64,000 nucleotides of DNA from assembly GCA_003971905.1 (NCBI GenBank), contig RSEE01000113.1, positions 62,001-126,000 of the forward strand, in the 5' to 3' direction. Shown piece after piece: positions 1 through 64,000 of the stretch (the first letter of the stretch is position 1; each line of letters begins with the position of its first letter). The position numbers and the translations under genes are program-made. The notes beneath the pieces were generated by a model. The model saw only the letters and a program-made list of their open reading frames with translations. It did no database searches and was not told where the DNA came from. This stretch comes from Moniliella sp. 'wahieum'. Taxonomy: Eukaryota.

Positions 1-1544
1 CAATAGTGATCTCAGCCTTGAAATTTACCCTGAACAAGGGTGTGTGAGCGCGGGGTTGAGCGTCTCAGAGTTTGACGTTTAACCGATTAATCCTTCGACG
101 TGTTGGGCGTACCAGGTACTTGGGCCTGTGTGGGCCCATGTCACACCATGTCTCGTTTTGGCGAAGGCAGCACTACTGCAGTGATCATTACAAAATTCCA
201 ACTATCCGAGCAAGTAAAGTACCCTTTTCCACGTCATTTCTTTGTCCCTTCCCCTTCCATCTCACACGACGCATCTGTGCCAAACTAGACCGCAGCCGTA
301 AGCAACTTGATCTTCAATTCTCGTATATATACAAAGTGCCGCGCCCCGATTAATAAGTCACAAAAATTCAAGAAGGTAGCTGGTGCTATCGTGTGCTCTC
401 ACTCTAGAATATCCCCACACGACGGACATGAAGTAGTAGCTCTCCCGCAATCCTATTAGTTCGAACGGCAAACTTGGACGGTTCGTTGGTATGGATGAAC
501 TTGGTGGGCTTTGGACAGTACGTTTCTACAGTACCTGTTTATCCGGATCTGACCGACGAGACCGATCGATGAAAGGGGCATATGCGTAGCACCAATTCAA
601 AAAGGGTCTCCACGTGCAGCTCTTCATATGTGCGCAAAAGTCAATACTCAGTACTCAATCCAGAAGCGTGTTGTGGTACCTGTCGGAGGCTTCCACTTCA
701 AAGCGCACTTGTCCGTCCTTCCGTTCCGTTTACAGCGACGGTGCGACGACAAATTAAGCAGTACTTGCCAGCGTCAGGGGATGTGAACGTTGAATAATCT
801 CTAATGTATGTGCAAAGCTCTCAGTCAAAATGCGCTATGGGCTCTCAGATCTCACTAGTGGGCCTGTCAGCAGACCTGGAGCCCTGATGATGACGATCCT
901 TAAGCTGATAGCAGCGGTAGTGGTAGGAGTGACCTATCCAACCAATGGAGCCTATGCTGAGACATCAACACTTTATCTCCGTGTAGCTCATCATGATGTG
1001 CGTTATGATGTGGACTCACACTAAGAGGGGTCCGTCTGTTGAGTCACAGGGTAGCTCGTGCTTCCGACCAAAAGGTCCCCTCAGCGCGCCTCAGCCCTCT
1101 CCTCAGGCCTAGGAGCTCCGATGTTAGTTCTCGCTTCTATATTTTGCCTTCTTTTGCTCTCTCCGCAGCAACAGAGGCCCTCTGTTGGCAAAACTGGTTT
1201 GTGTGGGGACTGAATGATGCATGATGTCTTGGTTTGTGGGGCAGTGAAAAAGATGGACATCACAGTGATTAAGCGCCTCTGTATTACGGCCCGACGGTCT
1301 GGGTGCTGGGCTACCGTCGCCACCTTTTTGGCCACCGTTCCATCATCGCCACCATAGCTACCGTTGCACCGTTCCATGTTTGGAGAGAATTTATCGCCAA
1401 TACGATGGCCTGCGGGTGCAATGAAGGTGCGATGTGACAGGCGGATGTAAAAAAGGAGGTGTCTTTTTCGGAAGAGAAAACTGTCAATGAGGATATGGTT
1501 ACAGAATAGAGATGGATGTGCAACATGGAAGTGCATCAGTGCAG

Positions 1545-1761
1545 AATGATCCTGGTGACCCAGAGATGTCCCAAGTGCAGTTGTGCAGTGGTAGAGAGAA
1601 GACTGGAGCTGGGTTGAACACAGACTGAGAATCAAAAGAAGGAGAAGAAGGAAGAGTGACACAAAAGGCCAGAGGATAGGGATACTGGGGGGGTGCCCGG
1701 ATGAGGTAGATGGTTAGGATGACCTGGGAGGTTTTGTTGACCCATAGAACCCTGGTAAACA
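1545..1761. repeat. Dispersed repeat, copy 1 (diverged direct copy at 60588-60808); probable transposon relic
   Basis: Shared blocks AATGATCCTGGT, AAGTGCAGTT, GGAGCTGGGTTGAAC, CAGACTGAG, GGATAGGGATACTGG, GGTGCCCGGATGAG and CCCATAG.ACCCTGGT.AACA occur in the same order at both loci. Confidence 0.85.
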
Positions 1762-1899
1762 GTGCATCAATGGCATGCATCATGTCGTCCAATTACATTA
1801 GAACCTGCCACCCTCTTCATCGTCGGCACACGTGTTGCTCCCGGAAAATCATTGCGGGGAAACGGAGGTCCATGGTCCATCAATAATATCTACCAACAT

Positions 1900-3560
1900 T
1901 TCAACGTACGCGAAAGGACCCTCAAGGCCTCAACGCCTGGTCTTGACCTGCTCAACGCGTTCGACGTTCGACGTTCGACGTTGAAGCGTTGAGAAGTTCA
2001 ACGTCTCGAGAAGTGAGGTCAACGTATCAACGTTCAACGAACGGACATCGGTCACCGGTCGCCCCCGTCAGCGCTGGACGTTGAACTTCGAACAACGTGG
2101 AGCTCAAAGCTCGAGCTGCCTCAGAAGCGCTGAGGCTACTTAGCGCACAGCGAGCGTTCACATCAAGCTTCAAGCGCAAAAAGCTGTCACGTGTCAACGT
2201 AAACGTCAAAAGCACCAAAAAAAGCTTCACAGCAGAGCTGCGGATGTGGACACCACCTGGGACAAAACATTAGACGCACATGTGGGGTTCGTCGTTATAA
2301 CGCGTCGATACAGCACCCGTCCGGCGCACAACGCCCGCAGCGTTTCCGTACCAACTCCTCAACGCCGTTACGCGTAACGCGTTATCAGCGATTATAGATC
2401 GACAATTAATTGCCACCAGGATTACGAACGCGGTCGAAATTATGTTTCGCGCGCACGTTATTTTTTTCTATACAACCCCCGCGGCCTCAGGCCTCACATG
2501 CCTGACCTCAGGCCTCACATAGGCCACATCGATTCGTTATTTGAACACCGAAAAATATGAGGCCCATGTGGGGGCACGGACAACCCTTTGAGGAATGGAG
2601 GCTTGAGGCTTGAAGCCACAAGCGTTGGCCGCTGACAAATGGCGAAGGGAAGACCGGAGGAGTCTTGGGCGATAAGACGAAACGGTAAAGGAAGAGATCA
2701 GAGCCAAAAACGGGAACGTCCGTCCCGTATATATGTTGAGCAACCTTCTGCCAGTCGCAAAACTCTACGTAGGGGCAGCTCTAGAGCCATGGCACTAAGC
2801 CACTGTCAGAAGGAGCTTCGGCCCGACAGCAATTTTTACAAGCGCTGCAGGCGCTGAAGCCCTGTGCATGTGACATGTGAAGCCCTGAGATCCTGAGACT
2901 TGAGGTACCTCAGCGCCTCAGCCTGAGGACTCCGACAGGCGCTCAGGCCTCCTCAGGCCTCAGGCTGAGGCCAGAGGCTCATTCCAGTGAGACTCGGTTA
3001 TTAAAGCTTAACCCTATAATAGCTTTGATCGTATGTAGCTCTCCGCTCAAAGATAGTGTTGAAATTGAGGGGGAGATGTGGTGGAGCGTCGTCAAAACGC
3101 GTTACCATGAGGCCTGAGGCTCAGGCGCTCAGGCCTAAATACCTGAGTACCTGAGTACTCCGTGCACTGTGGAGTACTGAATTCCGGAACGCCACTTGCA
3201 GATGCCACTGTGTGAGCACAGTGACTCTACCCACTAGGGACTAAGCTCTAATGCGGGAGAGCATAAGAAGAGCGTAAGAACTGAGATCCTGAGATGTCAA
3301 ATCTGAGAGATCTGTGATCTGAGAGGCCTCAGGTTTCAGGGATGGTCAAAAGGCGATACCGGTAGTATATAGAGTGGCGTTTTGTCAGTAGCCTCTGTGG
3401 GGGTATGTTTCTTTGCGATTTGCATGATCTGTTTGGGGGGGGCTGAACATACGTAATGCCGATAAACGTTGGATTTACGTTGAGTACGTTGAACGTTAAA
3501 TATTAAATGTGCACGTTAAAAGTCGAAGCAGCTGAGCGCTGATGCACGCTGATGGATGAT
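1900..3560. repeat. Cluster of 7-bp quasi-palindromic arrays (ACGT, AGCT, GGCC, CATG, GTAC, GATC cores)
   Basis: Examples: TCAACGTTCAACG, TCAAGCTTCAAGC, CTCAGGCCTCAGGCTGAGGCC, CATGTGACATGTGA, CTGAGTACCTGAGTACT, GTTGAACGTTAA. Confidence 0.75.
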
Positions 3561-3991
3561 GGATATTGGAGAACAGAGTCGGTAGATCTTGAACTGTCCT
3601 GTCAAAGTCAGTGCTCTATTCTACTCAGTCCCCTTCGGGGTTGCGGCGTCTCTCGAGAGCAAGGCAGAAGGGTCTGAGTAGCTAGGCGATTTCATGTACA
3701 CGGTAGCACGGACCCTGTTGTGCCTATTTTGCCACGTCGGGTTTCTACTTCTGTTTTTGTATAGCATAGCCTCGTCTCTCTCGCCCCCAGCATTCCTGTT
3801 GGGAGTTGGAATGAACGCATCATCGTTCAGCTCCATGTGTATATAGTGTGCACAGTCCCCACCAATACCCCGTCGGACCGCCTCCATCCGCTCCCCCTTT
3901 CTCGGCCCACCTGGCCCCGAGGCTACCTCCTTACTCTCGATCTCGATCTCTCTTTCTACTCTACCTCTTGTCACACTCATTGTATCACAGC

Positions 3992-5430
3992 ATGGATTCC
4001 CTAGGCCACTCTACCCCTTCAGCTCTTTCCATTGCCCTCCCCTCGGCCAGCCTGGCCAGAACTGAGCTCGTTCCTGTCTCCCTCTCATCTTCTTCTGATG
4101 GACATGTGATGCCACCCTACGTTTTGCTTCCCTCGCAAGAAACTACGGTCGACGGTTACCCGTCAATGACCACAATGGTACGTCAATCGATCTCTCCTTC
4201 ATCCTTCGCTCAACTTACTGATCCTTTTTCTGCCTCTGTTGTGTCTATCACAGGAGAAGTTCATGGATCAGGGGGCATACACCGCGCAGGGTGGCCCACG
4301 TGTGGCTCCATCTTGGGTCAACGGAACCACTACCACATCCGCCCCCGCCATGGCTGTGTTGGAAGGATCAGCAGCTTCCCTTCCAACCACTTCACTTCCT
4401 CCCATCTCCCCGCCCGTGAGCATAAACCACAATACGTTCCAGCCGCTTCAGCTCCGGCCACGCCCGTCCTATGCAGCGGACATGATCATTAGTAATGGTG
4501 ACCAGCCTGCCTTTCCAAATGCACCGATGAGGGAAGTGATGTCTTCACCACTAGGCGGATGGACCATGCCATTTTCCCGCTCTTCCTCGGTTCCGGGATC
4601 TCGACGTGAACGAGTCTGTATCCTGGGTCTCTACTCCATCGACCGAGCGTGGGACAACAGGATCCAAAAGCATTCCCATCGGACGAGAAGAAGAACCATT
4701 TTGTCGATCAGAACCGGGTAGAATGACGACCTTCCCCTCGCTTCCCCTAAGCAACCAGATTCATTATCCACTCACCTTTGCGCGGGGTGCGAAAGCGAAG
4801 CGAACAAGGCCGAGGACGAAACGCAAGTACAAGTACACGCGCAGTCGGACCGGGTGCTTGGTGTGCCGGAAACGGAAGGTTAAGTGCCCGCAAGATGGAA
4901 GCCCTTGCTCCCTGTGTGTTCGAGGGGGCCGGGCCTGTGTATATATGGGGGAACGCCACCCCTCCTATGGCGATCCCGGCACGGCCTTGATCTCGTCCTG
5001 TTCCCTCCCCCTGTCTGAGCCTGTGCCTCCCTTGGACCCCACGGTAACGGAACTCTCGAGTGCACGTTCGGTAAACGGCACTGTGCCGGACAGGTCGACA
5101 ATGACAGCGGATTCGATGGCCATGAGTCATTCTCTATCCCCCAAAGGGGGAGAGAAGGAATGGAGCACGTGGTCAACATCGAATACCAATCTGGAGAGAA
5201 CAGTGGGTGCATGGCCCACTGCTACCAATCGTGGGGCAGAGCAGGCATGTGCCTCGCTTTTAACGGATCCCTCCATCGATCCACTAACGATTCCTGATTT
5301 GGGTGAGGTATGGGCGACTAATAAGAGTGCTGGCCGCTTTACTGCAGCGGAAAACTTCCGCGTATCGCGTGTACCCTCGACCGAAATTTGGCTGTGGCAG
5401 GAAGCCGACAGCTCCTTTCTTGGAAAGTGA
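3992..5430 (+). CDS. Zn(II)2Cys6 (GAL4-type) binuclear-cluster transcription factor
   Basis: RSRTGCLVCRKRKVKCPQDGSPCSLCVRGGRACVY at ~4840-4945. ATG 3992 and intron 4178-4253 (GTACGT..CTGAT..CAG) join in frame. One unexplained frame change lies between ~4555 and 4720. The start is inferred. Confidence 0.8.
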
Positions 5431-8176
5431 GGAGTTGTGGGGTCCCCACCTCTTCGCAAAACTGTACTATACACCTCGCTTCTTTCGTCTCCTTTCTCAT
5501 CTACTATCCTCTTTCCTGGAAAGTTGCGCTCGTTTCGTGACCCTAAAGATGCTCTCATGAAGAGAAAATGTGAAACGCCGGAGGATTGCACTCGGCTTCC
5601 CTCTTTCAAAGGTCTTATCGACTCTCTTTCCCATCTTGTCCTTTGTTGTGTTGTCGGTGCCCTGCTCTCCGTTTAACGTGCGGTTTAATATAGTCTACCG
5701 CTGCCTGTTGCGCTGTTTTTCCCCTCTCTTACCGTACCCCTTTTTTCTGCCGTGATTTATCGGCGCTATTCTTTTTGTATGATTTCTTGCTTTCTCTCTC
5801 TCAGTGTGTTGTCCTTGTCCCTGTCTCTCATGGTACTGCCTCTGTCGTCTAGGGCCCGTACGTGTCCGTTGGCGTGCATACACGGGCCCAGCCGTGCCAT
5901 GCCACGATTATCAACGAGATCGATGATGTTTTGGTGTATAGCCTTTGCGCTCAATCTTTTGTATGTTCCTCTCTCGATATCGATCTCTTTTCTGGTTTCA
6001 CGTTCATAGTGCATACCATATGTTGTGTTATCCTTTTAGAGGAACAAGGAAGGATGACAATGACAATGCCGAAGGTTGGGTGCTTTGGTGGGGCACATTC
6101 CTCAAGTGAAGGCCGGAAAGTAGGTAACAACGACAGCATGAGTAGCCACTGTGCCCTGGTGTAGTCCATCTGCGATGGGTGCCTCGTTCGGGGAGTTTTG
6201 ATCGCTTGACTCATTCTGGGCTACTCCTTTGCTGGCGCAACCTCGCTCAGTCATATAAAACCCATCTCATGCAAGCAGCGACGAATAATCTCGGAACCAA
6301 AAGTGATGGAACTATAGGTGTCTAGTGTTGGGGTAAGGTCGTCATTATCCCCCGGACCAAATCCTGGGAAGTTGCGGGATGCCCTCCCTCCCATCACCAA
6401 ATGAAACGGCTTGGTTGTGCTCATCAGAAAAGAGACCCAACTGTCCAGCCATCTTGTCCCTCTTTCGACCCCAGTTCATCAGTCCTACCTGCTTAGTAGG
6501 CATCACTGTCACGGGCTGCGGCGGACACGAGATGGTCCGACCCAAGCTAAGGCCCGCCTGCTCCACACATGCTCAGTAGAGCGTGCTCCGCAGGCCAACC
6601 GAGTGTGATGATGGTTGGCTAAATTAAGTATCGTGGCCGAAGAGCCATGCTCCGTGCGACAATAGTCGCCTCCCGCCCAAGTCCAAGTCGGCTGACCTAA
6701 ATAAGGCCGTCGAGCTTCCAGCGCGCCGTGTGTCGCCCCGTCCCCGTTTCCTTTTCCTTTCTCGGTCGTGCCTGGGGCGACCACCCCCGCTTTTGACTTG
6801 TCTTCCTTTCTACACCCCCCTCTTGTATCCGTTTCCCTTTTGATCTTGCCTGCTGTACCCCTGGTTGATGGGGACCTTTTCCCCCACCTTCCATTCTCGT
6901 CATCTCTCGTCCTTCCCACCTATCCTGTCCGACTCCTGCCCGTTTTCCAGCCAATTGGTCCAGTACAGGCAGCTTCCTCTTGTTAGCGTCCGACTTCTCC
7001 TCCGACCTCGTCCTCCAGCAATTCGTCAGTCCAGTCGCGCGATCCCTCCTTTGGTCGCGTCGATTTCCAGTATCCATCCATCTCAGTTGAGGCAGTGTTT
7101 GACCGCCGCCGCCTCCTCCCGTCCCTAAGTCCCGGAGGCTTCAGACACGTTACTACGGCCCAAGCCGGTGCAGACGCAGCCTTGCCACACGAGCAGCCGC
7201 CCCACCAAAGGCCTCTTCTCGTCCCTAGCTCCGCTCGGATTTCCAACTAGCCCAAGCCCAAAACTGCCGTGAGTCGACTTACCGTCGCCTAAGGGATCGT
7301 ACCCCAAGACCTCAGGGCGGGCCCCCTGGCGGCGCCCGCCCGTGACAATCACTCTTCTTATCCGCCTGGACGCTCCCTCTGCTTCCCAGGTACCCTCACG
7401 GCTAAATATAAGGCCTCCTCTGCCTCTCTCCTCAGAACGACAGCCTTCATTCCCCCCCCATTTCAGCGCACAAGTCCATAGTAGAGAGTCGAGATGTGTC
7501 GATGAGACTTGATTTTTTTGACAACAGTAAAGCTTTTGAAGCAATGGAAATGATGAGTAAGGAAGACGAGATAGTGAGGATCTCGATGCATGTGGCGAGA
7601 GATACGCCAATGATTAATGAGCCTCATTACTAGTTGGATAGGGTGCCATAATGGTATGTGAGCGTTTGGCCGAGATAATGATGCGCTTGTCTAAATAGTC
7701 ACAACGTTTGACGCTATGTTGAACAGCTTTTGGTGAGCGCTAACGTGTTCAACAATTGATTAGATTGGCTTGGGAGATTCGACAGGTGAAACGTCTCGTT
7801 TACTATCTTAGATCTTATCTCTGAAAAAGCCATGCAAAATCCGGAGCATAGTGTCGGACGCGTGACGGAGACTCAGGACCGAATGTACTGACTGATAAAT
7901 GGACACAGCTGCTGTACCAAGCTGTCGGTGTTGCTCCTTCTCTCGAGTCCAACACTTAAGCGCCCAGAGGGGGTAGGGGTGCAGGGTGGCAACGGAACGC
8001 TTTTGACACTGCGAGAAAGGATTGATTATCGATTACCAAAAAGTCTGCCATGTCATGCATGTCACTTGTCACCAACAGCACTCGTGACATCATGCATCAC
8101 TAGTCGCTAGCCACGCGCGCCACGAGCCCTGGAGTCCGGATATGGTCCTCGAGGATAATCGATAATGCAATCGCAC

Positions 8177-8299
8177 TGGTGGTGGTGGTTGTGGGTGGTG
8201 GTGTGGTGGTGTGGTGGTGGGGTGGTGGTGGTGGTGGTGGTGTGTGGTGGTGGTGGTGGTGGTGGTGGTGGTGGTGGTGGTGGTGGTGGTGGTAGTGGT
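8177..8299 (+). repeat. (GGT)n trinucleotide microsatellite
   Basis: About 40 imperfect GGT units seen directly. Confidence 0.95.
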
Positions 8300-9150
8300 C
8301 TGGGCCAACTAGCAACGCCTACAGAGGAGCATCAAGTGCATCAAGCTCCAAGCTTCAAGCAGTTGGGCGTCCCCAGGGGCTAAACCTGCGGAACAAAAGG
8401 AAAACAGGAGAGAGAAAACAACGCAACTTCTAGGCTTGAGGAGGAACTGGAGGGTAGTTAGCCCAAGCGCGAGCCTCCCGGTGGCTCAACCCCAACCCTC
8501 GGGAGAAGGCTGCCGTTTTGGGCCGGAGACCGGGCCGCCGGAGAAGAAAAAAAAGGACACCGGACTAACCCAGCCCCCTGCGAGCAAGTTCACTTGGCTC
8601 GCCCAGCTCACGCGTGCCATAGTGGGGCGGGGCGGGGCAGCGCAGTCCTAGTCAGCGCGGGGCTTTGGACCAGCCGAAATACAGACGCACGGGGGCAGCC
8701 TTGTCTCGCCTGCCTGTGTGCCACCGCAGCACAGGCGGGGCGGAGGCAGCGAGGCGCTGTGTGGGAACAGCGCTTTCACGCGTGACCGACGTGATGTGCA
8801 CCCTTGTACTGCCCCCCTGCCTGCGGCTGCGCGGCAGGGGAAGCATGCGGAAAGAAATCAGCCTGCGAGTCCTGAGATCCTGAGACCCCAGGCAGCCAGG
8901 AACAGGCGCACCGGGCGCACCCCCCAGCCACAGGGCCAGTGTCATCCCTTCATTCGTTGCACCCGCACCCGACGGCACCAGACTGCACCCAGCCCTCTCT
9001 TGGCTTGCCCCCACCTTGGTGCGACGCTCGGCTTGGCTTGCCCTGCCTCGCCAGCGCCAACTGCCCCCCCCCCTGGGCCTCCTCCCATCCGCCTGTCGCG
9101 CCCCCTGTGCCCACCCCCACCACCTCTTGCGTTTCGCCCGTTCTTTCGCC

Positions 9151-11186
9151 ATGCACGCTCTCAGCCCCGAGCAGCCCGTCGCAGACCCCGACCCGCTTGC
9201 CGAGCTGCCTGAGGGCCACCGGCCCGCCATGGGCGTCGACCAGCGCATTGCCCACGATACCCACATTAGCGCTGTCTTTGAGCGCCAGGTGGCTCTGGTT
9301 AATGCTGAGATCGAGCGCATCGGCTGGGGAAAGTTCAACTGGTGGCTTCTTGCGCAAGCTTCCTATGGCTGGGCTGCCGACAATGTCGTCTTTGAATGTG
9401 CTGCCCTTACGTTGACTCAGGTGCAGATGGAGTGGAACCTCCAACATCCTGAATTCGCCACTGTCGCTCTCTACGTTGGCAATCTGGTATGCGGAACGCG
9501 TGTGTAGATCGGTCCTCGTCGGAAACTAACCATGTCTTCTTTTTTCGTTTCCAGATCGGCACCTTCTTCTGGAGCTTCAGCTCAGTGCGTCCCCATCCCC
9601 TCCCTTCCCTAAGGCACACCATCGCTTTTGTGTCCAGGTGCAAATACCTTCTAACCATATTCTCATTTCGAACCGAAGGATGTCATTGGCCGCCGCTTGA
9701 GCTGGAACACAACTTTGCTCATCACCTCGATCTTTGGCATGGCCACAGCTGGTGCTCCCAACTTTGTCGGCTATTCTTCTTTGCTCGCCTGCGTGGGCCT
9801 TGGCGTTGGTGGTGCGTAGAAGCTTCTCACCGCGAAGCACCAGTCTCCCACTGACCCACCCCTACACCCATTTTCCTTTGCCAGGTAACCTCCCTGTGGA
9901 CGGGACCCTGTTGCTGGAATTCTTGCCGGGCAAGCACCAGTGGATCATTAACTTTCTTTCGATTTTTTGGGTGTTGGGACAAACATTTGCGACACTGATT
10001 GGCTGGGCGTTGGTACCTCAGTTCTCGTGTGCCCAAGCCGAGGGCTGCACCCGCGCACAAAACATGGGGTGGAGGTACATGTGGATTGTGTGCGGGTGTG
10101 TCTACTGTTCTGGGTGGTGCGCTTTTTCCTCTACCCAATCCCCGAGTCACCTAAATTCCTGTTATCGCAAGGGGACGAGGTGGGGGCGCTGAATGTGCTA
10201 CGATTTATCGCTGCAGAGAACAAGACGACGTGTGAGCTGACTCTGAGCGATCTCCGGGCCGCGGGGGAGGTGGCGCTGGCTACGCCCACAAGCGAGGACG
10301 AGAAGGACGAAAAGAAGATTTCGGACGAAGGGGTGGTGACGGCCGTGACAGGAGTTCAGTGTACTTCTGCAGAGGAAGACGCAGCGATGGTTCAGCTGAC
10401 TGGGGCCCCGTTGCGCAAAGCAGTCGTTGGCAACTGGCGCGACACACTCCGTCTCTTCTCGCCCCAGCGCCTTCGCCGTTCTGTCGAGGTCGCAGGCGGA
10501 GTTTTCGCGGCAGAACACTTTACTGCACTTTTTGCCACGCCTCGCATGGCGTGGAACACGATTGACATCATGCTTATCTGGACCTTGGTATGTGCTGTGT
10601 TCATCACTCTGTGGGGGAGGAGGTACAGGACTGACCCTGCTTCCGAGTTTAGATCGCGTTCAGCTACTGTCTTTACAATGCCTTGATTGGTCTGTACCTC
10701 AAGGCAGCCGGAGCGAACCAGGGTTCCTACACCATCTCGGGGCAGTACGCCCAGATGGTCGAGATTGCCGTCTGTGGCATCCCAGGCTCGTTCTTTTCCG
10801 CGGCGATGGCGGAAATCCCATACGTGGGACGGAAGGGCACCATGGCGTTCTGGACGATGCTGTCTGGAGTACTGCTGTTTGGATTTACGACGGCGCGCAC
10901 GCCGAGTGCGACACTGGGATGGTCAACGTCGCAGTCGTTGGCGCAGAATGCCATGTACGCTGTGCTGTATGCCATGTCGTACGAGCTCTTCCCCACCCCG
11001 CACCGCGGTACAGGGGAGGCGCTGGCGATGGGTGCACAGCGGCTCGGGGATGTGTTTGCGCCGCTGGTGGCAGTGTACACGACGGACTACACAACCCCGG
11101 TGATGGTGTCGGGTGCACTGTTCTTGGTGGCGTCGGTGCTGATGCTGCTGCTTCCGTACGAGACGCGTGGCCGAACGGCCCTGTAA
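9151..11186 (+). CDS. MFS transporter, SV2/SVOP-like sugar-porter family
   Basis: Motifs IGWGKFNWWL..YGWAADN, DVIGRR, GNLPVDG.LLLEFLP, PESPKFL and YELFPTPHRGTG. Introns 9487-9554, 9585-9678, 9812-9884 and 10588-10652. One frameshift at ~10095. Confidence 0.9.
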
Positions 11187-11648
11187 ATGGTTTCCGCGTT
11201 GACGACTCTTAACGATGAAATTTGCTCTCATGCGACGGGGGGGAGGAGGGATGGGGGGCAGCGGTGCACATGCAGTTGGTATACTCAATTGACTAGCAGC
11301 ATTGCTAGATTATAGGAGTACTGGATTACTACAGGTACTACGGCGCTTGTCTTCCATCTTCCTGGGACTGTTAACTTGCGACCATAATACTCCCCTGCCC
11401 ATTGCCCACTCTTGTCTACACTCCGGCAAGGTACACACAGGGTTTGCTGGTTGGGAAGAGGTCACGTGACCCTGCTCAGGCCTTCCACAGGCATTGTCGT
11501 TGATTGACCGGTGCGGCCATCACCCATCGATGATCCAACGTTGTGACGCTCCTCGGCTCACCGCCATCGCCACTGCCATCGCCACCGCTACCACCGCCAC
11601 CACCGCCACCACCGCCACCGCCATCGCGGCCGCTGCCACCGCCTCTCC

Positions 11649-14600
11649 ATGGATGCCCTCCCCTCTGCACCCACCGCAGGAGCGGCCAGCATAGCCACCA
11701 TCGCACTTCCGTCCCCCACCACCCTCGTCGACCTGCTCGCCGTCCCCATTGGCACCACCCCCGCCATTTCCACGGCCACGTCCCAGCTGGCCACTGCGCT
11801 GAATGCCCTGCCCCCCACCCAATCCCCGCTCAACGCGCATGCATCTGCCGCCATTTCCCTCGGCCCCAGCCTGGTGCTTGCGCGCATCGCAGCTTCCTCC
11901 GGCCCAACCCTCGACCCCCCTTCCGCTGGTGAGACGGCCTCTGCTGACGTATACGCCAACATCCTCCACGCCTTCCTCCCTACTGCGGCCGAGGCCGGCG
12001 AGGCAGCCCATGCGCACATTCACACAGCTGTTGCAGCAGTGGCCAGCGCCTTTGCTGATGCCCACGCTGCCCATCGAGAAGGGGTGCGCGATCGAAGGGA
12101 GGCAAGGGCCTCGCACGAAGCCCGGAAACGATGGCGAGCCCAAGTTCGCGCTGCCCGCAAGGTCCGCAAAGCCCACTCTGTTCCCGATGCTGAACCCAGT
12201 GGATCCCCTCCCCTTCTCGCCGCTGGCCAACATCGCAGCACCATCTCTCCCCCACGCTCTCCCCCTTTCCCGCTCCCAACTGCCTCCACCACCCCCACCG
12301 CGCACCCACCCCATCCATTGGCCCCCATTCCGCCCAAGCCGCCACCTTGGTCGCTCGCTTGTTCTTGTCGCCCCCCCTGGTTCTTCCATTCCGCCGCGAT
12401 TGTCACGATCACTAGAAGATAATGAGAAGGCAGCAACAGCGGGAGGCGACTCTGCATGGCCGTCCTTGCCCTCACGTTCTCCTTCCCCTCCATTAGGGAC
12501 CTGCACCTTATTCCTTGTTCCTCCCGCGTCATCCAGCTCCTTCACACCTCCACTTCCTTCTGGTATGCCTAGCGCGCAAGAAGCACTTCTTGCCGTTTGG
12601 ATGCATGGGCTACTCGCCTGATTGATCGAGCAGGCGACGCGGCACGCTACTGTGCCTGCCATCCCCTCAGCCGCAGGACCACTCTTGGACGCGGGTGCTG
12701 GACTCTATGTGGCAGGCGTGCAAGTCAGCCTCTCGCCACGGAAGATGCAGGTAGCAGTGAAGGTACAGAGGGTGGATACCTCCTTCCGCCTTTCTCCACC
12801 CATCGTCTCCGCTGCGCCCATCTCCTACGGTTCGCTACGTTATCATGCCAGACTCGGTTTCTGCCCATTGTCTTGGACATCTCCGCTACGCCATATCCGC
12901 CCCCTTCCCCCCAATGTTGGCAACCGCCTTCCCTGCCCCCGAAAAGTCTCTTAATCTCTTAACGCGGGCGCGCAATACCTTAGAGGCCCTCCATCTGCGG
13001 TTACGGAAGCGAGTCCATCCGTTCTCTACCGATTCGCCTACTGCGCAGCTCATGGACCGCGACTGGGCCGAGGGCAACTTTCTCCTTCTGGCGGGCGCGG
13101 ACGAGAAACCATTTATTTGGCCTGCGTCACTTGTTTTGGGCCCTGACGCGACTGCTGCACCGAATGATCGCGAAGCGTCGAGCACCAAGTCATCCGCCAA
13201 AACGGCTGCTGGTCTGTCGCTTGCACTTCCTCCCCCTCGACTCCAAGCTGGGCCCGCAAAGTCTTCCGTGGCATCAGTGTACGGGGTGGCCCAACAAGCT
13301 GCTCGCCTGCTCGACGCTCTCTCTCAAACCGAGGTCCGGCGGGGGCTCGTGGTGGTCCAGACCCAGTTGATCCACCCAAGCCTTCCCCGCTCGAACCGGA
13401 GCCCAGAACAGGGATGGAGACCGAGCCAGAGGGGCCGATCGACTTGTGGGATCAGGTCTCCCCTCTAACTGAGCTGTTGCATTCTACGACGCGGAAGGAG
13501 AAGGAGAGTCCAGCGATCGCTCAAGCCTTCGGTTTCTACCTACGGCTTTTCGCCTGCTTCTTCTCCCTGGGCCGTCATGCTGCTGAAGGAAGCACACACA
13601 GCACCTACCTCACCACCCCTTGTACTCCCGGTGATCTACTTTCCCATCCCCGTCCGCACGCTACGGAGTCCGAGACCCGTCCCCCCTTGGCCCGCCTGCC
13701 CCTCCTATCCCGACCCGTCGACGATTCATGGCTCCTGTGGCCGCTACGCCTTCAGGAGTTTCAATGGCGGACATTCCCACGCCACTTCCCTTTGCCGGTA
13801 CACCGGTGCCGGTCGCTGGTGGGCCCAGTAGTCCCCACTCGTTCCACACCAAGTACATGGACACAGGGAAGTTTGCCTTGACGCAGGCTGAAGAGGATGA
13901 ACTCACAGAGGAGACACCAAAGGATGGGGAGGCCAGTCCCCATCGGTCGAGGGCTCGGATTCACTCGTTGCGCTGCGTGACAAGGACCTGGACCAATCCT
14001 GGCTCAGTTCGGATGAATCAGATTCCGAGTCGGGTTCCAACGCCTCTCCCGCTCCCGCTCGCAAAGCTCGGCCACCAGCTTCTCCCTCCCCCCCGAGCCG
14101 GTACGCACGCCCTGGTCCGAGGACGACTTGGTCCGGTTGACCCAGTGGGCCGAGACAGCGATGCACGTGCTGGACAACAAAGGCGAGGCGGACTTGGGTT
14201 GGATTGCTACTCCCGAAACACATGCTCCTATCCGAGAGGAAAAGGGGGAAATGGACGTGCCGAACACTCTGACTTTCCCGTCGGAGCGGGGCTCCCATAC
14301 GGTGCCGATCAACTGGGTCGGTCCCGCTCTTGGCCTAGCACTTTCCTCTCCGGCAGGGGCACTACACCCCACACCCCTCTTGCTGGGAGAAAATGATGAT
14401 CCCCCTACGCTTCCCGAGGACCCTTTGGCTTGGGTTGTCGACCAGCTTGGCCTGGCTCACCACCCTTTGTTTGGGATGGCCAATTTGCTCGCTACCATCA
14501 CCTCTGCCCGCAGCGAATTGGGTCTGAAGAGTGAACGAGCTCCTCTCATTGTTTCCCCTCCTGAGATCAGGACAGGCTTGCACACTGCTCCAGCCACCCT

Positions 14601-16549
14601 GACCCTATCGTCGGCAGCGTTACGCTTTTGGCCTACATTGGGACTGGCGCCTTTGTCGGGTGCCAAGGAAATCACCTCCATTATCCTTGTTCCCGATGGG
14701 GAAGAGGAGGGTCCTAACAAAAGCCGAGGTAAATATGGTTCTGTGCTGGCCTCGGAGACGTTGGAAGCAGTGGAAGCATGGCAACGAGCTTATGAGGTAT
14801 GTTCTTCCTCTGATAGAAGCGACAGGAGCAGCGGTACTAATCTTAACCTACGTTCTCAGAGGATGAACCTGGGCCCCTTTGGGATCGTGCAAGACCCGAT
14901 TCCTGTCCCGAGCAGCACGGCCGGTCCAGCCGGGTGGCTATCGAATGCGGGGCAGGTAAGCCAGCTGCTGACACGCGTCATCAACGCGATTCACGCCGAT
15001 CAAGAGCGGCGGGAGGAACAGGCGCGCCATCCTCCTACGTCTCACTTGGGTCGTGTGCGAACTCGTCCACAGAACGTGCATCCACTCAGCAAAGCCCGAC
15101 CGCAACTTACCGCGCATCACTACGTCCTTTGGCTTCCTTCGCCTCCCGAGCCGGCATCGATCAAGATGTGGGCACGGCAAGTCGGCGCGCTGGAGGCGAG
15201 TGTGCGCGCTCATGTGGGGTCGTGTCCAATTGGGCCAAGGATCGGGCCAATGTATCGGTGCGTCTACTTTCACCCACCGCCTCGAGCACAGACGCACTCA
15301 ATTTGTACGAGGCGCTGGGCGAGCGAGCCGTGCGGGACGGTGCAACGGCCAATCCCTTTCCTGAGCCGATCCACTCGGAAGCGGAAACGGTGCCTGCCAC
15401 CGGAGCCGCGTTCAGTTTGCTCTCCGCGCAATCTGTGCCTATGGATTTCCGCATGCGTTGGCCGTTGGCGTTGGGATCCGGAGTGCTGCACATTGCTATG
15501 TCGTGGCGCGGAGCCAGGACAAGGTGTGGGTAGCCAGTGTGGATGGACAAGCACGAGCTTGGGACGCGACCTGTGTGCCTGTGGGAACGACGGTGGTGCA
15601 AGCCGTATGGGACTATACTGTGAAGATCGCCATGCGTCGTGGAGAACGGCAGGCGATGGTGGTACTTGCTGCTCTGGACCCTGTACTGCCGCGCGAATAC
15701 TCAGCCTGGGCAGAAGTGATGCGCACTCAGCGCCCTGCTTGGGCGGAGAATGTGCTTCTCCTTCGCCCGTTCCACTCGGTACCTTTCACAATTCCAGTGG
15801 AGCTGAGGGCGTCCCTGCCGGGGGGCAAATCGGCAGATCTCGATGCCCCACCACCGTTTGCCATGCCATCCGCCGCCACGCCCAGGAGGTAAAAGGGGCA
15901 AGCCTTCCGTTTCCGTGTCAACCTACCACGATGTGGAGCATGCAGTTATGCGTCCCTCCCGTGCCGTGCGATGCACTTCCGCCGTGGCAGGAAACCCATG
16001 GCGTGGTGGACTCTTGCTGGCCACCTACCATATCCCATCCCGACGTCGGACGATGGAAAGGACAATGCCGGGCCACTTCCCTTTTGGACGGATGACGGAT
16101 GGCAGGCAGATCGCTTGTTGCCGCTGTGAAGGAGGAGGAGGCTTCCAAGCCGCGAGCTACTGCGACAGAGTCGACTGCCGAGGCTGGGGATGCAGCTGTG
16201 CTCGGCCTGGGCGAGGAAGCGATGGAACTCGGGGGATGGGGGGAGGGTGCGACGGAGGAGCCGGCCGAGGTCGGGGAAGTTTCCGATACCGATACTGGAC
16301 CAGGGAATGCAGCCAAGGGCGATGCACTGATACGGAGATGGATGCGGATTTGGGTGCGAAGCCATGGGTCAACCGACTGGTGCGGAGACGCTGGACCAAC
16401 TCTTCTCTCTTGCCTTGGCCTCCCTTCATGGGCTTGTCTCTGCCGCGCGCATTCGGCTGCACCCGACAGCCGAGCTGCCGTGGCACCTCGGTGGTACGTC
16501 TCTTGCGCGGACTGTAGGGCAGGGGGGGGTCCTGTTATTGTATGCCTGA
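11649..16549 (+). CDS. MED13: Mediator kinase-module subunit Med13 (Ssn2/Srb9)
   Basis: FIWPASL, KYMDTGKF, ALRFWPTLGLAPLSGAKEITSIILVP and C-terminal SLHGLVSAARIRLHPTAELPWHL match the Med13 pattern. Split over many frames by introns and apparent indels; exact structure and stop are uncertain. Confidence 0.8.
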
Positions 16550-17524
16550 TGCATGTGCGTTATGGCGTTGTTTCGATGGTGTGTTTCTTATGATAAGCAA
16601 AGCGCTCTCGTATTGCTGTCTTCTCGCAATCCCATGCACCACGTGCATCATGCGCCAATGTGTTGCGTCTTCTCACACAACTATATATTTCGCTGTTCGG
16701 GGTAATCGGTAACTGTTGGAGCGAGCGCTAATGCGCGAACAAGACAGGGAAGCCCCCCACAGTGGCAGTATATAGTGACCTAGTGACCGGAGTGACCCTG
16801 CGCACGCGAGCAAGATCATCCCAAAAAAAACAGTGTGGTCCCCGGCCATATAGTTATTACCTAGCGTGGGAACAGCCTAGTACGCTTGCCCCGTGCCAGT
16901 CCTTTTAATTTTATCCCCTTCATTCCTGCTCCCCTCTCGCTCTCCATCCATCTCCCCCAGGAGGTGAGTCTCACTCATCCAAGGGACGTTACCGTCTCTT
17001 GGATCTTATCAGTCTCAAGTGAAACATGGGGTGTTTTGTACCTTTTTGTACCCCAGCTGCTCGTCCCAGCTCGCTCGCTCCCGGGCCAGAGGAGGAGGGG
17101 GCGGGTCGTGCGTCCTTCCTGACTCAGTGCCCCCCCTACGCGCCACAACCATATGGGCTTAATGCATCCGCGGTACTTCGCAGCACAGCTGTTCTATACA
17201 CACGTCGCTAAAAAGGATCTAACTCTTTTATGTCGACACAACTCGCTCCCGGCCGAGGCGCACACGTGGATGCACTTATCCATGTGGTGGAACACTTCGT
17301 CTTAAGATGTCGCACCTCCGCCTTCTCTTCCGATCCTGGTAGTGGAGCGGCTCCGTAACTGCAAGCATTTTGTCGTTGTGCATATGGTTCCTGTCCCTGT
17401 CCGTTATCCTCTCTGCGCCGCACCATCAGTCGCTTCCGTGAGTGTCTTTATATACCTTTTGAGCAACTGCGGGAGAGAATATTCTCTTTCCCACCACCGC
17501 CACCACCCCTTCACTTCTTTTCTT

Positions 17525-20300
17525 ATGTCCATGTCTTACGGTGACAAGGAGGATCGGGCCAAGGAGGCCGTCATTGACGATCAACGGCTCCAGGAACCTC
17601 TACCCTACGAGGAAGACCATGAAGCTGCGTTTGACGGCATTGAACGCGACATTCGTCGCGAAATCACGGACGGTCGTCTGAACGACCCCAACCTTGATCC
17701 TGCCTTGTTGCGTGAGGCTGACTGGGCACTGAACAAGGGGGACGAGAAGGCGGAACTACGCCTGGAGGATGTAATTGAAGATGATTCTATTTACCCTGAG
17801 GTCCGCGCCGCCGTGAGCAATGTCGACGACTACAGCATGAAGGCTAATACCTTCCGTGCCTGGTTCATGGGCATAATTGCCTGCACTGTGCTCAGTGGCA
17901 TCAACATGTACTTCTCAGCTCAAGTATGTTCCACTCCGTGATTGCGTGGTTTTAGGGATGAGAGGCGTATGTCTGATCTGATTGTGTTACTCTGTACAGT
18001 GGCCCCAAATCACATTTCCATCGATTGCAGTGCAACTGTTTGCCTACCCCATTGGTGTAGCCATGGCCAAGATCCCTTACCCGCGCCACTGGCCGCTGGC
18101 GACCTGGTTCAATCCAGGTCCCTTTAACATTAAAGAGCACACCATGATCTCGGTGATGGCCACTGTCGGGGTGGGTTCAGCCTATAGTACCGACATCTTT
18201 ATCACCCAGCATGCCTTTTACGGTCAACATCTCACAGCAGGGTACATGATCCTACTTACTCTGTCGACGCAGATGATCGGTTTCTCGTACGCCGGGTGTT
18301 GTCGCCAGATCCTTGTTTGGCCCGCGTCGATGATCTGGCCAGTGAATCTAATCAACACAGCCTTCCTTACCTCGATGCACGAGAACAAAAAGGTTGGTAG
18401 CTTCCGTGGCTGGTCTCGGTTCAAGATGTTTTCCGTTGCGGCAGCTGTATTTTTTGTGTGGGAAGTTGTTCCCAACTACCTCTTTACCGGTTTGTCCGTC
18501 TTTTCTTGGCCCGCCTGGATCGCACCCAAGAACAAGGGGGTGAACCTCGTGTTTGGTGGCACGGGCGGGATCGGGTTCAACTTTATCTCTCTCGACTGGA
18601 TGCAGGTCTCCAGTGCCCTTGGCTCGCCCATCTATGTTCCCTGGTTTGCGATCGCCAATACGATTGTAGGGTATATGCTGATGATTGGCTTGGTTGCTCC
18701 CATAATATGGGCCACCAACACTAGGTACACTGGCTACCTCACTTTTAGCAACTCGGGAATCTACGACCGCTTTGGCCAAGAGTATAGTGTCGACTACGTG
18801 GTGAACGAGAACCTTGAATTGGACACGGCCAAGTACGAATCCTACTCGAAGGAGTATCTGAGCGCAGTACGTTATACTCCTTAATTCTTCTTCTCTCACA
18901 TGGCATTAGATGCCCACCCCTGTCGCCAAATGCTGACGGACCATATGTGATTGGGGGGGAAAAAGACGTTCCTTATTAGCTACTGCCTCAGCTTTGCTGT
19001 CATCACTGCTACATTAAGCCAGGTGGGATTGTACTATTGGAAAGACATTGTGCGGCAATGCCGTCGATCGCTCCACGAGGAGCCTGACATCCACGCTCGT
19101 CTCATGTCGCGGTACAAGGAAGTACCGTATTGGTGGTACGCAGCCATCTTTGGCATCTCGTTTGGTTTGGCGATCCCGTCGATTTATGTGTACAAGACAC
19201 AGCTGCCCATTTGGATGTTTATTGTGGCGCTACTGATGAGTGCCGTGTACACTGTTCCGATTGGCATCATCACTGCCATCACGTCCAACACCCCGGGCCT
19301 CAACGTGATTAGTGAGTTGATTGTAGGGTATGCCATTCCCGGTCGGCCGGTTGCTATGATGATCTTCAAAACGTTTGGTTACATGACCATGGCGCAAGCA
19401 GTGACCTTTGTCCAGGACCTCAAGTTGGGTCATTACATGAAGGTACCTCCCCGGGACATGTTCTGGGCTCAGATCGTCTCTACTGTATGGGCTTGCATTG
19501 TCCAAGTTGGCGTCACTGCTTTCCTCTTCAAATCTACCCACAACCTTTGCGGCGTCAACCCCAACGAGCCAATCCGTCCTGCCCACTTTACCTGCCAATA
19601 CCAAAAGACGTTTAGCTCAAGTGCAATCGTGTTCGGTTTGATTGGCCCAGGTACGTGAAGAGATCAGACACACCGTGTGTGTGGGCCTATAAAGGGCTTG
19701 CTGAACCATTGGAGAAAACTGACTGAGACGTGTGTGTGGCGGTATGGATTGCTTGTCCCTATCCGAAACAGGCGCCGTTTTGCTGTGGGGAAAACATATG
19801 GGGCGCTCAACATCATGTTCATCATTGGTGCAGTGATTCCGATCCCGACGTGGCTGATTGCCAAAAAGTACCCCAACTCGTGGGTGCGTCTGATCAATTG
19901 GCCTGTCTTTTTCGGTGCGACGGGCATGATGCCACCGGCAACGGGGATCAACTTTACGTCCTGGTTCATTGTTGGCTGGTTCTTCCAGTACTTCCTCCGT
20001 CGCCACTACTTTGAATTTTGGAGCGACTATAATTACGTCTTGTCGGCCGGATTTGACGTGGGCAGTTCGTTGGTCTCGTTCCTGCTGAGCGTGTGTCTCG
20101 AGGTGCCCGACACGCCCAAACTCGCTACAGACAATGTGTTTGCCGGCGATAATCTCTGGTGGGGGAACAAGGTGGAGAGCAACAATTTACAAGGCGCTCT
20201 CGAGCTCGTCCACAAGCCCGTTCCGCCACTCGGATTTGCTCCTGCGCCCAACGGGAAGTGGCTGCCCAATCCGATCCCACCCTCTTCTGGTTCGTCTTGA
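17525..20300 (+). CDS. OPT-family oligopeptide transporter
   Basis: SIYPEVRAAV, NTFRAW, NPGPFNIKEH, EPDIHARLMSRYKEVP and KLGHYMKVPPR signatures. Introns 17924-17999, 18867-18966 and ~19651-19771 (last junction is 1 nt out of phase). Confidence 0.95.
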
Positions 20301-20721
20301 CGGCGGCCGGATGACATCCGACGGATCACACCTTAGATCCTCCTGCCAGCCATTTTCTAACCCCTCACTTGTGTTCAGCTTTTCTCCTTGTCTCCTTATT
20401 GGCTCTGTATCCTTTTGCTATGGCCCCCATGCTGTTTTGCCAGTTCATGCACATGCTAGAGCCTACTACCTCGTGTTGATACTCCTGTGTTCCAGTATGC
20501 ATGTGACATTATACTTGTTCTGCTTCCAAGTGCGATGCATGGTGATAGCCCTCGCTGTGCCTTTTTGAAGGGTATGGACCCGGGTGCAGAAGTGGGCCGC
20601 ACCCAAAAGGCCCCGCAAACATCAGCATATTCATCCCATCCAGCTGAGGAGCAGACGCCTACCAAATGTGAGCAAGGAGGGAGACTCACTGCGCTCCGAA
20701 GCACATCCTGTCCCCCGTCCC

Positions 20722-23700
20722 TCACTTGTAGGGCATGGGACGAGTATGTTGAGCAGCGCGGAGGAAGCGCGTAGAGCGCTTGGCATTGGTCATTTTGAAC
20801 ATGCCTGCGCGGCGGAGAGTACGGAGGGGAATGCGGTACCCCTTGGCCATGGCCTTGCGGTACTGACGACGTTGTTTGGCACGTAGCCAGCGCTTGCGCA
20901 GCTGCTTGGGCGATACACCCGGGTCGTACGCTAGAGTCAACCGGTCGTCCGATGGCATACCATGTGATGCAGCTGACACGACCAAGCCGCGAATATCGGC
21001 GGTATCCTGGTGCGGAAGTAAGGCCTCGGCTTCCATGCGGGCGCGAATGTCGGCCGGGACACCGGGCGCTGTACCACGTGCTTCGCCCGGGGTGATGCCG
21101 TGCCGTCCCTCGTACTCGTCCTCCTCGAGCTCGGTGAGACGGTACCGTCCGTCCCGCTTCTCCTCCTTTCGTCGTAGTTCGCGGTACACATGGTTATCCA
21201 GCCGCTGGACAAGTTTTCGCAGCTGGATCGCCACACGCTTGCTCAACTTGGCTTCGACTCTGCGTGCACGAGCTTTACTTTGTACCTCGGCCAATTGGTC
21301 CTCTTTTGAGAGTGAGGCAAAGCGTTCCTTTTCTTCGAGCGCGCGTAGCATGCGTTCCTCGCGAGTTGGGGGCTTGCGTCCCTGCCGGGGTGCAATTCTC
21401 TTGCGCAGCTCCGCATCCACTTCGTCCCACGGCTGCATGTCCATCTCGGCACACGACATCCACCCACCCATCGCACGCTTAACGAAGTACTTGGCGGCCC
21501 GATCCAAGTTCTTGTACCCACCTTTCATGTAACCCTGCGGAGTGAAGTCAGCAAGTTTGGTGAGGAAATGAGTAATGATGTTGGTCGGCGGCGGGGGGCG
21601 ACGGAAACGGAAAAAGCGGCTGTAATCCGGCACGGGCGGTCGATCCAAGTGCAAATCCATCTCCCGGTTCGTACTCCGCATCCACGGCGCCAATTCGGCC
21701 AGCTTGTCGGCCCTTGCTTGCTCGGCGGGAGTAAGCAGGACCTGTTCTTCCGCCTCCTGCTCCGTCGGCACCGCCGCAGGGTCCGCTTGCTGCACCATTG
21801 CACCTGTCGAATCGGGTTCGGGCGTAGGCGCGAAAGGAGGCTCGAGCGTGACGGTGGTCGTCTGCGTCTGCAGGTGGGGTGAGGCAGCAAGAAGGGAGGG
21901 CGTGGGCGTTATCGATGGAGACGGGCCCGAAGAAGGGGGCATAGGCTCAGGTACAGGCGCAGGTGCAGGTGCAGGCGTAGAGGGAGACGAGGAGGGGGGC
22001 AAGGTATCCTTGCTGGGAGAATGGGCTAATCTTTGATCCTCCTGCGTCTGGGCAGGAAGAGCATCCGTCGCACTAGCATCCTCTTGTGCCGTCGCCGGAT
22101 GCACATCCTCGGCTCCCTGCTCCAGCAAGGGAGCAGTTTGCTTCTTTAATTTGGCTGCTTTCTTGCTCTTCTCCCATTCCAGCTGAGGTTTCCACGGCTC
22201 TTCCTCAGGGAGAGCAGGTGCGGATTTGTGTGCATCGGCGAGGTGGCGGGGCAATGGCGTTGAGGGTGCTTGGAGGATACGTTCCAGTTCCTCGGGGGGT
22301 GTAGCGAGGATCTTAAGTCGCTGCCGCTCGCGCCAAAGGTCCAACTGACGCCGGTATTGTCGATTTTGCTTGAAGAGGATATATTCGGCAACAATTTGCG
22401 GGTCCTTGTTGGGATTAGGGATGGCGCCAACAAGGGTGAGCTTCATGGCCCGATGCAAGGCCATGGTACCGGCCCCAATGTAAGGCACGTTGATGCCGGG
22501 TGTATCGTAGATGTAAACGGGCGGGACTGTGCGTCTCTCGTGTTTGATGTGCTCAGGCAACCGATCAAACTTGAGCTGATCCAACACCTTTTTTCGGCCA
22601 TGCGAACCTTCGTGGAACTTGGCGAATCCATATCTCCGTCTCTCTCCGGTCACGCGAACCGGGGTAGAAACTTTCTCGGTGCCACGGAATTCGATGGTCT
22701 CCGTCATGGCTTTCGAGCCGTTCACACCCACTCGACGCACAGCGTTGACCAAGGACGATTTGCCACTGTTGGGCATACCAAGTGCGACGGCGCGGATGGC
22801 CCATTCGGGCTCGTTGGCACCACGAAAGGCACCCTTGGCGGTACGAGGGGTAAACCAGGTACTGACATCACTCGGAATGAGACTCAGTTCGCGCGCGCGG
22901 TCCTTGAGCCATTGCACTACCGGTTTAATATCATCGTCTTTGTGCGTGTCGACAAACATGACTTGACCATAAGCCTTGGGCAAACCAAACTCGGCGTGTT
23001 TACGCTCGATACCTTGCCGCAAAGCTTCTTTGAGCCGAGGGTCGATCAAGTCGGCGGGGTGTAGACGACAAGGCGGGCAAAAGCAGCGGGGAGCATGGGT
23101 TCCAAATCCAGGTCCTTGAGCGTCCTGACTTGGGGGCGATATTTGAGACCGAGCGATTTCATGGTGTCTACGACCGCCTGGAGTGGCAGCTCACCACGGG
23201 CGGCGGCAGCGGTGCGGACAGCGAGCATGTCTTTTGGGTTGGGCAGCTGCAGCATTTTTTCAAACACGGGGTTGATACTAGTGAGGGGGATGCGGGCATC
23301 GCGGACCTCGATGACGAGGGGCAAACGGCCAGTTTGGGCGCGGGCCTTGCGGAGGAGCATGGGCATGTTGCGTTCGGCGTACCTCTGGTGGCCTGGATAC
23401 CACCCTTTGGTGGCAGCCGCGACGGTTACCTGGTCGGCGGGGGAGAGGACGAGGCCGTCTTCGTTGTCCTCGTGGTAGTTGGGGTTGACAACCGCATTGG
23501 AGTGGCGACGGGGGAAGTCAAAGAACTGGGGGTGCTGGAAGGCAAGGGTGGGGTGTTGGTCCAGAAGCTCGAGCGCGCGGCCAATGTTAGCCTCATGCTC
23601 GGGGGAAGGAGAGGGGCCGTTGCGGGCTAGAAAGGCAGCCTCGCTGGCGCTGAGCGTGGCACCGGAGCCAGGGGCTTTGGCGGCAGCAGCAGCGGCTTCG

Positions 23701-23909
23701 TCCTCTGCTTGGCCGACCATGGCCTCGACAATGTGGAGCTTGGCCTTGCGGCGCTCCTGCCTGACAGCGCGGAGGGTGGAGGCGAGGCGGGCGGTGGGGG
23801 TGGTGGGACGGGGGACGGGCAAGCCGGCGATGGCAGGCCAGGCGGGTGGCGGAGGCGGGCGTAGATGTGGGCGAGGGAGCAGCCGCCCCAGACGCCAGAC
23901 GGAGGACAT
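20722..23909 (-). CDS. MTG1: Mitochondrial ribosome-assembly GTPase, RbgA/YlqF circularly permuted family
   Basis: Arg-rich presequence-like N-terminus, WYPGH, IEVRDARIPLTSINP, G1 GMPNSGKSS and G3 DTPG. ORFs 23046-23909 and 20722-23049 are joined by a 1-nt frameshift at ~23055. Confidence 0.88.
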
Positions 23910-25260
23910 GGCGGTGGTGAGGGGGGGAGGTGCTTAAACGAGCCGACAGAGCAGGAAGAGATCAAAGCATTTTATTCGGGCGGAACACACGCCACCCATT
24001 CCGCTGCGCCGCCCCATACGCCCAAGTTTAGAGGCAGGCCCGCCAGGGCTAACTTGCACCCGAGGCCCGAGGCAGCAGCGATCATAAGGATCGAGATGAA
24101 CGTTGCTTCCCCTTCATCACGCCCCGCTCCCCTCCCTCCCGCCGCCTATCGAGCCCCGCGCAGCCCCATTTTACAACTCCATCGCCGCTCCTGGCCGCAT
24201 AAGCTATTAGCCTATTGGACCGTGGTGAGCGACGAGAAACCCTGGAGGGTAGCTTTTTGCGGACGTGCACCTGCCTAATTAATTTTGGCCACGAGGCGCA
24301 GGACTGTACTAGAAGTGAGTGTTGCTGGGTTACAGTGGATGGTCAACGCCCTGGAATTGGATCAGGTCAAGGTCCGAATCGTGGAAGGGGGGCACGAGAC
24401 GTATTTTGATGACCAACGTCCGGGTCTGTTCGTTACAAAGTCCTTGGTTCTTGTGTCCTATAACAGCGCGGAAATGGGGGGAAGGTGATGGCGGGGATTG
24501 GAGGGGCATCACTGATAGTTTAAGGGCGCTTTCCCTTGGAGCAGGACAGGCCACTCATTACTCACGGTTGAGCCCGAACACTACTGCAGATGCGGAAGGA
24601 GCTAGATACGAGGTGAGCCGGCGCTGCCTCTCAATTGGGGTGTAGGTTGCGTATGCGCCGGGACGAGCAAGGCAGTTAGCAGCGTGCCCAGTGTCAGGGA
24701 TGACGCGTGACGTCGATGACGGTCACCAATGAGATCTGACTGGCTGAGCCTGAGGCCTGATGAGCGCTGAGCCGAGCCTCCGCCAATCTCGGGGACAGGG
24801 TTGCCGAATAGGGGTTCAGCGTTAGCGGCTTATTAGCGCTTATATCCGCTCCCCGCAGCTCTTCCCTGGTGTGTACGTATGCGAGATGGTCGGAGTTAGT
24901 CCATGCTGGAGTATATTGTTTGGGGGCACAGAGGTTAAAAATAGTTGTGCTTCTGCTGCTCATGAACCGCGCGCGTGGCACGTGCCGGCCAAATGCAAGT
25001 TGGCATGGGCGAAGCCACCCTGGAACCCCAAGGAGATGGGAGATTCAGCAACGATGCGGGGCGGTACATCTGGCGCATCCGTGGTACCTCCCGTCAAGGA
25101 ACGCGGGGTTCCATTGTAAGTCATGTTCCTGCGGACTGCTGCGGAGGCCAGTCCGCGGCATTATTAAAACGATGCTCTGTCGACGCATCTCCCTTTTTCC
25201 CGAGCAAACCGACTTAAGTATCCTGGCTCAAGAGGTCATCTGAGCTGCCACCACACGATC

Positions 25261-26950
25261 ATGTCCTCCACTCAACAGATCATACGCAACACGGCCTTGC
25301 GTGTCGCTGCCATCCCAGAGGGCAATCACTTTACTGCTCTGATCGGCGGCCCTGTACCGGCCTCCTATCCCATATTCGTCCGATTCGATGGCAAAACATT
25401 CACGTGCGTGGACTCTATTCTCTTTACCAGTCTTGGGCATCCTCTTGCCCTCACAAGGAGAGGAACTGACTAGATTTGCGCTCATAAAGGCGAGGAGAGA
25501 TAATCCGTCTCTCTCGGCAACTTGCCTATGCGTTTGTCCACCGCCTCCATCTCCACCCCGGCGACAAGGTTGCCCTCTTAAGCCCCAACTCGGTATGGGT
25601 ACCGATCGTTTTCTATGCTTGTTTTATTGCCCGCATCGTCATCGTTCCTCTCAGTTACTCGCTCACGGCCGAGGAGATTGCTCCTCTTCTCGCCGACTCC
25701 CAGCCCAAGATTCTGCTTTCTGGTATTGCCACCCTTGCGACCGCCCAACAGGCCGGCGGTGACCTGCCGCTTTGGGTTGTAGATGATTCGGATGAGTATG
25801 CGAGACGAGACGTACGCACGCTCCTGACCGAGGAGGAAATGGACCCCCTTCCCCTTTCCGACCCAATGGAACCGGCTATGATTGGGTACAGCTCAGGAAC
25901 AACGGGCAAGAGCAAAGGTGCCGTACTGACCTATCGAAACTTGAACGCCCAGTTGGTACAGTGCGTTTCCGCTTTCGCTTCTTATTGTCGTCAGGGGGAT
26001 GTGACCGTGGCGTTTTTACCCCTTGGTCATGTGTTTGGAATGGTCCAGTATGTGCTCTATACATTCCATGTGGGCATCACAACCGTCATCCACCCGCGTT
26101 TTGAACTAGAACGGTTGCTCGATGCGGTACAACGCTGGCGGGTGCGCTACCTCTTTTCCCCGCCGCCCGTCCTGGTGCTCTGGCCAAGCATCCAATGGTG
26201 GACAACTACGATCTCAGTTCACTAGAAGGCTTACTTGTCGGCGCTGCTCCGCTCAGCGAAAGTTTAACCACTGCAGTTCAAACCCGTCTTCCTCGTGTGA
26301 CGATATCCCAAGGCGCGGGGATGACAGAGTCCACTTCCATTGTGACGATAAGCATGCCCGACACGTACACACAAGCACCAGGCTCAGCGGGGAGGGTAGC
26401 TCCCTTAAGTGAGATCCGCCTCATCAATGACAAAGGAGAGGATGTGGCCTTTACCCACAACCCCGATACAGGACGGAGCTATCCGGGAGAAATTTGGATC
26501 CGGGCCCCGGTAGTGTTTGCTGGGTACCTCAACAACCCTTCTGCCACCAAGGATACGATGGAAGGGGATTGGCTCAAGTCAGGCGACGTGGGCGAGCATC
26601 GCGACGGTTTCATCTGGTATGTCGATCGCCAGAAAGAGCTAATCAAGCACAAAGGGTTCCAAGTGGCTCCGTCGGAACTCGAAGCGTTGCTGCTTCAGCA
26701 CCCGGATCTGAGCGATGCAGCGGTAGTGGGCGTGTACTCGGAAGAAGAAGCCACTGAGCTACCGAGAGCGTTTGTCGTTCCGCGCCACAAGGGGGTGAAC
26801 GTTAGCGAGGTGAGGGCCTCGGTGGATTCCCGCGTTAGCTCACACAAACGCCTACGGGGTGGGGTGTATCTTGTTGCCTCGATTCCCAAATCGCCCAGTG
26901 GGAAGATCCTGCGACGAATCTTGCGAGACCAGCCGCTACCCAAGCTGTGA
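25261..26950 (+). CDS. AMP-dependent acyl-CoA/4-coumarate-CoA-ligase-like enzyme, probably peroxisomal
   Basis: YSSGTTGKSKG, GEIWIRAP, WLKSGDVG, VDRQKELIKHKGFQVAPSELE, IPKSPSGKILRR and C-terminal PKL. Intron 25404-25489; frameshift at ~26180. A possible upstream exon (24993-25115, intron to 25218) would join in frame. Confidence 0.9.
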
Positions 26951-27315
26951 TGCATGTGATCCGTGCCCTTATCCATTTTCCTTCATCCAGTGAAGCCTTC
27001 GGTTTCGGGTCGAACCTCTGATGGCCCTTCCAGCTTCCTCCGTCCTGTGCCTTCAGCCACCAACAAACTTTTGAATGATCGATGCTAGTTGTAATATGAT
27101 GATCTGCCTGGTCTTACTTCTCTCACCGGCCTAACCGTCGCTCCTGATAGGACTATCGAGCGGGAAGATGTGCTAATTGGTCTGGAAGAGCGACCGAAGA
27201 AGACCAGGAAAAACGAAAACAACAGAAGGTGTATATGTCAGTGGTGGCGACAGCCGTGATTAAATGTTGGGACAGGTCCTGTGTGTTGGTACTGGCGTCG
27301 AGGACAGTTATGGAG

Positions 27316-27384
27316 CACGTGATCGGGCTCGGCACGTGACGGTACAGTTCAGCCCAAACCCTAAGTCTGAGTCTCCTTAGGGTT
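27316..27384 (+). promoter_or_regulatory. Candidate RPL36 promoter module: two CACGTGA E-boxes plus an inverted pair of telomere-like TTAGGG sites
   Basis: CACGTGA at 27316 and 27333; AACCCTAAG (27357-27365) and CTTAGGGTT (27376-27384), about 200 bp upstream of the ATG. Confidence 0.6.
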
Positions 27385-27577
27385 AGAAGAAATTACCGCA
27401 GCAGATTGAAGTTAGTGTGGTCGGTTGCCGAGCCCGATCACCCATTCCGCCCATCCCCGCACAAGGGCAGTCTGCCATCCTTCCCGGCCGCTCGCCCGTC
27501 CGGCCCCGGCGAATCTGCCCCCGTCAAAGCCAACACCCAAGTGCGCTGGTTTCATCCACCACAGCAAGTCAATCCCC

Positions 27578-28013
27578 ATGGTCCGCAACTCGTCCAACCC
27601 CGTGCACAAGGCTACTGTTGAGCGCTCCGGCCTCGCCTGGGGCATTGCCCGTGGCCACAAGACCGAGCGCCGCGTTGTCCCTGCCCGCCCGGCGGCGATG
27701 AAGGGCCACACGTCGCAACGCAACTTGATTGTCAAGTCGGTCATTCGCGAGGTGGCTGGCTTTGCGCCGTACGAGCGTCGCGCCATGGAGCTCCTGCGTA
27801 ACTCGAAGGTATGTCCACCGCCTTTTAACTGTCCCCTCTGGCTACTCCTTCCCTGTCCTGTCCCCTCCGGTTTCATGTACTGACTCGAGTGCGCTGTAGG
27901 ACAAGCGTGCGCGCAAGTTCATGAAGAAGCGCTTGGGCACCCTTAAGCGCGCCAAGGCTAAGGTCGAGGCGTTGCAGAACGTGATTGCCGAGCAGCGTCG
28001 TGCTGGGCACTAA
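27578..28013 (+). CDS. RPL36: 60S ribosomal protein L36 (eL36)
   Basis: Translates to ..IREVAGFAPYERRAMELLRNSK|DKRARKFMKKRLGTLKRAKAKVEALQNVIAEQRRAGH*. Intron 27809-27899 (GTATGT..TACTGAC..TAG). Confidence 0.98.
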
Positions 28014-29754
28014 GTGGCTCGTTCCCATTGTCCTGGTCGAGTTACTTCTCCCATCTAGGCTGTTTGTTAGCTTGAGCCCAGGTGCTCAAGCTTCCTCAAA
28101 ACCCTCATGGAAATCTATGAGACCCCCCTGCCTATTGGGGGATACAGGCGCTCAAACCCGATGGGGATGAGAATAGGTAGGGATGATGTAGTAGACATCG
28201 TGATCGGACGAAGAGACTAAAGCCCGCTACCAATTTTCGTCCGGTGGGTCGCTGAGGATGTGATAGAACTCGTCCGCCGTTGCTCATTGCTTAACGCTTA
28301 ATCATCCCCGGTTAACGCCCTACAGATCCGAGAACGAACGAGGCCTGGCCTGCGCTCCGAGTGGACGAGTAAAATGAGGTTCCTAGTGCACACTCGAACC
28401 CACAACGATCGTAGAGCTGAGTCGCTGCCTTGATATTACAGTACTTCTCCCCTATAGCCAATGCAATTGGCGCATCGAAGGGCGTGATGGGACGTATTGC
28501 AGAATGACGAATGGTATCTAAGTAGAGACGCTGTTGTGACTGATATAGTTCTGATATAGTTGACTTTCTAGTTTGAACGCCCTGAGCACCTGATCCTCTC
28601 AGTTCACGCCTGTGCCGCGCACATGAGTGAATCTGTTTTAACGGTCCTTTACCACTACAACGGCCTTGGAACCTCTCTTGTAACCCAGTGTATTGATCAC
28701 AGCGCCCATGGGATGATTAATGCTCACAGGTCTGGAGTATAGCGGGTACTTATCGGTCACTTCCCATGTGGGGGAGAGAACAGACAAAACACAGATGCAA
28801 TGACCTGAGTCGCATCTTTGACAAAGAATCCCCATCCCTCATTCAACAAGTCGATATAGCCTCCAACTGCTTCAGGTTGTACTATAAAATCCAGTTACCA
28901 GTAGTGTCGCTATAGCTACTTTGCGCATTCGTATCACTTACATTGACACATCATAAGACTGGGATAAAAAAACGCTTCGCCTACCGGGGGCTCGCTCATC
29001 CAGCGTATGCTGTGCTTGCTCGTGGCAACCCCCACCCAAGAAGTCAGTGAGTTGCCAGTGGGACCTTCTGGCACCCTCTTTGGGGCTTCAAAATCGGAAT
29101 GTAGCGCGCGTGGATACGCTGGGGTGTCGTTGTGCTATATATATAGACGGTAAGGATGTGAGCGATGCCTCGATGTACAATCTCCAACGAGACTGTCAGT
29201 AAACTTCCTCCAGCACTCGACCTTGAACATCGTGTTGGCCGTTTTGGAGGCATTAGCAGTGCCTGCCCGCCGTGATGAGAAACCAACGGCGGGAAAAGGA
29301 AGGCGCAGATTTTGAGTGCGGCTCCATCCGAGTATATGACACTGATGGGCGTTTTTGTCATATTCCGCTTGCTCCAACAACAGTCGAGATTTTGCCGTCA
29401 CTTCCCTCGTGTACCACACCTCCTATTACACGACCATGGCCTCCTTTGTACTCTTGCATTCGCAGTATAGTATTGGCAAAACTTGTAACTCCTGCGTCGT
29501 TCGAGCCGACACGGTGTCCTTTCCTTTCCTTGTGTTCCTTAACATTGGTCGCTATACCAAGTAACTCCCGCAAGATGAACGGTTCGCGGTTTAGGCGCAG
29601 CGTTTCCCTGCCCCAGCCTTAAGCTCTGTGAATGATATGGATGCAATACAGGGACAGAGAAAAGCTGTGCCTGCCACAGTCTGTGTATAAATGTTAGACA
29701 CTAGGCAAACCAGCGGCTAGAGTATTGTATGATTGCACCTTTTCCTTGCACGAG

Positions 29755-31380
29755 ATGAGATCGATGATCGAGTATCGATGATCATGATCATGGGCTTGAA
29801 GCTATTATGCTGGTTATGTCTCGGCCCTTGTCAGGGCCTATCGGAACCTGTCGGAACCTGTCGGGGCCTGTCGGAGTCTGTCGGAGCCACGGAAAGAATG
29901 CGTGCTGCCTTGAATTTCGACGGCGGAAACCTACATCGGCGTTAGGAGGATCCCTCATCGATGAGGCTGGGTACCAGGAGACACCAGGGGTTCGGTAACC
30001 CTAGGCCGCCACACCCAATCGACGACAGAAACCATATAATCGCCGTTCCTTTTTTTTCTTTTTCTTAAGGATGGCGACCCAGCCAGCGCTCAGTCTCCGT
30101 CGTTAGTACTTAGTGCAGACCGGTGGGTCCCTTAAGTGAGAGGTACTGAACGTACTCTGAGATCTGAGTATCGATCATCTCACGCGTTTAGCGGTTACCG
30201 GTTACCCGGTTACGCGCCCTACGCCAAGTGTGGCGTCTGCTGTAAGTTGCTAGTTACTAGTTACTCTAGTTACTAGTCACTAGCACTTCGTTGTGCCGAA
30301 TTCTGGCTGGGAGTTTCGCGTTTTTCTTATTCAAAAAATCATAATGATGTGCCAGGCTCGTCAAAGGAATCCTTCAAGCTTACTCAGGTACTCAGGGCCT
30401 GAGGGTTTGAGCCTCAGGGGCTTGAAGCTTGAGGGCTCAGTGAAGGGTTCCATGGTTACACAGTTACGCCGGTTACGCCTGTGGCTACCCCCTCTTGTTA
30501 CGCGCCCCACGCCCCGTTAAACGTTAAACTTAAACCCTCGGGGCCTCCAGGCCTCAGAGACCTTAAACCCGTGACGTGTGAGTACAGACTGAGTGGGGAA
30601 GCGGGGAGGTATGATGGATGATGCATGTCAAGCCTATCGATGATGAGACCACTTTGCCTCAAGTGTCTGCGCGCGGAGAGTTGGGAAGCTTATATTGCAA
30701 GTAGAAGCTAGGAGGCAGACCGATTATTGATGGAGTACTCAGTTCTAGTTACCGGTTACCGAGCGTCAAAAACGTTTGGGGTGCTTGTGCTGTGGGAGTT
30801 GCCAAAACGGGATACGGATACAGGCCCAAGCTCCAAGCTCCAAACTCCAAGTCCAATCCAATCCCTCAAGCGACATGGTAACTCCTCTGATCTGGATCTG
30901 ATCGATGATCCCCAAAACAAGATGCGCCCCCAGTCGTAGATAGCGCCGATGTCTGCGATCTGCCACACTCGGGTCACCAGGATCACACATGTCACCTGTC
31001 GCATGCCACATGTCACATGTCACACGGCTGAGATCTGAGAGGTCCTAGGGCCTAGCTAGCTTCAAGCTCTTCAAGCTTCACCGGTCACCGGTTCACCCTT
31101 CCAGCTTCGCGCTTAGTCACGTGTCACACGTCACGTGCACCCCGTTTCCGGTCATCGATCATCACAGTTACTAGTTACAGGCCGTCATGGTCTTATTGGC
31201 GCCAACAGCAATCCGCGCGACGGAAGGATGGAGGGCGAGGCGGGTCAGTTGGTCGATGGATGGATGCTGCAACGAATGATCTGACTATACGCAGGTGAGT
31301 GTACTGAGTCGATGATCGATCAAACGTGAAACGTCCGGCTGTATATGGTGCGGGACGTGAACGTTAAGTACGTTAAAAGC
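29755..31380. repeat. Dense cluster of 7-bp quasi-palindromic arrays plus a 10-bp tandem repeat
   Basis: GATCGATGATCG, GGTTACCGGTTACC, TAGTTACTAGTTAC, CATGTCACATGTCAC, CTGAGATCTGAG, TCAAGCTTCACCGGTCACCGG; about 6 degenerate (CTGTCGGARC) units at ~29820-29888. Confidence 0.8.
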
Positions 31381-32115
31381 GGGAGACGGATGGACATGCC
31401 TTGATTAATGATTCCTCGGTGAAGCGCATGGACATCCGGACTTGACACGGAACTAGCAACCGAGGCAGGCAACCTTGGGGCTGGTCAGCAAGTTGCCAGC
31501 GCGGCTGACACACTGACGGGTGAGGTGGCAGGAGCGCGCAGAACTGAGAGACTGGGAACTGAGCGAGGCCTCCTCTGGCCTGCATGGCTTGAAGCTTGAA
31601 GCTTGAGACGAAATCGGAGAGCTGAGCTTGAGCGCGGAGCGGGCGAGGGCGATGCGGACAGTCGCCTGGGGCCTGGGGAGTGCTTTGCTCGGCGGCGGCT
31701 GGGAGGGATGGAGGGACGGGGGATGGCGATGATGGCGGCGATGGATGATGCATGGGCAGTTGCATGTTGGCCCAGAATGCACACTGCCGCCGCCGCAGCT
31801 CCACCCTGGCTGCTGCAGGCGGCGGGGCTTGCATCTGGCCCCATGTGCCTGCGCCATCACCCACCGCCCGCGCTGCTCACCCGTCGTGTGTCACGTGCTG
31901 CTCGCACCAGGCCGCAGCGCAGACGCACCGTCCAATCCAGGCTGTCTTCCCTGCCTAGTGCCTGCTCTGCCACCCAGTGCATAAAGGCTCTCGGCCGGCG
32001 CGCTGCTTTCCTTCCTCTCTGCGACCTTTGGCACCACCTCTCCTGCCCTCGCCCCCGCCGCTACCACCCCCACCACCGTCGTCCCCGTCACTGCCACGAC
32101 GTTTTCTCAGCCGCC

Positions 32116-34128
32116 ATGTACGTTCGTTCTCCCTCTGCTTCCCTCTGCGGTAGATGTTGTCTCTCTTCGCTCTGCTCAGATATATACGGGGTGGGTACTG
32201 ACCATATAATTCCTTCCGTTTGCGCAGGCACTTGTGTACGCTCGCCCTCCCTCCCACACCGTCTCTATTTCCGGTGTGCCCTCTGCCTTGCTGCTAACCT
32301 TCACTTTCTCCCCCCCCTCTCCCACCCGCAGACGGAGCGATCGTGTTCAATCAGGACAAATCCACACGGCGTATACCCCTTCTGGCCGCCTGGGACCTGA
32401 GTCCCTTTAGCTGGTTGCACCGGCAGCAGATGCAAGACGAAATGACCACAGTTGCCAAGGTACGTTGCCTCTTGTTTGGGGTCTGTCTTTGTCTAACGTC
32501 TACCTGTATCTGCCCACGTAGGAACTGGCCGAAGAAACCAACCCCAACGACCAAGTCCAGTTCGAAGCCGACGACTTTCTTGCCCTCTCGTCCGGGCGAC
32601 CGGTGGAAGATGAGCTGTGTGGGGTGATACTGACGGACCACGAGTACCCTCGCGACGTGGCGATTGCTGTGCTGGACAAGATGCTGGAAGAAATGGCGGT
32701 GCGGGTGCCCAAGGCGCGGTACCAAGGTCTGATTGCGCAGCTGGTGACGCAAAAACCACAAGACTTCCTACCTGGTCGGGTGGGTGGAGCGCCCGTGTCG
32801 GCCCAGCCAGAAGGGGAGGAAGACTTACTCAGTGCGGCGGGCTGGGGCACGGGGTGCATGCCTCGCCTCGGCGACTCGGACAGCTTTGACCCGATGCAAG
32901 CGGAATTTGACCGTCGTCAGGCCGAAGGGCACCGTGTGGCATTGATGAGCCCATTTTGGTTGCCGCGTTGGAATTTCCTTCGGCGCAACAGTACTTGACG
33001 CGGTACCAAGACTTGGAATTGGCGCATGCTCTGGCGCGGGAACAGTTTGAGTCACGTACGACGGGTGGGAGGGCGTTTGGGATCGCCTCCGGTCGGTCGC
33101 CAAACAAGAAACGGTCATTTTTAGCCCGTCGTCGTGCTCGTGCGCCCCGCTCTGGTCCCGAACCTGACGTGCGTCCCATCTCCTTCCGCACAGCTCAGTA
33201 CCAATTCGCAATGGCCGCCAACCCTGCGACGATGCATGTACTGGCGCCTGCTGTGCCTGAAGACGCGCCCTTGCCACCCGCTCCTTCTCCTTCCCGCGTT
33301 CCGCCCGTCAACGCCTTCCCATCTTCTTCTACGGCCGGGCCGCAAACCGCATCGCCGCGACGGAGCACACTTTCTGGTCCCTCCCTCGCCCCGCCCGTAC
33401 CCATGCCGTCCGATGTGAACTTGCGTGCGCGCAGTGCGACGGTTGGGGTCGGCGGGCCCGCTCCACCCTCGACGCTAGGCTCGGCGCTGCAGAACGCGGT
33501 GCCAGCGCCGGACGAAACCGAGGGCCCAGGGGGGAGCAGTGTGAAAGCGAGTCTCAGTACGTTGCGTTCGATGAACACTGGGGCCCTGTTGTCTCCCACG
33601 CCCGATTCGGGCGTGACGAGCGAGACGGAGGAAGATAATGTACGTACGCCCACGCCGTTGGCTAGCTTGGGTGCGGTACGTGCTGCGCTCGCATCCGCCT
33701 CCTCACCTCGTTCGAACCGGGCACATCGATTGCAAGCTAAAGCGCTGGATCCCTTGGTGCAACCTGAAGAACCGGCGCCGATGATTCTGGAACGTCGGGT
33801 ACCCGTTCCGCCCATGCTGCAAGAGGAAGAGGAAGACGCCGAGGTGAGCAAGCCACGGTTGCCCACCCTCCTCCCTTCGACTGGGAGGAACAAGTACCAT
33901 ACTGCACCTCCTACGCGGGCTCCGAATACTCCTGTAACTCCGTCTTCCGCCACAACGATGGTCCGTTCCGAGCGCCGCAACTCGCAACTCTCCACCCTCA
34001 CGCCCCCGCGCCACGCTAACGAGCTGCCGGGCCGGCAGGTGCATGGGGCCAGTAGCTCGCTTCGGCTCGCTGTGCCCGGTCGCAAGCGGGCAGCGACCGA
34101 GGGGGAGGAGAACTGTGTGGTGATGTAA
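32116..34128 (+). CDS. Ykt6-derived longin-domain protein with CaaX terminus but no recognisable R-SNARE motif
   Basis: Exons 32116-32117, 32228-32235, 32332-32459 and 32522-34128 (1-nt frameshift ~32955) give MHLYGAIVFNQ..WDLSPFSWLHRQQMQDEMTTVAKELAEET..LCGVILTDHEYPRDVAIAVLDKMLEE..LEFPSAQQYLTRYQD..ENCVVM*. Confidence 0.85.
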
Positions 34129-34657
34129 GATGCAACGAGGCCCCTCTCCCTCGCCTCGCTCCACCGTGGCACAATTGCCCATTGCTTTCTTTCTCTTGCC
34201 TTGTTTCTGCAGTAGGTTGGGCCTTCGTACCCTTCCATGCACACACTCCTTTCTCTTTTGGATCCCAAGCGCCGATTCTGGCGCTAAATTTGACCCAGTG
34301 CTTGTGACCAGTGGTCCGAGCTTCGATTAGCTTGGCCTGTTGCTTACCGCAACCACAACGGGTCGACTCCTACCGTACTTTTCCTAGGCTCATACCCTCC
34401 TTCGTTGCTTTACTTTTTTTGCCTCCATATGTGCACCCTGCTCCCTCTTGCCCGACTGGCTTTCCAGTTTGTACTTCCATGCGTTGTGCGTATGTGTACC
34501 TCCTATTCCATACTATCACCACCAGGTCTTGCCTTCCCCATAGCAGAATCGAGTCGTGTCTTGTGCGTCCTGTATCATTCCCACAATTACAGTTACACGT
34601 ACAGGTACACTACACGTACAGGTACACCTACACGTACAGGTACAGTTGCAGGTACAG

Positions 34658-36176
34658 TTACCGATCGACCTCGCCTGGATGCTGCACAATCCATGCGCGC
34701 TTGCGACTGAACGCATCGCTGTTGGGCACATCGACAAACAGTTTGCTGAACTGGAAAGTACCTTTCTCGTCCTGTGTTGTATTGTAGGTTGTAGGTTGTA
34801 GGTTGTAGCCGCGCGCGCGTTGGTACCAACATCCCCCAGAATCCGTCAGTCTCAGCATCCCACATTTCATAATCATGTTCACGTTCGTGCTCATGACCGC
34901 TTCGCCATGGGGACAACCAACGTACCTTGCGCAACTCTCCATGCACCTCTCCGCTCGTCCACGTTCCTGCCTCCTGAGGACGAGAGGCAGAGCGAACCAC
35001 GTCGCCGGCGCCACGAGTGAGACCTACAAAGCTAGCCATCGCACCTCCGATCCAGCGTCCCGGGACGTGGTACCAACTTTCCGCTGGCGGTGGGGCCAAG
35101 AGCGCTTCCTCAGCTTGCCATTGGGCCAAGGAAGCAGCATGTCGATTGGCCTTAGCTTGGAGGACTTGCAATCGCCGTGCCTCGTCGTCGGTGGTGGCGG
35201 CGACATGATCATCGTACCAGTCCAAGGTAGTGTCGTATGCATCGAGTAGTTTGTCCTTGGACCAACTCGCAGCTGCATACACTGCCGCTCGAGCCTGTTG
35301 GAAATACGTCAGATCTTCGTCCTTGTCACGAGCATGGACGATGAACCGGATGCGCATCACTTCTTCCCCCGAGGACGGGTCGGTGAGCAACTGGGACGTG
35401 ACGGACCGCACGCGGGATCGGCCAACGGGAAGCGACGTGTCGGGAGAAAGTTCAGTTTCGGACGTGTAAAAAAGTATACGGTTGAAGCAAGTACGAGTGG
35501 ACGGTTTTGCTCTGGGTGACCAACTTGCACGCATCCTCATACACCACCGTTGGGGAATTCTTCGCAAACAGTTCCGTCACGATCGCCCACGTTACCAGCG
35601 CGGTAAACAACGCGCCCGCTGTAATAAACGTGAACCGGGACGAATTCATCGCTCCCCGCACGACTTTTTGGCCAGGGGAGATATCGGACCAAGCTTGGCC
35701 GGCGCCCGTCCAACGGTCCAAGCGCGAAGGTCGTGTGTGCGGCATATTCGCCCCCGTACCACCCAACATGCCCATACTCATCGGCCCAGCTCCCGTTGCC
35801 GAGTTGCTCAATGCAGCCCGGGCCACGTCACGTAAAATCCGTTCACTTTAACCCTTTGATCACATCTCCACCCGATCGCGACCCCAGCTCCGCTGCCGAA
35901 CGCAAATCGGCAAGTACCCTGCGCTGCTCCGCTTCGAGCTGCGCACGCTCCCGACGAGCTTTCTCCGCCCGGTGCGTTCCGTTGGAGGGAGACTTGGCGT
36001 TGCGGTCATTGTGGTTGGGTTGGTGTGTTACTGTTGTCGTCGCTGGACAGGACGGCCTGGACGTGGGCAGAGGTGCGAAGGGGACGGGCCAGGAGCGGGG
36101 GCAAGGCCGAAACGCCAACGGCGCCCCTGAGCAGACGTGGCTGCAGATGGACCAGGACAGAGCGGCAGACAAGCAT
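34658..36176 (-). CDS. TIM21: Mitochondrial inner-membrane translocase subunit Tim21
   Basis: Presequence-like MLVCRSVLVHLQPRLLR, WSDISPGQKVVR, a TM segment followed by TELFAKNSPTVVYEDAC, MRIRFIVH, GEVHGELRK and FSKLFVDVP. Intron 34772-34925; several frameshifts. Confidence 0.85.
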
Positions 36177-36453
36177 GGTCGCTTGCAATGGCGCCGAGTG
36201 GGACAAGATGGGCGAGCGGTGGATCGATCCGGCGTTGGCTGTGTAGTAGGCAGCACTTGAAGCTTCACTTGAAGCTTGCAGCTTGACGGCCAAGCCAGGA
36301 CGCACGACACGACTTGGGCGGAAAGCTTCGCACACTCTGCGTTGGGTTGGTGCGTGATCTTCACGGGCCAACCAAGGAAATAGACCCAATTCCGAGCCAC
36401 TATTCCGCCGTTCGGCTGAGTGTGACCATAACTTGGCCCAACCTCTCACAAAA

Positions 36454-36525
36454 GCCTCTTTGGCTCAATGGTAAGGCGTCGCACTCGTAATGCGAAGATT
36501 AGTCGTTCGATTCGGCTAGGAGGCA
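36454..36525 (+). tRNA. tRNA-Thr (anticodon CGT), intronless
   Basis: Acceptor GCCTCTT/AGGAGGC, A-box TGGCTCAATGG, anticodon arm TCGCA-CT CGT AA-TGCGA, T arm AGTCG-TTCGATT-CGGCT, followed by an oligo-T Pol III terminator. Confidence 0.96.
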
Positions 36526-36780
36526 TAATTTTTTTGTACCCTCTGCTTTCGCTTGCTTTGGCAGGACATGAAACGGTACTACCGTGGCGTGGTTCGTCGC
36601 GGGGGAGCCTACTGATACAGATGAGGTTGATAAGTACCTATGTACCTGCGTCTGCAGTCCGCACAAGACCACCCAACATCGCACACATCGCACAATCAAA
36701 CAAACGATAGATCAACTGCAGAAGGCAGATAGATCCGGCTCCACGGTATGCTAAGCATGGCGCTTACCCACCCACCCAGC

Positions 36781-36902
36781 CCAGGCTGATCGCTCAGCCT
36801 GAGCGATCAGGGCTCAGGCCCAGCGCTCAGGCTCAGGGCGCTCAGGGCAGGCTCAGGACAGGCTCAGGGCTCAGGCTCAGGGCAGGCTCAGGACAAGCTC
36901 AG
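36781..36902. repeat. Perfect 12-bp inverted repeat followed by a GGCTCAG-type tandem array
   Basis: CTGATCGCTCAG-C-CTGAGCGATCAG at 36786-36810, then about 9 GCTCAG-containing units. Confidence 0.85.
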
Positions 36903-38738
36903 AGCAACAACTGCCCCCCCCCCCCACAGCAGGGCAAAGGGCTTGGGGCCCGGGTTAGGGCTCACATGTTCACTTTTGACCGCCTGAGCCGCTGGGCCAC
37001 GAGAGCGCGGGGGCGCAATAGGATTGGAACCTGGGAACGGCACGCGCAAATTCCAATTACGTTCCAAGTGAAGTTGAACGTCGCGGACCTCCAATCGGGG
37101 ACTTGCGGTGCTTAGCCAACCGACAAGCCAAGCGCGTAGTGGAATCAATAAACTCATCGGCCAATTCCAGTAGTAAATCTTCCACTTCGCCCTCGAGCGT
37201 TTCGCCCGGTGCCAAGTCGCCCAACAGAGACTGGATCCGTCGTTTGGACACTAACCGACCATGGGTACGTAACGAACTGGTCCCATTCCCGTCCCCCCAT
37301 TCCCGGTCCCACTGCCCCCCGCACCTGCACCCGCACCTGAACCGGACGGTAACCCCAAAGCCAACTCATCATCCGACGCATCCGCATCATCGTGCAAGGG
37401 TACCTTGCCCGCACTCGCCTTGCCTCCCGCCGGGAGGCCCAACAAACTTTCCCAGTCAGCAGCGGGCTTATCCGTGGCCGATGCGGGAGCGGGAGCGGGC
37501 GCACCCGAAGCAGTGGAAGAAGGGAGGATGTTAGGTCGCTGTACGGTGGGGGGGGCAGCGAGCACCGGTCCAGCAGCCAGACCTTGGTTCAACGTCGGTC
37601 TCGCCCCACGCGGGTTGGGGAAGGGTTGAGCAGCTGTGGTCTGGGCGGGAGAAACGTGCAACGTGTAGGAATCGGGGCAGAGGTGAGGAAACTAGCCGAG
37701 TGACCTGATAGGCCTGGCGTAGCCGCACCCGTGGTGGACGCTGCACTTCCCGCTCGCGCAGGAGGGACCGAAGCACGAGGTGCTGGTGTGCCACCCGTAC
37801 CCGTACCCGTCGTACCCGTAGCTGTGCCCGTAGCGGCACCCGTACCGGCTGCCGATGTAGGCGGGGGCGAGGCAGCTGCACTAGCTGGCGTGCCGCTGCG
37901 AGCGGGCTGGGCCAAGGGTGCTGTGGTGGGCGTGGCAGTAGGGCGCGGGGAAGGAGCGACGGCCGGTGCGGGAGAAGAAGAGGAAGGCGCCGAAGCAGGA
38001 GTAGAGGAAGTAGGTGCCGAGACAGCTGCTGCGCCAGGCGCTGGGGCCGGGGAAGAAGAGGTGATAGTGGTGGAAGTCGAACCAGCACGGTTGGTCAGTG
38101 CAAAGTACTGTTGTTTGGCCTGTTGGAAAATCTGGAGGTTGCGATCAAAATCTTTCTTGCACTGAACCCATTGGCGCTGGGTATCGGCCAACTGCGTTTC
38201 GGTCGCAGCTTTTTCTCCCGGGGCAGCCTTGGACGGGGTCTCGTTGAACTCGTTAAGTTTGGCCTGGAGCGTCGAGCACTGCGTTTTCAATTGCGATCCC
38301 ATGCTCTGCAACTTGGTCAGTGTCTCGCCTCGACTTTGAATGCTTCTGGCCAAAGCCTGTTGTTGCGGCGTAGTACTTGGCGCAAAGTACGTGCGGCCGG
38401 GGCAGGCGAAGCCGAGGCCGAAGTCGCCGCAGCAGGCGTCGCGGACGCCGGACGCGTCTCGCCCCCAGGAAGCGTAGGCGTGCTGGCGGATGCAGCAGCA
38501 GTAGCACGGGCACTAGCTTGGGCCGCAGCTGCAGCCTGCTGGTTCTGCGGCCGCTGAAGAACCGTAACAAACGCATGCAGTTTCGACGGCACATCCGTCG
38601 CTGGGATCCGGCCATTCTGCACCTCGGTAATGAACTGGTCGGCGGCGGCCGGGTACTGCCGCCGTAGAAGAGTGAGCGTCTGGTTCACTTGGTCGCTCTG
38701 CCCGGGGAGAAGAGGGCAGTAGGGGTGGGGTTGTTCAT
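36888..38738 (-). CDS. TAF12: TFIID/SAGA subunit Taf12 (histone fold)
   Basis: LVSKRRIQSLLGDLAPGETLEGEVEDLLLELADEFIDSTTRLACRLAKHRKS..LEVRDVQLHLERNWNLRVP, preceded by a Q/A/P-rich N-terminus. Multiple frameshifts; start and stop are approximate. Confidence 0.9.
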
Positions 38739-40109
38739 GCTGTGTAGCCAGCTGGCGGGGCGGAAGGGCTGGGCGGTGGCGGTGGCGGTGGCAGCGGCGG
38801 GAGGGAGGAGGGCAGGGCGTAGCGGAGCACGCGTTGGCTGCGGCTGCGATCATTCCGATGGGCCAGCGAGCAAACGTGGCTGATTTGTTTATTCTTTTCT
38901 TTTTCAATTTCTTTCTTGCGCCAGGTGTCATGCATGATGAATGACATGCCACCGGAACCGCCCTCTACCAGGCCTCACCTGCTTTCGCAATGTGGATTGC
39001 TGTAGCATGGCCACCACCAGCTGCTGCTGCTGCTGCATCCCCACCACCCCCTCGCCCCTCTCCATCCCACGTGCATCCCATGCACCGCCATCCCGTCCAC
39101 ACTCCCCGCGTTTCACCCGCACAGACAAAGTCCTGTGCCCCGGTAAAGCCCAGCAGCTGGGCCGACAAAGACAAATACCAACTGTGGCGCCACACCCGCC
39201 TACTCCTTGTCCGTATCCGTAGTAGAGCCCCCCCCCCCACCGCCACGACCACGCTGCCTTGGCCGGGAATAAGGCCGAGAGAAGGAAACAAAGTGTACCC
39301 TGCTCCTTTCTCTCTGCGCTTGGCTAAAAGAACCATTTCCATGCATCTCCACCAAACCAGCACCAGTGAATATTGACCCGGCAGCAGTTACCTTGCCACA
39401 GTAGTATAGGGCTCGTAGTACCTCATAGGACTTTGAAGCGCTCTGAGTGGTGACGGTGACCGGTCATGGGTGGTCATGATTCAAGCGGGCACCCGTATCT
39501 GACCACGCCCCGTTCACACAGGGCTTTAGGGATACGGCTTGCTGCCCCTGCCCCCTGCACCTCTCCAAAGGCTCGCGTCGCCGCTGGGTACTTTCCTTGG
39601 ACGATCGATGAGACCTGCAGTCCGCAAGGTGCTGGTGCGAGACGCAATGGAAATGGCATTCCACTAATGGGGGTGGTTTTGGCCGAAGGTCTAAGGTCTA
39701 TACGCTAACCAACATCCTCCCAGGCCCTGTAGATCGGTGCATTATGGTGCTGTAGCTACCCCCTAACGCCTAACTTGTCTAGCTAGCGTCACGCATCACG
39801 CGAGCATCACCCTTCAAGCTTCAATATCAACCCTTGCCTGGCGCTTACCTCATCATTGGGCCTGCGGCCTGCCTGCCCATTGAAATTTGGCATTTGACGT
39901 TTCACGTCAAGCTCTCAAGCTTGACTTGAAGCTTAAAGCTTGAAGGAGATCAGCGATCAGATCGATCAGCGGTTCGAGCAGTCCCAGACTTAGGCGTAGG
40001 CGTAGGCTGAGGGAGGGACAGCGCAAGGCTAGCTCTGGTCCACCATCTGCCATCCGGCCTGATCCGGTCCATCTGATCTGCCTCTACCTTTGACCAGACA
40101 CCCAGTCCC

Positions 40110-41115
40110 ATGTTGGGTACGTGACTGTTCCTACGGGAAGGGGGGCTGTGCACTGCGCGCGCGCTCAAGGGGGGGGGGAGGCAATGCCCGCCCGACCGGA
40201 CTGACCTTGCTCTCCTGTGCAGTCGTCGGGTTGACAGGCGGGATTGCGTCGGGGAAATCGACCGTGTCGCGTGTGTTAGCGGAGGAGCATGGGGTTCCCG
40301 TGGTGGACCTGGACCAAGTAGCACGACAAGTGGTGCAGCCTGGCGAACGAACACTGGACAAGCTCGTAGCGCATTTCGGAGCCCACATTCTCCTTCCCGA
40401 TGGGACGTTGGACCGTGCCGCGTTGGCCCAGACGGCATTTAGTTCCGACGAAGGTCGTCGTGCGCTGAACCGCATCACGCATGGTGCGATTCGTCGCCGT
40501 GCACTGTGGCGCTTACTACAGCTATGGTGGACCGGTGCCCAAGTCGTCGTGGTGGACACACCGCTGCTGATTGAGTCGGGGCTGTGGCGTCTGTGCGGAG
40601 GCAGTGTGTTGGTGTAGTCGCCTACGCGGCGCAGCGGGCGCGGTTGTTAGCGCGGGACGCCAAGCAGGGCAAGACAGGCCCAGCAGCCGAGAAGGATGCA
40701 GATAACCGCTTGGCAAGCCAGGCGCCCATGGAGAGCAACGAGTGTATGCGGATGTGGTGCTGGACAACTCGGTGGACGCACCAGAGTTTACCGGGGGCGC
40801 CGGCGGCGTTACGGGCGCAGGTGTGATGCGTTGGTGGCAGGTGGCGTAGGTCGTATGGCAGCGGCTTGGGCTGGCTGCGCTGGGCGCTGGCATGGGTCGT
40901 GCCGCCCGGGGGCTGGCACTGGCCGGTGGCGGCGGTGGTGCGGCGAGTGTGTCGGTTGTGGAGCAGCAGCGAGCCCAGGGCCAACACGGCTGCTCGGCGC
41001 GAATAGCCATGGCCGGCTGCTGGCTGCTGGCTGGCAGGCCGACAGAATGCAACGCGAAGAGATGCTATGGGCGCCTGGGTTGAAGGAGGACTGTGGGGGG
41101 GGGGGGTCTACGTAG
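40110..41115 (+). CDS. CAB5: Dephospho-CoA kinase (CoaE family)
   Basis: MLV|VGLTGGIASGKSTVS with intron 40117-40222; DGTLDRAAL, LNRITHGAIR, VVDTPLLIESG, NRLASQ and ADVVLDNS. Frameshifts at ~40615 and ~40735; 3' end uncertain. Confidence 0.92.
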
Positions 41116-42404
41116 AGCGTGGGAGGAGGTGAGGGCGTAAGGGCTTATGGGAGCAGGTACGATGCAATGAGAGCATTCCAGGTGAGCGGTGAGCGCAAGG
41201 GGGCTAGCTGGAAGAGGAAGGGCAATGGCAAGGGCAGTGAAGGTAGTGACTAGGGGGTGTGTCCGACCGACACGCAAGAGCGAGTGGGTGCTGAGCTGAG
41301 GCTGAGCTGCGCTTGGCGGGGCATGGCATCCTGAGATGGCCGACTGCGACTGGCTGGTGAGGATCGAACGCAGGCGCGGCTAGTACTGACGCGTATACGG
41401 ACGGGTTGGAATGTGCTGGGGGAGGCTGACTAGGACGGTGGGTGAGTAGGTGCTGGTGCCCAGGCTGGCATGCTGGGCGGCGGGGGGGCTGTGTGAGCTG
41501 GGGTTGGCCGTTGGCTCAGCATCTGCGGTTCACGTGCTGGTTGAAATTGCATGTTCAGTACTCGAAGTACTCAGTCATTAGTCCTTGGAGGGTGGATGAC
41601 GTGCATGACGCGTGACGCTGGCCAGCCAACGTCCAAGCGAAGCCAGAGGGCCAGCCACGCTTCCGCTTCGGGCTGCAGCAGCGCGTGCTCCAGCGCTCCG
41701 GGCCCCAGTCAGGAAGGGCGTGCTGCCCAGCCGAAGCGGGGCGCAGGGGCAGTGTGTGTGCCGCGCCCGCACACGGGCACTGGCGGCGAGGGCGGGACGC
41801 ACGTGCAGTGCTGGCGGCCCGCTGCTGGGCGGCTGGACGGCGGGTGTGCACGCGACCAGCGCCCCTGGCGGCGGGGCGCCTGGGACGCTGCGACGCCGAT
41901 CGACGATCGCCCGCCGCACGCCCCGCACACCAGCACACGCCGCACCCAGCACACGCCAGCACCCAGCGCGGCTCTGCTCTTGCTCTTGCCGATCCTGGCT
42001 GGGCGGGCGGGCAGTGTGGGATGCGCCGCGGGCTGGCGCCGTGGCGCGCTGCGGGGCACGGCGCCCGTGTCTGCCGCCAGATGCTCCGGTGCACGCTGCG
42101 CTGAGCCAGGCCAGGGCCTAGTCACGCTCGTCACGCGTCCCGCGTCCCGCCGCAGCTGCGCTGGCCTGCCCAACACGGCAGCTGCCCAGTGCTGTCCCAG
42201 CACTCGGCGCGTTGGGCGTGTCGGTCGCCTGCTTATAATCCTCCCCCCGCGCCTGTCTCTTCTGCACTCCACCACCCACTCCTTCCGTTCCCTCCCTCCA
42301 TCTCCCTCCTCCTCCTCCTCCTCCTCCTCCCCACCCCCACCCCCACGTTCTTTATCCCCCACCACACTCTTTGCCTCCCCCCCCACCACACTCTTTTCTC
42401 CGCC

Positions 42405-44995
42405 ATGTCCTCCCCCTCCCAGCCGCCGCCCATCCGCCTCCCCTCCTCCGCCTCCGCCCCTGCCCCGCCCCTCAGCCACACCCCGCGCCGCCCCACCGCG
42501 CCCTCGGAGCGCGACCGCCGTCTGTCCCCCAACACCTCCCTTGCCTCCCTGGCCAGTGTCACCAGCGCCTCCCACCTGCCTCCGCTGGCTGGCATTGGCC
42601 TCACCCCATGGGCGCGTCGGTCCGATTCCAGTCGTGTGCTCAGCACGCCGGGCATCATGACCATGGGCGGCCTCATTCCCTCTCCTTCCTTTACGCCCGA
42701 CATGCAAATTTCCGCCTCGGCACCCACCATGGCCTTTGGACCGTCGCCGCTACGTTCGCCCAGTGTGCGTGCGCACTCGCGTGGCCCGCACTCGTCTCCT
42801 ACTGCCTCCCCCTCCTCCTCCACCCTCATCCTGACACCGAGCACTCTTCCCACTCGGCTTCGCAGTCCCACTCGCAATCGCACTCACAGTCGCAGTCGGC
42901 TTCGCAGTCGCACCCGCGTGCCCCACCTTCGCGTTCCTCGTGCTCGTCGCGCTCGTCGCAGGGCGCCACGGGAGCGCTTCCTTCGCCGCGCGAAATGGCG
43001 AGCAAGATGCCCGACTCTCCGCATGCGGACCACCAACGTCTACCTGGGCTCGGACAACTACTGCACCCGCACCCGAGCACACGGTCGTACCCTACCCTAT
43101 CGCCGTACGCGCCGCGCGCACCGCTCACGTTCCCCCTCCGACGCAAGAGTAACCCCGACGATAGCGTGGGTACCGATGCCGATGCTGACGCCGATGCTGA
43201 TCCCGATGCCGATGCGGAAGGCGAGATGGACACTTCGGTGAGCCAAGAGCGGGTGACCAAGCGCGTGCACGCCCACGCCCCCGTCCACGCCCATGCCCCC
43301 GTCGAGAATGGGACCGAGAACGGGACCGAGAATGGGACTGAGAATGGGGCGGAAGGTAGCGATCGGTCGACGGATACGCAGATGGAAGCTGATGCCGACC
43401 TGGTCGGGTTGGGGTGGTACTGGATGCGCATGAAAAGCGGCACTTTGGCTTGGCACGTGGGGTACCGCGTGCCTCGTCGCCGTTACGTGCGCGACGGACG
43501 TTACCCTCGGCGCCTAAGCTGGGCAGCTCGGACCAAGGCCGGTTCGCTAACGTCCTCGATCTTTACCCGGACGAGGAACGCATGTTCCCACCGGCTCGTA
43601 CGCTCAGCTCCACAGCCCAAACCCAAACCCAAGCCCAAACTCAAGCTCAAACTCACGCCGCAACAGCGGCCCCGACACCAACGCCCACAGCCACACCTGC
43701 TGCGGCCGGGGTACCTACCGCGCTTCCTGCACCTTGCTACCCGAGCACCTTGTGGCCCGCTCCGTCGCCCAAGCGCGGGAGCGAGAGCACGAGCACAAGC
43801 ACGGGGGGGTACCCGCGCATGGCCGGCCTGTCAGGACTAGGTCTGACATTTGACGACGCGCCCGACCTGACCGGGTACTGGCGTGGCGAGGGGGGCAACG
43901 GGGCCGAGTGGACCCGCTCCTGGCCCGCTGCACACGACTTGCCCTCCCACTTGTTCCCGTCGGACGTGGTGGGTAGCGAGGCTGGTGCTGGGTCTGGATC
44001 TGGGCCTGGATCTGGATCTGGGTCTGGGTCTGGGTCTGGGCATGGCTCGGCATCGGCGTCAGGTGGTATGGCTGCGATGCACCTAATGGACCGGATGCAC
44101 CTCCATCCATCGCCCATGACAATGGGTACGTTACCGCTTCCGTCTCCTTCGACGACGATGGTGGTGATCGACTCGCCGGCTGTGGGATGGTCGTCGCTTC
44201 CGGACCCGAGCGGTGGGCCGAACAAAGCACAGGCACAGGCACAAGCACGGGATGGGCATGGGGCCAGGCGCGGCTGGGTCGCTAGGTGGGCAACCCGGCT
44301 CGATCGGTGCAGCGTTAGCAGCTGTCAAGCATATGGTGCTTACGCCTACGCCTACTTCGAACCTGGTACCTCTACCTAGTCCGAACCTACCTCTACCCCC
44401 ACCGAGCATGAACATGAACATGAACTCGAGCACGAGTCCGAACCCGCTCACGTCCAAGCCGACGGGATCTTTACGTGCGCAGTGCCAAGCGCGTTCAGCC
44501 GCGTTGGTACGTAGTACGGCGTGTGCATTCGAAGCGCACGCGCTGGCTGTGCGGACCAACCGTGCCGGTGCAAGTGCGGGGGGGAAACACGGTACCAAGT
44601 CGACGTCCAACCCCACCAGCAGCACGACGGGAAAACGGCGCGTTTCGTCGCTGTCAACTTCGTTCGAGGGCAGCAGCACAGACGAAGTCCAGTCCCCCTG
44701 GGGCGTGTTTAACCTCAACCCGAAAAAGGCCGGGTGGAAACCGCTTTTCCCACCGGGCATTCGGCCTCCGACGTTGGCTAGTGTACCTGGTTTGGCGGAT
44801 ACCGATGCGGCAGGCGCGAGGGCTAGTTCGTTCACTCCTGCCTCTGCTCCCGATTCCGCGCTACCTTCTGCTTCGCCTGCCAAACGGATCCGTCTCGACC
44901 GCCCGAAAAAGACAAAGAAGGTCGTTTCGAGTACCAAGCTGCCCAAGGCCCAGGCTAAACCTACCTTGTCCCTCAAGCCGACGAATCGGGTGTGA
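42405..44995 (+). CDS. Large Ser/Pro/Gly-rich low-complexity protein of unknown function
   Basis: CGCCATG after a pyrimidine-rich leader. Overlapping long + ORFs (42189-43241, 42371-43840, 43414-44379, 44213-44995) chain by frameshifts, with DA, ENGT, QTQA and GS repeats. No domain recognised. Confidence 0.55.
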
Positions 44996-45215
44996 CATGT
45001 GACATGGGCCAGGTCCATGGCAAGAAAAGTCAACTGAAGCTTGAAGCTTGAAGCTTGAAGGCGGGTTGAACAACGTTGGACGTTGGACGTTGGACGTTGG
45101 ACGTTGGACGTTGGACGTTGCGTTGAGGATGTTAGGTTCTGGTACGGTGAGGCCTCTCGGCCTGAGGAGAGGGCTGTTGAGTTGAACGTTAACGCGGTTG
45201 ACGTCAACCGTGTTA
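44990..45215. repeat. Consecutive heptamer arrays (TGACATG)2, (TGAAGCT)3 and (TGGACGT)6
   Basis: Seen directly immediately after the stop codon at 44995. Confidence 0.9.
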
Positions 45216-45932
45216 CGGTCACCCTTTGTGCAGTGCCTGTTGTTGTGTCGTTTGTCGTTCGTTTCCGGACTGGGTCTGAAGTCTCCAGTCCTGGCATTGG
45301 CATGGTTGTCGTCGGGTAGGATCCAAGTATATACGTTGTGAGGTTGTGGCGTTCTAGCGTTCTAGCGTTCTGAGGGTCGGGGGTTCTGGCCCCTGTGGCA
45401 GCTGTAGGAGACGGGCGCAGCCGACCAACCACAACCAACCAAACAGACAGACAAACAGACAACCAAATAAGGATCCACATGCGTCGTTCTGAGGTCTGAT
45501 CTGGTCGGAGCAGGAAGGGGGAGGGAGGGAGGGGGGTATACTTTTACTATTCCCGTATTGAGGCGTAGATGCTGCGTAAGGACAAAACATAGCTGCGTAG
45601 ATGCGTAGATGCAGGTCGAAGTGCCACGGTAGAGTGGTAGAGTAGAGTGTGAATATTGGATCGACCATCGGGCCCAAGCGGAGATGGTACACGTTGAAGG
45701 ATAGCGTGTATGGATGAGATGAGATGGGATGGGATGAGGGGGTGCTGGAGCAACAACTTGAAGGCATGATGCTTGCCTAGTGACTGGATCGTGTCTGGCA
45801 GAGAGACTGTATTACCTGCATGGGCACCGCTGCGGTCGTCAGTCAAGGAGGGAGGGGAATGATTAACGAGGGAGAGAGATGGCAGCGAATTCCAAGCGGT
45901 TGTGTTGGTGCACGTTCGGTCTCATGACTACT

Positions 45933-46020
45933 CGTCGTGCTCATCCTCGTTCCCGTTCTCGTGCTCATCCTCGTTCTCGTGCTGATCCTCGTTCTCGTGC
46001 TCATCCTAGTTCTCGTTCCC
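45933..46020 (+). repeat. Degenerate ~18-bp tandem repeat (CTCGTGCTCATCCTCGTT)
   Basis: About four units visible. Confidence 0.8.
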
Positions 46021-48182
46021 GCACCCGTCCCGTTTTCCCGTTCCCATTCTCATATCCCACCGGCCACGGGGCAAGGCAAAGGATGACGTATACCGCCAAG
46101 CCGCAGGGAGGGCGGGGGGGAGGGGGCAGTACGGGCTGCCCGCTCTGCCATAGTATAATGTGCAAGTCACTCGCAGTGAATTTTCGCTGTAGTCACTTGG
46201 CCTGAAAGTCCTACTAAGTAGCCTAGTCATGTTGGGTCGTCGCGATGAGCTTCATCCGCACGCCTCTTCACTACATCAGCCATACCTCTATCATCTGATA
46301 GACCTCAGCCTCATCGATCATCAGATGAGGTTCATTCGCGCGACAGACAACGAACGTACTGCGAGCATATGGGAGGCCCGGCGGGAGCGGTGGTAGATCG
46401 GTTGTGGGGCCATACCGAGTAGCGGATCGGTTACACGAGGAACATATGTGTGTGCACCCTCTAATAGCTGCGTGCGGAAGCGGGGACCGATCATCGATCA
46501 TCGAGTATACCAGCTCGATAAGATCTGGATAATTCGCTACTTAGTACTTATCATGCCAGATGTTTGGCACTCCCCGCCCAGCAGGCGGGCGGGGGGCGGG
46601 GTTTGATCTGGTTTTCAATTGGTGGAGCGAACCGAGCATGGGGGTCGGGACCCCGACGAAGGCGGCCCGCTGTGGCAGTCGGATAAATGTATAGGGTACG
46701 TAAGTGGGGAGCGGGGAGCGAGGAGCGCAGTGGAGGGGGTAGTCCAGAGAAGGATCTGCCCATCGTTGTGCCCGTTCGGAGTATGCCGGTGGAGCGATGG
46801 GCGGAATGGAGAAGGGAGATGGCAGCGGGCGCTGCGGAAAAAGTGGGTGCGAGTCGAGTACGTACTGTTGGGTATTACTGAGTATAGAGAACTGCCGAGG
46901 GAGAGCGACGCCAATGATCGAATGATTGAGGCCGATGATCGATGAGGACGAGGCCGATCGATAAGGCCTATGGCCTTAACACCCTACTCCTAGGCCACAC
47001 AGGTCACATGTCATGCATGTCATCATCCATCGCGCTGTAACCATATACCTTGGCATGGCGTGGCGTAGTGCGTAACGCCACGGCCTGTCAATGTCACAGG
47101 CGAAGCCCCTTCTAGATCAACCGCCAGTAGCCGCCCAAGGAGTCATAGTCCAGTGGGGTTCTAGGTACCATGGGGCGTGACCGGGTGACCGGGTGACCGG
47201 TGACCGTTACCGCTTACCGTTGTCGTTGCTGTTGCCGTTGCCGTTGCCGGGGACGCGGGGACCGGATGGAAAACTCAAGAGGGGAGTATTGAATATTGAG
47301 TCTCAATGGCGCGAACGTCGAACATGGAATTGGGGCCAATTACCTACCGTTACATGTTACACGATACCTATCAACCACTGGGGCGCGACGGGGCACGACG
47401 GGGCACGACACAGAGTGACGTCAGTGGCGTCGCGCTTGCGTTGGCGGGGTGGACGTTGGGCGCAAGGGGTCGGGAGGGGCCGGGGAGACCCGGAGGCGGC
47501 GCGGCGCGGCGATAGAGACGGCGACCGAGACGGAGACGGAGACGGAGACGGAGACGTGCTGCGTAGTGCTGCGTAGTGGGTGCGCTGGGCCGCGCCAGGG
47601 CAAGGGCGGCCGAGTGCGAGCAGCTGCGGAGTGGTCGGCGACAGGGGCCGGGTGCGCCCACGTCGCAGGCGTCAGGCCTCAGGCCTCGGGGTGCCTGCCA
47701 AAGTGGGTCTCCGCAGGCCTTGTGCCTGGCAGCCTCAGGCGGCACGCCAGGACAGGCAGGTGGCCGAGGCAGGGCGGGCACGTGTGCGGTGTGGACGCGT
47801 CGCAGTGGGCCCAGATGCGGAGACGCGCCCTGGAGCGGGGAGGACCGAGTAAGGAGGAGGCTATTCGGCCTTAGGCCTTGGGCCTTGGGGCTTTGGCTGG
47901 GCCAGGCCATACGCTGGTCCACTGCCTGGCACACCTCCGACGCCCTCTGCCCTCCGACGCCCTCCGACGCCCTCCCCCCCCCCCAACGCCCCTCTGCCCC
48001 CGCCCCTCGGCACGGCGTTTGGGTGCCCGGCAACAACATATAAGACGTCCCCGTGGCGTGCACAGACCACACTCCCAAGTCCTCCCTCTCCCACACATCC
48101 CTCGTGCGCGCCATTGCCACTTTCCCCATTCCCCTTCCACCACCCCCACCCAACCACCAACCCACCAACCCACCATCCGAAC

Positions 48183-49371
48183 ATGTCCAAACCCGCACCC
48201 GAGTTTGACCACGACGCCCTGTGGCGTCGTTTGAGGAGCACGACGTGGGCAGTGAGCCCAGCATGCTCAGATCCGCCGCCAAGCCGAGTATGACCAAGAG
48301 TGCCGTGCCGGCGGTCCAGGGGGGCGTGATTACGATGCAGCCGGTGCGGGCGGCCGAGCTGCAACCCAGCTACGCAGCCAAGTTTGATGTGCAAAACGAG
48401 CAGATGGGCGCGTATGGCACGTTGGTCAATTGCCTTGGCCAGTGCTGCGCCGTGTTCCCCGGCGCAATCTGCGGGTGGGCTACCGCTCGGTCCCGCAGGG
48501 TGCGGTGGGCATGGTGACGCGCTTTGGTCGTGTGGTCCGCTCGCTCGATCCGGGTCTGGCTCAGATCAACCCGTGCTCAGAACATGTGGACATTGTGAAT
48601 GTGCAAATGCGTTTGACGCCATTGCCTGAGCAACAAGTGTTGACCAAGGACAATGTGCGCGTGACGATTGAGAGTGTGGTGTACTGGCAAATCAGTAACC
48701 CGTATCGTGCCACATATGGAATTACCAATGTGGAAAAAGCGTTGGTTGAGCGGGCGCAGACGACGTTGCGCCAAGTCGTTGGCGCACGCACACTCCAAAC
48801 CGTCATTACCGAACGCGAATCCATCGCGGCGGAGATTGAAGAGATTCTAGAACCCATCTCGGAAGTGTGGGGCGTTCACACGGAAAGCGTGTTGCTCAAG
48901 GATATCATTCTCAGTCGCGAAACCCAGGACTTGCTCTCGTCCGCTGCCACCCAACGCCGCGTAGGAGAGAGTAAAGTGATTGCGGCGCGGGCCGAGGTGC
49001 AGGCAGCACGACTGATGCGCGAGGCGTCCGACGTGTTGGCCAGCCCCGCGGCATTGCAGTTGCGGCAACTTGAGGCCCTGCAGAACATGGCCAAGTCGGC
49101 CGGGTCCAAGGTGATTTTTGTCCCCATGTCTCTCACCCCAACGGGAGGCGCTGCGATCCAGGATGAGACGCAGGCTCAGATTGATGCCTCGGCCGGTCCT
49201 TCGCGCTTGGTCGCGGCTACCCGACAGGACGGTGCTAATTACTCGATGGGCGATGTGGCGGCGCTGCAGAAACTGACCGAGGAAAAAACGACGTGTTTCG
49301 TTTTTCGGTTTCGGCCTTGTGTTTTGATGTTTCGTTTTTTGGGTTCTGCCAACGCACTCGCGCATGCATAA
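48183..49371 (+). CDS. Stomatin-like SPFH/band-7 membrane protein
   Basis: YRSVPQGAVGMVTRFGR..LDPGL, QQVLTKDNV, ERAQTTLRQVVGAR, ASDVLASPAALQLRQLEALQNMAK and KVIFVP. Frameshifts at ~48220 and ~48475; the true stop may lie near 49285. Confidence 0.93.
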
Positions 49372-49999
49372 TGCGCCTATACCGCGTATGAGCAACCAAG
49401 TATCTCCCTCCCCACCCTGATGGGCCTTTTCTTCGATAACCATATGCTGTGGAAACCCTGATCCCAGTTGCGATGCAATAACGACCAGAACAATACATGA
49501 TTGATGGACGTGACTGTGCGCTCCTAGGAACGGTTATAGAGAATGGCTGTGAGCATGGTCTGTGGTACCCAGTGGTACTAAGGCCACAAACGATTCACCT
49601 TACTCACCGACTCTTGAAACAATAAGGGTGGGCTCAGGTGGGGGAACGGACGGCTGCTGAATATTAAGCCGCGGTCGCGGCAGGGGGTCCATCGCTCGCC
49701 TACCCTCTCTCCATTCCAACAAGCGCGACAGGAAGAACCACTAGCACTCTCTATGTAGGCCAACGCAGGACGAAGAGGGACCAAGTCACACGCAGGCGTG
49801 CAAATCAGGAACAGTAAACGAGGTAGGAGTCAGGATGGATAGCTTTGATGGAGTAGGGAAGATATTTGAATGGAAATGGAGAGTGCAGAGTAGAGAGTGC
49901 AGAGGGGGAGTGGAGAGTGGTACTTAGAGGGGTACAGTAAAGTGTGTCGATGAGATTGGAGATGAGACAACTCTTCGGAGATGAATAATCGATCATCGA

Positions 50000-50440
50000 T
50001 TACATCTTGCCGCGCATCGCAACGTAAAAGATCTTGGCTTCATCGGGCGAGTTGAACCAGAGCGGTGCCCCATTCTCAATCACCAGCACGTCACCTGGCT
50101 TGGCGGTAAACTCTTCTCCCGTCTCGAGGTTCTTCACCTCCAGCGTGCCCGACAGAACAATCTCTACACGACGACAACACGAGGCACGAGGTGGTTAGTA
50201 CCCGCTTTTCTTCGCATATGAGGCTGAAGAGAGGAGAGGAGATGAGAGGACTAGGGAAGAGGACGCACTCTGTTCCTTGTAGGTATAGGTATAGGTCAAC
50301 CCTTTAGGGTCTTTCTTCTGGATGTAAAACCCCGAGGTCAAGTCGTTAAGGTTGGACGAGGCAATGTCGCCCAGAAAGGCGCCGGTGCCAAAGTCGCCGT
50401 ACTTGGGCTCGGGTTGCGGGTTGACCTTGAGGAGAGACAT
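50000..50440 (-). CDS. Small EutQ-like cupin protein
   Basis: Exons 50440-50269 and 50163-50000 (intron GTGCGT..ACTAAC..TAG) give ..LTYTYTYKEQKIVLSGTLEVKNLETGEEFTAKPGDVLVIENGAPLWFNSPDEAKIFYVAMRGKM*. Confidence 0.85.
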
Positions 50441-50551
50441 AACGAAAAGGGGACAGGAAAACGGGGAATAAAAGGAAGCTTGAAGCCTGTGGTGGTAGGT
50501 GGTGGGTGGGATGAGGAGACCAAAAGGTGCTGCCGGATCGGAGAGGTGGGG

Positions 50552-50559
50552 TATTTATA
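50552..50559 (-). promoter_or_regulatory. TATA box of the cupin gene
   Basis: TATAAATA on the minus strand, ~110 bp upstream of ATG 50440. Confidence 0.6.
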
Positions 50560-53500
50560 TACTTACGCATGCGCTCTGCTACCGAGACGATTGAAGCTTG
50601 AAGCTTCCATGTCGTGCCCAATCTCTATCTTCGATGGCTAGGTGCAATCAGTACGCATGGCGGCCATGTGGGCGTCGGAGCGGGTGTGCGCAGGCGGAGA
50701 GCTCGGGCTGAGCAACGCCACAATATCTCTAGAGCCAACAGTGGGCCTCTCTTCCTTCGAGTGAGCCTCGGGCCGACTGGGATGGGACGGACACGGATCC
50801 GTTGCGCTCGCCGCCTCGAGACTAAGCGAGCTCGGCACAGATGATCGATGTAATGAGATCAATGGGATTACGAGACGTTGGATGGGAGCGATTGGAAGGA
50901 GATGGATGGATGGATGGCTCAGCACAGAGGAGATAGCGGCGGAGGAGACTGGTCGCAGGAGTTAGAAACCAACACGGCTACCCCTCCTGCATGATTGGAG
51001 TTGCCCCTTGCCTTTCTGTGCCTGTGGCCCCGCCACTATGCATCCCTTCCACCACATCTACCGACTATCTAAGATCTAATCTCTCTCCCATGAAAATCGC
51101 ACAGCAATTAAGCGCGCATGCACTGGCGCCGTGCTGCAGGTCGGGTGACGCGGACCGCTGGTCACCCGTCACGCGTCAAGCTTTAAGCTCCAAGCTTTAA
51201 ACGTAAACAAGTACAGGGTGCACTTGGAGGCATACCGCGCGCTTAAGCCGTGCAACCATTAATCAACGTCCAACGTCAACAAACGGATGGATGAGAGATT
51301 CGACTATGGATTACCGATTTCTGATTAGATTCGTATTGCAAACAATCATTAATCATGATTGAAAGCAGAGCGTCGTGTTTTTCCTGATATGCTGTTGTCT
51401 GCTCTTTTGGGTCGCAAGTATGCACAAGTATACACCCGACAGTATGGTGGAAATGGTCCAAACGTAATGCGTAATCGACGTAATCCGTGCTCTGAAATCC
51501 CTTGTTTGTACCCGCTGGGACAGCCGTCCAACACATGTGCACAGGTGGTCCGCAGCGCAGAGGGCAAAAGAAAAGAACTCAAAGAGAGAAACGAGCAGTC
51601 GGAGTCTGCACACCATCTCATCAGTGATACTTTTTAGCCGTGTTGACAAGTCTCGGTGTCATATATACTGTTGTGGCCCATCAACCACGGTGCGAATTCT
51701 CTGCACCCACCTCCATAGCCCAACACAACACACAACACAAGACAACACAACACAACACATACAGCTTACCTCTATCGATCCCAACGACCTCCGTGCTGGG
51801 CAGTATTACCTTTTCCTAGTACTCCGTCTTGGCCGTCTGTGGAAGGACTTTTTGAGCCGGGGTTGCGAGTTCCGCAGCCTACCCACAGACGTGGAGGCTG
51901 TATACCCCTCCGCCATCCCGTCATCATGTCGCGCCCCACGTTCCACAGCGAAGCTACTAGATACGTTATTGCCCCCTCCTCCGACGGCGACCACGGCATA
52001 TGTCTTCTTCTTGGCGCGCGCGCCCCAGATGTGCATGGCACCGTTCGTTGCAAATTTCTCTGGACCACACCTTTGCTCAGCGCCTTGGCGCTCAGTTTGG
52101 GGGACTTCCAGCTGATCCTCAAGTCCATATGTGCACGTGAGACGCCCCCGAGATGAAGTACTCTCTTGTTTCGTTCCTCCCCGTGACTGGGCCCTTCGCG
52201 TAGTTGTGCATCCTTGCAGTACTTTCTGGCCGTCTTGCTCTATCATGCACTTCTTGGTGCAGACGTGCTGAATACTGGGCCCATACCTTGACACAGTCCC
52301 CAAGCTGGGAACGGCCCAGGTTCTTGTCGGTGAGAGATTATATTGTACCACACCGATCTTGGTCCTTGGCTGTTCAAACTGCGGCAGGGACAACGCCCAG
52401 GCACATCAAAAAGCTCTTCCTCTACAGATCGTCCGCCTCGAATTGGTTCAGCTCGATGATCCCGGCCCTTGTTTTCGGGAGAGCAATTCCCTTCAGGGAT
52501 GAGCGAGTGTGGATGGGCGGCCTCTCATCAATCTTCTCGAACTTGATCATGTCGGCGTCACAAGAGCAGCAGAGTTGTTATACGATGGAGTCCATAGCGC
52601 CCGCCGCGGCGCTTCCCCAGTCGCACGCACAGCATTGTGGCCCTGGATCGCGTGATCCACCTGCCTCTCGAGCTTCGCTTGGATCTGGTCGTTACTTCTC
52701 TTCACACCCACTGTGAGCACTGGCAGAAGTTCCTCCGAAGCGCCGGCGCCAGACGCGCGTCTCCTTTTTCTCTCCTGCTCCTCTGCGGTTGCATCCTTTC
52801 TCCTCATCACCGCCCCTCTCATTGTGCCCGTAGCAACCGGTATCCTATCTCTGCAGCCAGCACATCGCGTGCTCTGCGCCACGGCCAACAGTACCATCTT
52901 CTTCCCTCTGTCCACCAACATCACCATCGTTGTTGCCTGCACCGCCTGCTGCCTGCCTTCCTCGTCCCGCCCCCATCGCTCGGTCCTCCTCGCCTGGTCC
53001 GCATTGCTGCCGTAGTCTCCATTCCCTCTCCCGCCACACTCCGTCCTCTTCGCCTCGTCTGTATCGCTGTTGGACGCCCCCTCTGCCCCTCGCCCCGTCC
53101 CGCTCTCACTGTCTGCATTGCTTCTGTCGCACGTGTTCTCTTGCCCGCCAGCGCTCTGTTGCTGACCCGCCTACACAGACTCCCCCTCGCGGGCCATCTT
53201 GTCCTCGTTTCATCTTGTCCGCAGCGCCGTCGTACGTGCCCGCTTCATCCGCTTTCCCTCGCTTCTGCTGACCCACACGCTGACGTTGTGGGGAGCATGG
53301 GTGATGTGCATGCCCCGTTTCGCTCGCCTTCGACCCACCCTTGTCCGTCTGCTCACTTTGGCTGTTGTCTCGCTTACATGGTTTGCCTCGCCTGTGGTCC
53401 TCTCACTTGGATGGTCTGCCTTGCTATCGTATGTCCCCCGTCCTTCGCGCGTGGAGTTGTGCTGCCACTGACACTATTTGGCCAGCTGCTGCATGCACGG

Positions 53501-54750
53501 AATCCCACGGTTGGACCGTCTCGCCTTGTTCGCCCTGACTCATCTGACCTGTTTCGCCGTCGTACGTCTCTTCTGTTATATATGCCGACACTACTGTTCC
53601 TGACCTTGTCCGCCCTACCCGAGTACATTCCCACTTCATCCCGCTTGCCCTCGCTACTGGCTGACTTGATTGCCTGACCCGTGAGTCCGTCGCATATCTT
53701 CTGTGTCTCTCGCTAATCCTGTGCTGCTACTGATTTGGCCACCAGCTTCTCCCTAGTGCGAGTCCCCCTCACACTAACCTGTTACCTGCTGTGTAGCTCA
53801 CTGCTCTACCTCTATGCGCTAGCAATATAGCAGCTGACCCGGACGAGTGCGCGCAGGCCGGGGGCACACCATCTACCAACCAAACAAGAACCAACACGAA
53901 CGAAGTGAATGCCCCCCTCACTACGGCCATCAGGTCTCAGGTGTCATGCACCATACTGTACTGTCCAGTGGCCCACGTTCTCAACGATGACTAGTGACTT
54001 GAGCCGCCTTTGCTGTAGCGCGCATGCGCGCTGGGGTGCGCGTACGGGCCAAACTCCGAAGCGACGAAGTAATGTTACAGGTGTGGAGCGTACGACGATT
54101 ACGCAAAGTAGTTCAAGTGAACCAGACTGAAGAACTATGACTAACCTCCTGTTGCAACGTGCCTCCTCCGTCTCCCCTCTACCGTCTGGTCGACCATGTA
54201 GTAGTACTGCACGAAAGAAGTTGTCTGCAGAACGCGCACGGTCAACCGGGTGAAAATAACGAAAATGGAGGTTATCGGAACCGCCCTGACGGCCGCACAG
54301 ATGGGTGCCAGGCAGCGTGATGGTGGGCCTATCTATGTTGGTCCTCGGGTTAGGGGCGTTGGTGGAGGTACGATGTAGAGGTGGGATGCGCGTGGAGAAG
54401 AAGCTCTCATGGAGATTGACAAGGTTGACAGTGACATGGACATGGAGGGCAATGCAATCCTACTCCGTACCTTGATAAACTCGTCCTCGAGAGCATGCAA
54501 ACAATTGACCTCTAACCCTGCTACCGTCCCCGAACACCGAACACCTAACACCTATAACACCTAACACCTAAAACTACCACACACCTACCCACGGAACCCT
54601 TAGTACGTTGTCCAGGTTCCCACTTCCTACACTTTTTTCCGTAGGTTGCCATGGGTTTCCCCCTTTTCCTCGTGTTTGCTTTTTTCACTGGGGGCGGGTG
54701 CCTTAGTAGTTCGCTTGGTACAGCCTGGTAGAATGATCATTTTCTTCCTA

Positions 54751-54822
54751 TTGCACCTGCACCTGCACTTGCACTTGCACTTGCACCTGCACCTGCAATG
54801 CACCCGCATTTGCATTTGCATT
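54751..54822 (+). repeat. (YTGCAC)/(TTGCAT) hexamer microsatellite
   Basis: Seen directly just past the EOS1 stop codon. Confidence 0.85.
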
Positions 54823-57402
54823 TTAGTCACTTGCGTCGGGCATCAGGGGCGCCGGGTACATCGAGTCGAGCAGCAAGACCCACATGCTAACGAAGCTAAG
54901 GCAAGCCAAAGAAAGCAAGTTACGCTTCACAGCCACGTCCCAATGGAACACGCGGCGTCCCGTGATGGTCAAGGACTGGGTGTAGGTGCGTGTGCGTGTT
55001 CGGGGTAGTGCATGCGAGGGTGGTTGGGGCGCAAGTGAGTCTGAGGGCACGCCGATGCGGCCGGCATGACGAAGTGCGTCGTGGGCACGAGCGCGGGCGC
55101 GCGAGGCGGCGTACAACGCTCGACGGGTAGGTGCGTCGTACGCTGCAGCGTTGGTGTGGGAGTGGGAGTGGGAGTGAGTGTGAGTGTGGGAGTGAGGGTG
55201 GGAATGGTGGTGGGAGTGGGGCCATCTAGGACGTCCAGTTTCGCCGCCTCCGACAACGAGTGAGACGGCGAGGGAGGAGCGGGCGGCCAGGCCGGTCGGA
55301 GGGGGCAACGTGCGTGGACGCGGGGAGACCAAGAGCAAATCCGCTTGCCGATCCACAATGTTACTTGTGATCCAGCGTACCAGGACATCGCATGAGGAGG
55401 TAGTTACACTGGCTACCACCCAAGCTGCCAACGGCTGTGTTGGCCCGAAAAATTTGTGCAGGTTGATTTGCAACAAGGCGCCGCTGATGGCTTGGAGTGC
55501 GACTAGACGCACGAGCGACGGAAGCAGTCCGTAGTACAGTAGCCAGCGACGTAACAGCAGCGTGGTCATTGACAAAGCATGAAACGCCGTTGCCATCGAC
55601 TGGATTCAACCAACCAACCAACCAAATAAACAAACAAACCAAAGCATCAAAAGAAACAAAAAGAACCCGCCCGTCAGTACTCAGTATTCGTCTCTCATTT
55701 CGTCGCAACTCAGCAACCAAGCACCAATCTTTTCACACGTACCCAACCGGAAGCCGCCAAATAGTCCAGTGCGCCCGGGGCAGAGCGGTCGCCGATCCGG
55801 CGCAGATCTTGGTTGCGCAACGCGACCATCACGCATTTCCGCCACAAGTACAACGTCCCCAACAACCCGGGCACCGACGCCAACAGACGCAGTGGGTGCA
55901 ACACAAAAATGTGAACCAGTACATCGTCCTCCTCCTCCTCCTCTTCTGCCGCCAGAGCCTCTACCATTTCATCCACCTCGTCCACCTCACCACCTCACTT
56001 CATCCGCCTCATCCACTTCATCCACCTCCTCCTCCGTCACATTCACCGCGTCTCCCTCCAACGTCGCAGCCTCCCGATCGGGGTGGAGGCCAGGAACCAA
56101 CTCGTCGTCCGATCCCTCCTCTTCGGGGGTAGACGTTGGACCGATCCCTGGCACAGCCTGGTCCGGTACGATGACCGTTGCCCTGGTTCGAGGGGGGCTG
56201 TAAGGTGGAGGTGGGGGCGGGGAGGACGTGCGCTCGGGGGTCGGAAGGATCGGCGGGATCGGCGGGATGGGAGGGACCGAAGTGACGGGGGGTGCGGAAG
56301 GCGTAGTGCCTGGTGCAGCGATCCCCGTTGACAGGGCCGAAAGCGTGGAGAGGTTGGAGTGCGGGAACGCCGCAGCGGACGGCGACGAGGCGGGGCGGGT
56401 ATCGTGTACGGGGGTTCGACGTCGTCGCGTGCCCGAGGCTAAGCGGACCGGGGGGGACAGTTGAACGGGCTGGGTGTTGGAGCGATAGCGGGTGGACCCT
56501 CGTGAGTGACCTGCAGGGGCCGGGTCCAGCTCGTCGAGAGACGAAGACGAAACGGGTACGGGTGGCTCGGTGGATGGGAGAGGTGAGCGTCGGGGAATAT
56601 ACCAGGGGCCGAGGCTACGCTGCGGACGGAATAGCCCGTAGGGGAGCGTGGACGTGTGCGGACAGAGCGGTGGCTAGAACGCGTGTCTCTGTGCACATCC
56701 CCTAAGGAAGAGGACGTCGGCAGGTCGGATCTTGGCACGGAGGAAAGGGAGACAAAACGGGAAGATCCCAGTCGGTCTGCCTCTTTGCGCAGCTCGGCCT
56801 GTGCCGCGCCGAGGCCGGCCACGATGCGGTGCCGATGGGAGCGAGGCGGGCGGCTGCTGCTGGCCTGTTCTACCTGCGGGAGGGGGCGGCGGGCAGAGCG
56901 GGAGGGGTGCGGGAGGGACGAAGAGGAGCTGGAGGGGGGGGGAGGCGATGATGGAGTTGGGCGTGCGAGGAGCAGGAGCAGGAGCAGACGCAGACGCAGA
57001 CGCAGGCGGGTGAATGCGGAGGTGAGAGAAGGAGTGGCGCGAGGCGAGCAGCGGCGGGGGTGGGGGAAGCGGCCCGGGGGGCGCAGGCGGGGTGGGCGCT
57101 GCGACGACGGAGGGAGGCGGCGGGGTGGCACGGGCGGAGGAGGCGGGGGGAGGTCGGAGGCAAGGGACGAGCTGCTGGCGGCGGGGCTGGACACGGGGCC
57201 GGCGGGGAAGGAGTGGGCGCTGCTGTAGGTGGCAGCGTCGAGGTCGAGGGTGAAGGCGGGCGCGGGGACGGGGATGGGGAGGGCGGTGGGGGTGTCGGGG
57301 GGCGGCGAGGGGGGCATTGGGGCGGCATGCGACGGGCGGTGGTGGGGATGCGGGTGGGGGCGGTGCCGACGCGGCTGGTGCTGCTGCCGAGAGACGAGGC
57401 AT
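54823..57402 (-). CDS. EOS1: ER membrane N-glycosylation/oxidative-stress protein of the Eos1 family
   Basis: HPLRLLASVPGLLG, DYLAASGW|SMATAFHALSMTTLLLRRWLLYY, LVRLVALQAI, WITSNI and RRVFHWD..SFVSMWVLL. Intron 55600-55742. The long Pro-rich N-terminus has frameshifts, so the start is inferred. Confidence 0.75.
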
Positions 57403-58297
57403 GCTGCTGTCCACGCGCCCCTCTGTTGTTCTGCCGATGCGGTGCGGCTCCGTGGCCCAGCCAGCGGCCAGCCAGCCCTGTCCCTCCCTGCCTCGCCCCA
57501 CGCTGCCCGTCCGCCCCCGCCCGCTTCCTGCCACTTTCAATTTTACTTGCCCCCAGGACTCTTCAGGACTGACTTGGCGCTATACACATGTGCTTTGTTT
57601 GCTTTATACACCCCGTTGGGGTCCCTCAAGAGGGGCGATGTGCGTGAACGCGGTAGACCTGGCTCGAGGCACTGCTGCTGCTGGCCACGCCGACTGGACG
57701 TGTGCCCGCTACACCGAGGGCACAAGAAGATCTGTCTCCCTTGCACATTTGGTGGGCCAAGCACCTGCCTCGTGGAAGAGGCACACCAATGAGGGCAGCC
57801 GCAGCGGCTGTGTGTGTGGAGATGTGGAGACGGCGAACGGAAAGCAAGAAGGGTGGTGTGGTGGTGGCGAGAGTCAAGTGAGCCTCCGTCTATGCAAGAC
57901 CCGGGCAAGACGGGATGAACGAAGCCCTGCTGGAGCCAAACAAAGCATCCGTCGGTCGCAGAGCCTGCGGAAACGGAGACTGCCAGCAAAGCGGAACCAG
58001 GCGGAACCACAGTGCGGCTGGTGCAACATCCATGATGCATGATGTCCTGTGTAACGCATGATGGGGGGTCGTCTGAGCTTATGTCAGCGCTCAGCTTCCT
58101 GCAGCCAATGGTGCTCATCTAATGGTTACGGCATGCAGCATGATGCATGAGATCTGAGAAGGGTCGATGATCGATAAACGCATTGGGCGCGGCGGCCCCG
58201 TTCCGCCTCTGTTCCGCCCCCCTTGTTTGTGCCTCCGGGCAACCTTCCTCTGATTGCATCCCCACCACTCTGACCCCTGCCTTGCTCGCCTACGACA

Positions 58298-58395
58298 TGG
58301 CGACGAGAGTGGGATTCGAACCCACTCCCCAGAAGACTGCGGGCTCAACTTACTCAACGTTCAACTGAACTGAGCACAATGCCAGTTCGACCGTC
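58298..58395 (-). pseudogene. Degenerate tRNA-like gene (Leu/Ser class, long variable arm, possible CAG anticodon and intron)
   Basis: Minus strand 3' half CGCAGTCTTCTGGGGAGTGGGTTCGAATCCCACTCTCGTCG-CCA has a perfect T arm and B-box. The 5' half is recognisable only as GACG..GGCATTGTG-CT-CAG. Confidence 0.6.
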
Positions 58396-60217
58396 GTGCT
58401 ACTACTACTGTCGCATACGTCACATGTCACATGCACACGTCATCTCCGTCACGTGCTTGTCGCCTCTCGCGCGGGTAGGCTGGGGCAGCCAGCACTAAGT
58501 AAAGGTAGAAGAGCTTCTTGAAGCTTGAAGAAAGCATGGAGTGGGGCAGCGGAGAGACAGCGCCGGGAAAAAGGACTGCCCAAGCGAATATTGAATTTGC
58601 TTTGCGCCTAGGTACTAGGCAGCCTTGGTCCGAGGGGCACTGGAGTCACATGCGCATGTCACAGGTCACAGGTCACTACGTCACTAGTCACATGCATCAC
58701 AGATGAATTCAACGACTAGCTTGATGCGTGACGCGTGACGATGGCAACGCCCCGTCCGGCTCGGAGCCGCATGGAGCACCAGGCATGGGGGCAGAGACGG
58801 ACCAAGTGTCCTCCTACGGCGGCGGGGCGGGTGTCTAAGACACCGGCCGAACAAGTGCTGCGCCTCTGCGGCACGCGTTACGTTTGCATCGGCCCCATGG
58901 GAAAATGGCAACGTTGGGCCCCAGCCCTTGTAGGCTGTGCCTGCTGTTGCCTGCTGTGCCTGCTTGCCTCCTGTGTGTGCTTGTCTGCTGTGCCCCATGC
59001 ACACTATACCCTACCACTGCGCCCTCTTTATAGGATGCCGTCCTTGCCGAGATACATCGATCCTACATGGTACCCCTGTGCATCGAATATTGATTGTTCT
59101 GAGTGGCTGAGCCTCAGCGCAGCCCTCAGCCTTAAGCGCTTAAGCATAGACGTGGAGCAGCCGCGCTTGGACCATCGATCAGCGGCTCAGCGCTCAACGC
59201 CAGCACTCCGGACGCTCAGGGCCGTATAGTTCCATCCAACTAGCATCATCGACATCGATCATCGAGACTGGACAAAATGCATTTGTTCCATGGCTGTGGC
59301 TTCAGCCCCCACCTCTCTCCCCGCCACGCATCGTGCCTTGGCGTGCTTGCTCCACTCGTCTCGACCCGCATGCCCCCTGCCGTAATGTCGATGTCCCACA
59401 AAGTACTGAGACCGCCGCTTTTGAAGCTGCACTAGGGACTACTACTACTCATGCATCTGCATCATACCTCGTCCTATGTCACGCATTTTTCCTGTTGCGT
59501 TATTTGGAGGGAGCATACGATGGAAGATGGAGTACTGCCATGTTGACCCTGGGGGCGAGTGTGGCGTGAAGCAGGGCGTGAAGACGGTAGAACGGGGAGG
59601 CTGGGAGGAGCCTTGGTCTGTTTTGGCCTTGGATGGCAACATTCCATTGCACCGTCCACCCCGCCCACCGTGTCTGAGTTCGGACGCATGACGCGTGACA
59701 TTGACACAAGAGTATGTAGGCGGTTCGCGGCTGTCGCAGCAAGCCGCGGGGGGTCGCAGCGACCGCAAAGCGACCGCATCCCAGTCTACCCAGGCCGACC
59801 CCTAGCCCCTCGAGCCCACTAGCCCGACACCTGCTCTCCTGCGCCGGGGCATGCATCATGCGTCACGGGCAAGCCTACCGCGTCACGCATCAGTACCATC
59901 GATATCGGTACCAGTGCAAATGTCCCCACACATTTCGTCGGCGTCTCAGCCCAGGCCACTAGGCCACTGCTGACGGCCAGCGCGCGTCAGCCCCGTCCTC
60001 TTTGATCTTAGAACGCAAGGCCCGAGGCGTACAAGCACGTAACCGCGTAACCCCACGTACAACCCCACATACAACCCCACCCCGCCTTTCTCGGGTTTAT
60101 GCAGCTGCGGAGGCCAATTGCACAGCCAAATTTCGCCCTTGAGGTTGAAGACGAGTAGACAATTAGACATAGGACTCTGTACCCTCCGTTCGCAGTTCTT
60201 TTACCTTCTGTTTCCCT

Positions 60218-62130
60218 TCAAGCTCGCGTCAAGCTTCAAGCTTCAACGTCAACCTCTTCAACGTTCAACGTTCCGCGCCGGCAGTCCATATTCCATGGGC
60301 ACCCGGACTGAAGGTCGGCACAGTAGCGCTTGGCCTTTCTAAACCGACGCCGCGCCATTGTGCACCACATAAGGTGCCTCATCGGCATCGATCATCGATC
60401 ATCTGTTTCCCCACCGGCCAGTCTCATCCGGTTTGAGAATTTCGGGGCGACAGGCCACAGGCGGGCCCACGCTCCCGCGACCGCCACACCGGGCTGGTGT
60501 CGCATGTCACATGTCAGCAAACGCAAAGGCTTGTTACTAGTTACTAGTTACTGTTAGCCGCCTTTTTCCTCTCCCCTCTCCCCTCGTAATGATCCTGGTT
60601 TCCCAGCGACGTCCTAAGTGCAGTTATGCAATGGCAGAGGAAGACAGGAGCTGGGTTGAACCCAGACTGAGGATCAGAAGAAGAAGAAGAAGGTGAAGAA
60701 AGGAGGGCGGCACTAGGCCAGGGGATAGGGATACTGGTGTGGTGCCCGGATGAGTAAGAAGGTCAGGAGTGCCGCGGAGGTGGCTGGCCCATAGGACCCT
60801 GGTCAACACCTCGACCCTTCGAGGGCGGGTGGGTTCCTCTTGCGGCTTGCCAGAGGAAGAAGGAGCGTGCCTGCCTCCCCGCGCGCCTGCTGAGCGGCTG
60901 AGCTCAGGAGCGCTCAGGCTGAGCGTCGAAGCGTGGATATTGGACGTAGCGCGTAGAGCGAGGCCGCGGGTAGGATGTGAAAATGTGAGACGGGGGGGAC
61001 GTGGGGCCCCGTGCGATCTCCGGATCTCACACCACAGATCTCAGATCTCAGGGTTTGTGGTGTCAGTTTTCCGACCGGACGCGGACGACGCACTGCCCCT
61101 GCCAGCAAAACACAAGTCACGCGTCACGCGTCACTGGTCACTCGCACTGCACTCGTTCCCAGTACCGGCGACGGGCGACGGGCCTCTCCTTCTCCTTGTG
61201 GCGCTGGGCAGTGTGCGATGCATCATGCATCATGTGCATCATGCGCCATGCGCCATGCGAGGCGGGCGCACTCGTGCATGTCACGGGTCAGTCTCCTGAG
61301 AAGGAACGCCACGCACGGCGCCTGTCCTTCCCGGGAGAAGCCAAGAAGAGAACAGTGGGCAGGTGGAAAAGGCAAGGGACTAGGGACGCGGCAAGCGAGA
61401 TGCTCGATGCGGCTTCAAGCTTCAAGCTTCAAGCTTCAAGTTCTCTTCAAGTTCTTTAAGCTTCAAGCGCTTCCAACGCGAGCGATTCAAGGTACACCTC
61501 AGTACCTAGTACACCCCCATCCACTTTTGTCATGAAGCTTGAAGCTTGAGTACTAGGTACTGAGGTACTCGCCATTTTCGGCCGACGCTTCCGGGCTGCC
61601 TGCGCATCGGGAGGAGAACAGGTGGGGCGCTGTATGTTCAGCTGAACACGTTGGACGTGCAACACTTCAACGTTCAACGTACGGTGAAGCCTGAGGCTCA
61701 AGCCTGAGGGTTAGCTGAGGGGTTGTGCGTGGCGGATAGCGTGTAGTGGGAGGTCGTCTGGCAGTTCATGCATCATGTGCATGCGTCCCCCGCGTCATGG
61801 GTTAGACCCTCCCCTCCGTGGCGTAACGCGTAACTATGCTAGTGCGGCGTCGCGTGACGCGTGAGGCCCGAAGCTCGTGAGCGCACAGCCAGGCTCAGTT
61901 TCCGGGGGGCGGGATATCACACACACACACCGTCATCGATCATCGATCATCGATCATCGTTCCCCGACCTCGGCCTCATTGGTTCATCGATTCGATCCGC
62001 CCGCACGGGCACCCTGCGAGTCATTGGACAAGTCACAGTTGGCGCTGGGCGCGGGGAGCCGTCTCATGCCTTCTCCGGCCGGGGCACTGAGCCACTCAGT
62101 ACTCAGTACTCAGTACTCATACTCACTGCT
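60218..62130. repeat. Cluster of 7-bp quasi-palindromic arrays upstream of the MFS gene
   Basis: TCAAGCTTCAAGCTTCAACG, TCAACGTTCAACGTT, TTACTAGTTACTAGTTAC, TCACGCGTCACGCGTCA, TGCATCATGCATCATG, (TCAAGCT)3, (TCATCGA)3 and (TCAGTAC)3. Confidence 0.88.
60588..60808. repeat. Dispersed repeat, copy 2 (see 1545-1761)
   Basis: Collinear similarity with 1545-1761 in the same orientation. Confidence 0.85.
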
Positions 62131-62632
62131 CGAGCTCTCCCCCCGTGGTTGGGGCGAGTCAGAGACAGGCGAGATCCACCGCGGGCAAGCGCGAGGGCGG
62201 TGGAGGAAGCCAGGTCTCAGATGCGCCAGATCTCTTGCACTGCGAGTGGCTGGGTCGGCGCGGCGCGAGCCGAGTGTGGACTGGACACGGAACGGTGAAC
62301 ATCGACGTTGACGTTGACGTTAAACGTAGACCCCCCGCACGTGAAGAAGCTGGGGCCTGGCGCCTGGGGGCTGCTGGGTGCAGGCATTGGGCCTCGGGGG
62401 GCGGGAGAGGAGGCGTGTGCGGGCGTGTGCGGCATGCGGCCGTAGACGCCCGTTCCAGGTCCATGAGTCGGCGCCAGCCCACCCGGCGCTCGACGTTTGG
62501 CTGGGGTCGTGCTAGGCCATAGCGCCGGATCGCGCTTCTTATCCCCAGAGATCGTCAGGGGGCGGCGGTTAGCAATCCCCCCCCCCAACAACTGTGGCAG
62601 GAGAACGTTTGTCCCCTTTCTACAGCCGGTTG

Positions 62633-62640
62633 TATAAAAG
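62633..62640 (+). promoter_or_regulatory. TATA box of the DHA1 MFS gene
   Basis: TATAAAAG followed by a CT-rich leader, ~150 bp upstream of ATG 62786. Confidence 0.6.
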
Positions 62641-62785
62641 CAGTCGGCGACACTGTTTTCCTTCTTTCTTTTTCCTCCGTGTCGTGCTGATTCTTTCCAC
62701 TCCCCCTCACCAATTGCACCTCCCACCATCTGCCAAGCACACACTACCTTCGTAACCCCCCATCTGTCCATCTCCTTCACACGCC

Positions 62786-64000
62786 ATGGCGCACGCCTCT
62801 GCGGACGAGCATTCCACCTCGGGCGCCTCCACCACGAACAAGCAAGGTGAAGCGCTCTCGGACTCTCCCGATACGGCACAGGGCCCCCCTCGCAAATCGC
62901 TCGAGGGCCACGTTACCTACCTCTCTACGGCCGATGCCCCGGCCGAACACGATGGTCCCCAACGCGATAAGACCAAACTGAGGATTTTAACAGAGGAGGA
63001 CTGCTACGAGGAGTTGGCGTTCTGTTGGCCTGCTTGGAAAAAATGGTTCGTTCTTCTGCTTCATCTCGTTCTCCTTCCCCTTCCCCTTCCCCTTCCCCAT
63101 CTTGTCATCTCCTATTCACATATTCGTGCACTACCTCTCGTCGGGGTGATGATTGGGGTGGCAAGATGGGAGCAAACACTTTTTGTCCTCGCTTCTGGCA
63201 CATGGTCTAACCCTTCTCCGTTTGACCAGGTGGACGCTCACGGTGATCTTTTTGATCCAGACCAGCATGAACCTCAACACCTCGCTTTACTCGAACGCCA
63301 TTGCCTCCCGTCCGCACCACAAGGGCATGACGGAAGAATTTGGCATTTCGGCTCAGGCGGCGCGGTGTGGTGCCATGGTCTTTTTGGTGACGTATGCGTT
63401 TGGCTGTCAACTCTGGGCGCCCTGGTCCGAAGAGCTTGGACGCAAAGTGACCTTGTTCACCTCGCTCTTCTTGGTCAATGTGTGGCAGATCCCCGTCGGT
63501 GTCGCCAAGAACTTTGGCACGGTCATGGCTGGTCGTGCGCTGGGCGGGTTGTGCTCGGCAGGCGGGTCGGTCACACTGGGAATGGTGGCAGACATGTACG
63601 AACCGGAGGATCACCAGTACGCGATCAACTATATTGTCCTCTCTTCTGTTGGTACGTTCTTTTCGCCCTGCTGGTCCCTGTCCAAAAATACAGAGCTTAA
63701 CTAATCTCCGCCCCCCCGTTTTGGCTTGCAGGTGGCTCGATCGTTGGCCCGATCGTTGGTGGGTTCTGTGAGCAATGGCTCGCGTGGCAATGGTGCATCT
63801 GGTTGCAACTCTGTGCCGGCGGGTTCGTTATGATCCTTGTCCTCCTCATTCCCGAGTCTCGGTCGACGACAATGATGACTGCCATCGCCAAGCGGCGACG
63901 CAAGAACGGTGAAGATGTGTGGGGCCCGAACGAGGTACTGCCTTGGCGGGAACGCTTTGCATTCAAGGAGGTCATTGCCATCTGGACCCGACCGTTTGTC
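62786..64000 (+). CDS. MFS drug:H+ antiporter (DHA1-like), truncated by the window end
   Basis: WPAWKKW|WTLTVIFLIQTSMNLNTSLYSNA, YAFGCQLWAPWSEELGRK, GRALGGL..SVTLGMVADMY and IPESR. Introns 63046-63229 and 63652-63731. Confidence 0.92.

Follow-up and report, generated by a model that had tools for sequence, protein, structure and literature searches.

At RAG coding joints and Transib flank hairpins, P nucleotides form a palindrome that is centred between bases beside an intact flank edge; two palindromic bases are present, as from opening 2 nt past the hairpin tip, and one end is intact while the other is trimmed (PMC5499845, PMC3299998). For both Pso2 and Artemis, the hairpin-opening cut lies 2 nt 3′ of the apex (PMC3299998). 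Excision of Ac/Ds (hAT) likewise leaves palindromic bases of hairpin origin between the two target copies of the vacated donor site, and the centre of an Ac footprint is the complement of the end base (PMC5873905); Ac duplicates 8 bp. Within EnSpm/CACTA, the CMCT clade (among others CNIRT6 and CNEST of Cryptococcus neoformans) has CACTG-containing inverted ends that begin with CAC-, short subterminal repeat arrays, a region resembling the DUF4218 part of EnSpm transposases and target duplications of 2–5 bp, 3 bp in CNIRT6 and TA in CNEST (PMC12730594, PMC12810828). The excerpt of PMC12810828 contains no report of excision footprints for CNIRT6/CNEST-type elements, and the portions of the literature examined hold no statement on the EnSpm/CMC excision mode. 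Duplications of 7 bp in basidiomycete hosts are described for hAT7 and Kyakuja (PMC12730594). Because most excision footprints vary and are difficult to identify, past cut-and-paste activity can mostly no longer be seen after element loss.

Here we analysed a 64,000-nt stretch of Moniliella sp. 'wahieum' DNA (the window), in which short units consist of a triplet, a 4-bp palindromic core and a second triplet. It is highly probable that these units were left behind, via flank hairpins, when a cut-and-paste transposon of EnSpm/CMC type excised, and were then lengthened by re-insertion and slippage; the repeats are most likely old departure marks and not protein-binding sites.

In the window, 89 copies of the scaffold T(C/G)A-N4-T(C/G)A have a palindromic core, against 4.7 ± 2.3 expected from 60 local order-3 Markov simulations; with any core there are 155, against 52.0 ± 7.3. 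Palindromic cores are also in excess between T(A/T)A triplets (21 versus 0.8 expected), while the remaining six self-complementary triplet classes number 2–8 each, about the expectation. The scaffold is T-any-A, with C and G the commonest middle bases, wider than the form given in the initial annotation (TCA/TGA, sometimes TTA or TGG). All 12 cores listed there were recovered, none displaced by more than 5 bases, and TTAA and ATAT bring the total to 14 of the 16 possible; the TGG variant it allowed is seen in the ACGT array at 45073. The 7-base periodicity also held, with a lag-7 match fraction of 0.2915 (0.260–0.281 at non-multiple-of-3 lags in the range 1–40) and 74 exact period-7 runs versus 6.8 in shuffled sequence. 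Genome-wide, the 17-mer TCAAGCTTCAAGCTTCA occurs 2,280 times and its reversed control not once. Avoidance of coding exons, also suggested earlier, is complete for the 14,637 bases marked as coding from ORFs, the majority with Pfam matches: none of the 124 TNA-palindrome-TNA sites falls there, and an even spread would place about 28. The sites are distributed as follows (strand given where assigned):

648..1224: 4 sites; the array at 648 has one extra unit in the second haplotype.
2027..3542: 14 TNA-palindrome-TNA sites upstream of a Zn2Cys6 gene, with a compound array at 3490 (ACGT then ATAT).
7611..8785: 7 sites upstream of an MFS transporter gene.
24701..24842: 5 sites, flanked by a GTPase gene and a gene for an AMP-binding enzyme.
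24701-24710: CGCG unit; the second haplotype lacks it and has the plain 7-mer.
29955..31606: 21 sites upstream of a longin-domain gene.
31029..31038, forward strand: single right-type scar with core GATC, new in the window haplotype; the other reads plain GCTGAGA.
31069..31092, forward strand: compound array with a left-type (AGCT) and a right-type (CCGG) scar on one site, CT-TCA-CC.
38928..39943: 7 sites upstream of a dephospho-CoA kinase gene.
44993..47681: 14 sites, with units gained in the window haplotype at 46541 (GTAC) and 47350 (CATG).
45035..45120, forward strand: two pure arrays, TGAAGCT x3.7 and ACGTTGG x6.9.
49658..51355: 8 sites, with a compound array at 51169 (CGCG then AGCT).
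55674..55683, forward strand: isolated right-type scar with core GTAC, new in the window haplotype.
58033..62119: 40 sites, the densest cluster, between an EOS1-family gene and an MFS gene.

Within this last cluster, the GCGC unit at 58084 and half-site scars near 60285 and 60950 are new in the window haplotype, and a compound array lies at 58141. Exact scars have a density of ~0.6 per kb in the sampled DNA.

The internal structure of the units is informative about their origin. Among the 89 sites the triplet pairs are TCA..TCA in 45 and TGA..TGA in 37, and inverted in only 7; since the triplets are direct copies, symmetry around the core ends after 3 bp, contrary to the symmetric arrays and inverted TGA-N4-TCA form described initially. 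The core follows the flanks, matching one of them in 79 of the 124 sites and both in 29, 108 in all, and neither in 16. Tc1-style footprints, which are built from element ends, were rejected because of this dependence. Selected binding sites of an abundant dimeric factor, the second option of the initial annotation, would suit the clustering in long gene-upstream regions and the avoidance of exons, but such clustering can also come about when elements insert into open DNA and their scars are lost from exons. The rarity of inverted pairs, the flank-dictated core, the presence of some units in one haplotype only and a conservation between haplotypes no higher than that of the surroundings (72 of 124 sites, 58%, identical, versus 59% of adjacent 10-mers) make selection for such a factor highly improbable, even if some arrays were possibly used later as functional sites. 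The same 72 sites, identical in two separately assembled haplotypes, together with the absence from coding sequence, leave a base-calling or assembly artefact with a practically negligible probability; the assembly does seem to contain many small indel errors (of 1,149 clean indels between haplotypes, 658 are 1 nt long, and four of the five element copies have more private indel columns than substitutions), but the geometry of the units agrees with an independent feature, the target duplication of a transposon described below.

Between haplotypes, a plain abTNAxy becomes abTNA-xy-y'x'-TNAxy (right-type) or the mirror abTNA-b'a'-ab-TNAxy (left-type), and the two forms arise at equal rates. Junction statistics were taken from 623,698 bases in 103 pieces, a non-random sample made of contig C113, part of C31, repeat-surrounding loci, 30 loci chosen by TNA pattern and five element copies, all whole-genome counts being pattern searches only. 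In this sample TNA has 176 exact scars of the right type and 187 of the left type, versus 1–9 at ANT, CNG and GNC. Gains of 7 bp between orthologous regions, which the initial annotation had proposed to look for, were found between the two haplotypes: among 41 clean indels of 7 nt, 15 are TNA scars newly formed where the site was not palindromic, 4 extend an array by one unit, 3 obey the rule at half-sites, and 14 are explained by neither the scar rule nor a tandem copy. Other indel sizes rarely obey it (4 nt, 1/32; 5 nt, 1/18; 6 nt, 4/39; 8 nt, 0/6). The rate amounts to one new scar per ~410 substitutions (15 per 6,173). Minor junctions that retain both full 7-mers plus two palindromic bases occur at 0.53–0.83 per 1000 TNA sites versus 0.01–0.08 for control triplets, and by themselves point to a 7-bp duplication. 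A scan of 80 metagenome loci with an AGCT array (323,787 bases) returned 8 other-core scars, or 0.025 per kb against 0.89 per kb in the window; no second genome with the scar grammar is present among these loci.

Arrays exist, as first annotated, but the majority of units are single events. Microsatellites arise and grow by slippage, and the long pure arrays here likewise differ by whole units between haplotypes: at 45035..45120 the second haplotype is longer by 21 nt (TGAAGCT) and ~190 nt (ACGTTGG), and by their sequence these two appear to have grown in that way. The first two units, however, would be the product of one programmed event and not of chance duplication, and two-core arrays, 11 of 22 of which match both flanks, are impossible by slippage alone; the left-type and right-type scars sharing the single site at 31069..31092 need two separate hits. 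Short tandem duplications are common at every period and plain 7-bp ones are not TNA-specific (55 versus 68–97 at controls), as would suit a template switch or an end-joining polymerase copying two bases back and five forward with no transposon involved. We regard this as very unlikely, since it does not account for the constant length, the centring on TNA, the mirror forms at 1:1 or the identity with a transposon target. Its iterated fold-back form, part of the first option of the initial annotation, is excluded, as it predicts TCA/TGA alternation, which is seen in only 7 of the 89 window sites and in 23 of 421 rule sites, 364 of which keep one middle base in both triplets. Ustilago intergenic DNA may have a related heptamer (ATTCACG/ATTCGTG), as the initial annotation adds; a literature search gave no paper on it, judged by title.

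The transposon in question is a candidate EnSpm/CMC-like family of ~4.9 kb with CTCACTG ends and a 7-bp target duplication, represented by five full copies (4,849–4,970 bp) and one 378-bp MITE, with inverted arms of 83 nt and 9-bp subterminal repeats. The duplication is perfect in 5 of 6 two-ended copies; the C11 copy, which has two different TNA junctions and 60–70 bases missing relative to C54, was not counted as a duplication. T(C/G)A occupies junction positions 3–5 in all 12 independent, flank-unselected junctions (background 0.029 per site), so that the target consensus is nnT(C/G)Ann, more loosely nnTNAnn. From this tally the C11 junctions were left out because that copy was found with a TNA-containing pattern, and L163–L167 were dropped as doubtful family members (L163 reads TGG). 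All copies end in CTCACTG..CAGTGAG and not in CA..TG; CT and AG are inverted at the two ends and so belong to the element, whose boundary is fixed by the empty site in C46. The family shares CACTG-containing inverted ends and subterminal repeats, and possibly a DUF4218-like region, with the CMCT clade, from which it differs by termini two bases longer than CAC- and by a 7-bp duplication outside that clade's range. It shares the 7-bp duplication and a basidiomycete host with hAT7 and Kyakuja, which belong to different transposase families; Kyakuja (KDZ), with CA..TG ends, has no inverted repeats, whereas the inverted ends here are long (PMC12730594).

Three allele pairs were readable, of which one is scarred. 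The C35 copy faces a single CATCAAC in C46, an empty site, and C20/C22 is empty too; the C29 copy, with GTTGATG on both sides, faces GTTGATG-CA-TGATG in C53, exactly the predicted scar. (The left flank of the C34 copy has no second-haplotype match and the C23 site is deleted in C8.) Genome-wide, GTTGATG targets carry 113 right-type and 123 left-type scars versus 4 and 0 in controls, which means that ~2% of GTTGATG sites are scarred (236 of ~13,000, the total being extrapolated), with a higher fraction at reused sites. Given this base rate, one scarred pair in three is modest evidence on its own. Furthermore, with 14 private substitutions in 3.8 kb the C29 copy is young, while its flanks differ by ~5% from C53, which suggests an independent visit: the C53 scar is probably not the departure of the C29 insertion itself, and the two would be independent hits.

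The EnSpm/CMC reading can be spelled out as follows. The transposon inserts into nnT(C/G)Ann and duplicates those 7 bases; at excision, the transposase would seal the flanks as hairpins with no base lost, in the RAG/Transib style, and a host nuclease of the Pso2/Artemis type, for which the genome has a candidate DRMBL-domain gene (E 1.3e-4), would open them 2 nt past the tip. This would leave a pair of unmatched 3′ overhangs of 4 nt, of which end joining would retain one or the other, giving the two mirror scars. Each scar would hold a new, fully symmetric, in-phase target, at which revisits may add identical units or a second core opposite; once two or three units are present, ordinary slippage may lengthen some arrays. 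The scars would be neutral by-products that survive only outside coding sequence. Of the first option of the initial annotation, hairpin opening 2 nt from T(C/G)A by a transposase-linked process comes close to the evidence, yet the best candidate for the agent is an ordinary mobile transposon with a 7-bp target duplication, not a domesticated enzyme. The scars share with RAG/Transib joints the palindrome centred between bases, the two palindromic bases and the pairing of one intact with one trimmed end, but they have nearly one fixed outcome in two mirror forms, a 7-bp TNA-centred duplication, and are inherited and accumulated genome-wide; known hairpin footprints, those of Ac included, vary more (PMC5873905), and the Ac junction is not enriched here.

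Element loci number ~15 and scars tens of thousands, a roughly thousandfold excess. This excess, with no intact autonomous copy found among those examined and two Tnp2-domain relics without detectable inverted ends, would fit a transposase or domesticated relative that cuts T-N-A with a 7-nt stagger and scars a site at which no element was ever resident (abortive or hit-and-run). We judge such cutting unlikely: a palindrome centred at the full 7-mer edge needs duplication fill-in and then a hairpin, which is the order of insertion followed by excision, the junctions with both 7-mers and two palindromic bases are TNA-specific, and the observed rate per substitution requires only an ordinary jump rate from few copies. 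Young copies favour TG/AC/TC beside the triplet and scars are broader, so that most scars must come from older or other families. Another transposon with a 7-bp duplication, of the hAT7/Kyakuja type described in basidiomycetes (PMC12730594), could have made them while the CTCACTG family merely shares the target; however, older CTCACTG members already show other flanks (GG, CA, CT, CG, CC, AG), Ac-type junctions number 1 at TNA versus 4–7 at control triplets, and profile searches with PF05699 and PF18758, though unable to show absence, returned no match. This origin is distinctly unlikely.

On balance we lean towards a broader reading of the EnSpm/CMC origin, in which a RAG-related (CMCT) lineage with CTCACTG ends and a 7-bp TNA-centred duplication, present in few copies over a very long time, leaves a near-invariant scar that rebuilds its own best target in phase, has left marks by the tens of thousands and is the chief origin of new heptamer microsatellites in promoter DNA. 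The scar is fixed enough to count, orient and date, and on this reading the genome would be a readable log of past transposon landings and in-genome evidence for EnSpm-type exit through lossless flank hairpins. The reading proposes a definite way in which tandem repeats can be born, along with a testable prediction on EnSpm/CMC excision and a candidate element whose 7-bp duplication is unusual for its clade; it is also a caution that a motif enriched and biased towards promoters in this way can owe its abundance to mutation and not to regulation. What the present analysis contributes is the target consensus across the family, the pairs of alleles and the range of junctions; searches of the openly accessible literature found neither a genome-wide footprint grammar nor an EnSpm-like element with such a target.

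Large indels between C113 and C31 contained no element with a 7-bp TNA duplication, and a scan of the sampled pieces for a 7-mer with inverted ends returned arrays only. The Tnp2 (PF02992) relics C17 and C34 and one relative, C62, showed no inverted ends and no longer relatives. The 18 ORFs of the family copies gave no Pfam hit, no intact transposase was found among them, and a frame break is common to all five full copies. As to the C(2)C and H(3-4)H motifs that go with the DDE triad in the CMCT clade, a CxxC is visible in the ORF at L117:4397-4771, which has no significant match to P0121. The top Atlas match of an element ORF is a DUF4218-named cluster (0.96, recognition below threshold), and phmmer matched an element ORF to P0121 (E 3e-4), itself linked at E 1e-16 to the ORF adjoining a Tnp2 relic.

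The initial annotation had described T(C/G)A triplets separated by 4-bp palindromic cores, and this pattern is real: within the window (C113:62001-126000), T(C/G)A-N4-T(C/G)A sites with a palindromic centre number 89 against 4.7 ± 2.3 expected. Allowing any middle base (TNA) gives 124 sites with 14 cores, none of them within 14,637 bases marked as coding in the window; judged by eye, the sites cluster upstream of genes, in long regions. One 17-mer has 2,280 genomic occurrences, against 0 for its control. Selected binding sites, an option first offered for these arrays, need not be invoked, as 72 of the 124 sites are conserved between haplotypes compared with 59% for neighbouring sequence; individual arrays may have been put to use later. 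At three metagenome loci (L195, L201, L240) AGCT arrays are followed, in unbroken register, by other TGA-N4-TGA units, of which one or two have another palindromic core, a number insufficient to demonstrate a shared grammar.

The assembly comprises 69.5 Mb in 223 contigs, and frequent 1-nt indels suggest unpolished long reads. Genes in the window are fungal (Zn2Cys6, OPT, MFS, Med13, L36e, EOS1), and among named proteins the OPT product is closest to basidiomycete ones, at ~55% identity; an OPT transporter exon has 106 matches across the assembly, a large family even allowing for two haplotypes. C113 is collinear with contig C31 over its entire length, with 6,173 substitutions in 174,901 aligned columns (3.5%), so the assembly contains two diverged haplotypes and sites can be compared before and after a change.

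The flanking triplets are direct copies, with an identical middle base in 100 of the 124 window sites and, in a larger sample, 364 pairs the same, 23 complementary and 34 other. The core is copied from the flank: at least one side matches in 108/124 sites and exactly one side in 79. Together these define two scar types, in which ab-TNA-xy becomes either ab-TNA-xy-y'x'-TNA-xy (right type) or ab-TNA-b'a'-ab-TNA-xy (left type). Across 623,698 sampled bases there are 176 right-type and 187 left-type TNA scars versus 1-9 at the control triplets ANT, CNG and GNC, while simple 7-bp duplications lack TNA specificity (55 at TNA versus 68-97 at controls). Of 1,149 haplotype indels flanked on both sides by 8 exactly matching bases, 18, 39, 41 and 6 are 5, 6, 7 and 8 nt long, respectively. 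The 41 indels of seven bases comprise 15 TNA scars newly formed at sites that are not palindromic, 4 additions of a unit, 3 changes that obey the rule at a half-site (TGC, TCC, TAG), 5 simple tandem duplications and 14 of other kinds. With the two haplotypes as the sole comparison, the scar indels are probably gains, since it is the longer allele that takes the strongly enriched shape.

The units are very probably transposon excision footprints formed via flank hairpins. A scar is exactly two copies of an N-centred 7-mer long, and its four junction bases come wholly from one side. This geometry would result if an element with a 7-bp target duplication departed and both flanks were sealed as hairpins with nothing lost, both hairpins were opened 2 nt beyond the tip, and joining retained one of the two 4-nt overhangs; alternatively, 6-nt overhangs held by terminal A-T pairs would give identical products. 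Flank hairpins have been described for hAT, Transib, RAG and MULE (PMC5499845). Artemis and Pso2 both cut hairpins open 2 nt past the tip, and in yeast the repair of Ac/Ds excision hairpins depends on Pso2 (PMC3299998). Minor junctions with both 7-mers intact plus two palindromic bases occur at 0.53-0.83 per 1000 TNA sites versus 0.01-0.08 at controls, in agreement with hairpin excision, whereas junctions of the Ac footprint type are not enriched (1 at TNA versus 4-7 at controls).

The candidate maker is the CTCACTG family. A pattern search found two ends on contig C11 that lie 4.85 kb from each other and have 83-nt inverted arms, and a search with the C11 end returned five full copies, one MITE and several single ends.

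Target duplications and junction 7-mers of the CTCACTG family
C34 copy: target duplication GTTGATG
C29 copy: target duplication GTTGATG
C35 copy: target duplication CATCAAC
C23 copy: target duplication GATCATG
C20 MITE: target duplication GATGATG
Single-end junctions: GTTCAAT, GATGAAG, CATGATG/TATGATG, CATCAAC, CATCACC, TGTGAGG, CGTCACT

T(C/G)A occupies the middle of 12/12 junctions (background 0.029). The five full copies carry 1-14 private substitutions in 3.8 kb and two older insertions are common to both haplotypes (C16/C4, C23/C8), so the family was mobile both before the haplotype split and long afterwards. All five full copies share a frame break, 18 ORFs of element copies gave no Pfam match, and no autonomous partner was found. 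Similarity to the DUF4218 part of EnSpm transposases is seen in one ORF (very high Atlas score, low recognition), which has two phmmer matches (E 3e-4 and 9e-4); P0121, a protein so matched, aligned at E 1e-16 to an ORF adjoining a Tnp2 relic on C34. Three Tnp2-like transposase relics (L082:8181-9985, L084:7259-9531, L116) have no detectable inverted ends. In its way of working the family resembles CMCT elements, a clade that includes Transib and RAG1 (PMC12730594), but it departs from the description of that clade in two respects, the expected CA..TG ends and the 2-5 bp duplication, and is therefore not filed as a member.

In the element ends (L117:2241) an EnSpm-like CACTG is extended outwards by two bases, and the duplication is made up of 3 + 2 + 2 bases; speculatively, a two-base shift of the cutting position could link the two. 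The two TNA junctions of the C11 element (L117:2241-7089) differ, and relative to C54 (L133) its allele lacks 60-70 bases between two target-like sites, as in adjacent deletion by one-ended transposition. At the old shared insertion in C8 (L127:2192-2193) and C23 (L125:2003), the target and the element end are separated in one allele by an additional dinucleotide that is the reverse complement of the final two bases of the target; it is either a hairpin joint that closed again or a simple CT slip.

Opposite the C35 copy, C46 has a single CATCAAC, which pins down both the duplication and the limits of the element. For the C20 MITE, only one copy of the 7-mer is present at the matching place in C22 and in paralogous repeats, with an adjoining 10-base deletion. 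Opposite the C29 copy, C53 has GTTGATG-CA-TGATG, a right-type scar with both flanks matching; it is probably a separate visit and not the departure of the C29 insertion, because that copy is much more recent than a flank divergence of 5% implies. GTTGATG targets carry 113 right-type and 123 left-type scars genome-wide, about 2% of such sites, and by eye both types stand side by side at six sites among the matches listed; both flanks match in 11 of 22 two-core arrays. Repeated use of the same targets is real, which makes the coincidence of the C29 element and C53 scar plausible.

Within a scar lies an in-phase symmetric target, y'x'-TNA-xy. Another visit there would add an identical unit regardless of which side prevails, and one to the outer copy would add a second core. 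Long pure arrays differ between haplotypes by 21 nt at window position 45035 and about 190 nt at 45073; such many-unit variation is slippage. Arrays built on TGG, TCG or TAG are consistent with half-site targets or with mutation of a unit.

The 363 exact scars in 623,698 bases scale to about 40,000 in the assembly, an order of magnitude from a non-random sample, and new scars arise once per about 410 substitutions or more. A yeast-like mutation rate is 2e-10 per base per generation; with this and 35 Mb assumed, about 1e-5 jumps per genome per generation would be an ordinary rate for few copies, and long persistence with a fixed scar may alone explain the scar number. Hairpin footprints as such are already known. 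Among the papers listed by the literature searches there was neither a genome-wide, nearly invariant footprint seeding microsatellites nor an EnSpm-like element with a TNA-centred 7-bp target.

Other repeats lie nearby. A dispersed repeat at window 51964-53809 recurs, at 75-90% identity, in 38 or more further loci, with no link to the CTCACTG family seen in the comparisons made, and about 880 bases at 53032-53913 are absent from the second haplotype. Near 3610 that haplotype has an 848-bp TGT..ACA repeat with a 5-bp duplication, and the C20 MITE is inserted in a member of the same family. An 85-base dispersed repeat at 29560-29630 (at least 40 loci) looks like a retroelement end, and two inverted copies border a 3-kb inversion at C113:141.3-144.2 kb relative to C31.

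Follow-up and report, generated by a model that had tools for sequence, protein, structure and literature searches.

Few SNAREs are as strongly conserved as Ykt6. Phenylalanine 42 of its longin domain lies on the face that contacts the SNARE core, and mutation of this residue (F42A) shifts Ykt6 onto membranes (PMC7696345). On its own, the longin domain can bind HOPS Vps18, as described in one paper (PMC5937789), and the Ykt6 longin domain may have roles beyond auto-inhibition. At the C-terminus, the function of yeast Ykt6 requires the second Cys (PMC12001115), and a single prenyl group often requires a polybasic second signal (PMC9141697). A search of the openly accessible literature identified no non-SNARE longin family derived from Ykt6, and in the available text of a fungal SNARE survey, Ykt6 comes up three times and such a paralog does not (PMC2639358), in agreement with the original prediction, which knew of no described fungal equivalent. 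Here we analyze a locus that belongs to a real family of this kind, which is conserved, expanded and apparently not described before.

The locus occupies positions 32116-34128 on the forward strand of the window, that is, the whole stretch of 64,000 nucleotides that was analyzed (all coordinates below refer to this stretch and, unless stated otherwise, to this strand). In a model built from coordinates, it is a four-exon gene with three introns, all of which are GT..AG introns with branch sites. Exon 1 (32116-32117) comprises just the initial two bases of the start codon, which is split by intron 1 (32118-32227, branch site 32198) as in canonical YKT6 on contig C6. Exon 2 (32228-32235) is a microexon of 8 nt, as in canonical YKT6, and is part of an intronless fusion in two copies of the clade denoted IV below; it is followed by intron 2 (32236-32331, branch site 32294). 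Exon 3 (32332-32459, 128 nt) encodes longin strands 1-2, the aromatic loop, with W31/L32 corresponding to Ykt6 F30/F31, and the first half of helix A, and intron 3 (32460-32521, branch site 32493) is located at the same position as in canonical YKT6. Exon 4 (32522-34128), which is unbroken in the Logan relative P0001, encodes the remainder of the longin domain, an insertion, the linker, a disordered tail, the CaaX box and the stop codon. When spliced by these coordinates, the joined exons encode 581 amino acids, with an X at a single frameshift, and 371 residues follow YQD, close to the predicted total of ~580 and tail of ~370.

As assembled, the longin domain and the tail of this gene are in different frames, and the product is a protein of 204 amino acids with a stop at codon 205 and no CaaX box. 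The sister haplotype on C31, which is 95.6% identical to the window locus over 3517 bases, contains one extra base in the G run at 32936-32937, and its frame stays open, as does that of P0001. Given that the C31 haplotype is free of the 1-base deletion and that similar indels are rife in the assembly, the deletion is probably a read or assembly error. Across the paralogs, we counted 1-9 frameshifts per copy, 50 in total, and no in-frame stops in any of the 13 copies; a shared frameshift column was found in only 1 of the 6 haplotype pairs. Housekeeping genes are frame-broken likewise, namely YKT6 on C5 and C124, TIM21 on C31, and Pol1 on C68 and C142. We also considered a frame-restoring intron at 32832-32920 and rejected it, as the sequence there encodes protein and is conserved in C31, P0001 and P0005. 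Elsewhere in the window, the genes for an OPT oligopeptide transporter (17306-20297) and an AMP-binding enzyme (25488-26947) are each split over several frames, which is consistent with either assembly indel errors or introns. The neighboring gene TIM21 (34596-35847, reverse strand, approximate limits) served as a synteny marker only; short tandem repeats whose copy number differs between the two haplotypes are located in the 3' intergenic region at 34594-34660 and 34775-34810.

The longin domain anticipated in the original prediction was detected by Pfam PF13774 on exon 4 alone (32603-32713, profile positions 29-66 of 84, E = 3.5e-5), with a score of 24.1 bits that falls below the cut-off of 26.2. 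Comparison of the family profile with PDB retrieved seven sequences, of which five are Ykt6 (E from 2.4e-5 to 9.2e-4) and two are unrelated chance matches, and no Sec22, VAMP7 or other non-Ykt6 longin was found among the seven. In the ESM Atlas, only longin clusters were recovered, at 0.77. The residues retained from Ykt6 (window numbering) are W24/L26, the aromatic loop, G80-V81, D85-Y88-P89 of the DxxYP loop, F198-P199 through RYQD of the FPxxxxYLxRYQD linker, and three residues of the next helix; within the linker, YLTRYQD is encoded at 32992-33012, and its retention had been noted correctly. The insertion of ~50 amino acids past the last longin helix (32771-32935, approximate limits) is coding and is not an intron; it is common to clades I and II, P0001 and P0005 and is largely missing from clades III and IV. 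An AlphaFold2 model of P0001, built without exons 1-3, had a mean pLDDT of 44, below the level of use for a fold search.

Assignment of F39 and F42 by the numbering of human 6j74, mapped to the window through the clade-IV exon, agrees with the original prediction that these positions are E and T. The F39 position is Glu in the window gene (32439-32441) and Ile in the canonical copy of the same genome, and the F42 position is Thr (32448-32450) and is Phe in 13 of the 13 canonical rows aligned. In the aligned paralog rows, F42 is substituted by T, S, A or L, which is followed by V, D or E. The residues F43, M44, T47, R51, R57, S59, Q61, H68 and H70 (window numbering), which are invariant in canonical Ykt6, are absent in every paralog row aligned; among these, the positions other than that of F42 presumably also belong to the surface in contact with the SNARE core. 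Earlier Ykt6 mutants include R50E/R56E. The replaced residues are located in helix A and strand C, and several of the new residues are invariant in the family, so that the closing face looks re-fixed as an acidic surface rather than merely decayed. The net charge of the 33-residue helix-A/strand-C segment ranges from -3 to -7 in 10 of 11 paralog copies, the eleventh being mis-modelled at the junction, compared to +1 or +2 in all 6 canonical sequences. The stem branch of the paralogs corresponds to 1.0-2.4 changes per column, and with the longin surface so heavily rewritten, the old partners may be gone.

The claim that the SNARE motif has been lost held for the motif itself, whereas a remnant of its first helix persists. 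We built a SNARE-tail HMM from 96 canonical Ykt6 tails, which scored 120, 83 and 60 bits on the three canonical loci used as positive controls; the best score of the 19 paralog proteins was -2.9 bits, and the best six-frame score in the paralog loci (115 targets) was 0.1 bits. Pfam Synaptobrevin produced 26 matches in the assembly, none of which were at the 13 paralog loci, and none were found in the 14 rows of alignment A3; the zero-layer Arg of the R-SNARE motif is missing in the paralogs. A hidden or downstream SNARE exon is rejected by the same Synaptobrevin scan and six-frame HMM search, in line with the expectation that no such exon is spliced in. The ~14-18 residues after YQD form a degenerate first SNARE-region helix, in which A214, Q221 and E223 are common with canonical Ykt6; this segment, followed by the family motif ESRTTGG, is encoded at 33013-33069, and in the low-confidence model of P0001 the remnant region is helical at 169-185.

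The tail of the window gene is of low complexity and contains 56% S/P/A/T/R, and across the family about 290-600 low-complexity residues carry short motifs in a fixed order, each of which is kept in 11-19 of 19 members. In the window gene, these are the basic-aromatic motif KKRSFL (33106-33123; 12 of 19 by the strict pattern), RRSTL, a PKA-type site (33358-33372; RRSTL or an RP[SNT]TL variant in 16 of 19), RARSATV, an RxRxxT basophilic-kinase site (33424-33444; 16 of 19), VKASL at the start of a conserved amphipathic segment (33541-33555; 16 of 19), and a conserved block at 33643-33798 with RTPTP (17 of 19), an xRAALA helix (19 of 19) and PMILERR (17 of 19). The basic cluster GRKR (34078-34089) lies upstream of the CaaX box, in a region where 18 of 19 members have at least 3 K/R; the net charge of the tails ranges from +4 to +25. 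In 13 tails, which are related so that the counts are not independent, we observed 39 [RK][RK]x[ST] sites vs. 17.7 in shuffled sequences and 31 RxRxx[ST] sites vs. 9.6, and 0 of 1000 shuffles reached the observed number in either case. In six window ORFs used as a control, which are not verified genes, the corresponding numbers were 8 vs. 7.2 expected for the PKA pattern and 8 vs. 4.1 for RxRxx[ST], an excess in the control as well for the latter but not for the former.

The window gene terminates in CVVM and a stop codon (34114-34128) with a single Cys, as originally described, and by direct reading its C-terminus is polar and CaaX-terminated, with no transmembrane helix. Farnesyltransferase prefers CaaX boxes that end in Met. 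Clean C-x-x-M-stop ends were found in 11 of the 13 genome copies, the other 2, both of clade IV, being disturbed; every copy with a readable end has one Cys in the last six residues, the tandem Cys being gone. The residues directly before the CaaX Cys are acidic and therefore weigh against a polybasic membrane signal.

Intact YKT6 with the SNARE motif and the CC tail is present separately in the same assembly, in three copies (C6, C124 and C5), as the original prediction required for a paralog. The canonical gene on C6 and the window gene have in common the split start codon, the 8-nt microexon and the third intron, and from these three common intron positions we conclude that YKT6 was duplicated at the DNA level to give rise to the paralog. 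Among the best 120 of 297 matches, the nearest annotated relatives of the canonical gene are Ustilaginomycotina proteins from Tilletiaria, Exobasidium and Ceraceosorus (73-74% identity), which marks the organism as a smut-related fungus, and two Logan proteins match it at 92-95% identity. The paralogs are monophyletic, with support of 100/100 in a first tree, from which five canonical rows were left out, and an SH-aLRT of 99 in a fuller tree; they group with Ykt6 as opposed to Sec22/VAMP7 (SH-aLRT 98, with a long-branch warning), and this grouping, the introns and the PDB matches concur in making the gene a Ykt6 paralog. The attachment point of the paralogs in the tree is without support, and constraining them with Ustilaginomycotina Ykt6 was not rejected (p-AU = 0.68); the W..F.W pattern of Ustilaginomycotina Ykt6 also occurs in the paralogs and points to an origin inside that group.

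Searching the assembly with the tail, we identified 13 copies, of which twelve pair up as haplotypes at about 93-96% identity and one is unpaired, for a total of 7 loci in four clades, and searches with P0009 and P0057 returned no further paralog loci in the assembly. The original prediction mentioned neither this family nor the frameshift of the window copy, the acidic closing face or the ordered tail motifs. Clade I consists of C113/C31 and the single C34; clade II of C117/C29 and C142/C68, the clade that adjoins DNA polymerase alpha; clade III of C51/C131 and C72/C123, with a common downstream gene that is Cef1-like by eye; and clade IV of C9/C18. Introns 1 and 2 are at the same places, with splice sites kept, in 11 of the 13 copies, and clade IV has lost both; the fused clade-IV copies confirm the spliced reading of the other genes. 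On C18, a 12-bp tandem repeat of 3.8 copies lies directly upstream of the clade-IV start codon (L031:3684-3728), with a similar arrangement on L030. At the C34 locus (L012, C34:344000-350000), a non-coding block corresponding to window 27555-28017 is kept (83% identical over 489 bases), the downstream neighbor differs, and the paralog is without ~70 tail residues that include an intact KKRSFL.

The contig counts, which for the housekeeping genes are lower bounds, were 2 for Rpb8, 2 for TIM21, 3 for Rpb5, 3 for YKT6, 4 for Pol1 and 6 for Sec22, compared to 13 for the paralog. The best reading of the sequence data appears to be one two-haplotype genome (Ustilaginomycotina) with older duplications, uneven loss and over-retention of the paralog family, although it may instead be a hybrid genome, and under either reading each haploid set contains at least 3 paralogs. 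The housekeeping contig counts (2-6 vs. 13) led us to reject a mixture of seven species with one copy each. The notion of exactly two subgenomes is weakened by three Sec22 pairs vs. one Rpb8 pair. Sec22 occurs as the haplotype pairs C39/C15, C35/C46 and C11/C28, the pairs being 85% and 78% identical to one another at the nucleotide level, and together with the one pair each of Rpb8 and TIM21 this amounts to uneven retention after genome-scale duplication.

Comparison of the window gene to C31 by the Nei-Gojobori method yielded dN/dS of 0.03 for the head (1 non-synonymous and 9 synonymous changes) and 0.23 for the tail (10 and 16), and comparison to C34 yielded 0.17 and 0.21, respectively. For the other pairs of duplicate loci, dN/dS was 0.08-0.19; the values for clade IV, 0.55-0.59, are confounded by many read errors, and dS between clades is near saturation. 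Judging from these substitution rates, the family is under purifying selection.

Conservation of the locus, on which the original prediction depended, extends to other assemblies. A profile search of 1.84 billion representatives produced 52 matches at E<=0.001, of which six bear the tail (P0001, P0004, P0005, P0006, P0009 and P0012); all six end in C-x-x-M with one Cys. Of the 46 head-only matches, 21 were inspected, and 21 of 21 were canonical Ykt6 or fragments. By common motifs, the Logan proteins P0001, P0005, P0004 and P0006 fall in clades I, II, III and IV, respectively, with moderate tree support at best. These Logan relatives begin at exon 4 and resemble genomic gene calls, and thus give no sign of expression. 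P0009 and P0012 are tail-only records of a fifth, more distant subfamily, for which a separate locus was not found in the assembly. Our searches yielded no annotated protein that combines a longin domain, a long tail and a CaaX box, although Ykt6 of Ustilago-related fungi, Tilletia and Malassezia was found. Among longer proteins, 6 candidates for the spliced form including exon 3 gave 0 matches at E<=1, which is a weak test; 209 pattern matches in JGI metagenomes gave 0 confirmed cases, and a plasmid search gave no match.

As the best explanation, we consider it slightly more probable than not that the window gene is a functional, lineage-restricted duplicate of YKT6 whose product would be a farnesylated, non-fusogenic, phospho-regulated trafficking adaptor. 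Farnesyltransferase would modify the single CaaX Cys and, as the longin groove would have neither F42 nor a SNARE core to close on, the lipid would be exposed and the protein would stay on the membrane; this standing membrane residence follows from the loss of the lipid groove, by analogy with the membrane-bound F42A Ykt6, and the 'constitutively open' state of the original prediction is likewise a supposition drawn from the lost residues. The basic clusters could be a second membrane signal. The requirement of yeast Ykt6 for its second Cys agrees with a loss of the canonical role in the paralog. The longin head, carried on a long flexible arm, would bind a partner via the acidic helix-A/strand-C face or the aromatic loop, most plausibly a tether or other trafficking factor, and basophilic kinases (PKA or other AGC kinases) would phosphorylate the conserved tail sites and thereby tune membrane or partner binding, such that the paralog would regulate or scaffold traffic and stay out of the SNARE bundle. 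A bolder proposal, which we put forward tentatively and consider doubtful, is that the members of the four-clade family, descended in one fungal lineage from an essential R-SNARE, would be farnesylated flexible tethers, in which the acidic head would capture a partner on a vesicle or other membrane, PKA/AGC phosphorylation would switch the tether on and off, and each clade would serve a different compartment. If so, a tether arm of 300-600 residues would span the gap between membranes, and the family would be a natural counterpart of the laboratory 'open' Ykt6 mutants and a new class of trafficking scaffold.

The family-wide new residues across helix A and strand C, the long stem branch, a protein that mostly consists of a disordered tail with motifs and basophilic sites, and the retention at 7 loci vs. 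1-3 for housekeeping genes could all be taken to indicate that the family has left vesicle traffic and that the longin head now serves as an all-purpose binding module of a signaling or polarity scaffold that is farnesylated and regulated by kinases; this we regard as unlikely, given that the family retains the aromatic loop, DxxYP loop and FPxxxxYLxRYQD linker of Ykt6 and that, in the available texts, known non-SNARE longins have not departed from the secretory pathway (PMC4861013). No copy whose end can be read has the acceptor Cys, so the paralog might also act as a decoy or inhibitor of Ykt6 handling that, by means of the retained aromatic loop and a farnesylated tail, occupies the second prenyltransferase, GGTase-III (Ecm9-Bet2), or other Ykt6 partners. 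In terms of the PTAR1/GGTase-III contact sites, which we took from section 7 of a review (PMC9141697), site 1 (F30/F31) and M1 and P86 of site 2 map to the kept W31, L32/V/I, M1 and P89, but half of site 2 is lost: none of the 11 paralog rows retains P133, only one has R134, and E84 is variable. The enzyme moreover binds closed Ykt6 (PMC9141697), and a decoy has no need for a conserved tail of 300-600 residues or for four clades, which makes this an improbable account.

A new fold-back, with the KKRSFL cluster and two amphipathic segments replacing the SNARE core on the acidic face and an auto-inhibition released by phosphorylation, would suit the complementary charges of the acidic helix-A/strand-C segment and the basic tail, and a similar arrangement has been modelled for phytolongins (PMC2779197); however, the hydrophobic groove residues that would hide the prenyl group are gone, and we give this the same slim chance as the decoy. 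Prediction of a complex between the head and the tail block, without alignments, gave a score of 0.00 vs. a mark of 0.34, a result that weighs neither for nor against such a contact. Finally, the deletion and the stop at codon 205 in the assembled sequence could be real, in which case the locus would encode a soluble longin of 204 residues or be a pseudogene. This is very improbable in view of the intact sequence of C31 at the deletion site, the near absence of shared frameshift columns among haplotype pairs, the similarly broken housekeeping genes and the low dN/dS downstream of the break.

Although the significance of these genes is limited by the narrow lineage, the retention of the longin domain and the lipid anchor with removal of the SNARE motif, at 7 loci under purifying selection, separates the partner-binding role of the longin domain from fusion, and the paralogs amount to a set of natural variants for testing longin partner binding. 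Compared to Ykt6 (PDB 6j74, 6j7f, 3kyq, 3bw6 and 1h8m), the paralogs have in common the longin head, the aromatic loop, the DxxYP loop, the RYQD linker, a CaaX box with a final Met, the positions of three introns and the W..F.W pattern. They differ in the absence of the SNARE motif and the zero-layer Arg, in having one Cys instead of two, in the replacement of the F42 patch and of the basic residues of helix A and strand C, in the ~50-residue insertion of the window copy, in a tail of 371 residues compared to 66-67 in Ykt6, and in occupying 7 loci compared to 2. With phytolongins, they share the combination of a longin domain and a membrane anchor and the replacement of the SNARE motif by unrelated sequence with an N-terminal trace, whereas phytolongins are derived from VAMP72, are restricted to land plants, and have a transmembrane helix and a central region of 60-90 amino acids (PMC2779197, PMC4861013). 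The likeness is one of design only, as the present family is derived from Ykt6, is fungal, and carries a CaaX box at the end of a tail of about 290-600 residues. Mammalian Sec22a and Sec22c and splice form b of VAMP7 are likewise R-SNARE longins without the SNARE part, but they come from other parent families, and neither a CaaX anchor nor a long motif-bearing tail is described for them in the available text of the paper that cites them (PMC2779197). By its domain content, the paralog family is a family of non-SNARE longins, that is, of longins without a SNARE motif, and not of Ykt6 R-SNAREs, from one of which it nevertheless descends; non-SNARE longins, so far traced in plants and mammals to parents of the VAMP7 and Sec22 type, are thereby extended to a prenyl-anchored Ykt6 parent in fungi.
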